Below are positions 1 to 64,000 of a stretch of DNA of 64,000 nt, piece after piece; the stretch's first letter is position 1; every line of letters starts with the position of its first letter. The notes beneath the pieces are model-generated. The model was given only the letters and a program-made list of their open reading frames with translations, did no database searches and was not told where the DNA came from. A program made the position numbers and the translations under genes. The DNA is from Leucoraja ocellata (lineage: Eukaryota), in assembly GCA_036785375.1 (NCBI GenBank), contig JAWMAR010000086.1, forward strand, positions 7,378,001-7,442,000, read 5' to 3'.

Positions 1-525
1 GATACTCAGAGCTGCGTCAGAGATAGCACAGTGTGTGCAGACAACTATTAGGTTCTGGAAGCACCTGGGCATGTGATCTCTTTCATTACCTGCTGTTAGA
101 TGTGATGGAAACAGCGGTGTCCACACTCCATCATTGGTTGCTCTGCACTTCAAAGCCCAGAGATTTCACAATAGTAACCTCAGTGGTGTACTTTGAGATG
201 TGCAGCCAAACAAAAAAGTGGTCTGCAGCAGCTCTGAACACATCCAATAGGTGATGAGAGGATTTATGATCCAGCCAGTCCACCAGTAATAACCCACACT
301 CACTGCGTCACCAGGTAGATTGCAGCGCCTAGCCCTACATCTTAACCTGCATAGCCACCTCACTTCCCCTGCCTCACTCCCAGCATAGAAAATTCAATGC
401 AGTGAGACTGCAAGAAGGCAAGGATATGCATCATATATCCAGACAGGAATATGTAGCAACGTGAAGGACAGGAATTCACAATTGGTTCTGGGCTGGATGA
501 CTTAAAATAACTGACAATATGCTTC

Positions 526-830
526 GATAGGGTAGACAGTCAGAACTTGTTTCATTAAAGGTGGAAATCTCAAAGACTGGAGGCCATAGCTTTTGGGTGA
601 AAATGACAAAGTTTAAAGAGATGTGCGGGTGCCTGGAATGCACTGCCATGGGTGGTGGTGGAAGCAGATATGGTAGTGGTGTTTAATAGTCTTTTAGATC
701 GGCATATGGATATGCAGCGAATGGAGGGATATGGATCATCAGAAGGAAGATGAGATTAGTTTATTCTGGCATCATGATTGGCACAGGCATCGTGGGCCGA
801 AGGGCCCGTTCCATGCTGTACTTTTCTATG
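526..830 (+). mobile_element. CR1 LINE 3' fragment
   Basis: Runs from gatagggtagacagtcagaac to tgggccgaagggccc, matching the 3' end of the CR1 copies at 22988 and 58564. Confidence 0.8.
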
Positions 831-2189
831 TATCTGGAGAATCACCAGCACGACCACACTACGTGTGCCATACGAATAATATAATGGGATATGTGTCATT
901 CAAACATAGACTGCCTCTGACGCCACAGTGAACTATATTAAGTAATGTTGAGATACTTGGAACACAATCCAATGTCGTTCTCTCCCATTAAAAAGCACAA
1001 GCTTAAAGTAACAAGAGTGACCTCTAGAGGAAGCCCAGCTGTCAGTGCTGCACCATTAATATAAAGCAAATCAAAACTATAGAACTGCATTAAACGGAAT
1101 ATCTTTAGTTATTCAATTATCTGATATTCTGAAGTTTTAAGGTCACAATATCAAATGAAATATTCTGGTTTTAAGGTCACAACATGAAATAAAACTGTTT
1201 ACATATATATGTTCTACAATCCATTTAAAATAGCTAAAACCAGAGAGTATAATTTGATTTGATATTGATCTTGATTTATTTTGGTTAACCTTCAATTAAG
1301 ATTGATATAAACAAGTAGCAAAGGGAATAAAAGGGAAAACACAAGCTTGTTTTTGAAGTGCTCATGGAAAGCATTTTTTAAAAACCATCTAAAAAGAGCA
1401 GAGCTCAGTCCAATTCAGGCAAGCAATCTTTAACTGCCGTTGCCTTTCAAGGTTACTAAAACATGGTCAATGTTTCTTTTAACATGGCACACTAATGGCA
1501 ATTTTAAGTTGCACTTTCATGGAGTGCAAGGATATACCACAGAAACTGGGTGAACATTTTCATATTCAGTGTTATGCACAGCGCTATTTCTATTTTTTTC
1601 CAGATGTATATACTCAAACCTCATATTTTTGTTATTTAATATTATGATTAGTTTTGTGACATTTAAAAAATAAAAATAGTACTTCATGACAATGACTACA
1701 AAATTCATAAAATATGTCTTTTAGAAATGTTTCAGCTTTAGAAAAGAGTTTAAAAATATTCGATTGTTCTGGGAAAACAAGTCTAAATTGCTGTTTCAGC
1801 TTTTATCTAATTTCTGCAAAGGAATATAGTTAGCAAATAATTTGTTTTAAAGTAAACCACTTAAGGGGATATAATTGAGCAGTCCTTTATAACCCACTGT
1901 GCACTATAATCTTGAAAATTTAAGAACTTGCTGCTGCTGACAGTCATGTGAAGTGCATTTCCAAATATTCTGCATCACAAGTGCAGTCTGACAAGAAAAG
2001 ATAAAATGGAATATCCTTCCTGTTTGCAACTTGTGAAACGTTTGAGACAAGATACCAAGGTTAATTAGCGAGTTTATAGGCGATATGTTTGCATATTATG
2101 AGCATGATAACATCCAACATTAACAACTCCCGTGTTCCAAAAATAATCATGCTATTGTGTTAACAATTATCCGCCAGCAAATTTCAGAT

Positions 2190-3138
2190 CACAGAGAGTT
2201 TACAGCATGAAAAAGGGCATTGTGCATACATCGGCCCGAGGTAAAGGAAATCTACCAAGACCCATTTCCTATTCTCTCCACATTTACTCCATGGGCTCTC
2301 CACATTATCCACATATTCTGCTTTCACTTATAAATCTCTCTTCAAATGCTAAAAATTGAATCTGCCTTCAAGCCAAGACTACAGATGATAGTCCTAAATC
2401 CTAACAACTCATTGCTTAAAAATGTATTTCCTCATATTAGCTTTTGTTCTTTTGCCACTTTCATTTTGTGTTCCTTGCTATGTGGTCCATTCAAAAATAC
2501 TTGTTTCTAGCAACTTAGATGATACTGCTGATCATTGCAAAAACTATCAGATATTTCATAATATTCTCTATTGCAAAGATAACAACCAAGGTTTATCCAC
2601 GTTATCTATATACCCAATTATCTGAAATCAACTTCCTCTCTAAACTCCTCAGGTCTTTACAAAAATGTGGAAGCCAAAACTGGACATGATACTCCATTTG
2701 TAACTAACCCAGTATTTCGTAAAATTTGTATCACAAGTTTTTTGCTCCTGTACTCTGATTCTATTTATAAAAATCAAGATTCTACATGTTCTTTTAACCA
2801 CTTACACAAATCTGCCTTATTCAATACATTCTGTACCTATACCTGCAAACCTGCTCTTGCGCCCCTTTCAGAATTGGGCCTTGTGGATGATATTACCTCT
2901 TTTCAATCTCCCAACCAAACAATAATGCATTATTGTGCCACCCGTTTTCCCACTCCATTATCCTGTTGCTACCTCCTTGAAATCGATTACTATCCACCTC
3001 ACATTTACTAAGCTTCCTTGATTGGTGTCATCTGCAAAATTAACAACAGTAGCCTATACACTCGAGTCATCATTATATATTTTAAACAGAAACAATAGTC
3101 CTGGAACTAATTACTGGGGACTCAACCATACAGTTGAC
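2190..3138 (-). mobile_element. Highly degenerate CR1 LINE (RT C-terminus and 3' end), interrupted at about 3139
   Basis: gtgtcatctgcaaa is the reverse of the FADD motif. The layout parallels the 22988-24000 CR1 copy. Confidence 0.55.
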
Positions 3139-3913
3139 AGTTCAAGATGACGGCGCTGCCTTAGCAGCTGCGGCTCGCCTGCAGTCCGTCTGTTCTTTCT
3201 TTTTTGTTGTTGTTCTTTTGTCCTGTTTTAGTTAATTTTGTTTTATTAGGTTGTGTATGTGTGTGAGTGGGTGGGAAAAACATGTTTTTGGTCTCTTCCT
3301 TCGGGGGAATGCGACTTTTCTTGTCGTATTCCCTGTCTCAGTCTCCGTCTGCGCCGAAGCCTAATGGCGGAGCTGGCAGCCTCGGGGCTGTGGCAGCAGC
3401 GGCGACCCGACCTCGGAGGCTCGGAGGCTCGGTCACGAGTCCGGTGGACTCGACCACGGGCCAGTGGACGACATCGTCGGGAGCTCTCAGGTCACAGGTT
3501 GGTGACTTGTTTTTCCGGAGCTCCCGCAACAACAGCTGCGTCCGCCGGACTGGAGGGCCGCAGCTTCTGTGGCTTCGACTGCCCCGGGCCGCGGAGTTTG
3601 AACCGGCCCGTTCGCGGCACTTGGATTCAGCCGCGGGTCTGACATTACTTACCATCGCCCGGCGGGGTTACAACATCCGAAGCCTGGATCGCCTCGGCGC
3701 AGAGGGAGAACAAGGAGGGAAGAGACAAAGACTTTAAGACTTTTGCCTTCCATCGCAGTGAGGAGGTGAACTCGCTGTGGCGGATGTTAAATTTGTGTTT
3801 ATTGTGTGTTTTTTTCATTTTTATTATATGTATGACTGCAAGGCAACGAAATTTCGTTCAGACCGAAAGGTCTGAATGACAAATAAATGACAAATAGATT
3901 CAATTCAATTCAA
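3139..3913 (+). mobile_element. GC/CpG-rich non-autonomous retroelement with a Rex1/Babar-like 3' end and (TTCAA)n tail
   Basis: Starts tcaagatgacggcg. Ends aaatttcgtt-hairpin-aatgacaaataaa followed by ttcaa repeats. Flanked by ttgac (3134-3138, 3914-3918). Related to 52606-53400. Confidence 0.75.
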
Positions 3914-5280
3914 TTGACTTCCATTGGGGGAAAAATAAACTTTCAAGACAAGTGTATCCTAACCATTTTTTTATTTTAAGAATGTACTTTCACTTCGAGC
4001 CTGTTGCAGGAATGCACAACCTATATTTTTGTTTACTACTGCATTTTCCTTTGATATGTTGCAATACTATTCACAATTGTAAATAATGACATTCCCAACA
4101 ATAGCCAATGGTCTAAAAACATTATGGCTTTCTACCAGGCTGCATTTTCTTCTGGCCAAGGCGGCTTGACAAGAAGTACTAAGCGCAGAGATGTTGTTAC
4201 CATATGCCATGCTTCTGAAGTTAGTTAGACTCAAAAATGATACATTACATGTTCAATTTTGGTACCAATTATCTGGTGAAAAGAATAACATGCACCTTTT
4301 TCAGGAGACCTCATTCTTTAACCTCCCAGCTGCAATTTTGTAGTAATGAAACACAACACAAGGAAAATCATGTATCTGGAACAAATTACTTAATCTTATC
4401 CAAGAAAAATATCAACTTCGAAAATGTAACAAAATACTAAATACTTGGGAACTTGCAAACACACTTTCCTTTCAAAATGGGTCATTATTAAAATTCTCAG
4501 CTGTTTTTCTTAATTGCACACATTTGGATAATTTTGTATTGGATTACCATTTGCTGAGGTAACGATTTCAGCAATCATCAATAATAGAAATCTGAAATCA
4601 TCTAATATGCTTAAATAACCTGAATCAGACCAGTAAATAGGTGGTTCATCACAAGGATATGGAAAATGTGGAGTCAACAATGCAAGAACCAATGGGATTT
4701 CTTGCACACTAACATAGCCTTACTCAAGTAGAATGTTTAATATATTTAGGAATGAACAGGCACGTTCACAAACGGTCTTGATACAATTTCAAAATTTGCA
4801 ATCAATTAAATAGTGTTTAACATTCAGCATGGTTACTGCTGATCATAACAGCACAAAGGCATAAACATCTGAGACTGATGAAAAAAGATTATGCATGTTT
4901 CTGTTAAATCATGTACAGAAAAAAAAGCAAAAATGGGATTGAGAGATACGCAAACAATTATTATATTTTTTCAAAATAAATCTTCACTATTTAAAATTTG
5001 AGAGTGTTAAATTCCAAATCTATACAGGTAGTTTTGAAAGCCAGAAAGGTGGTTTCAAACCATTCAAATTCAACACAAAATTAAAAATTCACATTGTCAA
5101 AACATTAGCCTCCAATGCTTTCTGGCAAATTTTGTGGGCAACTTATGGGCAAGCCCCCTGGCTTAATGTCCTCAGGTTTGAAATGCCAAATCTGAGAAAG
5201 TTAGAAATGCAGTGAAACCCGTGAAGGACCGACTAATTGCAGTAGCTTTCAGGTGTCTGCATTGAACCAAACATGTATAG

Positions 5281-5343
5281 CACCCATTCTCTCCAGAGAT
5301 GCTGCTTGTCCCTCTGAGTTACTCCAGCATTTTGTGTCTACCT
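5281..5343 (+). repeat. Single arm of the hammerhead-associated (Penelope-derived) repeat family
   Basis: cccattctctccagagatgctgcttgtccctctgagttactccagcattttgtgtcta matches the arms at about 50060-50123 and 57165-57310. Confidence 0.85.
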
Positions 5344-5639
5344 ATAGATTCCAGAACTTAAACATCCACATCTGACTCAAAATAACCAAGTTTTGTTATT
5401 GGCTTGTTTTACTTTTATGTGTGTCAAGTTTAACTACATGTTAGATTTGTGTTAAAATCATACTCTTAAGGTAATAATGAACAGTATGAAATACATCTTA
5501 AAATTATTTCTATCTTGTCGTTCAATCCTATAATCTAAATAGCACCCCGATTCCAAATGTTGGCTCTTTTTCTTACCACATAATATGATACTGTGCCTTT
5601 ACTAGGGGATATTACCATCTTAATTTTCCCCCACTCTCC

Positions 5640-6300
5640 CCACTCACAAATCTACTCCCCTTGAACTTATGGAACTCCATTCCACCAATATTGTTAAATA
5701 AACTGACGAGGACCATTATTGTTGCATAAACTAACCAAAGTACTCCAAAACATTGTCAGAATTCCTTTTAAACTGCACACCACTACCAAACACCTGATGC
5801 TCATTTTATCAATCACTGATCTCATCTCCTATGGAGATCTTCCTTCCATAGCCTCCAAACAGGGTCACCAATCAGACACACAGCCATTTCTCTTTTCCCC
5901 AAGACACACAAAAGGTAATGACCAAATAGCTCGTTCCTGACAAGTTACATTTATTTTCATTGTTCCTCCTTTTCTGATCTTTCCATCGACAGCTGAAACT
6001 TGGCCAATTACACCATTTCCAACTTTCAGGCACCAACTGGTATATATCCTATTCTTCTGCACCACTACCCCAACTTGGATGCTCCAAAGGCCCTTCACAT
6101 TATTCTTCAACTTTCCTTTCAATAGTCCTCAGGTTGTAAAATTTTGCTTTCAGTCATTTTCTTCAAATAAATGTTTCTATGGGAATCTGTGCTAGCCCAT
6201 AGCATGTCCAACCCTTATGGAAAATCCTACTCAGGCCTCAGAACTAAAATTATCACTCCTACTCTCACTCTAACTCAGAAACTTTTTAACCTTGCAGCCA
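5640..6300 (+). mobile_element. Degenerate Penelope-like element, RT region
   Basis: Frameshifted remnants ITDLISYGDLPSIAS, FPKTHK (cf. LPKIHK) and VSMG (cf. GVAMG..GPSYA) occur in the order expected for a PLE RT. Confidence 0.6.
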
Positions 6301-7574
6301 ATTGCCATATTTCGCAAGTCTTTGTCCTCATCTTTTGCTACATCTAGCTGTTAAATGGTTTTCAACCCATTTCCACACTCACAATGCAGTTCCATCTGGG
6401 TCTGGGTCCATGCAGTTACAGCACCAAAACAGCATTGTATACTTATCTCATCACTTGCATTTCAAGAAATCAAACTAGCAAGGTTTCAGAGTATACCTTT
6501 ACAAAACAATGGTAGATATCAAACTTCACCCAGAAAACTATGTATAATTCTTAAGCATGATGAAGCACCTTGCAAGAAAATGCATTCCAATCAGCAGCCA
6601 AACAAACTACACACCAGCAAACATGCTATTCTTAGCCACCATGTACATCAACATTATTTGAAAGCATGAAAATTATCCTTCTGCAGAAGGCACTATTGCA
6701 AAGAGAGAAGAGCTTTCCGTTCCTCTGATAGCGAAACACTGCACACCATGGTAAAAATTAATAGGAAACACAGATATAAGACATAATCTCGGTTGACATA
6801 ATAGCTTGGTTGACATCAAAGAAACTGAATAACGATCCAATGAAGCAAAGGAACACAACAATGTTAATGGTGACTAGCTGGCATATCGATGACTTAAAAA
6901 TGGCAAATTCCAAAACACACATTAATAAATGGAAACAAACAAGGGCGCAAAGAGATTAACTTTAATGACCTCTTCACAGCAGGTGAAAAATTGGAAAAAA
7001 AAGTCAATGATACGAAGAGCCTTGACGTCAAATGCACTGAACAGATAAAAATGTTTGGGTCAATAATGAGGAAGGGGCTGCTGAGCCTAGTCGGATCTCC
7101 GATTATGCACCTAAAGTTTTGAGAAAACTGTACATTGCTGCACGTTTGAAGCTGTAGAAAGACCCATTGTACAACCCATTTAAGGATACCATAATATCCA
7201 CAATTTTCCACCTCTACAAACATTATAAGCTCATCACCTTGAGTTACTGGTCCAAGAAAATAACATAATCAAACACATTGGATTCAAGCCCAGATAGTCA
7301 TGCACCAGCCAGGTGCTGAATCTTATGCAAGGCACTGAAAATGGTTTTGAGTATATAAAAACAGAAAATGTTGGAAGGATAACCCAAATAGCTTGACTAT
7401 TCCTATACCTTTAACATTCCTTTGTTTTATCCTCTAACTGGCCTCATCTCTCAACTTTAATGTCTCTTTGTTCCTGTCCTTCGTCTTTCTCCTCCGGCCT
7501 CAGTAATCGATCAACCTGATGACTTCATCAAGAGCTACCCATTAGACCCTACTTCACTCTGGACTATAAAACCC

Positions 7575-7700
7575 AGTTCTGATCAACAAGTATAGATATG
7601 AAATATCAATTATGTTCCCCTTTCCACAGGTCCTGGCTGGCCTGCTTAGTGCCTTCAGCATTTTTTGTTTTCATTTGAGAAACCCAACATCTGGGGGTTT
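7575..7700 (+). repeat. Old, diverged member of the hammerhead/pLTR repeat family
   Basis: ttctgatc...tgaaatatcaa...tttccacag...cctgcttagtgccttcagcattttttgtttt has the family layout, preceded by a pyrimidine-rich tract. Confidence 0.5.
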
Positions 7701-9029
7701 TCGATGTAATAGTTTCAAACACACCATGCGCTAAGAATTCGACCAGAGCACAAGATCAGGCCTCAAGTTGGTGATGGCTATCTCTGATGGATCTGTAAGC
7801 CGTTGGTCCACATCCACCAGCATCTGCCAATCCAGGGCTACCTCAAGCTGTCCAAACCTGGTCCTTGGTGGAATTTTCCATTAATGTCTCATGAAATACT
7901 AAATTCACGAAAAAAATTTAGAAATTCTGACAAAGAATGAACTTCCTGCCTCTAGGTCTCTGAAAACACACATACATTTGTTATGTCCATGCAGGCAGCC
8001 AAGAATCAGAACGATATGTTTAAATTTTGAAAATAAACGATACCACTTTAATAACTATTTATTAGAAATGTTTTGCAGACCTGGGAAGGTTTTTATTATT
8101 GGCAAACCTTTTGAACCACACTTTCCAGAAACGGCACGATATACAGTCGTGAACAATTTAGTTACATAGCAATATTAGCATGTTATTGTAGTATTGAAAA
8201 GATAAGGCATGTAACCTCAGCAAAGGATGAAAATTAGAAACTAGCATTTTATCTTTAATGAAATAGGTCTCAGTTCTCTTTTATGCATTATACCTAATGG
8301 AAGCGTTATTAAAAGATGATTATTTTAAAGAAGATTTTTTTATTTAATTGCTCTCAGTGCATTTTAAAAGCTGGTTCTGCTGGAGTTTTGATAATGACCA
8401 CACAAAGTGGTTAGCTATTACTTTCTAATCTATTGGTTATTTATATGAAAAAAAGTTGAAAGAGCAAGTTAATTTGCAATTACTTTAGGTTTTGCTAAGC
8501 TCCGTGGCAATGCAATTGAGATTGTCAAGTTCGGGAAGTAATCTCAAAACTTGGACTCCTTTATCCACTTATTCTGTTCACTGACAGGAACATTTTTTTA
8601 AATTAACCCAAAATGAAAGGGAAATTCAGACTATTGATATTTAAATGCATAAATTAAATTCATGCCACTGAATAAAATCTGGAAATAGGAAGCACTCTCG
8701 GTAAATTGTGCTTTAATTGGATTGGCAGTGGAGAACACGAACACATCAATCCCAATACCACTGATCTACTTAACAAACCCTCCCAGTCAGCTGTAAGGAC
8801 AGAGTCAGAACCATTGCCCTCATGATTACACCTGTGACTTTACTGACCCGATGGTAAATGGAATGAGAAATGCAAGGTTTGTGCAGTAAATGCTACGGTA
8901 ATAAATAAAACTAGCTTGACGAAGAAGAAAAAGGTAAATCACCTAGAGAATGTAAGATATAAAAAAAGTGAATTTACAGGTTAGCTAAGAAAAATGAAGC
9001 CTATAGTAAAGCTAAATTAGACCATATAT

Positions 9030-9590
9030 CCATAATAAACTGGAACAGGAGCATGTCATTCTGCTCTTTAAGCCTCCTTCACCAATCAATAAGATCACAC
9101 TTGATTTGACATTCCTCAAACCCACTTTCCTACCTTTTCCCCTTAACCTACATTTCCCCGAATAGAAACTAACAATTTCAACCTTGTATATACATCAGGT
9201 TCATGCCTCCAGAGTTGTCTTTGGCAGGGAGTTCAGAAGAGATTCTACCTCAAGAATGTTTATCTCGGTCTAAATGGATCCTCCTTATTTTGATATTACG
9301 TCCTTCTGGATTCCGACCTGAGAGGAAATACCCTCTTAGCATTTATCCTGTTCAGCCTCCTAAGAAATTTAAATGCTTGAATGAGATCATTCTTCTCAAC
9401 TGCAGATTAAAATCTCATCTTTCTTCGCAGAGAAATCCTTCTATACCTGGTATCACCTCATGAAATAACATTATTCCTTGAATATGGAGGCCAAAATGCT
9501 CTGGATGTGGTCTCGTCATTACCTTGTACAGTTGCAGTAAGATTTCTTAACCTTATATCTTTTATATTGAAATAAGGGCTAATATCCTAT
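9030..9590 (-). mobile_element. Degenerate CR1 LINE 3' region
   Basis: ggcagggagttcagaagagattc and ggaggccaaaatgc..tgtggtctc resemble the reverse CR1 sequence at 58564-59266. Confidence 0.6.
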
Positions 9591-9825
9591 TCGATTTCAT
9601 GTCTACTTGTGTTTCTTGCTCAAGGAGTGTTAAACTCTTGTGCTGCATCTTTTTCAAGTTTTTCTCCATTTACATATTGCTGGTCTTTGAACAATTAGCT
9701 AATTATTTGACGACTGTGAATTTGCTTATTTTAACCAATTCACTAGTTCATACTGGTGGTCCTAGCACTAATTTGTATGACACTTCATTGATTAAAAGTT
9801 GCCAATCTGAAAATGTCTTGTCCTT

Positions 9826-10240
9826 AGAACACCAGAACAGTATAACAGAGGAACAGGCTCTTCGGCCTCCATTGTTTGTGCCAAACATGGTGCCAAGATA
9901 AACTAATCCACCTGCATGCGATCTATATCCTCCATTCCTTGCATATCCATGCGCCAATCTGCAAACGTCAAATACCACTATCGCATCTGTCTGCACCACC
10001 ATCACCCTGACAGCATGTTCCAGGCACCCACCATCCTCTATACAAAAAGCATGCCCTGCACCTTGCCTTTAAAGTTTGCACCTTTTAGTTAAAGCTATGT
10101 CTTCTTGTCATTGGCATTTCCACCCATTCCAATTGTCTACCCTATATTTACCTCTCATAATTGTACATAGTTTTTTTAAGGTTTCCCTTAACTTATCACA
10201 TTCCAAAGAAAATAATCTACGTTTGCCATGACTTTGTTCA
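9826..10240 (-). mobile_element. CR1 LINE 3' fragment
   Basis: gaacaggctcttcggcc...gcatgttccaggcacccaccatcctc is a reverse CR1 3' UTR. Confidence 0.75.
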
Positions 10241-11722
10241 TTGTTAACTCCTCTGGCACGACTTTGTTACCCGTAATTATTTCCCCAGTCTCATTCAAGC
10301 CTCATTCTCTCTTCCTTCTCAGATATGTAAAGAAACTCTTCCTGTCCACTTTTGTTCTAACCACAACTTGATCTTTATGTCACTATGATTTTCAAATTCT
10401 TGCCAATTCGGAGGTTGTTCTGGCATATAAATCCCATCAGGGTGCAAGGTACATCAACATATTACAGTCATTCTTAAAGGCCAAAAGCCTACCATAGTTC
10501 TTAAGTTAGTAGAAAAAGAGAATAACCCTTACAATAAGGACTCCGGATTTGTTTAACCAAACCACAGCAATAAGTAGCGTTGTCCATGAAACGTGACTGC
10601 TATCATTGATGTGCTATATAATTTTCTCTTTTAACAGATGAAATCACTGGACAGTAGTCCAAATATAAACCTGATTTTCACTGCATTCAACACACACCCT
10701 ATCAACGGCTGTCATCCTGGAAATGTCAATTTTAAAGATATGTTGCGGAATAGATCGAAATGCTGGAGCCTGATAGACAGTTTTAACTATCCACCAACAT
10801 CTTCTGAGCAAGACCACAAACTTACTTCCTTAAATTTCGAGCCACGACGAAGAGTTTATGGCAAGGCCAGATTTATTATCCAACCCAGATTATCTCAGGT
10901 GCATGTTCCAAGGTAGATTGTCGAATGAGCTTCCTAAAATTGTAGAAAACTAAGTTTACATTGATTCATTGCAGTATTTTGCAAAGGCAGCAGGTATATT
11001 TATTTCTTTAGTGGGATGAAAGGAGAGGGGAACAGCTTTAAATCCATAAGTCTACACTAAAAAAAAAATCATGCAATTGAATTATGTATGTAGATGTTTG
11101 GGGAGTTATTCTGTGAAAAACACATTGTATACTGTAATCCATTGCTCTAATCCAGTTACATGAGTAATCTGACCAAGTAGTCTGCTACAGAAACAAGCAG
11201 GTCTGGGTTCTGGAATTGTGTCGGCAGATGCCATGCACCAGGAATGGTTAAGAGAAGATCAAAGACACTGGAAGGGGCTGACAGAGACCAGAAATTTGGA
11301 AGTAAGCTGGATGCAGATCTTTTTACAATCTACAAATCGCAATTTCATCAAACGTAACAAAATAGTGTTAAATAGCAAACAAAGTATATTTGTTAAAATC
11401 ACTGGCAGAAATTATAATTATGTCCAAAGATAAAATTATTTGTTTTTGATAATTTAGTTGCTTTCACACGACGGATTTGAAATAAACAAATTTCACTATC
11501 TAATTTTAAATGTTTAAATTTGACCTATTTCTCTCAAGCACTGGTTCTGGGGTGATCATCCACCTCTCAATTTTCTAATTACACCAAAAGTAGATTTTTA
11601 AATTAGTTACTTTTCATCAATAAATAATCTTAATGCATATTACATAAATTCCCTTAAAGTTGTAAACTACGAGACTTGAAGATTGGAATTGTTAAATGTG
11701 TAGAGAGAAGGCAAACTCTCAC

Positions 11723-11818
11723 CTGAAAGTCTTTCTCTTCCAATAGTTCTTTTCTCCATCGGATAAGGAAGGCAGCACAAACGTACAAGTGGAAGTGTGA
11801 GAATCCCTCTGGTTCAGA
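11723..11818 (-). CDS. TBC1D22A: TBC1D22 coding exon (probably penultimate), 96 nt: SEPEGFSHFHLYVCAAFLIRWRKELLEEKDFQ
   Basis: Manual translation. Acceptor tttgtcttgtAG, donor CAG|GTgaga, phase 0/0. From recall, RWRKE.LEEKDFQ is closer to paralog A than B (KWRKEILDEEDFQ), and the long introns also fit A. The paralog call is less certain than the family call. Confidence 0.93.
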
Positions 11819-12530
11819 CTACAAGACAAATACATTGTTATTTCTTCCTGCTAAAATTATTTGCTTTGTCTTTTCCTCTTCATTGTTTCCCCAACACAGA
11901 TTTTAGACAAAAGGAATAAACAAATGTTTCATTATCCTCTTGCACATCCATAGTGCTTTTGTCTAGTTCATGCAGCTAATCTTAGTAAACTGAATGGCCC
12001 ATTGAACAGTAATGCCTCCATGATCAACTGTGAAATAAAAAGGAACACAAGGTCCTCAAAACAAGAACTAAGCCACTCAATGCTTTTAATCTGATCAGCT
12101 ACTTATTCGCAACTGGACCTATAGAAAATAGTCTTGAAAGTAATTTGAATAATAAATCACAATGATACTTCAAGAGCAACACTAACAACTTCACCTGCAT
12201 TTAGTACTTGCATTGGAATCGTAAGCTTACTCAACATCACCAGGATTATTATTTATGAGTAAAGCAAAGTCAGGATCGTAAACAATTATGAGCTTTACAT
12301 AACTGACAAATAATGTTAAACCATCAAGTGAATAAATAGCTAAGACAAGATAGAGATCTTGATCAAATCAGCATTACATTTTTTTTTAATGTATTTGTGA
12401 ACATTTAATGGTTCTACTAACTAAATGTTGTTACCTGAGAAAAATTAGGAAATAAACATAAAATTACTGAAATATGGTAAAAGCAGCCTCAAGCGTATAT
12501 TGAATCATAAACAGATGCATTCTTAACATG

Positions 12531-12652
12531 CAACTTTTCGGGCCGAAACGTTGCCTATTTCCTTTGCTCCATAGATGCTGCCTCACCCTCTGAGTTTCTC
12601 CAGCACTTTTGTCTACCTTCGATTTTCCAGCATCTGCAGTTCCTTCTTAAAC
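12531..12652 (+). mobile_element. Truncated hammerhead-family insertion with a 16-bp target-site duplication
   Basis: Flanked by atgcattcttaacatg (12515-12530, 12653-12668). Contains ccgaaacgttgcc and the family arm, ending ccagcatctgcagttcc. Confidence 0.85.
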
Positions 12653-13499
12653 ATGCATTCTTAACATGTAAGGTTTAACAATGCTTTGAAGTGGAGATAT
12701 ATATTCATTTGGGGTGGGAAAAAAAAGAATGGAACACTGACGACTACTTTTGCATCCAAGAACAGAACTGTGAGGCAGTTGGTTTTTATTTGCTCTTCAA
12801 ACAATGATTTTGAACCAGTCTCATTTGTCATTATCAATTAGTACCCTGTACCAGCTTGTACAATCCGAACATAAAAATGAACAATGCAAAAGGAAATGAA
12901 AACAGATGACTGACAAGTTTGATCAAATGTGCTGTAAGATCCTTGAATTTTGCTCTGCACAAATCATTTTATTACATGGTAATAAAATAAATTATCAGAT
13001 ATTTAACAAGAAGTTTCTTAAACAAGGAGGAAGAAAGAGGATTTAATATATCATCTAAATAATAGTAAACTACAAGGAAAATTGCCAAATCAGCAACCTA
13101 ACCCGATCCCTTCATAATGAAGCACTGACCAAGATAATGCATCAGCATATAAAAGATTCAGCATGTGGATAAGGATATTCTCCAATTTTCACAGATGTAC
13201 TATAGGAAGTATTCTGATGGAGTGCACCCACAGCCTTATGAAAACTGCTCTGCTCTCGACTTTCAGAGCCTGCAGAGAGTGGTAAACAAAACTCAATCCA
13301 CCAGAGGCTCATCATTTCCTTCCAAAGATTTGTTCTAATAATTGCTAGATTCACAAACATAGAAGTCAAATTAATCCAATCAAATAGACTACAACTATAC
13401 AAAAGGTCAATATGTATCTGAAAAGGAATGAGACAGCTCACATTCTTATGGGAAACTGAGGGAAATCATTCTTAAGAATATTAATGTAAAACACAATTA

Positions 13500-13780
13500 G
13501 AAAACAATTCCATGGTAGTGCAAGAGGTGGTCCATTGTACTCCTTAATGAGGTAGGATATAGGTTGTGCAGGTCAGTTCAAGAACCTGATGGTTGTAGGA
13601 AAGTAGCTGTTCCTGAACCTGGTTGTGTGGTTCAGGACCAGGCTCAGGAACAGATACTTTCCTACAACCATCAGGTTTCTGACCCTCCTGCCCAACAGTG
13701 GCAGCAAGAGGAGGACATGGTGGGGATCCTTGATCAAGGATGTCACCTCCTTGAGGCAACAACTCGTCGATGTTTTCAAA
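13500..13780 (-). mobile_element. Rex1/Babar LINE 3' fragment containing an internal fold-back duplication
   Basis: ORF 13573..13779(-) reads SLIKDPHH..LLPLLGRR..TTRFRNSYFPTTIRFLN, the C-terminus of the RT seen at 15198-15926. Confidence 0.8.
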
Positions 13781-14635
13781 AGCTGTGGAAGATTTAAATT
13801 ATTAAATTTAATACTAAAAAGAGAGGCAGTGTACCCACAAAGATGAAACCGACCGGTTCATGAAATATGCATTGGATTCGGTTACAAAGTGTTTGTTACC
13901 AAAGATACGTAAAAAGCTAGTTTTAGAACCTCAGCAGTACCTTCATCTTTCAACAAAATAAAACCTTCCAGCATTGCCCATATTCCGAGAATAAACATAT
14001 AACTTTAGTAACTATGCTTCTGCAAGAAAAGTTTTAGTAGACTAGTTTCCATTTAAATCACACACTGAGTTTCATTCTGAAGGTCTGAAAATCATAGAAT
14101 ATTCAAAGCTTCTACTAAATGGCTGATAGCACAAAGATTCTCCGATGACTAAAGCACCAATTAGATCATAAAGAAGCAAGTAATAAAAAAATGAGTAGCT
14201 GCTTACGTGGTTTAACAGAAAAAACTAAAAAATCTTCGCAAATGAAGCTCATGCAAACCCCCCTACAGATATTGGGAACTTTTTTTAAAGAACATCTATC
14301 CCAAATCTTTTCCAAAATTCAATGGTTAAGATCATAATGTGAACATGAATTCAGAAAATAAATATAAATCATATACTAGGCTTTCTGCACAAAGGTTAGT
14401 GCTGACATTCGACAGATTCGATGGGATAATGCCAACACTGCCAGCATTAAGAATAATTATTTTCATAACTGTTCAGAACATTGGGATTTCCCTCTACTTG
14501 CATTCAAATACAGTATCCTGCAATTGGTAAGAGTGATTTGCTGTTGGTCAGCAGACTGTGCTAACACTCTATGCCTCTCTCAACCAGAGAAGGGATAGAA
14601 AGGCTGAGAAGTGATGGAAATGGAACATATGTCAA

Positions 14636-14870
14636 CTCTTTAGTCAGAGGGTGGTGAATCTGTGGAATCCATTGCCAGACGGCTGTGGAGGCCAAGTCAA
14701 TGGATATTTTTAGGGTGGAGATCTACAGATTCTTGATTAGTGAGGGTGTCATGGGTTATGGGGCGAAGGCAGGAGAATGGGGTTGAGAGGGAAAAATATA
14801 TCAGCCATGATTGAATGGCAGAGTAGACTTTATGGGCCAAATTGCTTAATTCTGCTCCTATGAACTGTGG
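14636..14870 (+). mobile_element. CR1 LINE 3' end
   Basis: tttagtcagagggtggtgaatctgtggaa...cagccatgattgaatggc; closely similar to 41846-42070. Confidence 0.85.
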
Positions 14871-14914
14871 AGTGGAAATCATGGTTAAGTTATAAGAAAA
14901 GGATCATGGAAGTA

Positions 14915-15075
14915 CTGTTTTCTGCACCGTCCTATAAAAAAAACCAATTTCATTCATCCATCTTCTCCACCTCCATATCTCCACCATGTTTTCTGATGGT
15001 GACAACTTAGACACAAGGTGCCTTCTTTTTCTTGACCCATGTTTTTCTTCCATTATAACCAATACTTTTTTTCCA
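14915..15075 (+). mobile_element. Degenerate Penelope-like fragment (left part, split by a Rex LINE)
   Basis: Resembles the PLE segment HP.SCK.SIPFSQFLRLRRICSD...SFF. Continues at 16171. Confidence 0.5.
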
Positions 15076-15094
15076 ACCATATCTGGTCCAATTC

Positions 15095-16170
15095 CTGAGA
15101 GTCAGAGTGGGCCATCATACATCCACGGCCCTCAGCCTCAGTACCGGCTCTCCACAGGGCTGCGTACTGAGCCCCCTGCTCTACACCATCTACACACATG
15201 ACTGCACCCCCGCCCACCACAGCAACACCATTGTCAAATTTGCGGATGACACTACAGTGGTGGGACTCATCTCCGGGGGGGGACGAGTACGCCTACCGGG
15301 ATGAGGCGGAGCAGCTGACAGTGTGGTGTGGAGAAAATAACCTGCTCCTCAACACCTTAAAGACAAAGGAATTAATAATAGACTTTAGGAAGAATAAAAC
15401 GGACATGGTACCATTGACTATCAGAGGGGACTGTGTGGAGAGGGTGGCGGATTTCCGCTTCCTGGGAATCCATATTGAGGAGGACCTGACGTGGAGCGTG
15501 AACACCACTGCGCTGCTGAAAAAGGTCCAGCAGAGACTGCACTTCCTGAGGGTGCTCAGGAAGAATAACATCACTCAGAGACTGCTGCTGTCCTTTTATC
15601 GGTGCTCCATTGAGAGCATACTAACATACTGTGTATGCGTGTGGTACACCAGCTGCACAGCGGCTCAGAGGAAAACGCTCCAGAGGGCCATTGACAACGC
15701 CCAAAGGATTGTCGGCTGCCCTCTCCTTACCTTGGAGGACTTACACAGTTCCCGCTGCACCAAAAAATCCCAGAGTATCATAAAGGACATTTCCCACCCC
15801 GGACACTCCCTGTTTGAACTGTTGCCGTCAGGCAGACGGTACAGATCTACAAGGACAAGGACGAACAGGCTAAAAAACAGTTTTTACCCCACTGCTATAA
15901 AAGCACTAAATGTAGCCGCCAAGTAAAAGAGGGGCCAGACATACTAAGGGAATGTGGTACACTGTGAAATCGACAGAAGGATGGAGGGTTGGGTGTTTAT
16001 GCGTGCTATTTTCGTGATATTTATTTTAGTTGTTTATCTTTTAATATTTTATCTTGTATGTATCGTTAGCTTTTAGAAAGGTTTGAATGGTGCACTGGCT
16101 GGCTGACATTTTTAAATTTCGTTGTACATGGTTCATGTTACAATGACAATAAAGAAACTATTCTACTATT
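15095..16170 (+). mobile_element. Young 5'-truncated Rex1/Babar-type non-LTR retrotransposon (RT C-terminal half and 3' UTR)
   Basis: ORF 15107 has GSPQGCVLSPLLYTIYTHDC...KFADDTTVVGLIS. ORF 15198..15926 has KTKELIIDFRK...QQRLHFLRVL...HPGHSLFELLPSGRRYRS. One frameshift in a G8 run. 3' stem-loop followed by tgacaataaa. Confidence 0.93.
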
Positions 16171-16690
16171 TATGCTCCTTGGTTTCTCTTGTCATTACTG
16201 CCACATCACCAACTTCTGCGTTCACTGGATCAATCTCTGTACTGTTCTTTGCCTTCACCAACATTCTACCACAATGTTATTTACCCCCCATTTTAGAAGG
16301 GATCATTTTCTACACGGTTTCGTAGTTTACTATTCCATCTCTAGCAACCTCCCATCTCCTTTGCATGCATCTCTGCCCTTTCACTGCTTGCATTCCAACT
16401 ATCCGGGGATAGAAAAATACTCGAGGGAAACAGCAATTCAATTGTTTGTCACTTTTAATTCCCCATCCTACTTCCATTGTGTCCTCTCTTCTTCCAACTA
16501 GCTATATCACAATGCACAGGACCAAATAATGTCAAATAACTTGTCCATCTCATAATTGAGCATTTTGTTTTGATGAAAGATGACCCACAACACAAAAAGT
16601 GTTTTTATTTCTTCTCCATTGGTGCTGACCGAGTAATGTTTGAGTACAGTCATTAATCATTTTGTATCACAATATTCAACATTTTTTCTT
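16171..16690 (+). mobile_element. Degenerate Penelope-like fragment (linker/endonuclease region and pLTR-like end)
   Basis: FRRDHFLHGFVVYYSIS (cf. FRRD.SL.DSLVHSS) and FNSPS motifs, followed by a decayed ttgatgaaag...ctccattggtgctga family motif. Confidence 0.55.
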
Positions 16691-17748
16691 TCCACTCCTT
16701 TTCATTCATTTTCTACTTGCATTTCTTCCAGACAGATCAACTATGATTAATAAGCTCCTAGTCACCTTCTCTTGCTCGTGTCATTCATATCTGTGCCAAG
16801 CATGAGGCGATACAAGCTACGCTCTCCCCTCCATTTAGGCCAGCTAAAAGCTCTACAATTTAAGATGGGTTATAAGCTTTAAAAGTTAAAGTTATCAAGT
16901 TAATTTTATTCTGAAATCACCAATTGATTCTGTAATCTGTACTTTTAATAATTAATAGAATTTTTAAAAGGCACCACGGTGGTTTGGAGTTCTTTTAACT
17001 TTAGGAACTGCTTGCTTGTCCTGTTTGATTAAATTTTCCAATTATTCTTAATGTCTCTAGCATTTTGTTGTGATCATTCCAGTATATTTTTGGGTTAACC
17101 ACCACCTGCTTCCTTCCGGCACAGGGAGGATTGCTTAAGATGGGGAATTTTCAGGAAGTTTGCACTCTGTTAATGGTAACCAGGTGTTTTCCAGGGGCAG
17201 AGTGTACTCATCAGAAAGTTCAAAAGGTAAATGAATAATTTTAAAGTTACGATCTAAAATGATTATAAAGAATTTATGTCTGGACTGAACTTTATGGGAT
17301 GAAGGGTCTGTTCCTGTGCAGTATTGTTTAATGTTTCAACAGCATTTTCTGTTCTTAATGAAACAGAAATGCCGTGTCTTCCGGGTGAATGGAAATTGCA
17401 GTATTTATTGAATGCAAAATATTTATTTACTCATCTCAGCCGTATAAGCAAACATACCCTTTAAACAATGTTTCTGTTCATATCATCTGGTATCTATGTC
17501 ATTGGATCTATGGCCGATGATTTTTCTCCACCTAAACTTCATGGTTCAAAAGTTTATAGATTTCCTATTTCTGGTGCATAAATATTTGTTAAATCCCTTT
17601 ACTCACCCCCCAAAGTCATGTGAAAAGATGGGTGGCCTATCAGTATTTAACAAATTAAGATTGAGCATGAAGGTAACCAAACATGTTTCCACATCCAGCT
17701 TTGGAATCAAACACAGGAACTTCATTCAAAATAACATCCACATGCCGA

Positions 17749-17870
17749 CACAGGAAACTGCAGACGCCAAAATCATGTCCAGTTCAGAAGGGTTTACACC
17801 TGAAAAGTCATCTGTCCATTCCCTCCAGAGATCCACCTGACCCACCGAGTTTCTCCTGCACTGTTTAGCT
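17749..17870 (+). repeat. Diverged hammerhead-family repeat
   Basis: gaaactgcagacgcc...cagaagggtttacacctgaaaagtcatctgtccattccctccagagat. Confidence 0.65.
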
Positions 17871-18719
17871 CAACATCCACACGTCAGTGAATTTCGTAGC
17901 TTAATCTTTTAAAATCAAATCGGTTATTGCATTTATCGGTTTATTAGATCTATAACCAAAAACTGATCCAATATTTGGCAATTTTACGTTCACCAGGAAA
18001 TAAAATTCTGGACTCAATGAAACTAAAATAATTGGACTCAATGCTCATTTGATGTTTGATTCAAATTTTTTTTTCAAATCTGTAATGAGGAATTGGACAA
18101 CGGATCTGCTGGCTCCTTGGGATTGGAAATCGGTACTTTATGTTTGTCACTTTACTTTCTGCACTACTTCCATTTGTGCGTCAATAAACAGAAAATGCAA
18201 GAAAAACTCAGTAGCCTTTCCACCGATGCTGCCAAACCTCCTGAGTATTTTCTGCATTTTCAGATTTTTTCCGATTTCCCGCATCTGGAATTTTTGGACT
18301 GTCATGTATATCTGCTGATAGGACAGGCAATCTGACACAGAGCACAAAACAGTGCACATAATTCTTGAGATATTTTGAACTTTAACGAAACTGCAAAGTG
18401 TCCTGTTACTTATGGTCACTAAATTCTCATTATCTTCCATATATAACTTCCCCCTATTGTTCAGAGAAAAGGATAGTAGTGTCCTTGAGAAAGTCTAATT
18501 ATGTTTATGTACTGAAAGACCATTAACTAAATTAACAGGAAAGCCACTTCCTTCATACTACTTGGTGGGACATCAGCATATCGCAACACTACCAACATTA
18601 TTTCATAAGTAGGGTCATTCAGAAAATGAAAATTGTGCAAAAATGAAATCTTAACAAAAGTTGTGGTGTTGCTCATGTATCTCAGCATTGTGTCCAAGCA
18701 ATTGCAAATGTATATTTAT

Positions 18720-18940
18720 ATGAAGGAAGGAGGAACTGCAGATGCTGGTTTACAAAAAAAGAGACAAAGTGCTAGAGTAACTCTTCTCTGGAGGAAACAT
18801 CTCTGGAGACTATGGACAGATGACATTTTGGGTCGGGACCTTTCTTCAATCAATCCGATCCGAAACGTCACCTACCCACGTTCCCTGGAGAAGTTGCCTA
18901 ATTTGACATGTTATTTATAGTACTTTGTCTCTTTTTTATA
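18720..18940. repeat. Fold-back hammerhead-family element
   Basis: Left arm ggaactgcagatgctggttt...gacattttgggtcgggacctttcttca is inverted relative to the right arm ccgaaacgtcacc...tactttgtctcttttt. Confidence 0.8.
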
Positions 18941-19744
18941 TTTATATTAATTTATTTCACACTACATAACCTTCAATGTGGTGGGTCAAAATTTCCACAG
19001 GGTGACTGTTCAGAAATAGATGCAATTTAAAAACGATATTATACAACATGCAATATTGTTCCACATATCTATGCTCTATAATGCAAGAGCATTTAATTCC
19101 CAAGCTGTGAGTATAATTGAAGTCCAGGCAGCAAAACATTCATACATAATTTAGATTACATTCTTTTGCACTTTAGTAATTTGAGACTAGCAAATAGATT
19201 TAACAGAAGTAATAACCTTATCTGCATTAGTATTGGTTTAAATGGAACAGTGTAACCTTCTAGTTTCACATGTATAACAACTAACATGTTACAAAGTACA
19301 GTTGAACGATTGATTATTCTTTCGACAATAAAGCTAAAAAAGTAATGATTCTTTGAGTTGCTTGTGGGTTCATTGATCGAGCCCTGGAATCACGAGATCC
19401 CTTCCTCTCGATCATGCTGCCTCGTCCACTGTGATCCTAAGCTTTCTTCTGATGGGAGGCTGGCTCCTGGCTCATCAGCACAATGTGGATGAGCATTGTG
19501 CAGTGCAGGGCACACAACTGAATGACAAAGAATGATTTTGATAACAAGCAAAGCCCCACACCCATCCTCACCATCCACAATTTAAGCATTCAACATACCT
19601 TTACATTGAAACATGAAGCTCTCAGGGATTATTAAGAAAAAATCTTGTAATTTTGTTTCACTAAAATCATTCACATACATGATGATGAACACTGCTAAAC
19701 TAATTGAATTAAATAAAATGTAAAGCAAAAAAAAGCCTGACCCT

Positions 19745-20560
19745 CTGCTTGCCTTGCAGCCATTTTACTCCATATAACCGACAACTGTGCAGCCAAGTAC
19801 AAATCCAATTCAATTTACAAATTAACAGATGACACCATCATAGTGGGCCGGATATCAAATAATGACAAGACGGAGTATAGGAAGGAGATTGAGAACCTCG
19901 TAACCAAGTGTCAAGACAACAAACTTTCTCTCAATGTCAGCAAGGCAAAAAAGGCAATGATGGACTTCAAGAAGCGAAACGGTACATATATCCCGGTATA
20001 TATTGATGGCACCGAAGTAGAGATGGTTGAAAACTTCAAGTTCCTCAGAGTAAAGCATTTTATTGGGATGCATCATAACATGAGTTGGGAACAGCTCCAT
20101 TCGCACCACAAACAATTGCAGAGAATTGTGGATGCAGCCCAGATCATCGCACAAACCAACATCCCTTCCACAGACTCCATCTGTGCTTCATGCTGCCTTA
20201 GCAAAACACCAGCATAATCAAGGACGAGTCTCATCGTAGTCACTCCCTCTTCTCCCATCAGGCAAGAGGCACAGAAATGTGAACATGCATACCTCCAGAC
20301 TCGGGGACAGTTTATACCCAGCAGTTATCAGGCAAATGAACCATACTATCAACGACTGGAGAGCGGGCCTGAGCTACTATCTACCTCATTGGAGACCCTT
20401 AGACTACCTTTAATCGGACTTTATCTTGCACTAACGTTATTCTCAAACGTTTATCATGTATCTCAAAACTGTTGACGGCTTGATTGTAATCATATAGTCT
20501 TTCCACTGACTAGTCAACCAAAAGCTTTTCACAGTACCCGGGTACACATGACAATACCTA
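19745..20560 (+). mobile_element. Decayed Rex1/Babar LINE (RT end and 3' UTR)
   Basis: ORF 19843 reads GRISNNDKTEYRKEIENLV...SLNVSKAKKAMMDFKK...VENFKFL. The tail is gcttttcacagtacccgggtacacatgacaata. Confidence 0.88.
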
Positions 20561-21405
20561 AATTAAGTTTTAATGGGATCACTGAAAGGTACCTGACAAA
20601 TTTCCCAGTCTGTGATCAGGAAAACATGTATAGGCTTGTGCTGTTCCCTTGGACTTCCTGGTGAAGACACCAGTGCAGTGGAAGAGTAGCCTGAAGCACT
20701 GGCAGCAGAGCCGATGCCACAGCCATTTTAGGCCCAAGCCGGTGCTAGACCGCAGGACTTTCATGTAGAACCAGAACTAAGCCCATGGCAATCTTTTTTT
20801 TTTAATTCTCAAGGAAAAATGGTAAACAATGAAAAATAAGTTCTAATCAATTCAGAATTACCAAACAGACACTTGCAGGGATCCAATTGCTTTTAACCAA
20901 GGGCTGAAGACTGCCGTTAGATAAAACCACACTCCATGTACCAGATCTGCTGGTTACTGATTGGTGAATGGAGGGGAGGGGACAATTAATGGGAACAAAT
21001 AAAAGAACAGAAATTGAATTAATTTAGGATTATTGTAATTGGATCCTCGAGGGCGAACGTGAATTAAAAATAGATTTCCCTCATTCTTTGCTTGGTACTC
21101 AAGAAATACATCAACCAATGTAAATATTGAAAAAAAATATTGCTTTAACTTATAACTCAGATCATATTAAAGAAATAAAATTGGAATAGAAAATAAGACC
21201 ACTAATTGAAAGCTAGAAATAGTCATATTAAAATTGATATGGGATGCATTCAAGTTGCATTTAAATCATAATAGAAAGATACTGCATGAGCAAATTCAGT
21301 AAGAGTACTACAACAGTAAATTTACATATTCTGCCAGAAATTATTTTTAAGTAATGTTTTACTTTTGCATAGTATTTATTTCATAATTGATCCAAAAACT
21401 GCCCA

Positions 21406-21630
21406 GTGTGTAGAAAGGAACTGCAGATGCTGATATATAACACCGATGGATGCAGAGTGCTGGAGCAACTCAGATCAGGCAGCTTCTCTGGAGAAAAAGG
21501 ATGGATGACAATTCAGGTCGGGACACCTCTTCAAACTCCTTTTTCAGTCTGAAGAAGGGTCTCGCCCGACAAGAAAGGTCATCCATCCTTTTTCTCTGGA
21601 AATGCTGCCTGATCTGCTGAGTTACTAGCT
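21406..21630. repeat. Fold-back hammerhead-family element
   Basis: Arms caggcagcttctctggagaaaaaggatggatgac and gtcatccatcctttttctctggaaatgctgcctg are inverted. The centre is cagtctgaagaagggtctcgcccga. Confidence 0.85.
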
Positions 21631-22139
21631 CGTGTGTTATGGTTTATCCAAAACAATTCATTCTTCACATTGATATTACATTCATTGTTACGTTGATTTT
21701 GAACCAGATTTTTAAAAAATTCACTAATGCATGCTGAATTTACTGGTCAGAACAATTAAATTATGCAACAGCCAAGTCATTAATGAGGTAAAGCAAAATA
21801 TTACCGCCCAAACATTCCTACAGCTCATAACTAAAATTAAAAGACTTTTTCATTGGTCTATAATTATTTAATTAAAATGTCACTTGTAAACCAGAGACAA
21901 TTACAGCCATTCCCAGTTGCCCAGTAGATCAATACGAGGGAGCAAACCAAGATTACATTGTAATGGGTTGCATAAATTGAATTAATTGGAAATAATAAAA
22001 TCTGTTCTGAAAAAAATTATTGGTCCATTTACAGCTTTTATGAATCAATGTATCTGATGAACATGCAGTTTTGAAATTAAACTTAGTGGTATACATTTGA
22101 AATAACTCAGGAATATGCACAGTGCCCAACAGTAATGAT

Positions 22140-22450
22140 ATTCAATTCTGAAATAAAAACAGAACAGTGGAAGAACTCAAACATCTGTGGAGGCAAAAAG
22201 GTGCAAGTCGATTTTTGGGATGAGACACTGCATCAAGACTGAGACAGAAGAAAGATTGCTATATAGTGGTGTGTTTGCGTTAGGGGGGGAATAGATGCTA
22301 GTAGGTAATTGGTGAAGCCAGATGGGTAGGGGATAATGACCAAATCAAACCAGGTGGGGGAGGTGATGTGTTTGAGACTTTGTTGATAGGTATGATTAGA
22401 TGGGGAGGAGGTGATGGGCTTATGGAACAAGGTTGGGAGGGGGTCAGGGG
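22140..22450 (-). mobile_element. Old Penelope-like terminal repeat (pLTR) with a decayed hammerhead motif
   Basis: The minus strand reads a pyrimidine-rich tract, then agtcttgatgcagtgtctcatcccaaaaatcgac...ctccacagatg...ctgtttttatttcaga. Confidence 0.55.
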
Positions 22451-22987
22451 GCTGAACAAAAGGACAGCACTCACTGGAAGGTGTTCCAGAGAGGGGAAGC
22501 CGAGTTGGATAAATCTTGCCCTTAAGTCCTCAATCGTATTTTCTATGTGTTGGCCAAGAGGATGTTGGCGGAGGAAGAGGTGGGGGCTGTAGTTCCCAAT
22601 GTTTCTTTTAGCTTTGATTTATTTCTGGTGACTACATTTGTGAATGTTGGGAATACAGATCAATGACATTGAAGGAGAGCAACAGAAACACCATTCAATG
22701 CCCATCAAATTACCATTTGACAAATGACAGATTAAAAAGCATCAATCGAGTCTTCTTTGCAATGATGAGGCAGAACATATCACTTACATGTGCAGCCATG
22801 CTGCTGCAGGAAATTAAGAAATTAACTATTACCCTGCTAAATACAAAAGCAGAATCATGCAGATGTTGGAAATCTAAATCGTTAACCGGAAAATGCTATA
22901 TAAACGAAGCAGGTCCCACAAATTTATCAAGGGAGATAGAATTATGGTCCAGGTCAATGAAGTTCATCTGAACAGGTTCTCTCACAG

Positions 22988-25485
22988 ATAGAGTCATACA
23001 GTGTGGAAACAGGCCCTTCGGCCCAACTCGCATACACTGGCCAACAATGTCCCAGCTACACTAGTCCCACTTGCTTGCGCTTGGTCCATATCTCTCCAAA
23101 CCTGTCCTATCCATGCATGTGTCTAACTGTTTCTTAAACGATGGGATAGTCCCAATGTCAACTACCTCCTCTGGCAGCTTGTTCCATACACCCACTGCCC
23201 TTTGTGTGAAAAAGTAATCCATCGGTTTCCTATTAAATCTTTTCCCCCTCACCTTGAATTTATGTCCTCGATTCCCCTAATCTGGGCAAAAGACTCTGTG
23301 CATCTACCCGATCTATTCCTCTCATTTTGTATACTTCTATAAGATCTCCCCTCATTCTGCTGCGCTCCATGGAATAGAGACCCAGCCTAGTCAACCTCTC
23401 CCTATAGCTCACATCCTCTAATCCTGGAAACATCCTTGTAAATCTTTTCAGAACCCTTTCAAGCTTGACAATATCTTTCCTATAACATTGGTGCCCAGAA
23501 CTGAACACAATATTCTAAATGCGGTCTCACCTACATTCTTATACAACTGCAACATGTCCTCCCAACTTCTATACACAATACTCTGGCTGATGAAGGCCAA
23601 AGTGCCACAAGCCTTTTTGACCATCTTATGTACCTGCGACTCGACCTTCAAGGAATCATGCACCTGTACTCCTAGATCCCTCTGCTCTACAACACAACGC
23701 AGAGGCCTACCATTTACTGTGTAGGTCCTGCCCATATTCAACGTCCTAAAATGCAACACCTCACACTTCTCTGGATTAAATTCCATCAAACATTCCTCTG
23801 CCCACCTGGCCAATCGATCCAGATTCTGCTGCAATTGTTCACAACCATCTTCACTATCTGCAAAACCACTAACTTTTGTAACATTGGCAAACTTACTTAT
23901 CTTGCCCTGTATGTTCTCATCCAACTCATTGATGTAGATGACAAACAGTAACGGGCCCAACACCGAACCCTGAGGCACACCACTAGTCACAGGTATCCAG
24001 TCTGAGAAGCAACCTTCCACCATCACCCTCTGCTTCCTTCCATGGAGTCAATTTGCTAACCATTCAGTTATCTCTCTTTGGATCCCACGCAATCTAACCT
24101 TCCAGAGCAGCCAACCCTGCGGAACCTTGTCGAACGCCTTACTGAAGTCCATGTACACAACATCTACAGCTCTGCCCTCATCAACTTAAAAATAAAAATC
24201 AGCTTTGTGAGGCACAACCTCCCACATACAAAACCATGCCGACTATCCCTAATCAGCCCTTGCCCATCCAAATGTCTGTATATCCTATCCCACAGAATAC
24301 TCTCCAGTAACTTACCAACTACAGATGTTAAGCTCACCGGCCTATAGTTCCAAGCATTTTCCCTGCAGCCCTTCTTGAAAAGAGGTACAACATTTACCAC
24401 CCTCCAGTCTTCCGGCACCTCTCCTGTATTTAATGACGACTTGCAAATTTCAACCAGGGCTCCCGCACGCAATTTCCTCTCTAGGTTCCCCACAATGTCC
24501 TCGGATATATCAGATCAGGCCCTGGAGATTTGCCTACCTTCAAACACGATAGCACCGTCAGTACTTCTTCGACAGTAACCCTGACTGCTCTCAAGGCACT
24601 TCCAGTGGCTGCTCCAATTTCCTCCATCCTACTATCTTTCTCCTCGGTAAATACGGAGGAGAAATACTCAATTTGGACCTTGCCCATTTCCTGGGGCTCC
24701 ACACAGAGGTGACCGCTTTGATTCCTAAGAGGTCCTATTCTCTCTCTCTAGTTACCCTTTTCCCCCTTATGCATTTAAAAGGTCTGTTGGGGTTGTCCTT
24801 AATGCTACCCCGCCAGAGCTATCTCCTGGCCCCTTTTTGCCCTTCTGATTTCCTTCTTTAGTTTACTTAGTTCCCGAAACTCCGCCAGGGATACACTTGA
24901 TCCCAGCTGCCTATACCTGTCCCATGCATCCTTCTTGTTTTTGACCGATGCCTCAATTTCCCTCGTCAGCCAAGCGTCCTTACATTTGCCTCCTTTGCCC
25001 TTCACTCTAACGGGGACGTACACACCATGAGCTTTCTTCAGTACACTTTTAAAAACATCCCACTTGGCCGTTGTTCCTTTCGCCTATAATAACCTGCTCC
25101 AGTCAACTTGAGCGAGACCTCTCATACCCTCAAAGTTGGTCTTACCCCAGTTGAGCATTTTAACATGTGGACTCTCTCCGTTCCTATCCATATCTATCTT
25201 CAACCTAATCGAACTGTGGTCACTGGTCCCAAAAGGCTCCTCCATACACACTTCATTAACTTGCACTTCCCAATTTATCAATACTAGATCAGGTGTTGCC
25301 CTCTCACGTGTGAGGGCCTCCACATACTGCTTAAGAAAACTCTCCTGAACACTTTTGAGGAATTGCACCCATCTGATTGGGGTGTAATTCCCAATTGCAC
25401 CCCATAGGAAAGTTAAAATCCCCAACTACAAAAACCTTATTAGACCTGCAGCAGTCTGCAATTTCCCAGCACATTTGTTACCTAA
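22988..25485 (-). mobile_element. CR1 LINE, about 2.5 kb, 5'-truncated: end of the APE endonuclease, RT and 3' UTR, with several frameshifts
   Basis: Minus-strand ORFs give GTSDHSSI (endonuclease), KSPGPD.IYPR, PEDWRVVNVVPLFKKG..NYRPVSLTSVVGKLLE, SGVPQGSVLGPLLFVIYIN and RGDLIEVYK. Confidence 0.96.
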
Positions 25486-26229
25486 TTGGTCAGTAATACC
25501 ATCAGACTCAGTTTTTATGTCAGCATCACTTGCTCCATCTCAATTGCTGACACACATTTCAAAAGATATTATCCGATTGATATTTTTATATGACCCAAAT
25601 CCCAGAATAACATTTTTGTATTGATTTTAATCTCACTCTAACAGCTATTAAGAATAATTTCTCTTATAAATATAGCTGAGGCAAGTTGTCAGCCACAATC
25701 TTAATGAAAGCAGGGCACGCTTGTGTGACCTTTGATTGCTTTTATTTCATATGTTGGGAGCTACCATACAAAGTTCCTAAAGGGCAGAAAATAACCAAAA
25801 TAAAATTATTAAAGGTACAAAACTAAAATTACAGGAAGATCAAAAGGGAAAATCTTGCCCAGATACTGGTGGCCATGGTGACCCAAGAGCACTTGGAAGA
25901 GTGTGTAGAGGAACAAAATGGAACAAATGCAGTCCATGAAAAATCTGGTAATTTTGTAAGATAAGGAAATGATGGGCACATACTTCAGTGCAGGAAGACG
26001 ACTGGGTATTGCACTTTCTAAGGGTACAACTAACTTGGCATTTCGCCAGCCTTGCCTGCTAATTCTAAATTGTGCTATTTATGTCCCAAAGTGCTCCTGT
26101 CTGGTCAATATGTTGTACTCAATATTCATTGAGGGGTTTATACGTAATTATATTTAAAAATCATTTACCAACATATTTTGTTTTAAGAAAAACACGACTG
26201 AGAAATGATATCATTGTGCCTCTTATAAG

Positions 26230-26650
26230 ACTTGGGATAAATGCTTCATAACCCTTATTAAAGGCAACAAAATTAGTCTGAAGAAAAAGGTAATAAAGAA
26301 TCTAAAAATACAGAATCATAAACAATATTATTTTGTGCATATCCCTTAGAAATTTGAGAAGGTTACCTAATTAGACCAGGGTGGATCCAGCAAATATAAT
26401 TTACTTGAAATATTCAAACGATGATTAAGACTTACAGAATTAATGGAACTGAGTTGGCAGAATTGGAAATTGGCTTATGTACAAAAAAACAAGGCTGATG
26501 AGAACTGGACAGCACTCTATCTGGAATTAGCAAAACTTAATGGGATAATATTCTCAGTCCCCTGCTGTTTACATGATTAATTTATACACGCTGAAACAGG
26601 TAATTGCAACAACGGAAAAATTGCTGACGATGCCAAGTGGTGTGCTCAGG
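26230..26650 (+). mobile_element. Very degenerate CR1 RT fragment
   Basis: agtcccctgctgttt...attgctgacgatgccaag resembles GPLLF...FADDTK. Confidence 0.45.
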
Positions 26651-27549
26651 GGAAATGAAGGGGGCGAGGACTGTGAAATGGGTGAAATTAAGGGAAGCAG
26701 TGGGGGGAGGGGGAACACATGGAAGTAGGACAAGGGAATGAGAACATATCTATGCAGCAATTGTCCTGGACCTCCTTTCCACGACACCATCACCATGCTC
26801 CGTCAATTCATGTGGTAAAACTACATGCAACAGCCACCCACATCTAAAGAATTTATGCACAAACATTTCTCTTCTCAAAAATTGACTCAGAAATGCAAGT
26901 CAACTGCATTGCCAAAGGAGGGAGGAAGCAGCGTTTATCATTTGAGAGGGGGAAGCATTAAAGAAATTTGGACAAAGTGGATCTGGTTAGGGAATGACAG
27001 ATGGATGTATCTTTGTATAAACTGCAAGGATAAATTAGACTTAGCCCTGTTTTTTTTTTAAAGATACTATAATTACAACTCCAAGAACTAATGTATTCAA
27101 CCACGACAATAACTTTATTTAAAATAATCCAACGGGTCAGTGAATTGCATATTTGTGGATGTATTGGAAATCCTTTCATTGAAGAGAAAAAAAATAAAGT
27201 GCAGCCATTAAGAAAAATGGAGGACAGCCTCTAGCAACTCGTATAACATTAGCGGTTACTTGTCATAACTTCAGTTACCGCAGAGTTCCCAGAATTACAA
27301 GTAGAACTAAAGTCGAGAATACTACCGTAGACTCACATAGAATACAGGATTGCAAACATATGTGAATCTACATTCTAGTGTTTCATTTAATGCACAATGT
27401 GTAAGTGAACCATTGGTCTTTTATATGTGTTAGTTACTTGTTCCCCTTGCCATCTCATGAAATTATTAGCTGAAGACCAAACTAGTGAACTTCAGCTACT
27501 GAATAGTTGTTAGACGCTATTATTGAATATACACCGTTTAACATGGATT

Positions 27550-28020
27550 CTAAAAAGTTTCTCCCTCAAGTAGTTAAGCCCATATCTCTCTACTCCTTTC
27601 CTATTCAAGTACCTGCTCAAATGCCTTTTAAACATTGTAACTGTTTGGCTCTTCCAGTTCCTCTGGCAGCTCGTTCCACAGCTCTCTGTAAGAAAAGGTT
27701 GCTCCCCAGATCTCCTTTACATTTCTCAGCACACCTTCAAACTGTGCACTTTAGTTCTAAATTCTGACTATCTCCTTCATCTCAGCCCCTGATAATTTTA
27801 TAAACCTGTCTTAGGTCTCCGCTCAGCTTCTTCTGCTCCAGGGGCAATAAATGCAGCCTATCCAATCTCTCCTTTTAAGTTAAGTACTCTATTCCAGGCA
27901 ACATCCTGGTGAATTACTTCTGAACTCTTCATAATGTTACCGCATCCATCCTATAGAGGGATATCCAGAACTAACAATACTCTATGTGTAGCCTAACCAA
28001 TGCTTTGTACAGCTAGTGCG
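27550..28020 (-). mobile_element. Degenerate CR1 3' region
   Basis: cctctggcagctcgttcca...tccaggcaacatcctggtgaat...ccagaact aligns by eye to 23160-23550. Confidence 0.75.
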
Positions 28021-28039
28021 GCCTGCCCAACACTTTGTA

Positions 28040-28300
28040 GAGCTTTAGGGTTTAATAAAGCTTTAGATAAGCTGCTGCACAATAAATTACTTTATAAAAG
28101 ATGGCTCTTGGAGATAGGCCAAAACCTAGCTTGGCAGGGCAACGATTGTTATTAATGAGAAGTACTTTGCAAGGAAATCGATCACAAATAGAGTTCCAGA
28201 GGGATTCATGCTGGACAATTGCATTTCACAATTCATCTTTTAGATCCAAATATGTGGATAATGGCTGCAAATTCACAGATGACACCATCTATGACAGAAA
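28040..28300 (+). mobile_element. Degenerate CR1 RT fragment
   Basis: aaagctttagataag (KAFDK-like) and KFTDDT in ORF 28101. Confidence 0.5.
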
Positions 28301-28929
28301 TAAAAACAAACTGATTTATATGCAATGGCGAAAGTGTCAACTTTTGTAAACATAATAAAATGGTGCATCATACACATGGTGCAACCCAATGCCAAGGATA
28401 CAAATAGTGTATTAAAGTGAAGTGTATCAAGTAGGAATGCAAGACCAATGTTTTGCTGATTATTGAGGCAAAGGAAGCATCAGGATAATTCGACAAAAAG
28501 AAAAATCAAAGCTTGATTTTAGTTCACGCGTTGTTATCTGAAACAGCGCACAGTTTTTGTCATTGGAGTTTGTGACATTGAAGCAATGGAAAACTATATC
28601 CAGCTGAAAATCCCTGCCGATCAGAACCAGCATAGACCCTTTCCTGATGATTGCACTGAAATATTCGCAATGATTTGCAATGGGCCTGTGTGTAAAATAA
28701 AACAATTATATAGGAGAGGTGAAAACAGACAGCTATGGAGGTTTCTTCGTACAAAAGCCAGCTAAAGAATATGGACAATTTTTAGTGGATGAGTGCAGGT
28801 TTAGTGGAATAATTCAGTTAAATAATCTACAGAGCATATCTCCCACTGCAGTTAATATCAACGTATACAAGTCAGTTCAGACTTGGAACCATTTTTTATG
28901 GAAAAGTGATCATCTAGAATTTCCTACAA

Positions 28930-29045
28930 CACAGTGGACGGCTTGATTGTACTCATGTCCAGTCTTTTCATTGACTGGATAGCACACAACGAAAAAGCTT
29001 TTTTGGTGTAGCTCTGTACTCATGACAATAATACACTAAACTAAA
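28930..29045 (+). repeat. Rex1/Babar 3' UTR tail fragment
   Basis: gtggacggcttgattgtactcatg...gactggatagcacacaac...tgacaataata matches 20470-20560 and 54900-55000. Confidence 0.75.
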
Positions 29046-30190
29046 TATCTGTTGCTTAAACTACGTCCCTACCCAATCTGTCCATCATCATCATCTACAA
29101 TTTCAGCTGAATTGGATTATATTTGTACAGGAGAATAGACTTCCGAACTGAACACTGAATTTTTCAACTTGAGATAACTTGCTCTCTTGCATTATTAGAA
29201 CAGCCGGCTTTTGCCTCTTGCCATTCCAGCTCATTTTCGATTTTCCTTTTTTGGTTGTATATTCTGGCCTGCTGGGCGTGTTCCACTGGTTTACGATCAG
29301 CAATACAATACAGACCCCAAAAAAAAATCGTTATCTGATTTTAACTGCCATTTCATTGCCACGTTTAAATAGGTCTCACCCTGTCAGAGATGTTCCCTTT
29401 GTTCTACCAAACCCTTCCTTGCTACCTAAATTGAACATGTTTTCACCCTTTCCCAATTCAGATAGAGAATTCCACGCACAAACCATTAACGGATTCTCTT
29501 TCCACAGAAGCTTCCCAACCTTCTGAGTTCTTCTTGCACTTGTTTATGTTTCATTTCACAATCTACAAAGAAAAATGAATGGCTCCTCCACAGAATCAAG
29601 ATATTGATTAAATTATAACAATTGTAAAGATCGTTGGGAGGTTATTTTTTTATGCCAAATATAAAAAACATTGTAATCTCACACAGATATTTTAAGATAT
29701 GTTTCTGTCACTTAGTCCAAAGTTGAAGTGATGAAAAGGCTGACTGCTCCTCCAGTATGCCAAATTTTACACCAGTCACTGAAATATTACTTTCACAGGA
29801 ACAACTGAATGACACTTCATTGTCTTTGAAGGGCTTTGAGCTGATAGGAGGTTCTGAAAGGTCCTCACGTTAAGAGCAGTCATTCTTTTGTTGCTGTCGA
29901 CGATGCCAAGTTTAAATTATTTAACTTTACCATTAAAGATATTGTATCTGAATTTAACGAGTTAATCACTTTCCCTGCGTGTTCCTTGTAGCAAACGTTA
30001 GTTAAATGTTCTCCCAATTCCATGACAATGTTTACAACAGAAGCAGAAAATGAGTAACATCTAATTTGGTTAAACAGGGCTAAGCATTATGATGTGCCAT
30101 ACTTAATGCAGTTAATGCTTTTCAAGTGCTCAGACTGCTGACGTAGATGTTTCATTAAAGTGTGTAACTGTAAAGAGAACATGAGCTCAC

Positions 30191-30318
30191 CTGATACGTG
30201 TCCCATAGCCGGATGGTACACCGCAGGGGAAGCTCCCTCATCAGTAAGTTATTCATCCATCGAAAAGCAAATTGCAGGTATTCAACTTCTGCTTGGTGCA
30301 AGTGTTTGTGTACTTGCT
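30191..30318 (-). CDS. TBC1D22A: TBC1D22 coding exon, 128 nt: (E)QVHKHLHQAEVEYLQFAFRWMNNLLMRELPLRCTIRLWDTYQ
   Basis: Within ORF 30155..30367(-). Acceptor ttccccttgcAG, donor CAG|GTgagc. Contains the LQFAFRWMNNLLMRE..LWDTY motif of Gyp1/TBC1D22. Confidence 0.96.
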
Positions 30319-32563
30319 CTGCAAGGGGAAAAAAAAAACTTATTTTATGGTACTCACTAAAGATCAATTTAAAAATCTGTTACATGTCAAACTACATGTT
30401 AAAATGTAACTTGAAGATGAAGACAAAAACAGAATTATTCTCCAGATTTCAAAAAGAATGAGAATTTATTCCTTTATGTTTCCATTCTTTCTCGCCTTTG
30501 TTGCAATATAGCAATGATCCACTACTACCTAGCCCAAACGAGCATTCATCAAGGAAGAGTCAAGACTGGCTGCCAACAAGCTCTTTCACCATAAAGGCAT
30601 CATATCCATCTGACATTAAGCAATATACACATGCTTTATCTCTTCGATACATCACTGACTAAGGATAAAGAGCAGAAACCCAGATTAATCTTTCTCCTCC
30701 AAAACCAGTAGCAATTAAGCCCGATTTCATTTCCCTTCGACGATGAACTCATTCATCACAGAGCAGATCAAAGGATTTTCTGATCTGTGGGTTAAATACA
30801 CTGGCTGCCACCATTACCCAATAATTCAAGGGAAAATAATCACTCATGTACTTCATGGGTTGCATTTCTGGCTTGCCATACAAACTAAATTACAATATTA
30901 CAATAAACTAAACTTCAACTCGCATAAAAATCCACTCATTGCTTAAATTGGTTTTGCATTGGTGCAGTTTTTTGGTCCAAAAATCTGCAGAGAGCTCCTA
31001 ATACTTTGAATTCAACCATTAAATTCCATCACCTTATTTAAAATTAATACAATGCACATATAATTGAGATGACATTAAAGGATTGTCCACGGACAACATT
31101 TTCTAAATTTGCCCCACAGAAAATTTCTCAAACTATTATTCAAAATGATTGTTAAGTAGGAAATAGAAAAACAGGAACTGGTTCACAGCAACTAATAAGC
31201 TAGTATTAATTCCCCTTAATTATTATACACCCAGCAAGTGACAACAGGCATCTACATCTAAAGATGATGTGGCCAATCATCCCTTGTCTGCAATCTTCTC
31301 GTACGCTGCAATTGATACAAAAAATATCACTGGAATTTCATTTTAAAAATAGTTATTTCTAAGCTTGGTTTAGAAAAGGGAATAAAACTGTTGAAATACC
31401 TTACCCACAGGGGATTAGAGCACTATCAGCACAAAATTAAACTGACTACATAGAGCATGAAATGGTCAGATAATACAAGTTAACAGATTTAGAGAATCTC
31501 AAGTGAATAATTGTTCATCTTTCTTTGTGATCTTTAGTGCTTTGAGTTTTGCTATTAACAGAATCATGGGTATAATTAATTTTAAATCAAACACCTGTAA
31601 TATATGATTATAAACAAATAGAGATAGAATACAAATGTAAACATTGTAAAAATATGGATTTCATCCATAAAATGTAAAATGGAAGACAGATTTGATAATT
31701 AAAAAATATTAGCCAAGCACTTTTGAAATAAACATTTGAAATTTAGACTTGTGGTAATCTCTGAGTAACAGCCGAATTTCAGGAAAGGAATACCCAATTG
31801 CTCCCAAGAAATATGATAAAGAAGCAGAAGAATATCACCCCATACTCAAAACTTTAATTTTCTGTTCCATAAATCCATACATTGACCTTAATCACGTCCC
31901 TACAATGAAGTACCTAACCAAAATGGCTTCCTCAAAATACAAATGTACAAAGCATCAACTAATCGACATTCAGTGTGCGCATATAGGATGCTAGCAACGC
32001 TTTCACAAAACCAAAAGAATTACAGATGTTACATGACTGATGAAGCCGTGGTACAATTGTAGATTGCACACATCAATATTTCAGGCAAGTAGAGTTTTTA
32101 TTCATCGATCGTTCATTTACAGGAAGGAAAAGGCCCAACCACTTTACTGCTGCAATCTACACGTTTTCCAACAATACAAAGCCTGACATTTTTCAAATTC
32201 AGAGACAAGTCCAAGCTAAACTGAACAGGTACATGATCAGTAGCTTCAAACATCATCTTCCCTGCATGATCATCAGTTAACTTCCCAAACCTTGCTTTTG
32301 ATCAGGGTTTGATGGTCACAAGCCTAAAGCATTCCTTCGTTCAGTTTTTTGCACTGCGTACTTTGGTAAAGGCACAACGAACAAGTCCATCATTTTCAAT
32401 TACATCATTCATCCATGGCTCTTATCTTGTGCTCAGTTAATTAACTCTCCCCATCACCTATATTTCCTTGAGATAATATGGACACATTATCACATCCCAA
32501 TATATTTCCACAATATACTTTTATGTGCCCCATGCCTGGCTCTTGTTTTAACTTAGGCTTCTG

Positions 32564-32577
32564 GTTACCATGGCAAC
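32564..32577. promoter_or_regulatory. Candidate RFX X-box (GTTACCATGGCAAC)
   Basis: Matches the GTTNCCATGGNAAC consensus in apparently unique intronic DNA. Function is unproven. Confidence 0.4.
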
Positions 32578-32992
32578 AGCCTCAGAGACTATGTTAGAGC
32601 TATCCCCGTTGCAACTGAGACAATTCTGAAGTAACATCCATTATTTCAAAACACATTAATACACAGACTGCTCTGTAGGTGTAACTTCTAATGATAGTGG
32701 CATTATCATTTGAGTATATTCCTATTTCTAATCCACTTGCTAGCTTGGCTATACAAAACAAATGCAACTTATTAAGTGTAGTAGAACCAGACCTGTCCAC
32801 CATACGCTGCATGGAATAATAGCAAGTTATCTTAACATACAATTTTCCCATATTCATAATTAACTGAGTTCAACACCTTCAACATCACAAGTCCAACATG
32901 ATGCTCATCATACATCAATATTATTAATGTGCAATGTAATGGATGAGTGGGATTACTTTCTGGATTAAAATGTATTTAAACTAGTTGATTTT

Positions 32993-33191
32993 TTGAGATA
33001 CAGTGCGGAAACAGAGCACTATCCTGCACATTAGAGGCAATTTACAAATTTACCGAAGCCAATTAACCCACAAACCTATATATATCTGGAGTATGCAACA
33101 AAACCAGAGGAAACCCAAGAAGAACGTACAAACACTGCACAGACAGCACCCGTAGTCAGGATTGAACCTGGGCCTCTGGCGCTGTAAGGCA
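32993..33191 (-). mobile_element. tRNA-derived V-SINE (HE1-like)
   Basis: The minus strand reads ctgccttacagcgccagaggcccaGGTTCAATCCtgactacgggtgctgtctgtg (Pol III B box plus V domain), with a CR1-like tail tgtttccgcactgtatctc. Confidence 0.8.
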
Positions 33192-33424
33192 GATGTGAAA
33201 ATTGATTGATGTGTATGATGTAGACATGTCATTTCCACTAGATATTCTGCAAATGATGCATCAATTATTCATAGGAGAACAAGCAGCAAAGTAAATACAT
33301 GCAATCTATTCTGATAGTAGCCACTAGACATGAGAGACTGGAATTTCCTATACTAGTACCAAAATCAGAGAATAAGTTCTCTGTTGCAATAAAACGTCAT
33401 CATGGATAAATTCCTGACACAGAT

Positions 33425-33924
33425 CAGGGTCGGGGTACCTTTTCATGTTGGAATGCGGCATTGTTAGCTGTAATCTAATAAGGCTGCATCAAAGAAACTT
33501 CAATTAGATATACTTCAAAATGTACATTATTTTGTAAAAATCTAACTACTATGTATTAACTTTAAGAAAATGAAAAAAAATTGTTAATTCTAAAGTTAAC
33601 TAACCTTTTAATGACTTTGTTGTGCCTGCCTTCTGGAGTCTAGAGTAGCATTAGAACTAAATCATGAGTGTTAACAGTTGTTAAAATAGCCCTCATGACT
33701 TACTAATGTTTTAATTGTGACCATCAGTCGGGGAGGATTATTTCGTTGAATCTTCTTTTACTCTTTGGTATTTAAAATACATTCATTTTAAGATTAAAAT
33801 AAAAAATAATAAAAGACAAATAAAAAGCATATTAATAAAAATAAAAGGATTTGTTCTACAAAATTTGGATTCATTCAAAAGGCCACACTTATTGGCCTAG
33901 AAGGCCGCAGGTTCCCCACCCCTG
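33425..33924. mobile_element. Probable hAT (Charlie-like) non-autonomous element
   Basis: Left end cagggtcggggtacct; the right end reverse-complements to caggggtggggaacct. Right flank ctctagat fits NTCTAGAN, but the left 8-bp flank (acacagat) matches only half. Confidence 0.55.
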
Positions 33925-34139
33925 CTCTAGATGCTTTAAACAGAGGAAAGGGCACGATTGGTTATACAAATATGCAAAGCTAAACTGGTCAGACTCCATC
34001 ATCGTTATTCCTTGAATTAACCATAAATAATTACACTAATGGAATTTCTCCAGATTAAATGGAGTTAATAAACATGATGAACCTTGAACTAGCATGCTGT
34101 GAATTGTAATCAAGACTATAAATGATATAGGATCTAAGG

Positions 34140-34370
34140 GTTAAGTTTTTGTTTTATGCAGAAAGTGGTTGATATCTGGAACTTGCTTGTGAGCAGTGAT
34201 GGAAGAAGGTGCAACTATTATGTTTAAGAGGCACCTAGGCTGACAAATAGGCAAGGGGTAGAAGATTACAGACCAAAAGCGGACACATGCGATTAGTGTA
34301 GATGGGCAACGAGTCAGCATGGGCGTGGTGGGCCAAAGGGCCCATTTAGGTGCCATGTGATTTTGTGTAG
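34140..34370 (+). mobile_element. Degenerate CR1 3' end
   Basis: tgtttaagaggcacctag...gtggtgggccaaagggccc. Confidence 0.65.
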
Positions 34371-35503
34371 ATAAAAAAAATGACAAACTAAAATAAATTT
34401 CTGCTGAAGGCGTAATAAAGAGCAAATACTCTAATAATAAAACTGATATAATGTACGATATTTCTGTCCAACTAGAATTTAAAAAATCTGAACAAATATG
34501 AACATGTACATAGTAATTTAAGAATCAGCTAACATATCTGGCACTTCCAGAATCCATAAAAAAACATGCTTACAAGTTGTCACAATGGCAATCTGAAATC
34601 ACCAGAACAGACATTACTATCTACATAAATCATAAGAGGCAGTAAAACAAGAACATGTACTATAAATAAGTGTTTATTATTAATGGTCATCGGATGCTTT
34701 GAGTCTGAATTATATGATCAAAAATATCCAGGATTTCAGTCTTACTGGTTTTGTGCGGCTGTGAAAATTCTAACATGCCATTTCTGTCACTAAGTGTAAT
34801 TTACTCATCAAGCATCAACATATTCATATTTCAGAGTCATGCATACCAGAACATGCAATAAAAATACTATCTTATTTGGTTTCTAGTCTGGCTGCATTGG
34901 AATAATAAGGTGCTTGGGCAATCATCACGGAAGCACATATGATGATTGTTTTTCTTGACTCAAACAGCAGGCAGGATATTACTCTGAAACTCCTACAGTA
35001 AGACTGAGTGATAGAAATACCTGAAAAAATTAGAACCACTTTAAAAATACACCACGACAAACAGGCATTTTATTTGTAATCGGTGTTCGTTTCAGTGTTC
35101 GTTTTATACAAAATCCTTTCCATCAGATTTAATGGTTTAATACCCATTGTAATTCTGAATAGAGGAGGGCAATTCTTTTTACAGCTGGTGATAATATCAT
35201 TTGGTGCACTGGGAAAAATTATTATGCGCAACACACAGAACATAAGATTGTAATTGCAAGTTAGATTAGAGAAGCCTCAGAGATTTACCAAGCGCTCCAA
35301 GGACTGCATCAGCTGCTGGTGGCACCGTTTGCAGTAAATGGTCTTGTGAACAGCCATACTAAATCTGGGGCATCTGCATCCAGCTGTAGAAGTTGTTAAC
35401 TCAATCTTCGTATGTTTGATAATAACTTCAAATATGAACACATTACAACAGTAACAAAATATCACTAATTCCTCTTTAAATGCCAGTCTTAAACTTGGAG
35501 TAA

Positions 35504-36253
35504 AGGGCCTGTCCCAATTAGGCGACTTTTCAGCAAACTGTCTGCGACCTTCAAGCTCGGGGGCACTCGCCTGAAAAACCGCGAACTGGATCGACCGTCA
35601 GCGCTGAACACATACACACACATTGCAAAGGCGGGGGCCAAGGAAAGCTGGGGAATGCAATCTGAAATTCACACGGTGCAAAGCCAAGGTGATACCCGCG
35701 ATGAACAGGAAGGTTAAAAGAAAGCTAGCACAGTGTACGGGAAGTTCTTTAAAAGAGCGGGTAGGAGGGGAGAAGGGGGAGAAGGGGGGGGGGGGGGAGA
35801 CACTTTTATGAAGATAGACAACTTTTACTAAGCCAGAGATACACAGCTGTGAAGTTTAGTGGGCATTTAACATTACCGGTCGGTTTTCCTTAGTTCTGAA
35901 AACTCGCGCTTACATTTTTTTCCCCCAATGAGCCAATTAAAATGCCCGGTCAGCAAAGGAGATTACCTACGGCTACCCCGACTACCTACAACGACATGGC
36001 GACCCCACTACCACTGCACTATGAGTTCAAAAGTATCGATTTTCTCCATGCCGACCAACTTTTACTCACAGGAAATTTTTCAGCTTGTATTTTTAAGGCT
36101 GCGAGCAGTAACCACTATGCGGGAACTCCTCTCGACCATGAAGGAGACTTACCAGTGACCACCTACGACCATGTGTCGACCATGCTGCGAGCTTGTGGCG
36201 AGCACAAACTCTTCTAAACTCGCAAATAAGGTTGCCATAGTGGGACAGGCCCT
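35504..36253. mobile_element. PIF/Harbinger non-autonomous DNA transposon, 750 bp
   Basis: TIRs agggcctgtccca / tgggacaggccct, with TAA duplicated at 35501-35503 and 36254-36256. Confidence 0.9.
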
Positions 36254-36374
36254 TAAAGCCCACAAGAACATGAACAACCATGGTTCAATCCTAAACTCCA
36301 CTGTTGTCTGCATAGAGTTTGAACATTCTTCAATCAAGGTGCAAGGCAAGAGGTGCTCTGATTTGTTCCTATAT

Positions 36375-36995
36375 CGTCTGGTTGAGTTTATTGTCATCTC
36401 CACGAGCACAGCAAGGCACAGGTACAATTAAAATGTTGCTTGCAACAGCATCACAAGCACATCGACTCAGACACACAAAAACAAATAGCACACATTACTA
36501 AAAGAAAATAGTGCAAAATAAAAACAAGACATTCATGCAAAACAGGGGGAGAAAGTCCATACTGGTGCAAGAGGTGTATTGCAGTGTTCTGTTGTCGAGA
36601 TACGATTAGGGTTGTACAGTCGGTTCAAGAATTTGCCAGTTGTAGGAAAGGAATTGTTCTCAAACGTAGTGGTGTGCTTCTTGAGACTCTGTACCTCCTG
36701 CCCAGTGGCAAAAGTGGGAAGACAGCAAGGCCCAGACAGTGCGGGTCCTTTATGATAGATGTCGCCTTCTTGCAGATGCATTCGATATAGGGGAGGGCTG
36801 TGCCCGTGATGGACTGGACTGAACCTCCCCACTTCCTGCAGCCTTTTGTGCTCCTATGCATTGGAATTGGAATTGCCATACTAGGCCATGGTGCAACCAG
36901 TCAGAATATTTATTATACTACATCCATTTGAGTCTTCAGAGACTGCTGATTCTCTCTAATCTTCGAAGAAAGTGAAAGGCACTTGTGCGACTTCT
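36375..36995 (-). mobile_element. Rex1/Babar LINE 3' fragment
   Basis: ORF 36625..36879(-) reads KKATSIIKDPHCLG..LLPLGRRYR. The reverse tail is tttattgtca. Confidence 0.85.
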
Positions 36996-37484
36996 TCATG
37001 TTTTAAACTTGCAATTTATTTTTGCAATGAATTAATTTAACAATGAACACATTTGAATGAACTTGACAGACTTGTCATATACTTCAGGATATTAACTTGA
37101 ACAAAGTAAACATTGCTGGATAAATTGTGCAAATGCTCTTACATGCATTTCTGTCATAATGTAAATGCAAACCATGGTAAAAATGGTTGAGAAGGAAGAA
37201 AGTGAAAGTGTCAAACAGAAGTGCTAGGAATTAGTAATACCAATGTTAACTGAGGATACCAGTCTTCTATATTGGTAGCTCTGAATCACTATTAATCACA
37301 TTGTTGCATTCCATTTCACTTAAATGATTGAATCTTTTGATTCTAAAAAATATTCAAACGATCTATGTGAATCAATGTTAAAAATTCCATTATTGTATAG
37401 TTCAGATAATTTTAATAAAGATATGGGCACAAGGGAGCCAATTTGAATAATTAAAATAATTAAATTATTAATCCTAGCAAGTCA

Positions 37485-38290
37485 ATAACTCTCTGAAAGT
37501 AGCAACAGAGGTAGATAGGGTGGTAAAGACGTACGGCAAGCTTGCATTCATTGGTTGGATGGTCGAGTATAAAAGTCAAGAAATCCTGTCACAATCGTGT
37601 TAAAATTTGAGCAGGCCACATTCGTGCGCAGTTCTGGTCGCTGCATCACAGTTAAGACATGGTGGCTTTGGCAAGTGTGCAGAAGAGATTTATCAGGATA
37701 CTGCCTGGATTGGAGAGTATGAGATATAAAGAAAAGCTGGCAAACCTGGGTTGTTTTCTCTGCGGTATTCTATGGCTGGAGGGAGACCTGATAAAAGTTA
37801 ATAAAATTATGAGTGAAATAGGTGGTCAGGTTCTTTCTCCCCAGAAATGGAAAATAAATGTCAAATACTAGAGTGCATAGATTCAAGGTGAGAGGGGTAA
37901 CGTTTAGGGAGATGTATGGGGCAAGTACTTCTTAAACACAAAGTGGTAGGAGCCTGGACTGCACTACTGTGGTGGGTCGGAAGCAGATACGATAGTAATG
38001 TTTAAGAGGCATTTAGGCACATGAACTCTTAAAAATAGCGGAGTCAGGGGATATAGGGGGAAGGCAGGAACGGGGTACTGATTGGGGATGATCAGCCATG
38101 ATCACATTGAATGGCGGTGCTGGCTCGAAGGGCCGAATGGCCTACTCCGGCACCTATTGTCTATTGAACTGTCTACGTTCATGGGAATGGAGAGATATGG
38201 ATCAATTACAGACTGATAGAATTGGTTTAAGTTGTCATCATGATCGACATAGACATTATGGACTGAGGGACCTGTTTCTATGCTTGCCTT
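37485..38290 (+). mobile_element. CR1 3' portion with a second CR1-subfamily 3' end nested at about 38035-38170
   Basis: ORF 37659 reads VQKRFIRILPGLE...GDLIKVNKIM. Two different 3' termini: gggccgaatggcctactcc at about 38130 and gactgagggacctgtttc at about 38261. Confidence 0.85.
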
Positions 38291-41200
38291 TTATGTTCCA
38301 GCATCTGCACAGATTGTTTAATTAATTAAATCAGGGAATACAAGGTTCATGGTTCACAAAGCAAGCTCTTTATCACCGTGAATACTCAAAAGGGAGTATT
38401 TATGATGATAGAGGACTTACTTCATATGATTACACCAAGGAGGATGACATTGTGTATACTTGCCTCATGGTTACATGTCTCCAGAACATAGCGTTGACTG
38501 TTATTGGGCTGGAGAGTTTTCCATTATGCAGCATGACCAACTGGAATAGACTTAATTGATCTGTCAGTCTCTGCCACATTTCAGAAATCATTCCAATACA
38601 TAACTACATTTTGCAAACAGATTTGATGGTTCAGATATCCCTTGATTAATGTCCAGACATGTTCCATATTTTGACATTATGAACCAGTCCCGACTTAAAT
38701 GATTAATTGGTCGATAGGTCTGCAAGAATTCTTTCAATTAGATGTTGTTCAACTATGAGTGGTAAATTTACTGAGCCCGTACTTAATCCTTGGCAGCCCG
38801 AGGCAAGGAAAGAGAAATGCAAAGTAGAAGAAAGCCAAAAGCATCATACTCTATGTTCTACATGGGTAACAATAACGAAAATGGCAAAAAGGTGGTCTGT
38901 GGACACAAGTCCTTCTGTGTCCACTGTAACTAGATTTAAGCCAATGTCTTTTCTTTTATGGAGAATGATTATATAAAAACACATGCAATAGCAATTATTC
39001 AGGGAACATTATACAATGACTACATTTGAGGAGGCAGTTAAGGCATGAAATATATAACACAGAGATCAGTTGAATCATTTACAGAACATAGTTCACAACA
39101 GAATGAATCACTGTTGCGTGTTTTTCCAATCTTAGCTGTAGTGCACATTAGGTGGGTAGTTACAGTATTAAAATGCAACATTAATACATTGAATCAATAC
39201 ATATAACTATCTAATATGAAACTAAGTCAACCAATATACAAGATATAGATCAATCTATTTCACCATAACATGTTTTGAACTTTTGATGGCCTCGCAGCAG
39301 TATCATTACTAATTAAAGCACAATGTTTTATGATCACAAATTCCTCAATTGGGTGGCTTAAAAGGAACAAAGGAAAATAATTAAAACTATGTGATGAAAT
39401 CCGAAACAAAACCGTAATGCTGGAAGAACTCAGCCAATCAAGCTGAAGCAATGGAAAGTGAAAACAGTTAATATTTCACGTCTTAAATACTTCAAAAAAT
39501 TAAGGAAGTGTGAAAGCAAATTGGTGTAAGTGGCAAAGTAAACATTCACCTTGTGCTCTTCCACTTAAATTAACTTGCTCTCAGTGCAATTCAAAAAAGA
39601 AGCACTTATTCTCCACTCAAACAATGTCACCATCAATTCAGATTTGGCAGGCGGTAACTAATGGGTAATGAGGCCTTAGAATGCTTCAGTATGTAATCAC
39701 AAGACATGCAGATATTTAGCCAGAATATCATCTGATAGGGAGCCAAGTAAAAACATTGCAGAAAATATACAATTTGTCTTGTGGGCATTTACTGCTCATA
39801 ATTAAATGCCTGGATTAAAAAAAAAATTAAACGAGGATACTTCCACGAAAAAAGATACCCTCTCGTATATTTCAGGTGTTTCACAAGCATTCTCACTGAT
39901 TTCTAGAAATGGAAGTTGAGCATGATTTGCAATCCAGATGGGATTATCATTCCCAAATTTTGCAAGAATTCAACAGATCCAAAAAGTTACTGCTTGCCTA
40001 ATTTTACTTTGAAATCAAATTTCAACCCCTGCAAAATTAAGGATTTCAGAGCATTAGTACTCTTCATCTGACAACTTAGGATAGCATCAGTGCTTCTCCT
40101 TCAGGGTCATACTTTTCATTTTGGCCCTTGGATATAGAAATAAAGCTTCAACACACGGTTTCCTACTTGAAAGCGGCAATTTAAAGATCAGGCTAAAAAG
40201 ATGGACAGTGGTAGCTATGACTAGAATGGATTACAGATATACCAAGATGGAAACATAGATATGACCTTTCTTGAACCCCAGCAGCCACTATCACCTATCT
40301 TATAATATCCTAACAACAAAAGTTTGCTGAAACTCATTATTTGAAAATGATTCTTTCTTAACTGTGCTCAAAGTGGTTCCAAAGATATTTTGTCAGGCTG
40401 GTGCTGGAGAAGTAATTGCTTAAAATTCAAGATGATGCAAATTGAACTAAATGCTCCGTACACTCTAATCATAATTGACAGTTTCAATATGCCAAGTTTA
40501 TTAAAAACTAAGACAATATGCTTGCCAATTCAACTGCATCTAATTTGCTTACCAAATTGACAAAGCTTATTTGGGAGCTATTGGTGAATCTCTATATACC
40601 AATTTTATCTCATTTGATATAAACCCCAGAGCTCGTTTTTTTTTTTTAAATGGTATAAATCTGTGCTGAAGTTACACGATTCTACTAATTTCCAATCCAA
40701 TACCCTTTGCTTCTCTGATTCAATCAAATTATTTTCTAAGTTCTGCATTGATTTATTTTTTGTTCTCACCAAGACGTAATAACTCATTTAATGCACTAAT
40801 AGGCCAAAGGTATGTCCATTTTGTAAGTTTATTAATGTAGTTTTAATTGGTTACAGATCACAACCCAAATTTTGTGCCATTCACAAATTTAATTTGTTTT
40901 GGAGTCCAAATCATTTGCATGAACTATGACCATCAGTGGTTGTAAAACTGATCTTGATGGATCCCTTACACCACCTTCAGCCAGACTGAATAGCTTCTCT
41001 TTGGACTCTAGTTTCTGCAATGAAATTAGCTATTATTCATCCTCTCACCTTGGTCATTTATTCCTTACGAGACACCCTGAAGAACTTTTGGAAATTAAAA
41101 AAGATTACAATTGTAGTTATTTATTCTCAGTTACTTCTTTACCTCCAGGAAAAAAAACAACCTTCCACCACAACCCTCTTTTCTATGAATATGCCAATTC

Positions 41201-41427
41201 TGAATCCAGATGACAAGTCGCCATAAATTCCTTGCATCTTAATCTTTTGGGTCAACCTTCCGTGAGGGACTTTATCAAACCAAGAACTGAAAATGTTGAA
41301 TTTCATCTATCAGCCAAGTTGACTTCAAACTTTTGTTACAAGTACAAAATCTCTTCTTTTTTTTTCTGAACTACTTTATTCGGACCGAGTGCTGATTGAA
41401 TTAAAAAAAATGTATTTGAATTGTATT

Positions 41428-41490
41428 GGACAGGCAGCATCTCTGGAGAGAAGGAATGGGTAACGTTTCGGGTCGAGACCCTTCTTCAGT
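41428..41490 (-). ncRNA. Hammerhead-family repeat fragment with a complete minimal type I hammerhead-like core (41461-41489)
   Basis: The minus strand reads CUGAAGA-A-GGGUCUCGACCC-GAAAC-GUU-ACCC. The core boxes and a perfect helix II are present. Activity is untested. Confidence 0.6.
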
Positions 41491-41827
41491 GCGAAATCTT
41501 ATCAAAATATAGTATGATTTTTATCTTCTGTTTAAAGATTTAATCCAATCAAGTAATGGATCACTACCACTTCCCTACCTGTATTTGATTCAAATCACAC
41601 CAACACAACTGAAAATCAATCTGAGATTTGAGTTGAGTCTGGTTATCTTCTTAGTTTTAAATACATTGAAGATAAAATCACTTGAAAACGTATCTTTCAT
41701 CATGAAAATGGCAAACAAATACAATTTTTTCAAACTGACGTTTGTACAGGAAATTCTTCCAAGAAGTTGTCTATTAGGTATGTTTATGCTGAAATCGTAT
41801 TGAGTATTTGAAGGCCAGTTCTGTTAG

Positions 41828-42075
41828 GAAGGAGATGGAGGAATTTCTTTAGTCAGAGGGTGGTGAATATGTGGAATTCTTTGCCACAGAGGCTGGTGAG
41901 GCCAAGTCAGTGGATATATTTAAGGCAGATAAAGATAGATTCTTGATTTGTACGGTGTCAGAGGTTATTGGGAGAAGGCAGAAGAATGCGATAAGGAGGG
42001 AAATAGATCAGACATGATTGAATGGCAGCGTAGACTTGATGGGCCGAATGGCCTAATTCTGCTACGATCACATGA
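41828..42075 (+). mobile_element. CR1 LINE 3' end
   Basis: ggaggaatttctttagtcagagggtggtgaat...gatgggccgaatggcctaattctgct. Confidence 0.88.
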
Positions 42076-43009
42076 TCAGTTCTGAACATGACCTTTTTCC
42101 CTACTCAGGCAGTGAGATATTTTATCTCGCAACACTAGTTAATTTTTTTTCCCCCAAAGATGAATACCATTTACTGAATCAACATCGACCAAAGCCAATA
42201 ACTAAAATGGTATAATCCAAACTTGTCATGTATTCTGAATTCAACAAACTCATGTTGACAGATTGCCTAATTTCTATGTGAGATGACCAAATTATCTCTA
42301 AAAAACAGGTTTCAGGAACAGCTGCAAATAAACAAGCATTTGATAAGCACAGTTCATTAAATTTATCATATTAAAGCTGCTTTGTCATCCGCCCAAATCT
42401 CCATTCACCCACTCTACTGCTGTTCTGGTTCCCATATTATGAGAACCTTGTGGACACTGGAGAAGGTGCACCACTGATTTTTCATTGAGATGTTGGAAAA
42501 GGATCAACAAGCTGGACCTCTATTCTCTTTAAAACAAAATATGAGCAGTAGCTTCCTAGGTGCCTTTACAATTATTAATGTATTGATCTGTCACAAACAT
42601 ACTGAAAACTGTTCACACAAACCTCCAATATGATAATACTATGCACAAATGTCTCATCTCAGTCAGAAAAAGCTGTCCCTCACCCAGAGAAAGTGATTCC
42701 AAACTCCAGACAACTAGCCAGTATGTTGAGGCTCTTGTAGTATATAATCATGATAAAAATCAAATCATTAAGACAAGAAAATAGAAAATAGCCAGAATGG
42801 TCAAAGGAATCAGTAGAATTACAGTGGTCAATATAAATGGTCAAATTTTCTCAGCAGAATTTGAATCTCTGTTTAGACTTGCATATTTACTTGCAAAAAA
42901 ATTAAGTGATTAGTTACATTGTTTGGTATCTATACGTCAGTCCATCATAAGCAAAATAGAAATAGACTTTGGACTTTTAAAGTATTTCCTATGCCCTGGA
43001 AATTCCTGT

Positions 43010-43168
43010 TTAGGTTTATTATTGTCATATGTATCGAGGTACAGTGAAAATCTTTGTTTTGCATATTATCCAAAAAAAAAAAAAATCATACATACTATAC
43101 ATAGACACAATCAGTTCAAACTCCAGTACAATAAACAGAGCCTCGGGGAAGATACAAGATACAAGATA
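43010..43168 (-). mobile_element. Rex1/Babar 3' tail; host of the Tc1 insertion, continuing at 44496-44720
   Basis: Reverses to ttttcactgtacctcgatacatatgacaataataaa. The 44580-44710 segment reverses to the HPGHSSFL.P.GRR-like end of the RT. Confidence 0.7.
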
Positions 43169-44493
43169 TAATGTTTGGGACAAAGACCCATCATTTATTT
43201 ATTTGCCTCTGTACTCCACAATTTGTGATTGGTAATAGAAAAAAAAAAATCACATGTGGTTAAAGTGCACATTGTCAGATTTTAATAAAGGCCGTTTTTA
43301 TACATTTTGGTTTCACCGTGTAGAAATTACAGCAAAGTTGACACCTAGTCCCTGACATTTCAGGGAACCATAATATTTGGGACACTGCAATGTCAAGTAA
43401 ATTAAAGTAGTCTTGTTTAGTATTTTGTTGCATATCCTTTGCATGCAATGACTGTTTGAAGTCTGCGATTCGTGGACATCACCAGTTGCTGGGTGTCTTC
43501 TCTGGTGATGCTCTGCCAGGCCTGTATTACAGCCATCTTTAGCTTATGCTTGTTTTGGGGGCTAGTCTCTTTCAGTTTTGTCTTCAGCATATAAAAAGCA
43601 TGCTCAATTGGGTTCAGATCTGATGATTGACTTGGCCACTCAAGAATTTACCATTTTTAAGCTTTGAAAAACTCCTTTGTTGCTTTAGCAGTATGTTTGG
43701 GATCATTGTCTTGCTGTAGAATGAACCGCCGGTCAATGAGGCATTTGTTTGAACTTAAGCAGATAGGATGTGTCTATACACTTCAGAATTCATTATGCTA
43801 CTAACATCAGCAGTTGTATCATCAATGAAGATAAGTGAGCCAGTACCTTCAGCAGCCCACACATGCCCAGACCGTAACACCACCACCACTGTGTTTCACA
43901 AATGAGGTAGTATGCTTTGAATCTGGGCTGTTCCTTCTCTCCTCCATAATTTGTTCTTGCCATCGCTCTGATATACATTAATCTTTGGGTATTTTTGGGG
44001 ATTTCTCTTTATTATAGAGAGAATTCTTCTGTCATCAGCTGTGGAGGTCTTCCTTGGCCTGCCAGTCCCTTTGCGATTCGTAAGCTCACTTTCTTCTTGA
44101 TGTTCCAAACAGTTGATTTTGATAAGCCTAAGGTTTAGCTGATGTCTCCAACAGTTTTATTCTTGTTTCTCAGTTTCATAATGGTTTCGTTGACTTTCAT
44201 TGTCACAACTTTGGTCCTCGTGTTGATAATCAATAATGAATATTTCCAAATATGGAGGAAAGAATAGGTGCTGAGCCCTCTCTTATACCTGCCAAAGGAG
44301 GCATTTAAGCACACCTGAACAATTAGAAACACCTGTGAATCCATGTGTCCCAAACATCATGGTGCCCTGAAATGGGGGGACTATGAACACAGCTGAAATT
44401 TCGACATGGTGAAACCAAAATGTATAAAAATGGCCTTTAATAAAATCTGACAATGTGCACGATAACCACATGTGATTTTTATGGAGTGCACTG
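43169..44493 (-). mobile_element. Tc1-like (IR/DR type) DNA transposon, internally deleted
   Basis: Long TIRs at about 43169-43385 and 44345-44493 carry repeats of a cataatgtttgggaca-like motif. The right end is cactg|TA. The outermost bases of the left TIR are missing. Confidence 0.92.
43417..44230 (-). pseudogene. Tc1-family transposase pseudogene
   Basis: Frameshifted pieces: an HTH-like N-terminus, GTGRPRKTSTADDRRI, WPSQSSDLNPIEH, and C-terminal VIACKGYATKY*. Confidence 0.92.
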
Positions 44494-44750
44494 TAGTTTA
44501 CAGCATTGTAACGCATCATCTTTATATGAAGTCCAATGTCCTCAAAGGGTTAGAGGTGAATCAAACAGTACCATAGCTTATGGAGGACCATTCAGAAGCA
44601 TGAAAATGGAAGGAATGAAGCTGTTCCCGGGCCTTGTGGTGCATGGTGTCACCTTCTACCAAATGGGACCAGAAAGGAAGAGGAATGACCAGGGCGGGAC
44701 AAGGATTTGATTATGTAACCTGCAACTGTCATGGAATATTTTTTCCATTA

Positions 44751-44908
44751 ACATGGTGAAACCAAAATGTATAAACATGGCCTTTATTAAAATCTGCCAA
44801 TGTGTACATTAACCATGTCATATTTTCTATTACAAACCTCAAATTGTGGAGTACAGAGGTAAATAAATAAATGATGGGTCTTTGTCCCAAACATTATGGA
44901 GGATACTG
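44751..44908. mobile_element. Second, solo copy of the Tc1 right TIR
   Basis: acatggtgaaaccaaaatgtataaa...gatgggtctttgtcccaaacattatggaggatactg is the reverse complement of about 43169-43320 and a direct repeat of about 44405-44475. Confidence 0.88.
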
Positions 44909-45119
44909 TGAGTGGCATGATGCAGCTATATGCATGATAGTGTATGGGAGTCCTTTCCCACAGGAGGGTGGGAGATCCATTTTTTTAATGGGAGGCCTAC
45001 CATTCCCCTGCTTTGTTTCGATATATAAATATTAGCATAAATACATCCGAAATAATTAAATACCTCTGAAAAGCAACTACAGTGGCATTTATTTATTTAC
45101 AATGTTTAATTCTTTACAA

Positions 45120-45195
45120 TGTTTACCTATTCCTTCACTCCATGGATGCTGCCTCACCTGCTGAGTTTCTCCAGCATTTTTGTCTACCTTCTATT
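45120..45195 (+). repeat. Single arm of the hammerhead-family repeat
   Basis: cctattccttcactccatggatgctgcctcacctgctgagtttctccagcatttttgtctaccttc matches 12554-12620. Confidence 0.8.
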
Positions 45196-46299
45196 TCTTT
45201 ACAATTATCAATTGAAACTGCCTTAATTAACTGGTTAAGTACAGTATTCCAGACCATCAATAATCAAAGCTCATTGAATTTTAAACTCAAAATGTTCACA
45301 CTGAATACTGCTCTTATCCCAATAGTCACTTTAAGTCTCAGAAGCACAACCTCAGCATGTGTTACTCCATAAAGTTGAGTCTCAAAAGATCTGCAAATAC
45401 TTGTACATTTTTACTTCAGTTGTTCCCAGTATAAATAAATTATATATATTTTTATTTTTTTATTTTATCCTAGCCCTCAAATACCTGTGCTGCAATGTCC
45501 TGTTCAGTTGCAATGTAATGAATGAGCCTCACAGATTATACCTATACTCATTATCTTAATTGCTGAAACGTGAAAATGATTTCACCATCACATTTGAAGC
45601 TAAACAAATCAATTTGATTTCAACTTTAATCCATGAGCAAACAACTTCATCTGTAACATACTCGTCATTGAATTTTGTTTCCCAGGTGAATTCAATTAGA
45701 TTCACATTTTAATATCCACTGATCTTTCGGCAGTAAATATGGGAAATGATTAATTGAACATATTTATGTACCAATAAATGACCATTAATGACTTTATAAT
45801 TGCATGTGAAAGCAGAGAAGTTTAACATAACTGAAAACTAATTAATTATGTGCATTAATAAGTGCTTTGAAAATCAGTGAGCACTATGCATCAATTAATC
45901 AGATTAGGTAATGAATTTATAAAAGGCCCAACATTAAACAGTTATTAAGTGATCTATTTTAGCTAAACTTAATTGCTCAACTTTTATCAGGCAACAGCCA
46001 TGGCTATTTGGAATAATCAAAAATGTGCAATCTGTATTCAGATTCATACAGGGCCCTCGGATGATGGAAGATCTGACATTTCTAAATCCAACGTTCTGTG
46101 AATTATCCCACAATCTGCTCTCAGGCATAGTACTCAAATTCGTTCAACAGGAAACTGCAGATATCACCCATAAAAAAAATGCAAACTCTCCCTCAAGGTC
46201 CTCAAGACTGCAGAGCTGAGAAAAGGAACATGGGAGATTTAAAAAGCAGTTGTAAGGGCGTTGCTAGTTTCATGGTAAAAGGTGTTTGAGTAGATCGGC

Positions 46300-47790
46300 C
46301 ATTTTGAGAGTGGATAAGAATACAAGCCATGGTCAGTAGTTTGCAAATGACTATAAAACAAGTGGAATTATCGTTAGTGAAAGTGGTCATCAACAATTAC
46401 AACGGGATCTTGATCAGCTGGGTAAGTGAGGTAGGGAACAGCAAATGGCATTCAATTCAGATACGTGAAAGGTGAACAGTAGAGCCTCCCAGAGGGTGTT
46501 GGAAAAAAGACTGAAAAGTACAAGTATGTAGTTCCCCGATACCAACAACACAAGTAACATGTTTGGCATGATGGACGTCATCAGTCAGGGCACGGAGTAC
46601 ATGATTTGGGGGGGTTTGTTGCAGTTGCACAAGGTGTTGGTGAGGCTGCATTTGGAGTATTGTGATTACCCAGCTATGTGAAAGATGTTATTAGTGGGAA
46701 AGAGCAATGAAGATGTACCGGAATAAACAAAATGCTGGAGTAACTCAATGGGAGTATCCCTGGAGTATGTGGATAAGCAACTGTTCGAGTCAGTATCTTC
46801 TTCACACTTTTCAGTAGATGTGATATTTTCGGTACACTTCACATGGAGAAGTAAATAGAAAATAGAGAGCAGGAAAGCGGCCCTTTTCAGGTTGGCACAG
46901 TACAACATGTGGGACACAGCAGTGTGCACCGATTACTGATAGCTAATGTGGGTTTAACATGTAATTTGGGAATTAAGTTTGCCTTTATAGCTAAGAGATG
47001 TAAGCACAAGGGCTGAAGTCTTGCAACAATCATATAGAATCTTAGCTTGAGTATTATGCACAATTTTGGGCTGCTTACAGAAGAAATGTGTTCTTGCTAT
47101 AAGCGAGTATGGGTCACTCGAAATAAACATTCTCGGTGGCTGTGCTGCTGTGTGGGTGCAAACCTGCGTTTCGTCCGTTGTCGGGATCGGGTCTCCGGCG
47201 CTGCGGACGCTGTTGAATTACTGCTGAGATACCCCTGTCCCCTCCCGGGTGTCCCGTCCCTGTCTGGGGGCGGCCGGGGGGTGGCCCTGGGTTGGCGGGG
47301 GGCCGGCCCGTTGCGGTGGTGGCCCAGGCTTGCAGCTGGCGCGGAGCGGAGGCGCTGGCTCCGGCTCAGCTCTGCCTGACTCGCTGGGTTGACCGGCAGC
47401 CCTGGCCTGGTGGGGTGCCAGACAGAATTGAACAGTTCAGTGGCGGTTCGGCTGCGCTGGTGGCAAGGGTTCGCCTGGCTGCGGATGGGGCGATTGTCTG
47501 TGTGCATGCGGCGGCACGGTGTCCCAAGACAAATCCCATGATTCCTTGTGTTTTTCGGAATACCAAACTCGCTTATTGAGGGAGTGCAGCTAAAATTCAG
47601 CAGAATAGACTGGGGCCAGTCTGTCATACGGGGACTCAATGAGTCAGATAGGCCTCTACTATTTTGAGTTCAGAGCAATCAGGATATATCGAGATAGGGC
47701 AGGAAATCTGTGTTTAGCTAAAAGCTCTGCCAAGATCTTTTTCAATGGCAAAGTAGGCTTGATTGGTTGAAAGGCCAACTATTTATTTTG
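46300..47790 (+). mobile_element. Degenerate CR1 RT/3' fragments with nested insertions (hammerhead-family arm at about 46725-46810; TIR element at 47101-47574)
   Basis: caattacaacgggatcttgatcagctggg (QLQRDLDQLG), ggtgaggctgcatttggagtattgtg (VRLHLEYC) and gcta|ttgagggagtgcag (AIEGVQ). Confidence 0.7.
47101..47574. mobile_element. GC-rich non-autonomous TIR element with an apparent 2-bp AT target duplication (ISL2EU-like)
   Basis: Termini aagcgagtatgg / ccaaactcgctt are inverted at 11/12, extending imperfectly to about 28 bp. AT lies on both sides. Removing the element restores cttgctattgagggagtgcag in the CR1. Confidence 0.75.
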
Positions 47791-48275
47791 TTCTTTGGGG
47801 GAAAGAAAACTAATTAGAGGAAGATGATTTAGGTGTCCACTAATTACTTAACTACCTCCCAAGGACTACTCCTTTGTTGAACTATCAAATATCAATAGTT
47901 CTGGTAGATCTACTCGTATCCATTTCCAGTCAAAAGAATAATTTAGATATATAGTTTTATTTCATTTCTGAGATGAGACTATTTTTCTGAATACAAGTAA
48001 TAGGTCCATGAATTCAACAAGATCTGTGGACCTCTTCCTCAAAAACAATTTTCCTATTCATCTTACACTGTTGTTACATGGGAATATTAGCTGTAAAGAA
48101 CATGCAACAAAGCTGGAAGGGATGCACACAGGTAAAGTGCATGGGCAGAAAATATTTGCAGTTAGCCACACCTTATGGATTTTTTTTTTCAAATCAATGA
48201 AAAAGATGAGACACCAAAATATTGTTATTAGGATTGCTACGTGAGCCACGATACATGAATCTCCAAGGTGACATG

Positions 48276-48364
48276 GTCTGATGAAGAGTCTTGATCCGAA
48301 AGATCACCTATTCCTTTTCTTCAGATTCTGCCTGACTCGTGAGTTACACCAGCATTTTGCGTCT
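48276..48364 (+). mobile_element. 89-bp hammerhead-family insertion with a 17-bp target-site duplication
   Basis: atctccaaggtgacatg occurs at 48259-48275 and 48365-48381. The insert begins gtCTGATGAagagtcttgatccGAAAgatcacc. Confidence 0.88.
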
Positions 48365-49269
48365 ATCTCCAAGGTGACATGTTGCTTGACCATAAGCAAT
48401 TAAATCCATCATCCGCATCTTGCCCTTACCTTGCATATTAAAATTTACATCCATTTCCCATTGTACCTTCTATCAATTCAAAATACTGCTTTTTTTTTTA
48501 AAAATAAGGCTTAAACAATCAAAACGATATACAAAATGCAACTATTACATAGCACTAAGACCTAACGTAATATTCATCTCTTCCCAGCTCCTGATAGCAA
48601 ATTCTTCTAAGTATCACGATACTATGCAACTCCCCATCAATATTTACTAGATCTTTAAAAATACTCTGGTGCTTTCTACATTTGATTCCTTGAAAGACAC
48701 TTCCAATTAATTGTGGTCAAAGCAACATAAAATCATCACAGTAAAAAGGCAACACCAGACATCACTAATGAAAATGTCAATACACAGCGCTGGGAATTTA
48801 TCACTTTGCAGTAAAACCAAACATGAATGACACAATAATGAAAATACATTTATGGTAGTCATTAATTGATCAGACATGTAATAAATAAACATTCAGTCAT
48901 AGAAATACGATATTCAAATGTTGCAAGTCACACCATTTGAGAAACAACCAATAATCCTTTGAAAAACAATCCCAAACATATAAGCAAAGTGTTCAGGTAT
49001 CTTTGAATGGAAGGAACACATTCTGCTCTTTGATTTCATCCGTCATTGTTTGAGCAATACAAATGTAATGCAACTACCTAACTCCTTTCATAACCATGTG
49101 AATTGCATTATTTGTCCAATGCGTCTTGAGAAGTACAAATGGTTTCAACCTTAACCAGTCCTAGTGACAAATTACTTCATGCTTCCATGATGCTCTAAAG
49201 AAATGTGTCCAATCTTCTTGCTGCACTACATTTTAAATTCACAATTGTTATCATATTTTTAAATCAGAA

Positions 49270-49760
49270 ATTACTGTATCAAAGAATAAACCAAAAGGAT
49301 CTTGCTGCCCTGCCTGCCTGCTCCATAATAATTCACCCCCAACTTTCTGCACTAATCACATATCTCCTTATTAAATCAATGTCAAAAAAAATCTATTTAT
49401 CCATCTTAAAAACACTAAGCTTCTGCTTAGTGAGAGAACATTAGAGATTTGCTGCATTTTGGATGAAGAAATCATCTGTCCGGAAAGGCAGAACTTTTAT
49501 TTTGACACCATGACACCATTTCTAGACACCCTAGCCAGGAAAGCATTAATATATCAAACCTTCCAGAAAATTGCTCATTTAATGAGATCAGAACCCATTA
49601 ATTTAAACCCATGAGAATATCGGCCCAGTCTGCTTAATTTACAAAAAAAACAATAACAGTCTGATCAATCTTTGCTGTAATTCCTCTCTTCCAAATATAT
49701 CCTTTCCTTGGTTTGGTGGCTAGGCCAGCACGCAATATTCCAGATACGGTCTCACTATGT
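49270..49760 (-). mobile_element. Very degenerate CR1 3' region
   Basis: atctatttatccatcttaaaa...atttaatgagatca...atatcctttcctt...caatattccagatacggtctcac follows the reverse CR1 layout. Confidence 0.5.
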
Positions 49761-49993
49761 CAGCAGAAATTAATTTCTCCCACTTCAGCCTTCAAGTCAT
49801 CATCAGTCCAATGTCATTTACCCCATGCTAATTTGAAAATGACTCCAGCAGTATATGAGAAATTACCACTTTTGCTCTTTGTCACAGCCTTTTATAACAT
49901 TAAAAAAATGTATGACATGTTTAGTTTAGTTTCAAGATGCAGCATGGGAACTGGGATGCGATGTGATTGGTGAATCAGGGAACACAGTGTTAA

Positions 49994-50123
49994 ACAGTGT
50001 GTAGAAAAGAACCGCAGATGCTGGTTTACACCGAACATACAAGGAATGGGAAGAGTCACCCATTCCTTCTATCCAGAGATGCTGCCTGTCCCGCTGAGTT
50101 ATTCCAGCATTTTGTGTCTATCT
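49994..50123. mobile_element. Internally deleted fold-back hammerhead-family element with a target duplication
   Basis: acagtgttaa at 49984-49993 and 50124-50133. Contains the aaggaatggg..cccattcctt hairpin. The ribozyme core is deleted. Confidence 0.82.
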
Positions 50124-51172
50124 ACAGTGTTAAGCAGGCCGTCTTGGTTGTACCTCCATTTTGATCGGGAACTAAACCCATTTCAATCAGACAGGCTGAC
50201 AGTTTCACTGCAGGTGGTGAAAAAGTTACTTTGGAAGTTGATGAGCAGAAAAAGCTGTCTTGGGAAAGAGATTCTGTTCCCCCCCCCCCACCTGCCAGCA
50301 TTGAGGGATAGACTTGGCTATCCTTCTTAGCTAACAACCCAAGCTTCGGCCTCCAAGACACAGGTAAATTTTCGTGCCTTATTTTTGGGGAAAAAATAGC
50401 ATCTTCATTGCCGGGAAATACGGTAATTAGTTTCATTGATACTTGTGCAATCTTACTATTAAGCAATGCAAGATGCAACTTTTACTATTTGTAGCTTGCA
50501 ATAGTAAAAACTATTTAAAACCCCTCAATTTTTGAAATTCCTGTAGGTAACATAATTTTGTTATTGAGTCTGACATTCTCTCACGCCAAACCCCATTTTC
50601 CCCATTGACACAATTGTTTTTATAACCCAATCTTCGATAACAAGATGTTTCTTAGAAATGCAACTGTTGTGTTATAGCTGAACCACCATTTAACATTTTC
50701 AAAGTTCATATTTATTTAGATTCATAACACAAATGCTTTCAGTGCACACAGTAGGCAGAGATGCATAACTGCACACAGCTAAATAGCGAAGAGCATCTAT
50801 AAACATATAGTGCAACTTTCTGAAGAATTAAATCAGTGAATTTAATGCAGACAGATTTTCTTCTGCAGCCTTTACACTTCCAACAAAAATTGCCTTTGAA
50901 GTTGATTCTAATGCTTTTGTAAAATATAAAGAAATTCTCATGCTCAAGTAAATCTCCTTAAATGATACACAACACTGGTCTTACAAAGGGCACAATGCTC
51001 CAAGTTGATTGAGGATGGCACTTCATTTCCAAAAGGCCACCAAGCTGTCGTGGTGAGTAATCAACTTTACACCAGTCATTACATTTGTAGAAGCGTTTTT
51101 TTTTTCTAAACCTAGCAATATTAACACATTGCTATTCCATTCAGCACAAATTCAAGACTGAATTAGACTTAC

Positions 51173-51248
51173 CATCGATCCGGCTTACAAGCTCCTGTAA
51201 TGCTTTCACTTTCCTCTGAATCCCTGGCTGTGCAAATGTGTAGTTATC
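51173..51248 (-). CDS. TBC1D22A: TBC1D22 coding exon, 76 nt: DNYTFAQPGIQRKVKALQELVSRID+G
   Basis: Within ORF 51141..51326(-). Acceptor ttttcaAG, donor G|GTaagt. The terminal G joins AG of the next exon to give GAG (E). Confidence 0.95.
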
Positions 51249-51423
51249 CTTGAAAACAAAACGTTTTGTGATGAGACACACAATTACTTGTATTATAAGC
51301 CTACAGAGAAACAGGTTTTCAAACATTCAACAAAAATTTGCATTTCTATAGCTTCCCCGACAAGATCAATACAAGGCACTTGCCAAGAAAGGAAACGCAC
51401 TCTTCAGGAAATGAGAAAACTAA

Positions 51424-51641
51424 AGGGCCTGTCCCACTTGGCGATTTTTTCGGCGACTGCCGGCATCATTGACTGACATATCAGGTCACTGAAAAATTGG
51501 TGGCGTGATGATGTATGACTCGCCGTTTTCTCAAGCGCCGCAACATTTTTTTTGTCGCTGCTGGAGTTTGAAATGTTCAAAATCTTTTGGCGACACTGAT
51601 ATGTCGCCGAAAAAAAAAGATCGCCAAGTGGGACAGGCCCT
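51424..51641. mobile_element. PIF/Harbinger MITE, 218 bp
   Basis: TIRs agggcctgtcccacttggcgat / atcgccaagtgggacaggccct (22 bp perfect), with TAA duplicated at 51421-51423 and 51642-51644. Confidence 0.93.
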
Positions 51642-52605
51642 TAAAAGGTCATGGTTTCTAAAAATGGTATAACAATAAAGAAGTCGGAATCAATATTTTT
51701 GAATTACACAAATCCCTTCTGTCTTTGCAGAGGTGAATGAATGGTTGTTATGGGGTCATTAAGGTTCGTCGGAAGGATGCTCAGCAGGAGTGCTAGATTA
51801 ATGCTTTTTCCAAATGTTTCAAAAGAATTTGTGCAAGAACTAAAGCTAATTTGGAGCCAATGCATCCCTGCTTCAGCTGTTAGCATCTGCAACTACATGA
51901 AACTGATATTTGATATCAATACAATTAAAACTGGCATTTTAGGAAGTTACATGTACTGCTAATATGTGACACAAAGATTACATGTTAAAAATTTAGAATA
52001 GATAAATGTGAAAGTTTTGACGTCGTAGATCAAAGTATGTAATGCTGCATAATTTTAATTCTTTATTGTATCACATTGAGAACTCACCTGCAATTTTAAA
52101 GGCCACCTCTACAGAATATATTACCAATGGAGTTAATATTGATGATTACGTATTTACAAAATTGAAGCGGATTTATTTCTCACAACCGAACACCTGTTAT
52201 TTGATTAACCTACTCCATCGATCTTGTGATATAACATAGAAAAAATGTAATTCAATGTTGCGTCATCCAAATATTAGACAAGATTTAGAAAAGCACAACC
52301 ATTTAACAGCTCAAAACTGCTGATTAACAGCAGTAACTTGGATTTGTAAAAACCCATTTAACACAGTTAACTATCCCAAGCCATTAATAGGAAGATTTTA
52401 AGATTTGACAGCAAGCTGTATGAAGAAGTCCCCAAAATAAAGGGATCTATGGCAACACAGATGGAACATTGGCTAAGTAACAGGTAGACCAGTCAGAAAA
52501 GGGCCAATTTCAATGGGAGAACAGATCTTGTATGAGTAAATTAGAATCAAAGCTTGGCAATAAGGAGATGCCATTTTAAGGTAAAAATGTTTCAGCCACA
52601 GAATG

Positions 52606-53400
52606 GATTCAAGATTCAAGAGACATTTATTGTCACATGTAGCAATTGGTACAGTAAAATTTGGGGTCACCATACCGCCATACGAATAAAAAAGAACACA
52701 GAACACGATAGTCTTTAACATAAACATCCCCACACAGCAGAATCAATGTTTCCCACTGTGAGGGAAGGCCCAAAGTTTAGTCATCCTCCTCTTTGATGTT
52801 CACCCATAATTGGGACCTCCAGAGCCCCCGCAATCGCCGCTATGGGCGGCCCGATGTTCAGGCCCACTCGCCAGGATGATGGAACCCTGATGTCGGAAAG
52901 GAAGAACACCCTCAGCAGCTTGGACTTCCGAATCAGCCCCTTCCTGCCGGAGACCGCGGCTCCCGAAGTCCACAGGCAGAGCTGGGCGGGGATTCACGCT
53001 GGCGGATCTCGGCAAAGGGATCCCAGGACTCTGCGACGTTGAAGTCAGCGCCACCCGCGCGGCTGAGCTCTGCAAACCACATCACCACGATGTTGAAGCA
53101 GCAGGCCCAACACTCCGGAGCTTCAAGCGGTGATCCAGACAAGGCATCGCCCGCTCCGCGGTGAATCCAGTGCTGCTGAAGCTCTGGCCGGTCTCTGGTC
53201 TCCGGCAGGAAAGGCCGCGCCAATCCAGATGGTAGGCCACGGGGGGGGGGGGCGAAGATGCGACTCGGAGAATAGTCACATCCTCGCCAGGAAGTGACTG
53301 GAAAACGGTTTCCCCCTTACCCTACCCACCTCCCCCACATAAAAAGACTAGGAAACTCCAACACATACTTTTTTAAACAGATTAAAAATAACTAAAAAGA
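52606..53400 (-). mobile_element. GC-rich non-autonomous retroelement related to 3139-3913, with a (TTGAATC)n tail
   Basis: The minus strand ends ctgtaccaattgctacatgtgacaataaatgtctcttgaatcttgaatc. It shares the blocks gccttccctcacagtg and gggaaaccgttttccagtcacttcct..gatgtgact with the 3.1-kb element. Confidence 0.75.
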
Positions 53401-54809
53401 TGGAGGACATATTATAGGGACAGAATAGAGCAAAACTAAAAGCACATGATATATACAAGACAGGAAAATTTTAAGCATCTGCCCTTGCTCGAGACACCGT
53501 ATCTGATGAAGACCTAGTAGCTGCAGACCAGTTTATTTTTTTACTGATGAGGAAAGTTCTAGTAACAGTCATCAGTACAAATGTAGACAAATTAGTGAAA
53601 GACCAATTGTTAAAGGAAAGTTGTGCTTATCTAACCAACAACAGAATATATTTTATGAATTAACATGCAAGATGAGTGAGGGAAAAGTGGCTGATGTGGG
53701 GAATTTCCGTCCCATAAAATGTAACCTAATATATTTGTCACCAGGTTTGAAGACCAAGGAACAAATGGGGCTGTACTGCACGAATGGAAAATTGGGTAAG
53801 AAACAGTAATAAATCAAAGCCCATTTTAAAAGTCTAGAAACAAATAAGTTATGATGCATTTTTAGAAAACACTATTTTGATCACAAATAGAGTACAGTAT
53901 CTAATCTGGGAAACACACATTATGAAAAATCCAATGAATCTGGATACTATACAAATGAGATTTACTGAAATGATTCTAAAGACGGAGACATCAGTTGTGC
54001 GGACAGACAAGAAGAATTGCTCTCATGAAACAAAAGAGAATGCGTTATGGGCATTTAAAATCATGCAGGTTTAGACAAAGTGACAGCAAATGCAGCATAG
54101 GTATGGGTGTGTGGGAGGAAGGAGGGTGGAGGGGGAGTGGGGGGGGGGGGGGGGAAAGAAACTGACTTTCATAAACAAAAGAAAAAGGAATGCAATTTTA
54201 GCCTAGCCAGAAACAAAAAAGTAAGAACTTCTATAAATGGGGAAAGGAAAAGTATAATTTAATGAGGTTCCTTAAAGGTATAATTATGTATTATAATTAT
54301 AATAAAAGTTTAATTATGTAACTAAATCTGGAAATAAGAAGAAACATTATTGGAGAAATTAAGAGCACTGAAAACATAAATTACTAATTCTGCATCCCAC
54401 TCCATAATTATCCTATCCGCCTGTGGCCTTCTGCACTTTTATAACGCCCAATGTAGGTTCAAGAAACTTCGTCCACCTGTTCATGTCGCAGCCACGAATT
54501 CCATGTTGATTTTTACAATTAATGTCTGTTAACTTGCTTTCACCAAACTTTCACCTTAATAGGCCAGGTTATCCAGCTGTGCTAGTGGCAAAGTTTTTCA
54601 CTCATAAGCATCCCTGCATCTCAATCTTGTGTTCCATTGCCCGAGTTCTCATTCTCAAACCACTCGCCTATCACATGATCTATGAACAAAGGCTGGCATT
54701 AACCCACTGACAGATCATCTCATCTATAACTTATCTCCACTGCAACCATGGTCTCACCCCATCAAAGCAGTTCCACTTGTCCTATCCATTATCTAGCTAT
54801 TCGTCAGCT

Positions 54810-55000
54810 AGTGTGGTCCTCACTTCCCAACTACGTCATTGGAGTTCTTTGAACTATCTTTAATTGGATGATCTTGCACTGAACATTGTATCCTTTTTCT
54901 GTGCACCGTGGATGGCTTGATTGTAATCATGCATTCTTTTCTTTGACTGGATAGCACGCAATCAAAAGCGTTTCACTGTACGTGATAATAATAAAGTAAA
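54810..55000 (+). repeat. Rex1/Babar 3' UTR tail fragment
   Basis: cattggag...gaactatctttaattgga...gtggatggcttgattgtaatcatg...tttcactgtacgtgataataataaa parallels 20385-20560. Confidence 0.8.
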
Positions 55001-56521
55001 CGTTCCCACACCTAGTGCCTTGATCGCAATTTCAGTTCACTCTTCGCCAGTTTTGTCAGTCTTCCACCTAAAACGCAAACTCTTTCTCTTTCCGCAAATG
55101 CTGCCTCACCCGTTTAGCAAGTCCGACATTTAAAATTTAATATTTTGAGCATTTGCACTTTTAACTTTCACTTACAATTCATTTTATATTGTGTACAATT
55201 TAAAATTAATGTATTTCACCCGATCTAGCTTTTAACTTTGGTTTAAAAGCAAACAAATTACTTGCTAATATTAAGATGCAGTTAAACATTACTTCCAATT
55301 TAAATACAAACATTCTATTGCAATTATATGACAGCAAAGTTATGATTAGGATTTGATAGTAATCAGCATTTTTCTAATTGAAATACATACAATGGAGAAT
55401 AAACCACTTCAGAGCTCTTTGGCTTATAATGTTTTGTCATTCATGAAAGATGGCGCAAAATGCCATGAATTAAACCAGACAGATGTTACTAGGCAATGGT
55501 ATCCTCAACAATGCTGACTGTAAAATAATTTCAAATTCCTCCACCAGTGACACATTATGCCAGGAACTTCAATCAAAGAAGCAGATGCATTGGAGAAAAT
55601 GGAATTATGAAATGATTATTGAAGTAATTTGGGATACAAATTAGCTACCAGTGCCAGAGATCATAATAGATTTGAATACTGTTAAATATTAAGTTATAAC
55701 TTAATGAACAAGCATTCCATTTTCAGTATTTCCCACTGTGTGGTCAATGTATAAAAAGTTGTCGTGTCAAATCAATATTTCTGCGCTGATTCAATAGGGC
55801 ATAGTTGCAAGTGCACGCAATAGAGAAATGGGTTCATTCTGTATCATCTTGCCAACTTTAATACTCTGTGTAGGGGTCAACAGAAGTCAGCATTAGTTTC
55901 ATAGTTGACAACTTTCACTGTCATTCCAACTACGAAGTCTAGACCATTTAATAACGTAAAGTTCCCAGCATCCAAGCAGAACCAAAGTTATCAATTGGAC
56001 CAAATTGTTCTGAAAACTAAAATTTAGCAAAATTTGAGATAAATCACATTAAGTATAGGACTGCAATTCTGCAGCAGCAGTTCTCAAAAACAAATATATC
56101 AAAAGGGATATTCTTGGCAACCTCAAAAATATTTTCAGTGTGTTTACTGAATGTTATTTTAAATTCAAAGCAAACAAAGTTAAGATAAAATGTTAAAAGA
56201 TTGTCATAACTTAAAGGGTTCAATTAAATTTGCTGATATAGAGAACAAGTGTTTTCGAAAATAAAATATACATTTCATTCACTATCTCACAGGAGGGGAT
56301 GAAAAAATGCTTGTATTTCAATATTTCAGGATTAAGTGACAACACTAATGTCCATAAGGAAAACCAAACATATTTATATCGTCTCTCATTACAGTACATC
56401 CAGTGACTATAAGGAGTGAGGACTTCCCAATTTCTGCAGGTTCATTTACTGCCATCCCCAAGATACTTTCAAGTATGAAATTCATCAGTTATCGGTACTG
56501 GCACAGGACGGGGTAATTTAC

Positions 56522-56628
56522 CTGAATGCCATCAAGTAATTTGCTCATGCACCAGAAACTATCAGCTTCAATATTCTGCAACACTTCATCAGGCAAACTG
56601 GAAACGTCAAAATTTTCCACCTCTCCTT
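56522..56628 (-). CDS. TBC1D22A: TBC1 domain family member 22 (Rab-GAP) internal coding exon, 107 nt: (E)GEVENFDVSSLPDEVLQNIEADSFWCMSKLLDGIQ
   Basis: Manual minus-strand translation. Acceptor ttccccctgcAG and donor CAG|GTaaat. IEADSFWCMSKLLDGIQ is a conserved TBC1D22 segment. Ends in phase 0, matching the next exon. Not in the ORF track. Confidence 0.93.
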
Positions 56629-57045
56629 CTGCAGGGGGAAAACAAAAAACATTAACATAACCATGAGCTGAGGGAGTTTATGAGAATGATATGCACATGA
56701 AATTCAACAGATATTCCCTTCATAAAATTATTGAACTGCCAAATTGTCCCACGTTATTTAATTCAAGTGGTAGCATTTTAATAGCAGAGCAAATAGTACA
56801 ATGTATTTTGAAGTTAAGAGTTAGTGATGTAGCACAGATAAAGGCCCTTTGACTCACTGTCTACACTGACCATCAAGCACCCATTTCAACTAATACATTG
56901 CATTTTATTCTCACCTCATTCCCATCTCCCATATTTTAATCACTTACCTGCACACTAACAGCAATATTTTAGTATCCAAGTAATCTACATATACATCATG
57001 GGGCGTGAAACAAAACTGGAGCACATTGAGAAAACCAATGTGGTC

Positions 57046-57345
57046 GAAGATGGATACAAAATGCTGGAGTAACTCAGCAGGACAGGCAGCATCGCTGGAG
57101 AGAAGGAATGGGTGATGTTTCAGACCAGTCTGAAGAAGAGTCTCGACCCGAAACATCATCAATCCTTTCTCTCCAGAGATGCTACCTGTCCCATTGAGTT
57201 AAGGGGTCGACCATGCTGTGAGTATGAATCGAGGGCAAACTCGCCCGAACTCGCGGATTAGGTCGCCCAAGTGGGACAGGTCCTTTACTCCAGCATTTTG
57301 TGTCTATCTTCGCTTTACATCAGCATATGCAGTTCCTTTCTACAC
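57046..57345. mobile_element. Fold-back hammerhead-family element with a near-intact core at 57130-57157
   Basis: Inverted arms gaagatggatacaaaatgctggagtaactca / tgagtta..ctccagcattttgtgtctatcttc. Core CTGAAGAagagtctcgacccGAAAcatc. Imperfect 14-bp duplication aaaccaatgtggtc / aagccaatgtagtc. Confidence 0.88.
57202..57284. mobile_element. 83-bp deleted PIF/Harbinger MITE
   Basis: Right TIR caagtgggacaggtcct. The left end retains only aggg. TTA is duplicated at 57199-57201 and 57285-57287. Confidence 0.8.
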
Positions 57346-58563
57346 AAGCCAATGTAGTCACTGGGTGAACATGCCAACTGAACACAGACAGCAGCAGAGG
57401 CCAGGACTAAACCCAGGGTATGAAAGGTGCTTGGTGGTGTGTGGGGCCACAATGGGCCAAGGGGCTTGTTAACATACTCTATGATTCTATAATCTTCAAC
57501 TTTACGAATTCAGAATACAAATCATGTTGCTTAACCAGACTATGTACACTTCAAGAGTATTGCATTGGCTTTGGCATATCCTGCAGTTGTAAAAAGATAC
57601 AATACAAACCCATTTTTTTTTTTGCAATCTGTCATCACAATTTATCTCCAAATTCTCAAGCTGTATCACACTTCTATGTCAGTGCATCCTCCCTGAAATT
57701 CGACACGATAAGTCAGACTATGTAATCAAGCTGGCATCTAACCAAGGCTCACTGTTGCTCATGATGTGACCTCTTCTACATTGAAGAAACAAAATGTAAT
57801 GTCACTCCTACCTTGACCTCACACAATAGTTTCCAGTGTCCAAAGAGGGTCAACACAAGTCTGATGAACTTTGTCTACCAATATTTGACAATTCCCTTTT
57901 GCTGTTAGCGTCAGAGCTGGGCACTTCGCTGCATGTTTAACATCTGTAATATTAACTATCCACAGGTTCTCCCTGATCTGTTGGCATTTCTCCCCTACTC
58001 CTTCTCTCATTAATCTATCAACCAGACAGCTTTGAGAACAGTGTATTACTGAAATAAGCTTAGCCTCGCCCTTTAGCAGAAGTCATTTGATTTATTCATC
58101 CTTCCTTTCCCCACTCTGCAACTTGAGGTTTACTTGTTTTTTCAATATTGCACGATTGATGAAGGAACTTCGAACAGAGATAAAACCCATTTCTCTTTAC
58201 ACAGATGCTGCCTGACTGCTTACAGTATTTTCTATTTTTATTTCACATTCCAGAAATTTCAGTTTGTTCATTTTAATTTTCTAACCTGGGCTTTATTCAA
58301 ATATTGTATCATTTGTTCCAATTAGTATTTCAAGGCCCTTGGGAGGTAGGCAAACATTTCATCGGCCTCTGTGATTAAGCATATAACTGTATCGCCACTT
58401 GGTGAAATTTGTGTATAATGATAACCAAAACATCCTCCACTGTAGGCCACCAGTACTCAAATGAAATCTGAATGATTATTTTGTCGGGGTGGGTGCATTC
58501 ATATTTCCCAACAATGAACATCATCAGCCCAGATTTTAGGGGGCTTATTCTGATCCTTTACAT

Positions 58564-59266
58564 TGAAACATAGAAAATAGGTGTAGGAGCAGGCCATTCG
58601 GCCTGCAGTATCCTGTACCTGCCTTCTCTCCATACCCCCTGATCCCTTTAGCCACAAGGGCCACATCTAACTCCCTCTTAAATATAGCCAATGAACTGGC
58701 CTCAACTACCTTCTGCGGCAGAGAATTCCAGAGATTCACCACACTCTGTGTGAAAAAGGTTTTCCACATCTCTGTCCTAAAAGATTTCCCCCTTATCCTT
58801 AAACTGTGACCCCTTGTTCTGGACTTCCCCAACATCGGGAACAATCTTCCTGCATCTAGGCTGTCCAACCCCTTAAGAATTTTGTAAGTTTCTATAAGAT
58901 CCCCCCTCAATCTTCTAAATGCTAGCGAGTACAAACCGAGTCTATCCAGTCTTTCTTCATATGAAAGTCCTGACATCCCAGGAATTAGTCTGGTGAACCT
59001 TCTCTGTACTCCCTCTATGGCAAGAATGTATTTCCTCAGATTAGGAGACCAAAACTGAACGCGATACTCCAGGTGTGGTCTCACCAAGACCCTGTACAAC
59101 TGCAGTAGAACCTCCCTGCTCCTATACTCAAATCCTTTTGCTATGAATGCTAACATACCATTCGCCTTCTTCACTGCCTGCTGCACCTGCATGCCTACTT
59201 TTAATGACTGGTGTACCATGACACCGAGGTCTCGTTGCATCTCCCCCTTTCCTAATCGGCCACCAC
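58564..59266 (-). mobile_element. Young 5'-truncated CR1 LINE with an uninterrupted RT C-terminus
   Basis: ORF 58545..59240(-) reads QRDLGV..KKANGMLAFI..LVRPHLEY.VQFWSP..RLRGDLIETYKILKG..TRGHSLRI. The tail is ttctatgtttcaatg. Confidence 0.95.
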
Positions 59267-62200
59267 TTTATAAATGCTTCTTTACATAACTTTTTCTGCA
59301 ACTACATTTGATAAAATTATGAGCCTATTTTCCCTCCCATCCTTCAAACCTAGAATTCGAGAATCAACAGTGAAACTTTGCTCTTTTTATCTCTTGAAAA
59401 AATGATTTGCCTATTTTCAATAGATAAGTAACCTAAAGGCAATCGATGAATAACCAAAAGGATTTGGGGAAACGTGCAGTTAGAATCAGAATGTAAAGCT
59501 GTAATAATCAAATGCTGAATGAAACCTAGCGATTGTTATAATGCTGAGATCATAGAAGTGAAATCAATTATTTATTGTAACTGACATTCTTGTCTGAAAA
59601 ACAAGTTCAACATTCTCTGAACCTCACCATCAAAAGCACTTCCTGAAAAATAGGTCACCAGCACAAAGGAATTAACAGCAAAGGTGATGGCCATTTGGTA
59701 GGTAAAGAAAGAAATGGAAATAACCAAGCATGGATTCAAACAGAATTTAAAATTTTAAAAGATCGTGGTACAATTTGATGTCAACTTTCAGTCCTGTGCC
59801 ATGATTTACATTGAGAACATACATCCTCAAGATATCATCTTGCACAATTTGGAAGGGCACATGCAATGAAGTATGTGTCTACGATCAAAGTATCACCATC
59901 AAAAGGGCAACGTTTTCAAAACGGCAGAATGGTAACATACATCTTTATTTTGTCCAAAATGATCCATAACCAGTTTTAATGTATTGATAGCTGTGCAAAA
60001 TTAAGCATGACACTCAGCAAGTCATTTACTTATTATATCTTGAGAACTTCCAATATTCTGCTGAATTTCCAGAGTATATTTTTTCATGCTCCTTTCAAAA
60101 ATCACTTGCATATTACTGTTAGATATTAACAATAATGGGGAATAATAATGGTACTGCATCCACCTTGACAGCATTTCCTCAGCCAGCAGAATGGCATCAC
60201 GTCATGACCAATTTCAAGTTCTTTCAGGTGCCTCGCAAAAGGATCAGTTAAATGTGGCCTATTACATTTCGACAAGTAAAAATCCAGAGTAAATTTAGGG
60301 CTAGACAGAGAAAAGGTATAACTTTGCTTCATTGGCAACACCATGTCTTATTTCAATGTAAACAATTTCCACAATTAATCGAATAAACCAAGAACATTTA
60401 ACAAAAAAAGCTTCAATAGCTAATTACATTTATATTTCATGAGACAATAAACAGATCAGAATGCTAGAAAATCCCAGATCAAACCCCTGTGCTCAAACAT
60501 TGCACTCCTGCAGCAAAGCACCAGCTTCTCTATGAAGCCAGCAGTCACACTAGGGAATTTGTCTTCTGAATCTGCATTAGATTATACCCGTTTTGAACTT
60601 GAAGGGATGGTAAAGGCTGCTAGGCCAAATTTATATTTGTTAAAAAATGGTGAAGTTTGCTTTATTGCTTTTTTTTTTAAATCAACTAATTTTATATTAT
60701 TAAGAAACAAATAAACAATTAAAATGGCGACTGCAAATTATCCCCGGTGTTTAGGTAATTGATAGAATCCAGGAGTTGGAGATTGGGCAAAAAAAAGTTA
60801 CAGGGAAACTAGGGAGAGAATAGGATTATTCTATGAACAGGCGTAAACAGATATGGATTAGGGATTCCATTTATGAACTCTACCAATACATTATGGCAAC
60901 ATTAATATAGTGATGCCTTTAATAGCAGCTCATTAACACAGAACAAGTTGGTCCATATTTCCAGGAAATAACAATGAATGGAAAAAAAAAAAAATGATAG
61001 AATATTTAGTCCTATTTTCATTTGTGGGGTTTTCCAAATACACTCCTGAAAAGTTTTAACTCCTACTAATTGACCATTCCTCCTTGGCATTGAATCTTTA
61101 ATAAGCAGAAACAGTTTATCTATATCAATAACTTTAAAATTCTAAATTTGAAATCAAATTTGACAAAACATAAAATTAATCCATGCATAATTTACAAATA
61201 TCTATAAAAATCATTACAGTGAGAGAGCATATTTTAATTACACATTACGTTGGTTCCTTCATGAAAATAATCATGGTAAGAAATATGCTGTTGAACGTAC
61301 TGCAAAAATCCCTGACATTACAAAACCTATCAGAATGGTTGGTACTGTCCCAATAAAGGCAAATATTAAACAACTAAATTACCAAAATGCAAATAAAGAC
61401 ATGCTATAACATGTTATTTTGATAATTTAAATTGATAAACGTTACATTTTCCTCAAGTCGTTTGAGAAAGTCTTATTCAAGTATTCATATGCTGAGCGAA
61501 ACAATGCGATCCATGCTGTGATTTATTTGCTTTGTTACAAAGTCTGACTGCTAAAGATTAATTTTCATGTAGCTTTTCTGTACTTGAAGGGATCATTTCC
61601 CTGGGGTAGACACTATTTAATGACAAGTGCTGCAACTAATTACCCACATCTCATCAGCAAAGCCTATATAATTAGAAAAATTATCATGCTGACCTCATAT
61701 ACAACTATTGAATAGCATTAGTGACTTTATACTGAAGCACTATCTTGACTGTGGTCTTGGAAATAAAACATGACAACAAATACGCTACAGTTGAAGTCTA
61801 CAGTCCTAAATTTTAAAGTATTTATTACAACTCATCGTTCTCACATAACGATGAGAAATCGGATATGTATTGCGCAAGTTGATTAAAATAAAGGTCGGGT
61901 GATGACGTTAAATTAACAAGAAACACTCTTATTTCTTTAATTCATAAACGCATTTTACCACAGTCACAACATACAAGTGTAAAATCCAGCGAGTACAAGT
62001 CCATGTAAAAAAAGCCACACGGGCATATACCAGCACACCAAAAAAATTAATTAGGCACTAGAATGGTTTCCATTTGATTTATCCGAATCCGAAGGACTCA
62101 CAAATGGGCTGATTTATGTAATTATACTGCATAGTACAATTCTGGTGTTTCTTCTACTAACCTACAAGAGTATCAGCATTATGATTATTTCAGACACACT

Positions 62201-64000
62201 TGGGGTATTGCGGTCCTCTTCAGGATAGTTTCAAAAAGGTGATCATAAAGCTCTAAATTGTAGTATATCAAATGAAATGGGTTTATTTTCCTTTGGTTTT
62301 CAGACATTTAATTATCTTTTGATTATCTCTGTTTTTCCTCACAGGTTTACTACATATGACAGAGACACATGACATTAAGGAGAAAGTCTTATGTTTATCA
62401 TCCAATCACTGAATTATATATAGTTGATTTCTGCTCCAAATAACTCATGTAAAAGCCATGTTCTTTTTGCAAAAGGTCATGATGTAGCACTGTGGAAGTG
62501 ATCAATATACATCACATTTTTACAATCAAATAGAACATACTGTATAACACAATAATATTAAATCTTTCAACATCTTTTTTTAAGCCTATTTTACATTAAT
62601 GAAATGAGTTTGCGGAGATTACTAACTTCAAACTAATATCATTGCATGCTTGAAAAATATAACCAACAAATTACAAATATTCTAATTATACTCATTATTA
62701 TATTAAATTTAATGATATAAATTCTAATTATACTCATTGAATAAAAAGTTAATGAAATTACTTGCCACAACTAGCTACACAGATTCTTGGTGCTGTACTC
62801 ATCAATAGCTCCACCAGAGGGTGCTCATGGAAGACTATTTCTGGAGAAGCTACAAAGAAATTACAGCAACATGCTCAATTTTACAGGATTAATAAAAGTG
62901 CAAATACTAGCAAAAAACTAATGATAAAAATAACTTTCCGTCCGAAAATTCAGTTGTACAAAATGGAAATATCTTAAATTCTACAAATGTTAAGTGCAGT
63001 AAAATATATATTTCTTACTGGACACTATTGCTGCTTAATCCAAACCGTCATTGGTTTGTTAAGAAGTGATTATCTAAACATTGAACACACTTATAAATCT
63101 AAAAATGTTTTTACATACATTTTGCATGTACTTTTACACTACCTGTTGTACTTGTGTATGGCTTGATTGTACTTTGACTAATAAGTTTTTCACTGTACAT
63201 GTGACAAAATCAATAACATGTGACAATATAAATTTTAATGGAAAAAGCAAGGAAAGAGATAAGAAATAAACCATCATGGGAGCGAGGGACTAACATCGAA
63301 TAAATGAAAACATCAGACATTTCAACATTAATTAACAGACTACTCTTAAAGAACATTCAATACAGAATAATATTGTAGGATGTTTGGACTGACATAACAA
63401 TAGAGTTCTTGCCAACACTGGAAGAAAGAGAGGGATAGCTAAAAGCAAAGTCAAAGAAATGCTCTTTGAAGCTGTTAATAAACAAGGAGTGAGGAACTTG
63501 AAGGCCATAACGGATCAAACCGTTATGGAGATGGAATTCCAGAGAAGTTACAAGATATTTTGAGAAGTTGTTTGTGTTGATATTTAAATAGATAAGTCTA
63601 AATAAAAATATGAATCCCCGAACGCTTGATGAGTATACAAAGCAGCAAATGTATCAACAAGCCAAACAGAATGGAAAGATAGTAGATGTAATTGCAGAAC
63701 CGGAGAAAGTTAAGTGAACAAAACTGAATCTTAACTGGGACATTTACAGGTTGCTCTTGAAACACATTGGGAAAATGTTGCCAGCAATCCTGACCCAACT
63801 CATCATTGACTGATCTGAGAAAACTGGCATACACAGAAACAAGTGACAATATAATTGGGTATTGGCATGATGGGGTAATGACCCACTACCATATATGACA
63901 AACTTTACTCGTTACAACTCAAAGACGTTGTTACTAATATCCGTGAGTAGAGTGGAAAGGGTTAAGCAGTGTCAGTGATAGCTCGACAGTCGCATCTACA

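Follow-up and report, generated by a model that had tools for sequence, protein, structure and literature searches.

Fold-back repeats with a decayed minimal hammerhead motif in Leucoraja ocellata as probable dead 3' ends of a Penelope-like retrotransposon

The window analyzed here is a 64,000-nucleotide stretch of Leucoraja ocellata contig JAWMAR010000086.1 (assembly GCA_036785375.1, positions 7,378,001 to 7,442,000, forward strand), which contains a dispersed family of short, partly inverted repeats. A first profile, made of 15 arm segments from the window, yielded 22 matches at E<=1 when run against the window and none against the reversed window. When each of six old copies was left out of a second profile (24 segments), all were recovered, with E-values from 2e-10 to 0.006. 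In the profile search, matches at E<0.01 covered 2084 of the 64,000 nt, or 3.3% of the window. The family is real: 15 of the 16 sites listed in a preliminary description were confirmed as members, the exception being the one near 16570 (E 0.08-0.3), and three extra sites were detected (18160-18295, 29459-29550, and 55062-55118). Identity to the majority sequence of the young copies ranged from 50% to 92%, which bears out the proposed existence of old and younger subfamilies. In two public runs, 75,386 and 99,288 contigs were recruited with a test stretch of 701 bases, figures that count contigs and are not copy numbers; pattern scans of metagenome contigs, viral contigs, and prokaryote genomes identified 0 loci. 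The copies and one neighboring feature are listed below; where no strand is given, none was assigned.

5281..5343, + strand: single arm starting at hammerhead position 17, with the short end; flanking duplication at chance level
7579..7703, + strand: old arm (leave-one-out E 2e-10)
12531..12652, + strand: second subfamily; long arm plus an inverted arm of ~20 nt that stops 1-2 nt beyond the predicted cut site; exact 16-bp duplication
16575..16627, + strand: candidate very old fragment, unconfirmed (E 0.08-0.3)
17745..17871: fold-back, left arm reduced to the tail end (called by eye); 12-bp duplication, 1 mismatch
18160..18295: old fold-back, center deleted; absent from the earlier list
18722..18936: fold-back, left arm long and right arm short, center deleted; exact 11-bp duplication
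21398..21642: fold-back with the long arm on the left, the short arm on the right, and an 8-nt central spacer, cores decayed; 11-bp duplication, 1 mismatch
22142..22238, - strand: old arm with an upstream pyrimidine-rich stretch ending in CAG
29459..29550, + strand: old arm; absent from the earlier list
39395..39493, - strand: old arm (profile match)
41428..41490, - strand: truncated arm whose core, alone in the family, passes the descriptor (triplet GUU; C3 at 41489 and position 17 at 41462)
45121..45193, + strand: single arm starting a few bases 5' of the predicted cut site, with the short end; 11-12-bp duplication
46719..46805, - strand: decayed arm (profile match)
48276..48364, + strand: single arm starting at hammerhead position 2.2, with the short end; exact 17-bp duplication
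49994..50123: fold-back, entire hammerhead center deleted, left end long and right end short; exact 10-bp duplication
55062..55118, + strand: arm fragment (E 2.4e-5), outside the training set; absent from the earlier list
57046..57348, + strand: head-to-head fold-back with axis near 57129; the arm at 57046-57127 is short, the one at 57128-57348 long and tailed; two changes disable the hammerhead core (57130-57157); target duplication of 11 bp with 1 mismatch (57035-57045 and 57349-57359)
57202..57284: nested fragment from an unrelated element of high copy number, with a TTA duplication at its flanks; outside the family
58157..58268, + strand: old arm (profile match)

A weak inverted fragment (7330-7377, E 1.3) also lies near the old arm 7579..7703.

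The hammerhead-like center sketched in the preliminary description proved to be the column majority of 14 young arms. This majority contains the CUGANGA and GAAA boxes and an NUH triplet, together with a 4-bp helix II, an extra base between positions 9 and 10.1, a G10.1-C11.1 pair, and a palindromic 15.2-16.2 (C-G-U-C). These are features of the minimal type I hammerhead found in Penelope-like elements (PLEs), in line with the preliminary description. Helix I has 2 bp in the majority and is absent in the 41428 copy because of an A at 2.1; the majority fits the metazoan PLE consensus in Fig. S3 of PMC4209133, which includes cases of a 2-bp helix I and of GUU triplets. Just one family copy (41489, minus strand) passed a strict minimal-hammerhead descriptor, for which shuffled sequence gave 0.06 matches per window. 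Rfam gave only chance matches, and its hammerhead models matched neither the window nor the best copy. Among the window copies, with fewer than 10 informative arms and very low power, helix II had no two-sided compensatory change; the subfamily differences seen either lie in loop II or, in one case, retain pairing via G-U. A further descriptor match at 62223 was rejected as chance, as it is single and lacks similarity to the family at a null of 0.06 per window.

Target duplications of 10-17 bp flank 8 of 18 sites, compared with 6 of 300 random intervals (score >=9). Nine insertions had mapped junctions, of which six are two-armed, with the arms head-to-head, and three are single arms. Two of these three single arms begin no more than about 6 nt from hammerhead position 1.1 (post hoc). 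In all six duplication-flanked fold-backs, exactly one arm carries a 35-40 nt tail (p ~0.012, post hoc). Arm ends, which were cut by hand to about +/-2 on an offset scale limited to 105, form two classes past the cut site, eight at offsets 60-71 and five at 102-105, and mapped ends have no poly(A) or simple-repeat tail. The long end at 17749 is a call made by eye; at 12531, the partner arm is much shorter than the usual short end. At the 57046 fold-back, a contig from a second organism spans the right junction, bridging of the left junction fell 2 letters below the 31-letter rule, and in an empty-site comparison within the window the other copy of the host repeat matched the right flank only.

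That these repeats are DNA-transposon MITEs, the arms being terminal repeats around a center that resembles a hammerhead by chance, would account for a short, non-coding, palindromic, and highly abundant family. We regard this as extremely improbable, as the duplications are long and variable (10-17 bp) rather than fixed and short, the ends are unequal by 35-40 nt, and duplications also flank single arms. This MITE lookalike, present at the percent level in the genome, likely deserves annotation as PLE-derived. Descent from a LINE or SINE other than a PLE, by way of its 3' tail and L1-type 5' inversions, would fit the LINE fragments that are common in the window, and variable long target duplications are also produced by LINE insertion. 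Here, however, the mapped ends lack poly(A) and simple-repeat tails, and both arms repeat the same part of the element, unlike L1-type inversions, in which the arms cover different parts of the RNA. The hammerhead fit would also be left unexplained, and we hold this origin to be very improbable.

Because the majority fits the minimal hammerhead and the copies lie between 10-17 bp target duplications, the repeats are probably pseudo-LTRs, the dead 3' ends of a Penelope-like retrotransposon of the endonuclease type. The earlier assignment to PLEs is supported by target duplications that are long and variable, by arms that lie head-to-head, and by a tail on one side; the 2-bp helix I and the lack of a PLE protein near the arms and of an Rfam hammerhead match count against a PLE origin. 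The pseudo-LTR hammerheads of metazoan PLEs (Cervera and De la Pena 2014, PMC4209133) share with this family the core, the extra base after A9, the G10.1-C11.1 pair, C-G-U-C/U replacing helix III, upstream sequence rich in pyrimidines, and a short helix I, and in both the motifs are mostly single and dispersed. In Schistosoma, hammerhead pairs on opposite strands are 100-700 bp apart (PMC4209133), whereas the opposite-strand cores here abut at position 2.1; the present family is also far denser (3.3% of the window) and, unlike the PLEs of that study, has no linked PLE gene in the window. No cartilaginous fish occurs among the Fig. S3 rows compared. Inverted pseudo-LTR insertions of the endonuclease-bearing Adineta Pen2a (PMC3846280) likewise have arms that meet head-to-head at a palindrome, and pseudo-LTRs of such PLEs (PMC3846280; scheme in 10.1101/2021.04.23.441226) share the 30-40 nt tail on one arm and the variable duplication. 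Pen2a differs in having an ORF between the arms and target duplications of 8-10 bp, compared with up to 17 bp here, and in that the axis here is the hammerhead 5' edge. The green anole Poseidon element PAc (PMC11167929) also has two alternative 3' ends, with a hammerhead lying ~80-125 nt upstream of them, and as here no RNA reads were seen to end at the cut site. Its ORF begins at helix II, whereas no conserved open frame from helix II was seen among the window copies.

From the sequence, duplications, end classes, and decay rate, which were established directly, we infer a PLE parent, its priming, and a fold-back step. A PLE reverse transcriptase-endonuclease encoded elsewhere would nick both target strands 10-17 bases apart, and reverse transcription would start at one of two fixed sites, ~60-71 or 102-105 nt beyond the hammerhead cut; in the anole PLE, two start sites of reverse transcription bracket the tail (PMC11167929). 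Usually, reverse transcription would stop early and leave a single short arm. On reaching the TCAG-N-CTGA palindrome at the hammerhead 5' edge, the cDNA would likely fold back and copy itself, which would yield two arms lying head-to-head, just one of them bearing the 35-40 nt tail. Inserted copies would then decay neutrally, often losing the palindrome center.

For the fold-back step itself, self-priming is our leading candidate, at somewhat less than an even chance; priming at two nicks is a lesser possibility, a replicating fold-back master is unlikely, and any other route is very unlikely. The arms of the 57046 fold-back are 78% identical to each other and 86% and 85% identical to other copies, and most fold-backs leave the axis base ambiguous. 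Because the 57046 arms are not each other's best match and the axis base is ambiguous, self-priming is something that we infer rather than observe.

Under the same PLE origin, a dimer could instead prime one cDNA per nick, each at its own start site, and the cDNA ends would anneal through the palindrome. In the anole, the PLE protein is a predicted dimer with two start sites that both cuts and extends the two strands, and this single step would give a long arm, a short arm, and a long duplication. The arms at 21406, on the other hand, have subfamily features in common and the arm at 18853 has its best match in its partner arm of the same fold-back, as expected of a single template; no clear chimera was identified among the three fold-backs with two long enough arms. 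We consider this two-nick account doubtful overall. The view of the preliminary description, that the fold-back is a non-autonomous master transcribed and copied whole in trans, would agree with the consensus of loose ends, in which the inverted arm continues to the same palindrome in four of four runs. In a rotifer, PLE ends suffice for mobilization in trans, and non-autonomous PLEs are on record for an alga. Fold-back RNA, however, is predicted to form a long hairpin that buries the core (-71 and -113 kcal/mol), outer ends and centers vary between copies, and single arms and parent-type upstream sequence occur too, which makes a replicating master improbable. In reads, the same arm is also preceded by non-inverted upstream sequence and is thus the 3' end of longer elements, so that a separately replicating, ORF-less fold-back family is at most a candidate reading.

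Both the association of hammerheads with PLEs and the anatomy of the inverted ends are already published, and this kind of finding is therefore unsurprising. The fold axis at hammerhead position 2.1, adjoining splice-acceptor-like sequence, is a useful addition. How PLE inverted ends and their one-sided tail form is described as unresolved in the literature. As this family recruits contigs by the tens of thousands and combines a fixed axis with two sharply defined classes of ends, counts in one assembly should tell self-priming apart from priming at two nicks and from copying of a master.

The catalytic reading of the window copies is weak. Preferential conservation of the core, expected from the preliminary description, was not observed: the core decays like its neighbors, with changes at 14 of 95 core bases and 123 of 707 neighboring bases (p=0.57). 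Cleavage as dimers, also proposed there, is not what these copies suggest, as each fold-back has one core on each strand and the core is predicted to be buried. The window copies are predicted to be incapable of cutting, and any ribozyme activity would have been that of the parent RNA, probably assisted by protein, as has been reported for the anole element.

The remaining explanation is an active retrozyme-like family with self-cleaving dimers that spreads via circular RNA. The majority sequence has a minimal core, two runs from related organisms contain family RNA in 0.17-0.18% of their reads, and tandem retrozymes are on record for one cartilaginous fish. Animal non-LTR retrozymes (10.64898/2026.07.22.740005; PMC7229834) are also non-coding, carry type I hammerheads, and share kinship with PLE ends. 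They are defined, however, by head-to-tail units that each carry a hammerhead; none occurs among the window's five tandem arrays, and the family is therefore not a retrozyme, contrary to its earlier labeling as retrozyme-like. Core decay is neutral, and the RNA reads from the two runs, a weak test of self-cleavage, contain no pile-ups of begins or ends, with 95-99% of RNA reads continuing into unlike sequence. In a preprint, 8 of 9 Xenopus dimers assayed failed to cleave. We rate an active retrozyme as highly improbable.

For the PLE parent itself, Pfam searches of 24 and 9 translated read-through frames near arms gave 0 GIY-YIG matches. Two of the 24 frames matched RVT_1 and ALKBH8_N and represent LINE-type pieces, the only reverse transcriptase match near arms being a LINE-like piece, and the 9 further frames gave one weak unrelated match. 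One protein search with an arm-coded frame returned a single candidate and nothing significant. The upstream regions of seven older copies were mostly unalignable (2 of 21 pairs at p<=0.01). In one run, a loose end has a pyrimidine tract in place of the inverted arm, as expected for a longer parent. A pyrimidine tract and CAG precede position 2.1 both in this parent-type loose end and in the copy at 22140, and are reminiscent of Drosophila virilis Penelope, which has a 2-bp helix I with its 5' end at an intron end (PMC4209133); splicing in the present family is putative. An elaboration that we regard as quite unlikely is that a dimer primes both nicks at the two start sites, the cDNAs join at the palindrome, and the axis is an intron end, such that splicing would complete helix I and activate the parent ribozyme. 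Were this two-nick and splice-gated reading true, the family would be a very large fossil record of PLE inverted-end formation. Helix II of the D. virilis hammerhead differs in being longer and bulged (PMC4209133).

Repeat finding and BLAST showed that the arm of the fold-back repeat is common to many sites in the window, in both orientations. A profile built from 15 arm segments gave 22 matches at E ≤ 1 in the window versus none in the reversed window. With a 24-segment profile, six old copies were each regained in leave-one-out searches at E of 2e-10 to 0.006, whereas the copy at 16570 reached a best E of only 0.08–0.3; we therefore accept 15 of the 16 sites in the preliminary description, with 16570 unconfirmed, and the profile search identified three more. 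The family totals 2,084 of the 64,000 nt. In the four public runs used, 75,386 contigs of the best-matching organism and 99,288 of a more distant one were recruited by the interval 56850–57550, around the head-to-head fold-back 57046. These figures also take in a nested, unrelated repeat and should not be read as copy numbers. At the 57046 copy, the right junction is spanned by a contig of the more distant organism, so this insertion is probably older than the split of the two organisms. A literature search, mainly open-access, returned no description of the family or of a hammerhead-centred fold-back; the family may already carry a Penelope-like element (PLE) label in Dfam/Repbase. Weak tail- or arm-like fragments at 22858–22915 (−) and 57956–57983 (+) (E 0.21), 620 and 170 nt upstream of same-strand old arms, may be what is left of partial tandems.

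Taken column by column, the majority of 14 young arms is G-U, CUGAAGA, an extra A, GGGU-loop-ACCC, GAAA, C-G-U-C and then A-C, bearing out the hammerhead-like centre with an extra A that had been described. It matches the metazoan PLE minimal hammerhead consensus of PMC4209133, down to its extra base, G10.1–C11.1 and palindromic 15.2–16.2; helix I is limited to 2 bp, a length also published there for Culex, D. virilis and Oikopleura. In the second subfamily (copy 12531), one U-A pair has become U-G and the loop differs. Two sites satisfied a strict descriptor, a family copy (41489, minus) and a lone site, against a mean of 0.06 matches per shuffled window; the family copy has A at position 2.1 and consequently no helix I. 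The lone site, 62196–62223 (−), lies outside the family and is treated as a chance match to the descriptor. Rfam models detect a hammerhead neither on the family's best copy nor in the window. No two-sided compensatory change was seen among the window copies, with fewer than 10 informative arms.

Behind the left arm, which is truncated, loose ends run on in 4 of 4 runs as the inverted hammerhead up to a TCAG-N-CTGA palindrome centred on position 2.1, past which they turn mixed (agreement 0.53–0.68). Among the ends listed, those of one run have, where an inverted arm would precede the right arm, a pyrimidine tract leading into CAG, and copy 22140 is similar upstream. The arm is thus also found at the 3′ terminus of longer elements, and its fold point falls on a splice-acceptor-like site, where we infer splicing. 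In D. virilis Penelope, helix I starts on its 5′ side where an intron terminates (PMC4209133).

Flanking direct repeats score at least 9 at 8 of 18 sites versus 6 of 300 random intervals; the duplications span 10–17 bp, four being exact over the printed span. The left-hand duplications of copies 12531, 17749 and 48276 (3 of 8, a small sample) end in CATG, a hint of a nicking preference. Outer ends, cut by hand to an accuracy of ~2 nt, fall into two classes, 60–71 nt (8 arms) and 102–105 nt (5 arms) past position 17, the predicted cut site. All six duplication-flanked fold-backs have exactly one long end, for 17749 as assessed by eye, and in 12531 the partner arm spans only ~20 nt; the single arms with mapped ends are all short (3 of 3), one without a significant duplication. 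Long variable duplications, the one-sided tail and head-to-head ends exclude a typical MITE. Published accounts of PLEs (PMC3846280; 10.1101/2021.04.23.441226) give the same anatomy: inverted ends set head to head and joined at a palindrome, a tail of 30–40 nt confined to one arm, and target duplications of varying length. In the anole PLE, the tail sits between two reverse transcriptase start sites downstream of the hammerhead (PMC11167929).

A PLE origin of the family is, in our assessment, likely. A PLE protein encoded elsewhere would generate 5′-truncated products by target-primed reverse transcription, and the inverted arm would arise by fold-back at the palindrome; in our version, the cDNA end would fold back for self-priming, already proposed for PLEs on an antisense template (PMC3846280; 10.1101/2021.04.23.441226). 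Two-nick priming followed by annealing of the cDNA ends agrees just as well with the biochemistry of the anole PLE (PMC11167929). A fold-back acting as a replicating master element is a possible, less likely third route; the window data do not separate the three. The missing piece is the PLE protein gene, found neither near the arms nor by one database search.

The copies in the window are unlikely to be active as ribozymes. Preferential conservation of the core was not borne out: in young arms, 14/95 non-CpG core cells were off the majority versus 123/707 downstream (p=0.57), and in old copies the core was worse (24/50 versus 98/302). Such neutral decay is expected for dead retrotransposon copies and is silent on whether the parent ribozyme was inactive. 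In both fold-backs folded, the predicted structure traps the core inside a long hairpin (helix II probability 0). When the 41428 arm is folded in isolation, a competing stem is predicted to win (helix II 0.003); with 100-nt flanks, predicted helix II is 0.6–0.7. In 41428–41490 (−), the modelled 5′ strand of helix II can pair instead with nucleotides immediately 3′ of the cleavage position; unless a chaperone intervened, this competing stem would keep the ribozyme from folding. Each fold-back strand holds one sense core, so the cis dimer needed for the proposed cleavage as dimers cannot form; the window contains no tandem units, and the term retrozyme-like does not apply. Retrozyme families from one cartilaginous fish are listed in the supplements of 10.64898/2026.07.22.740005.

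Family RNA reads made up 13,159 of 7,335,232 and 29,702 of 17,596,208 records in two related organisms, and 99% and 95% of them continue into unlike sequence. No begin or end pile-up was listed. The pattern fits passive read-through, but the test is weak, with reads from other organisms and fragmented libraries and from 6% and 1% of the runs. In a single-cell RNA run, reads over both arms at 57042–57185 were ~3–9 times commoner on the strand opposite the hammerhead, and a polyA run gave ~1:1; internal oligo-dT priming could explain the excess. Antisense templates have been proposed for PLEs (PMC3846280; 10.1101/2021.04.23.441226).

The window is AT-rich (GC 33–46% per 2 kb) and contains LINE fragments besides other elements; the character of its repeats suggests a cartilaginous fish as the host.

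Other elements in the window
23448–25425 (−), 58545–59267 (−), 15171–15926 (+), 19741–20217 (+): decayed LINE fragments, RVT_1 and ALKBH8_N matches on two
57202–57284: high-copy element with TTA duplication, nested in the hammerhead repeat; terminal motif shared with ends at 35496–35526, 36175–36257 and 51612–51645
43168–44897: long inverted repeats of 75–89 nt (84–95%), subterminal block duplicated internally
13578–13682: 46-nt inverted repeat (91%), 13-nt spacer, in a LINE-like fragment

The element at 57202–57284 is presumably PIF/Harbinger-like, and that at 43168–44897 looks like a non-autonomous DNA transposon. For one LINE frame the nearest atlas clusters are eukaryotic, with Chordata commonest among the four members with a phylum record.
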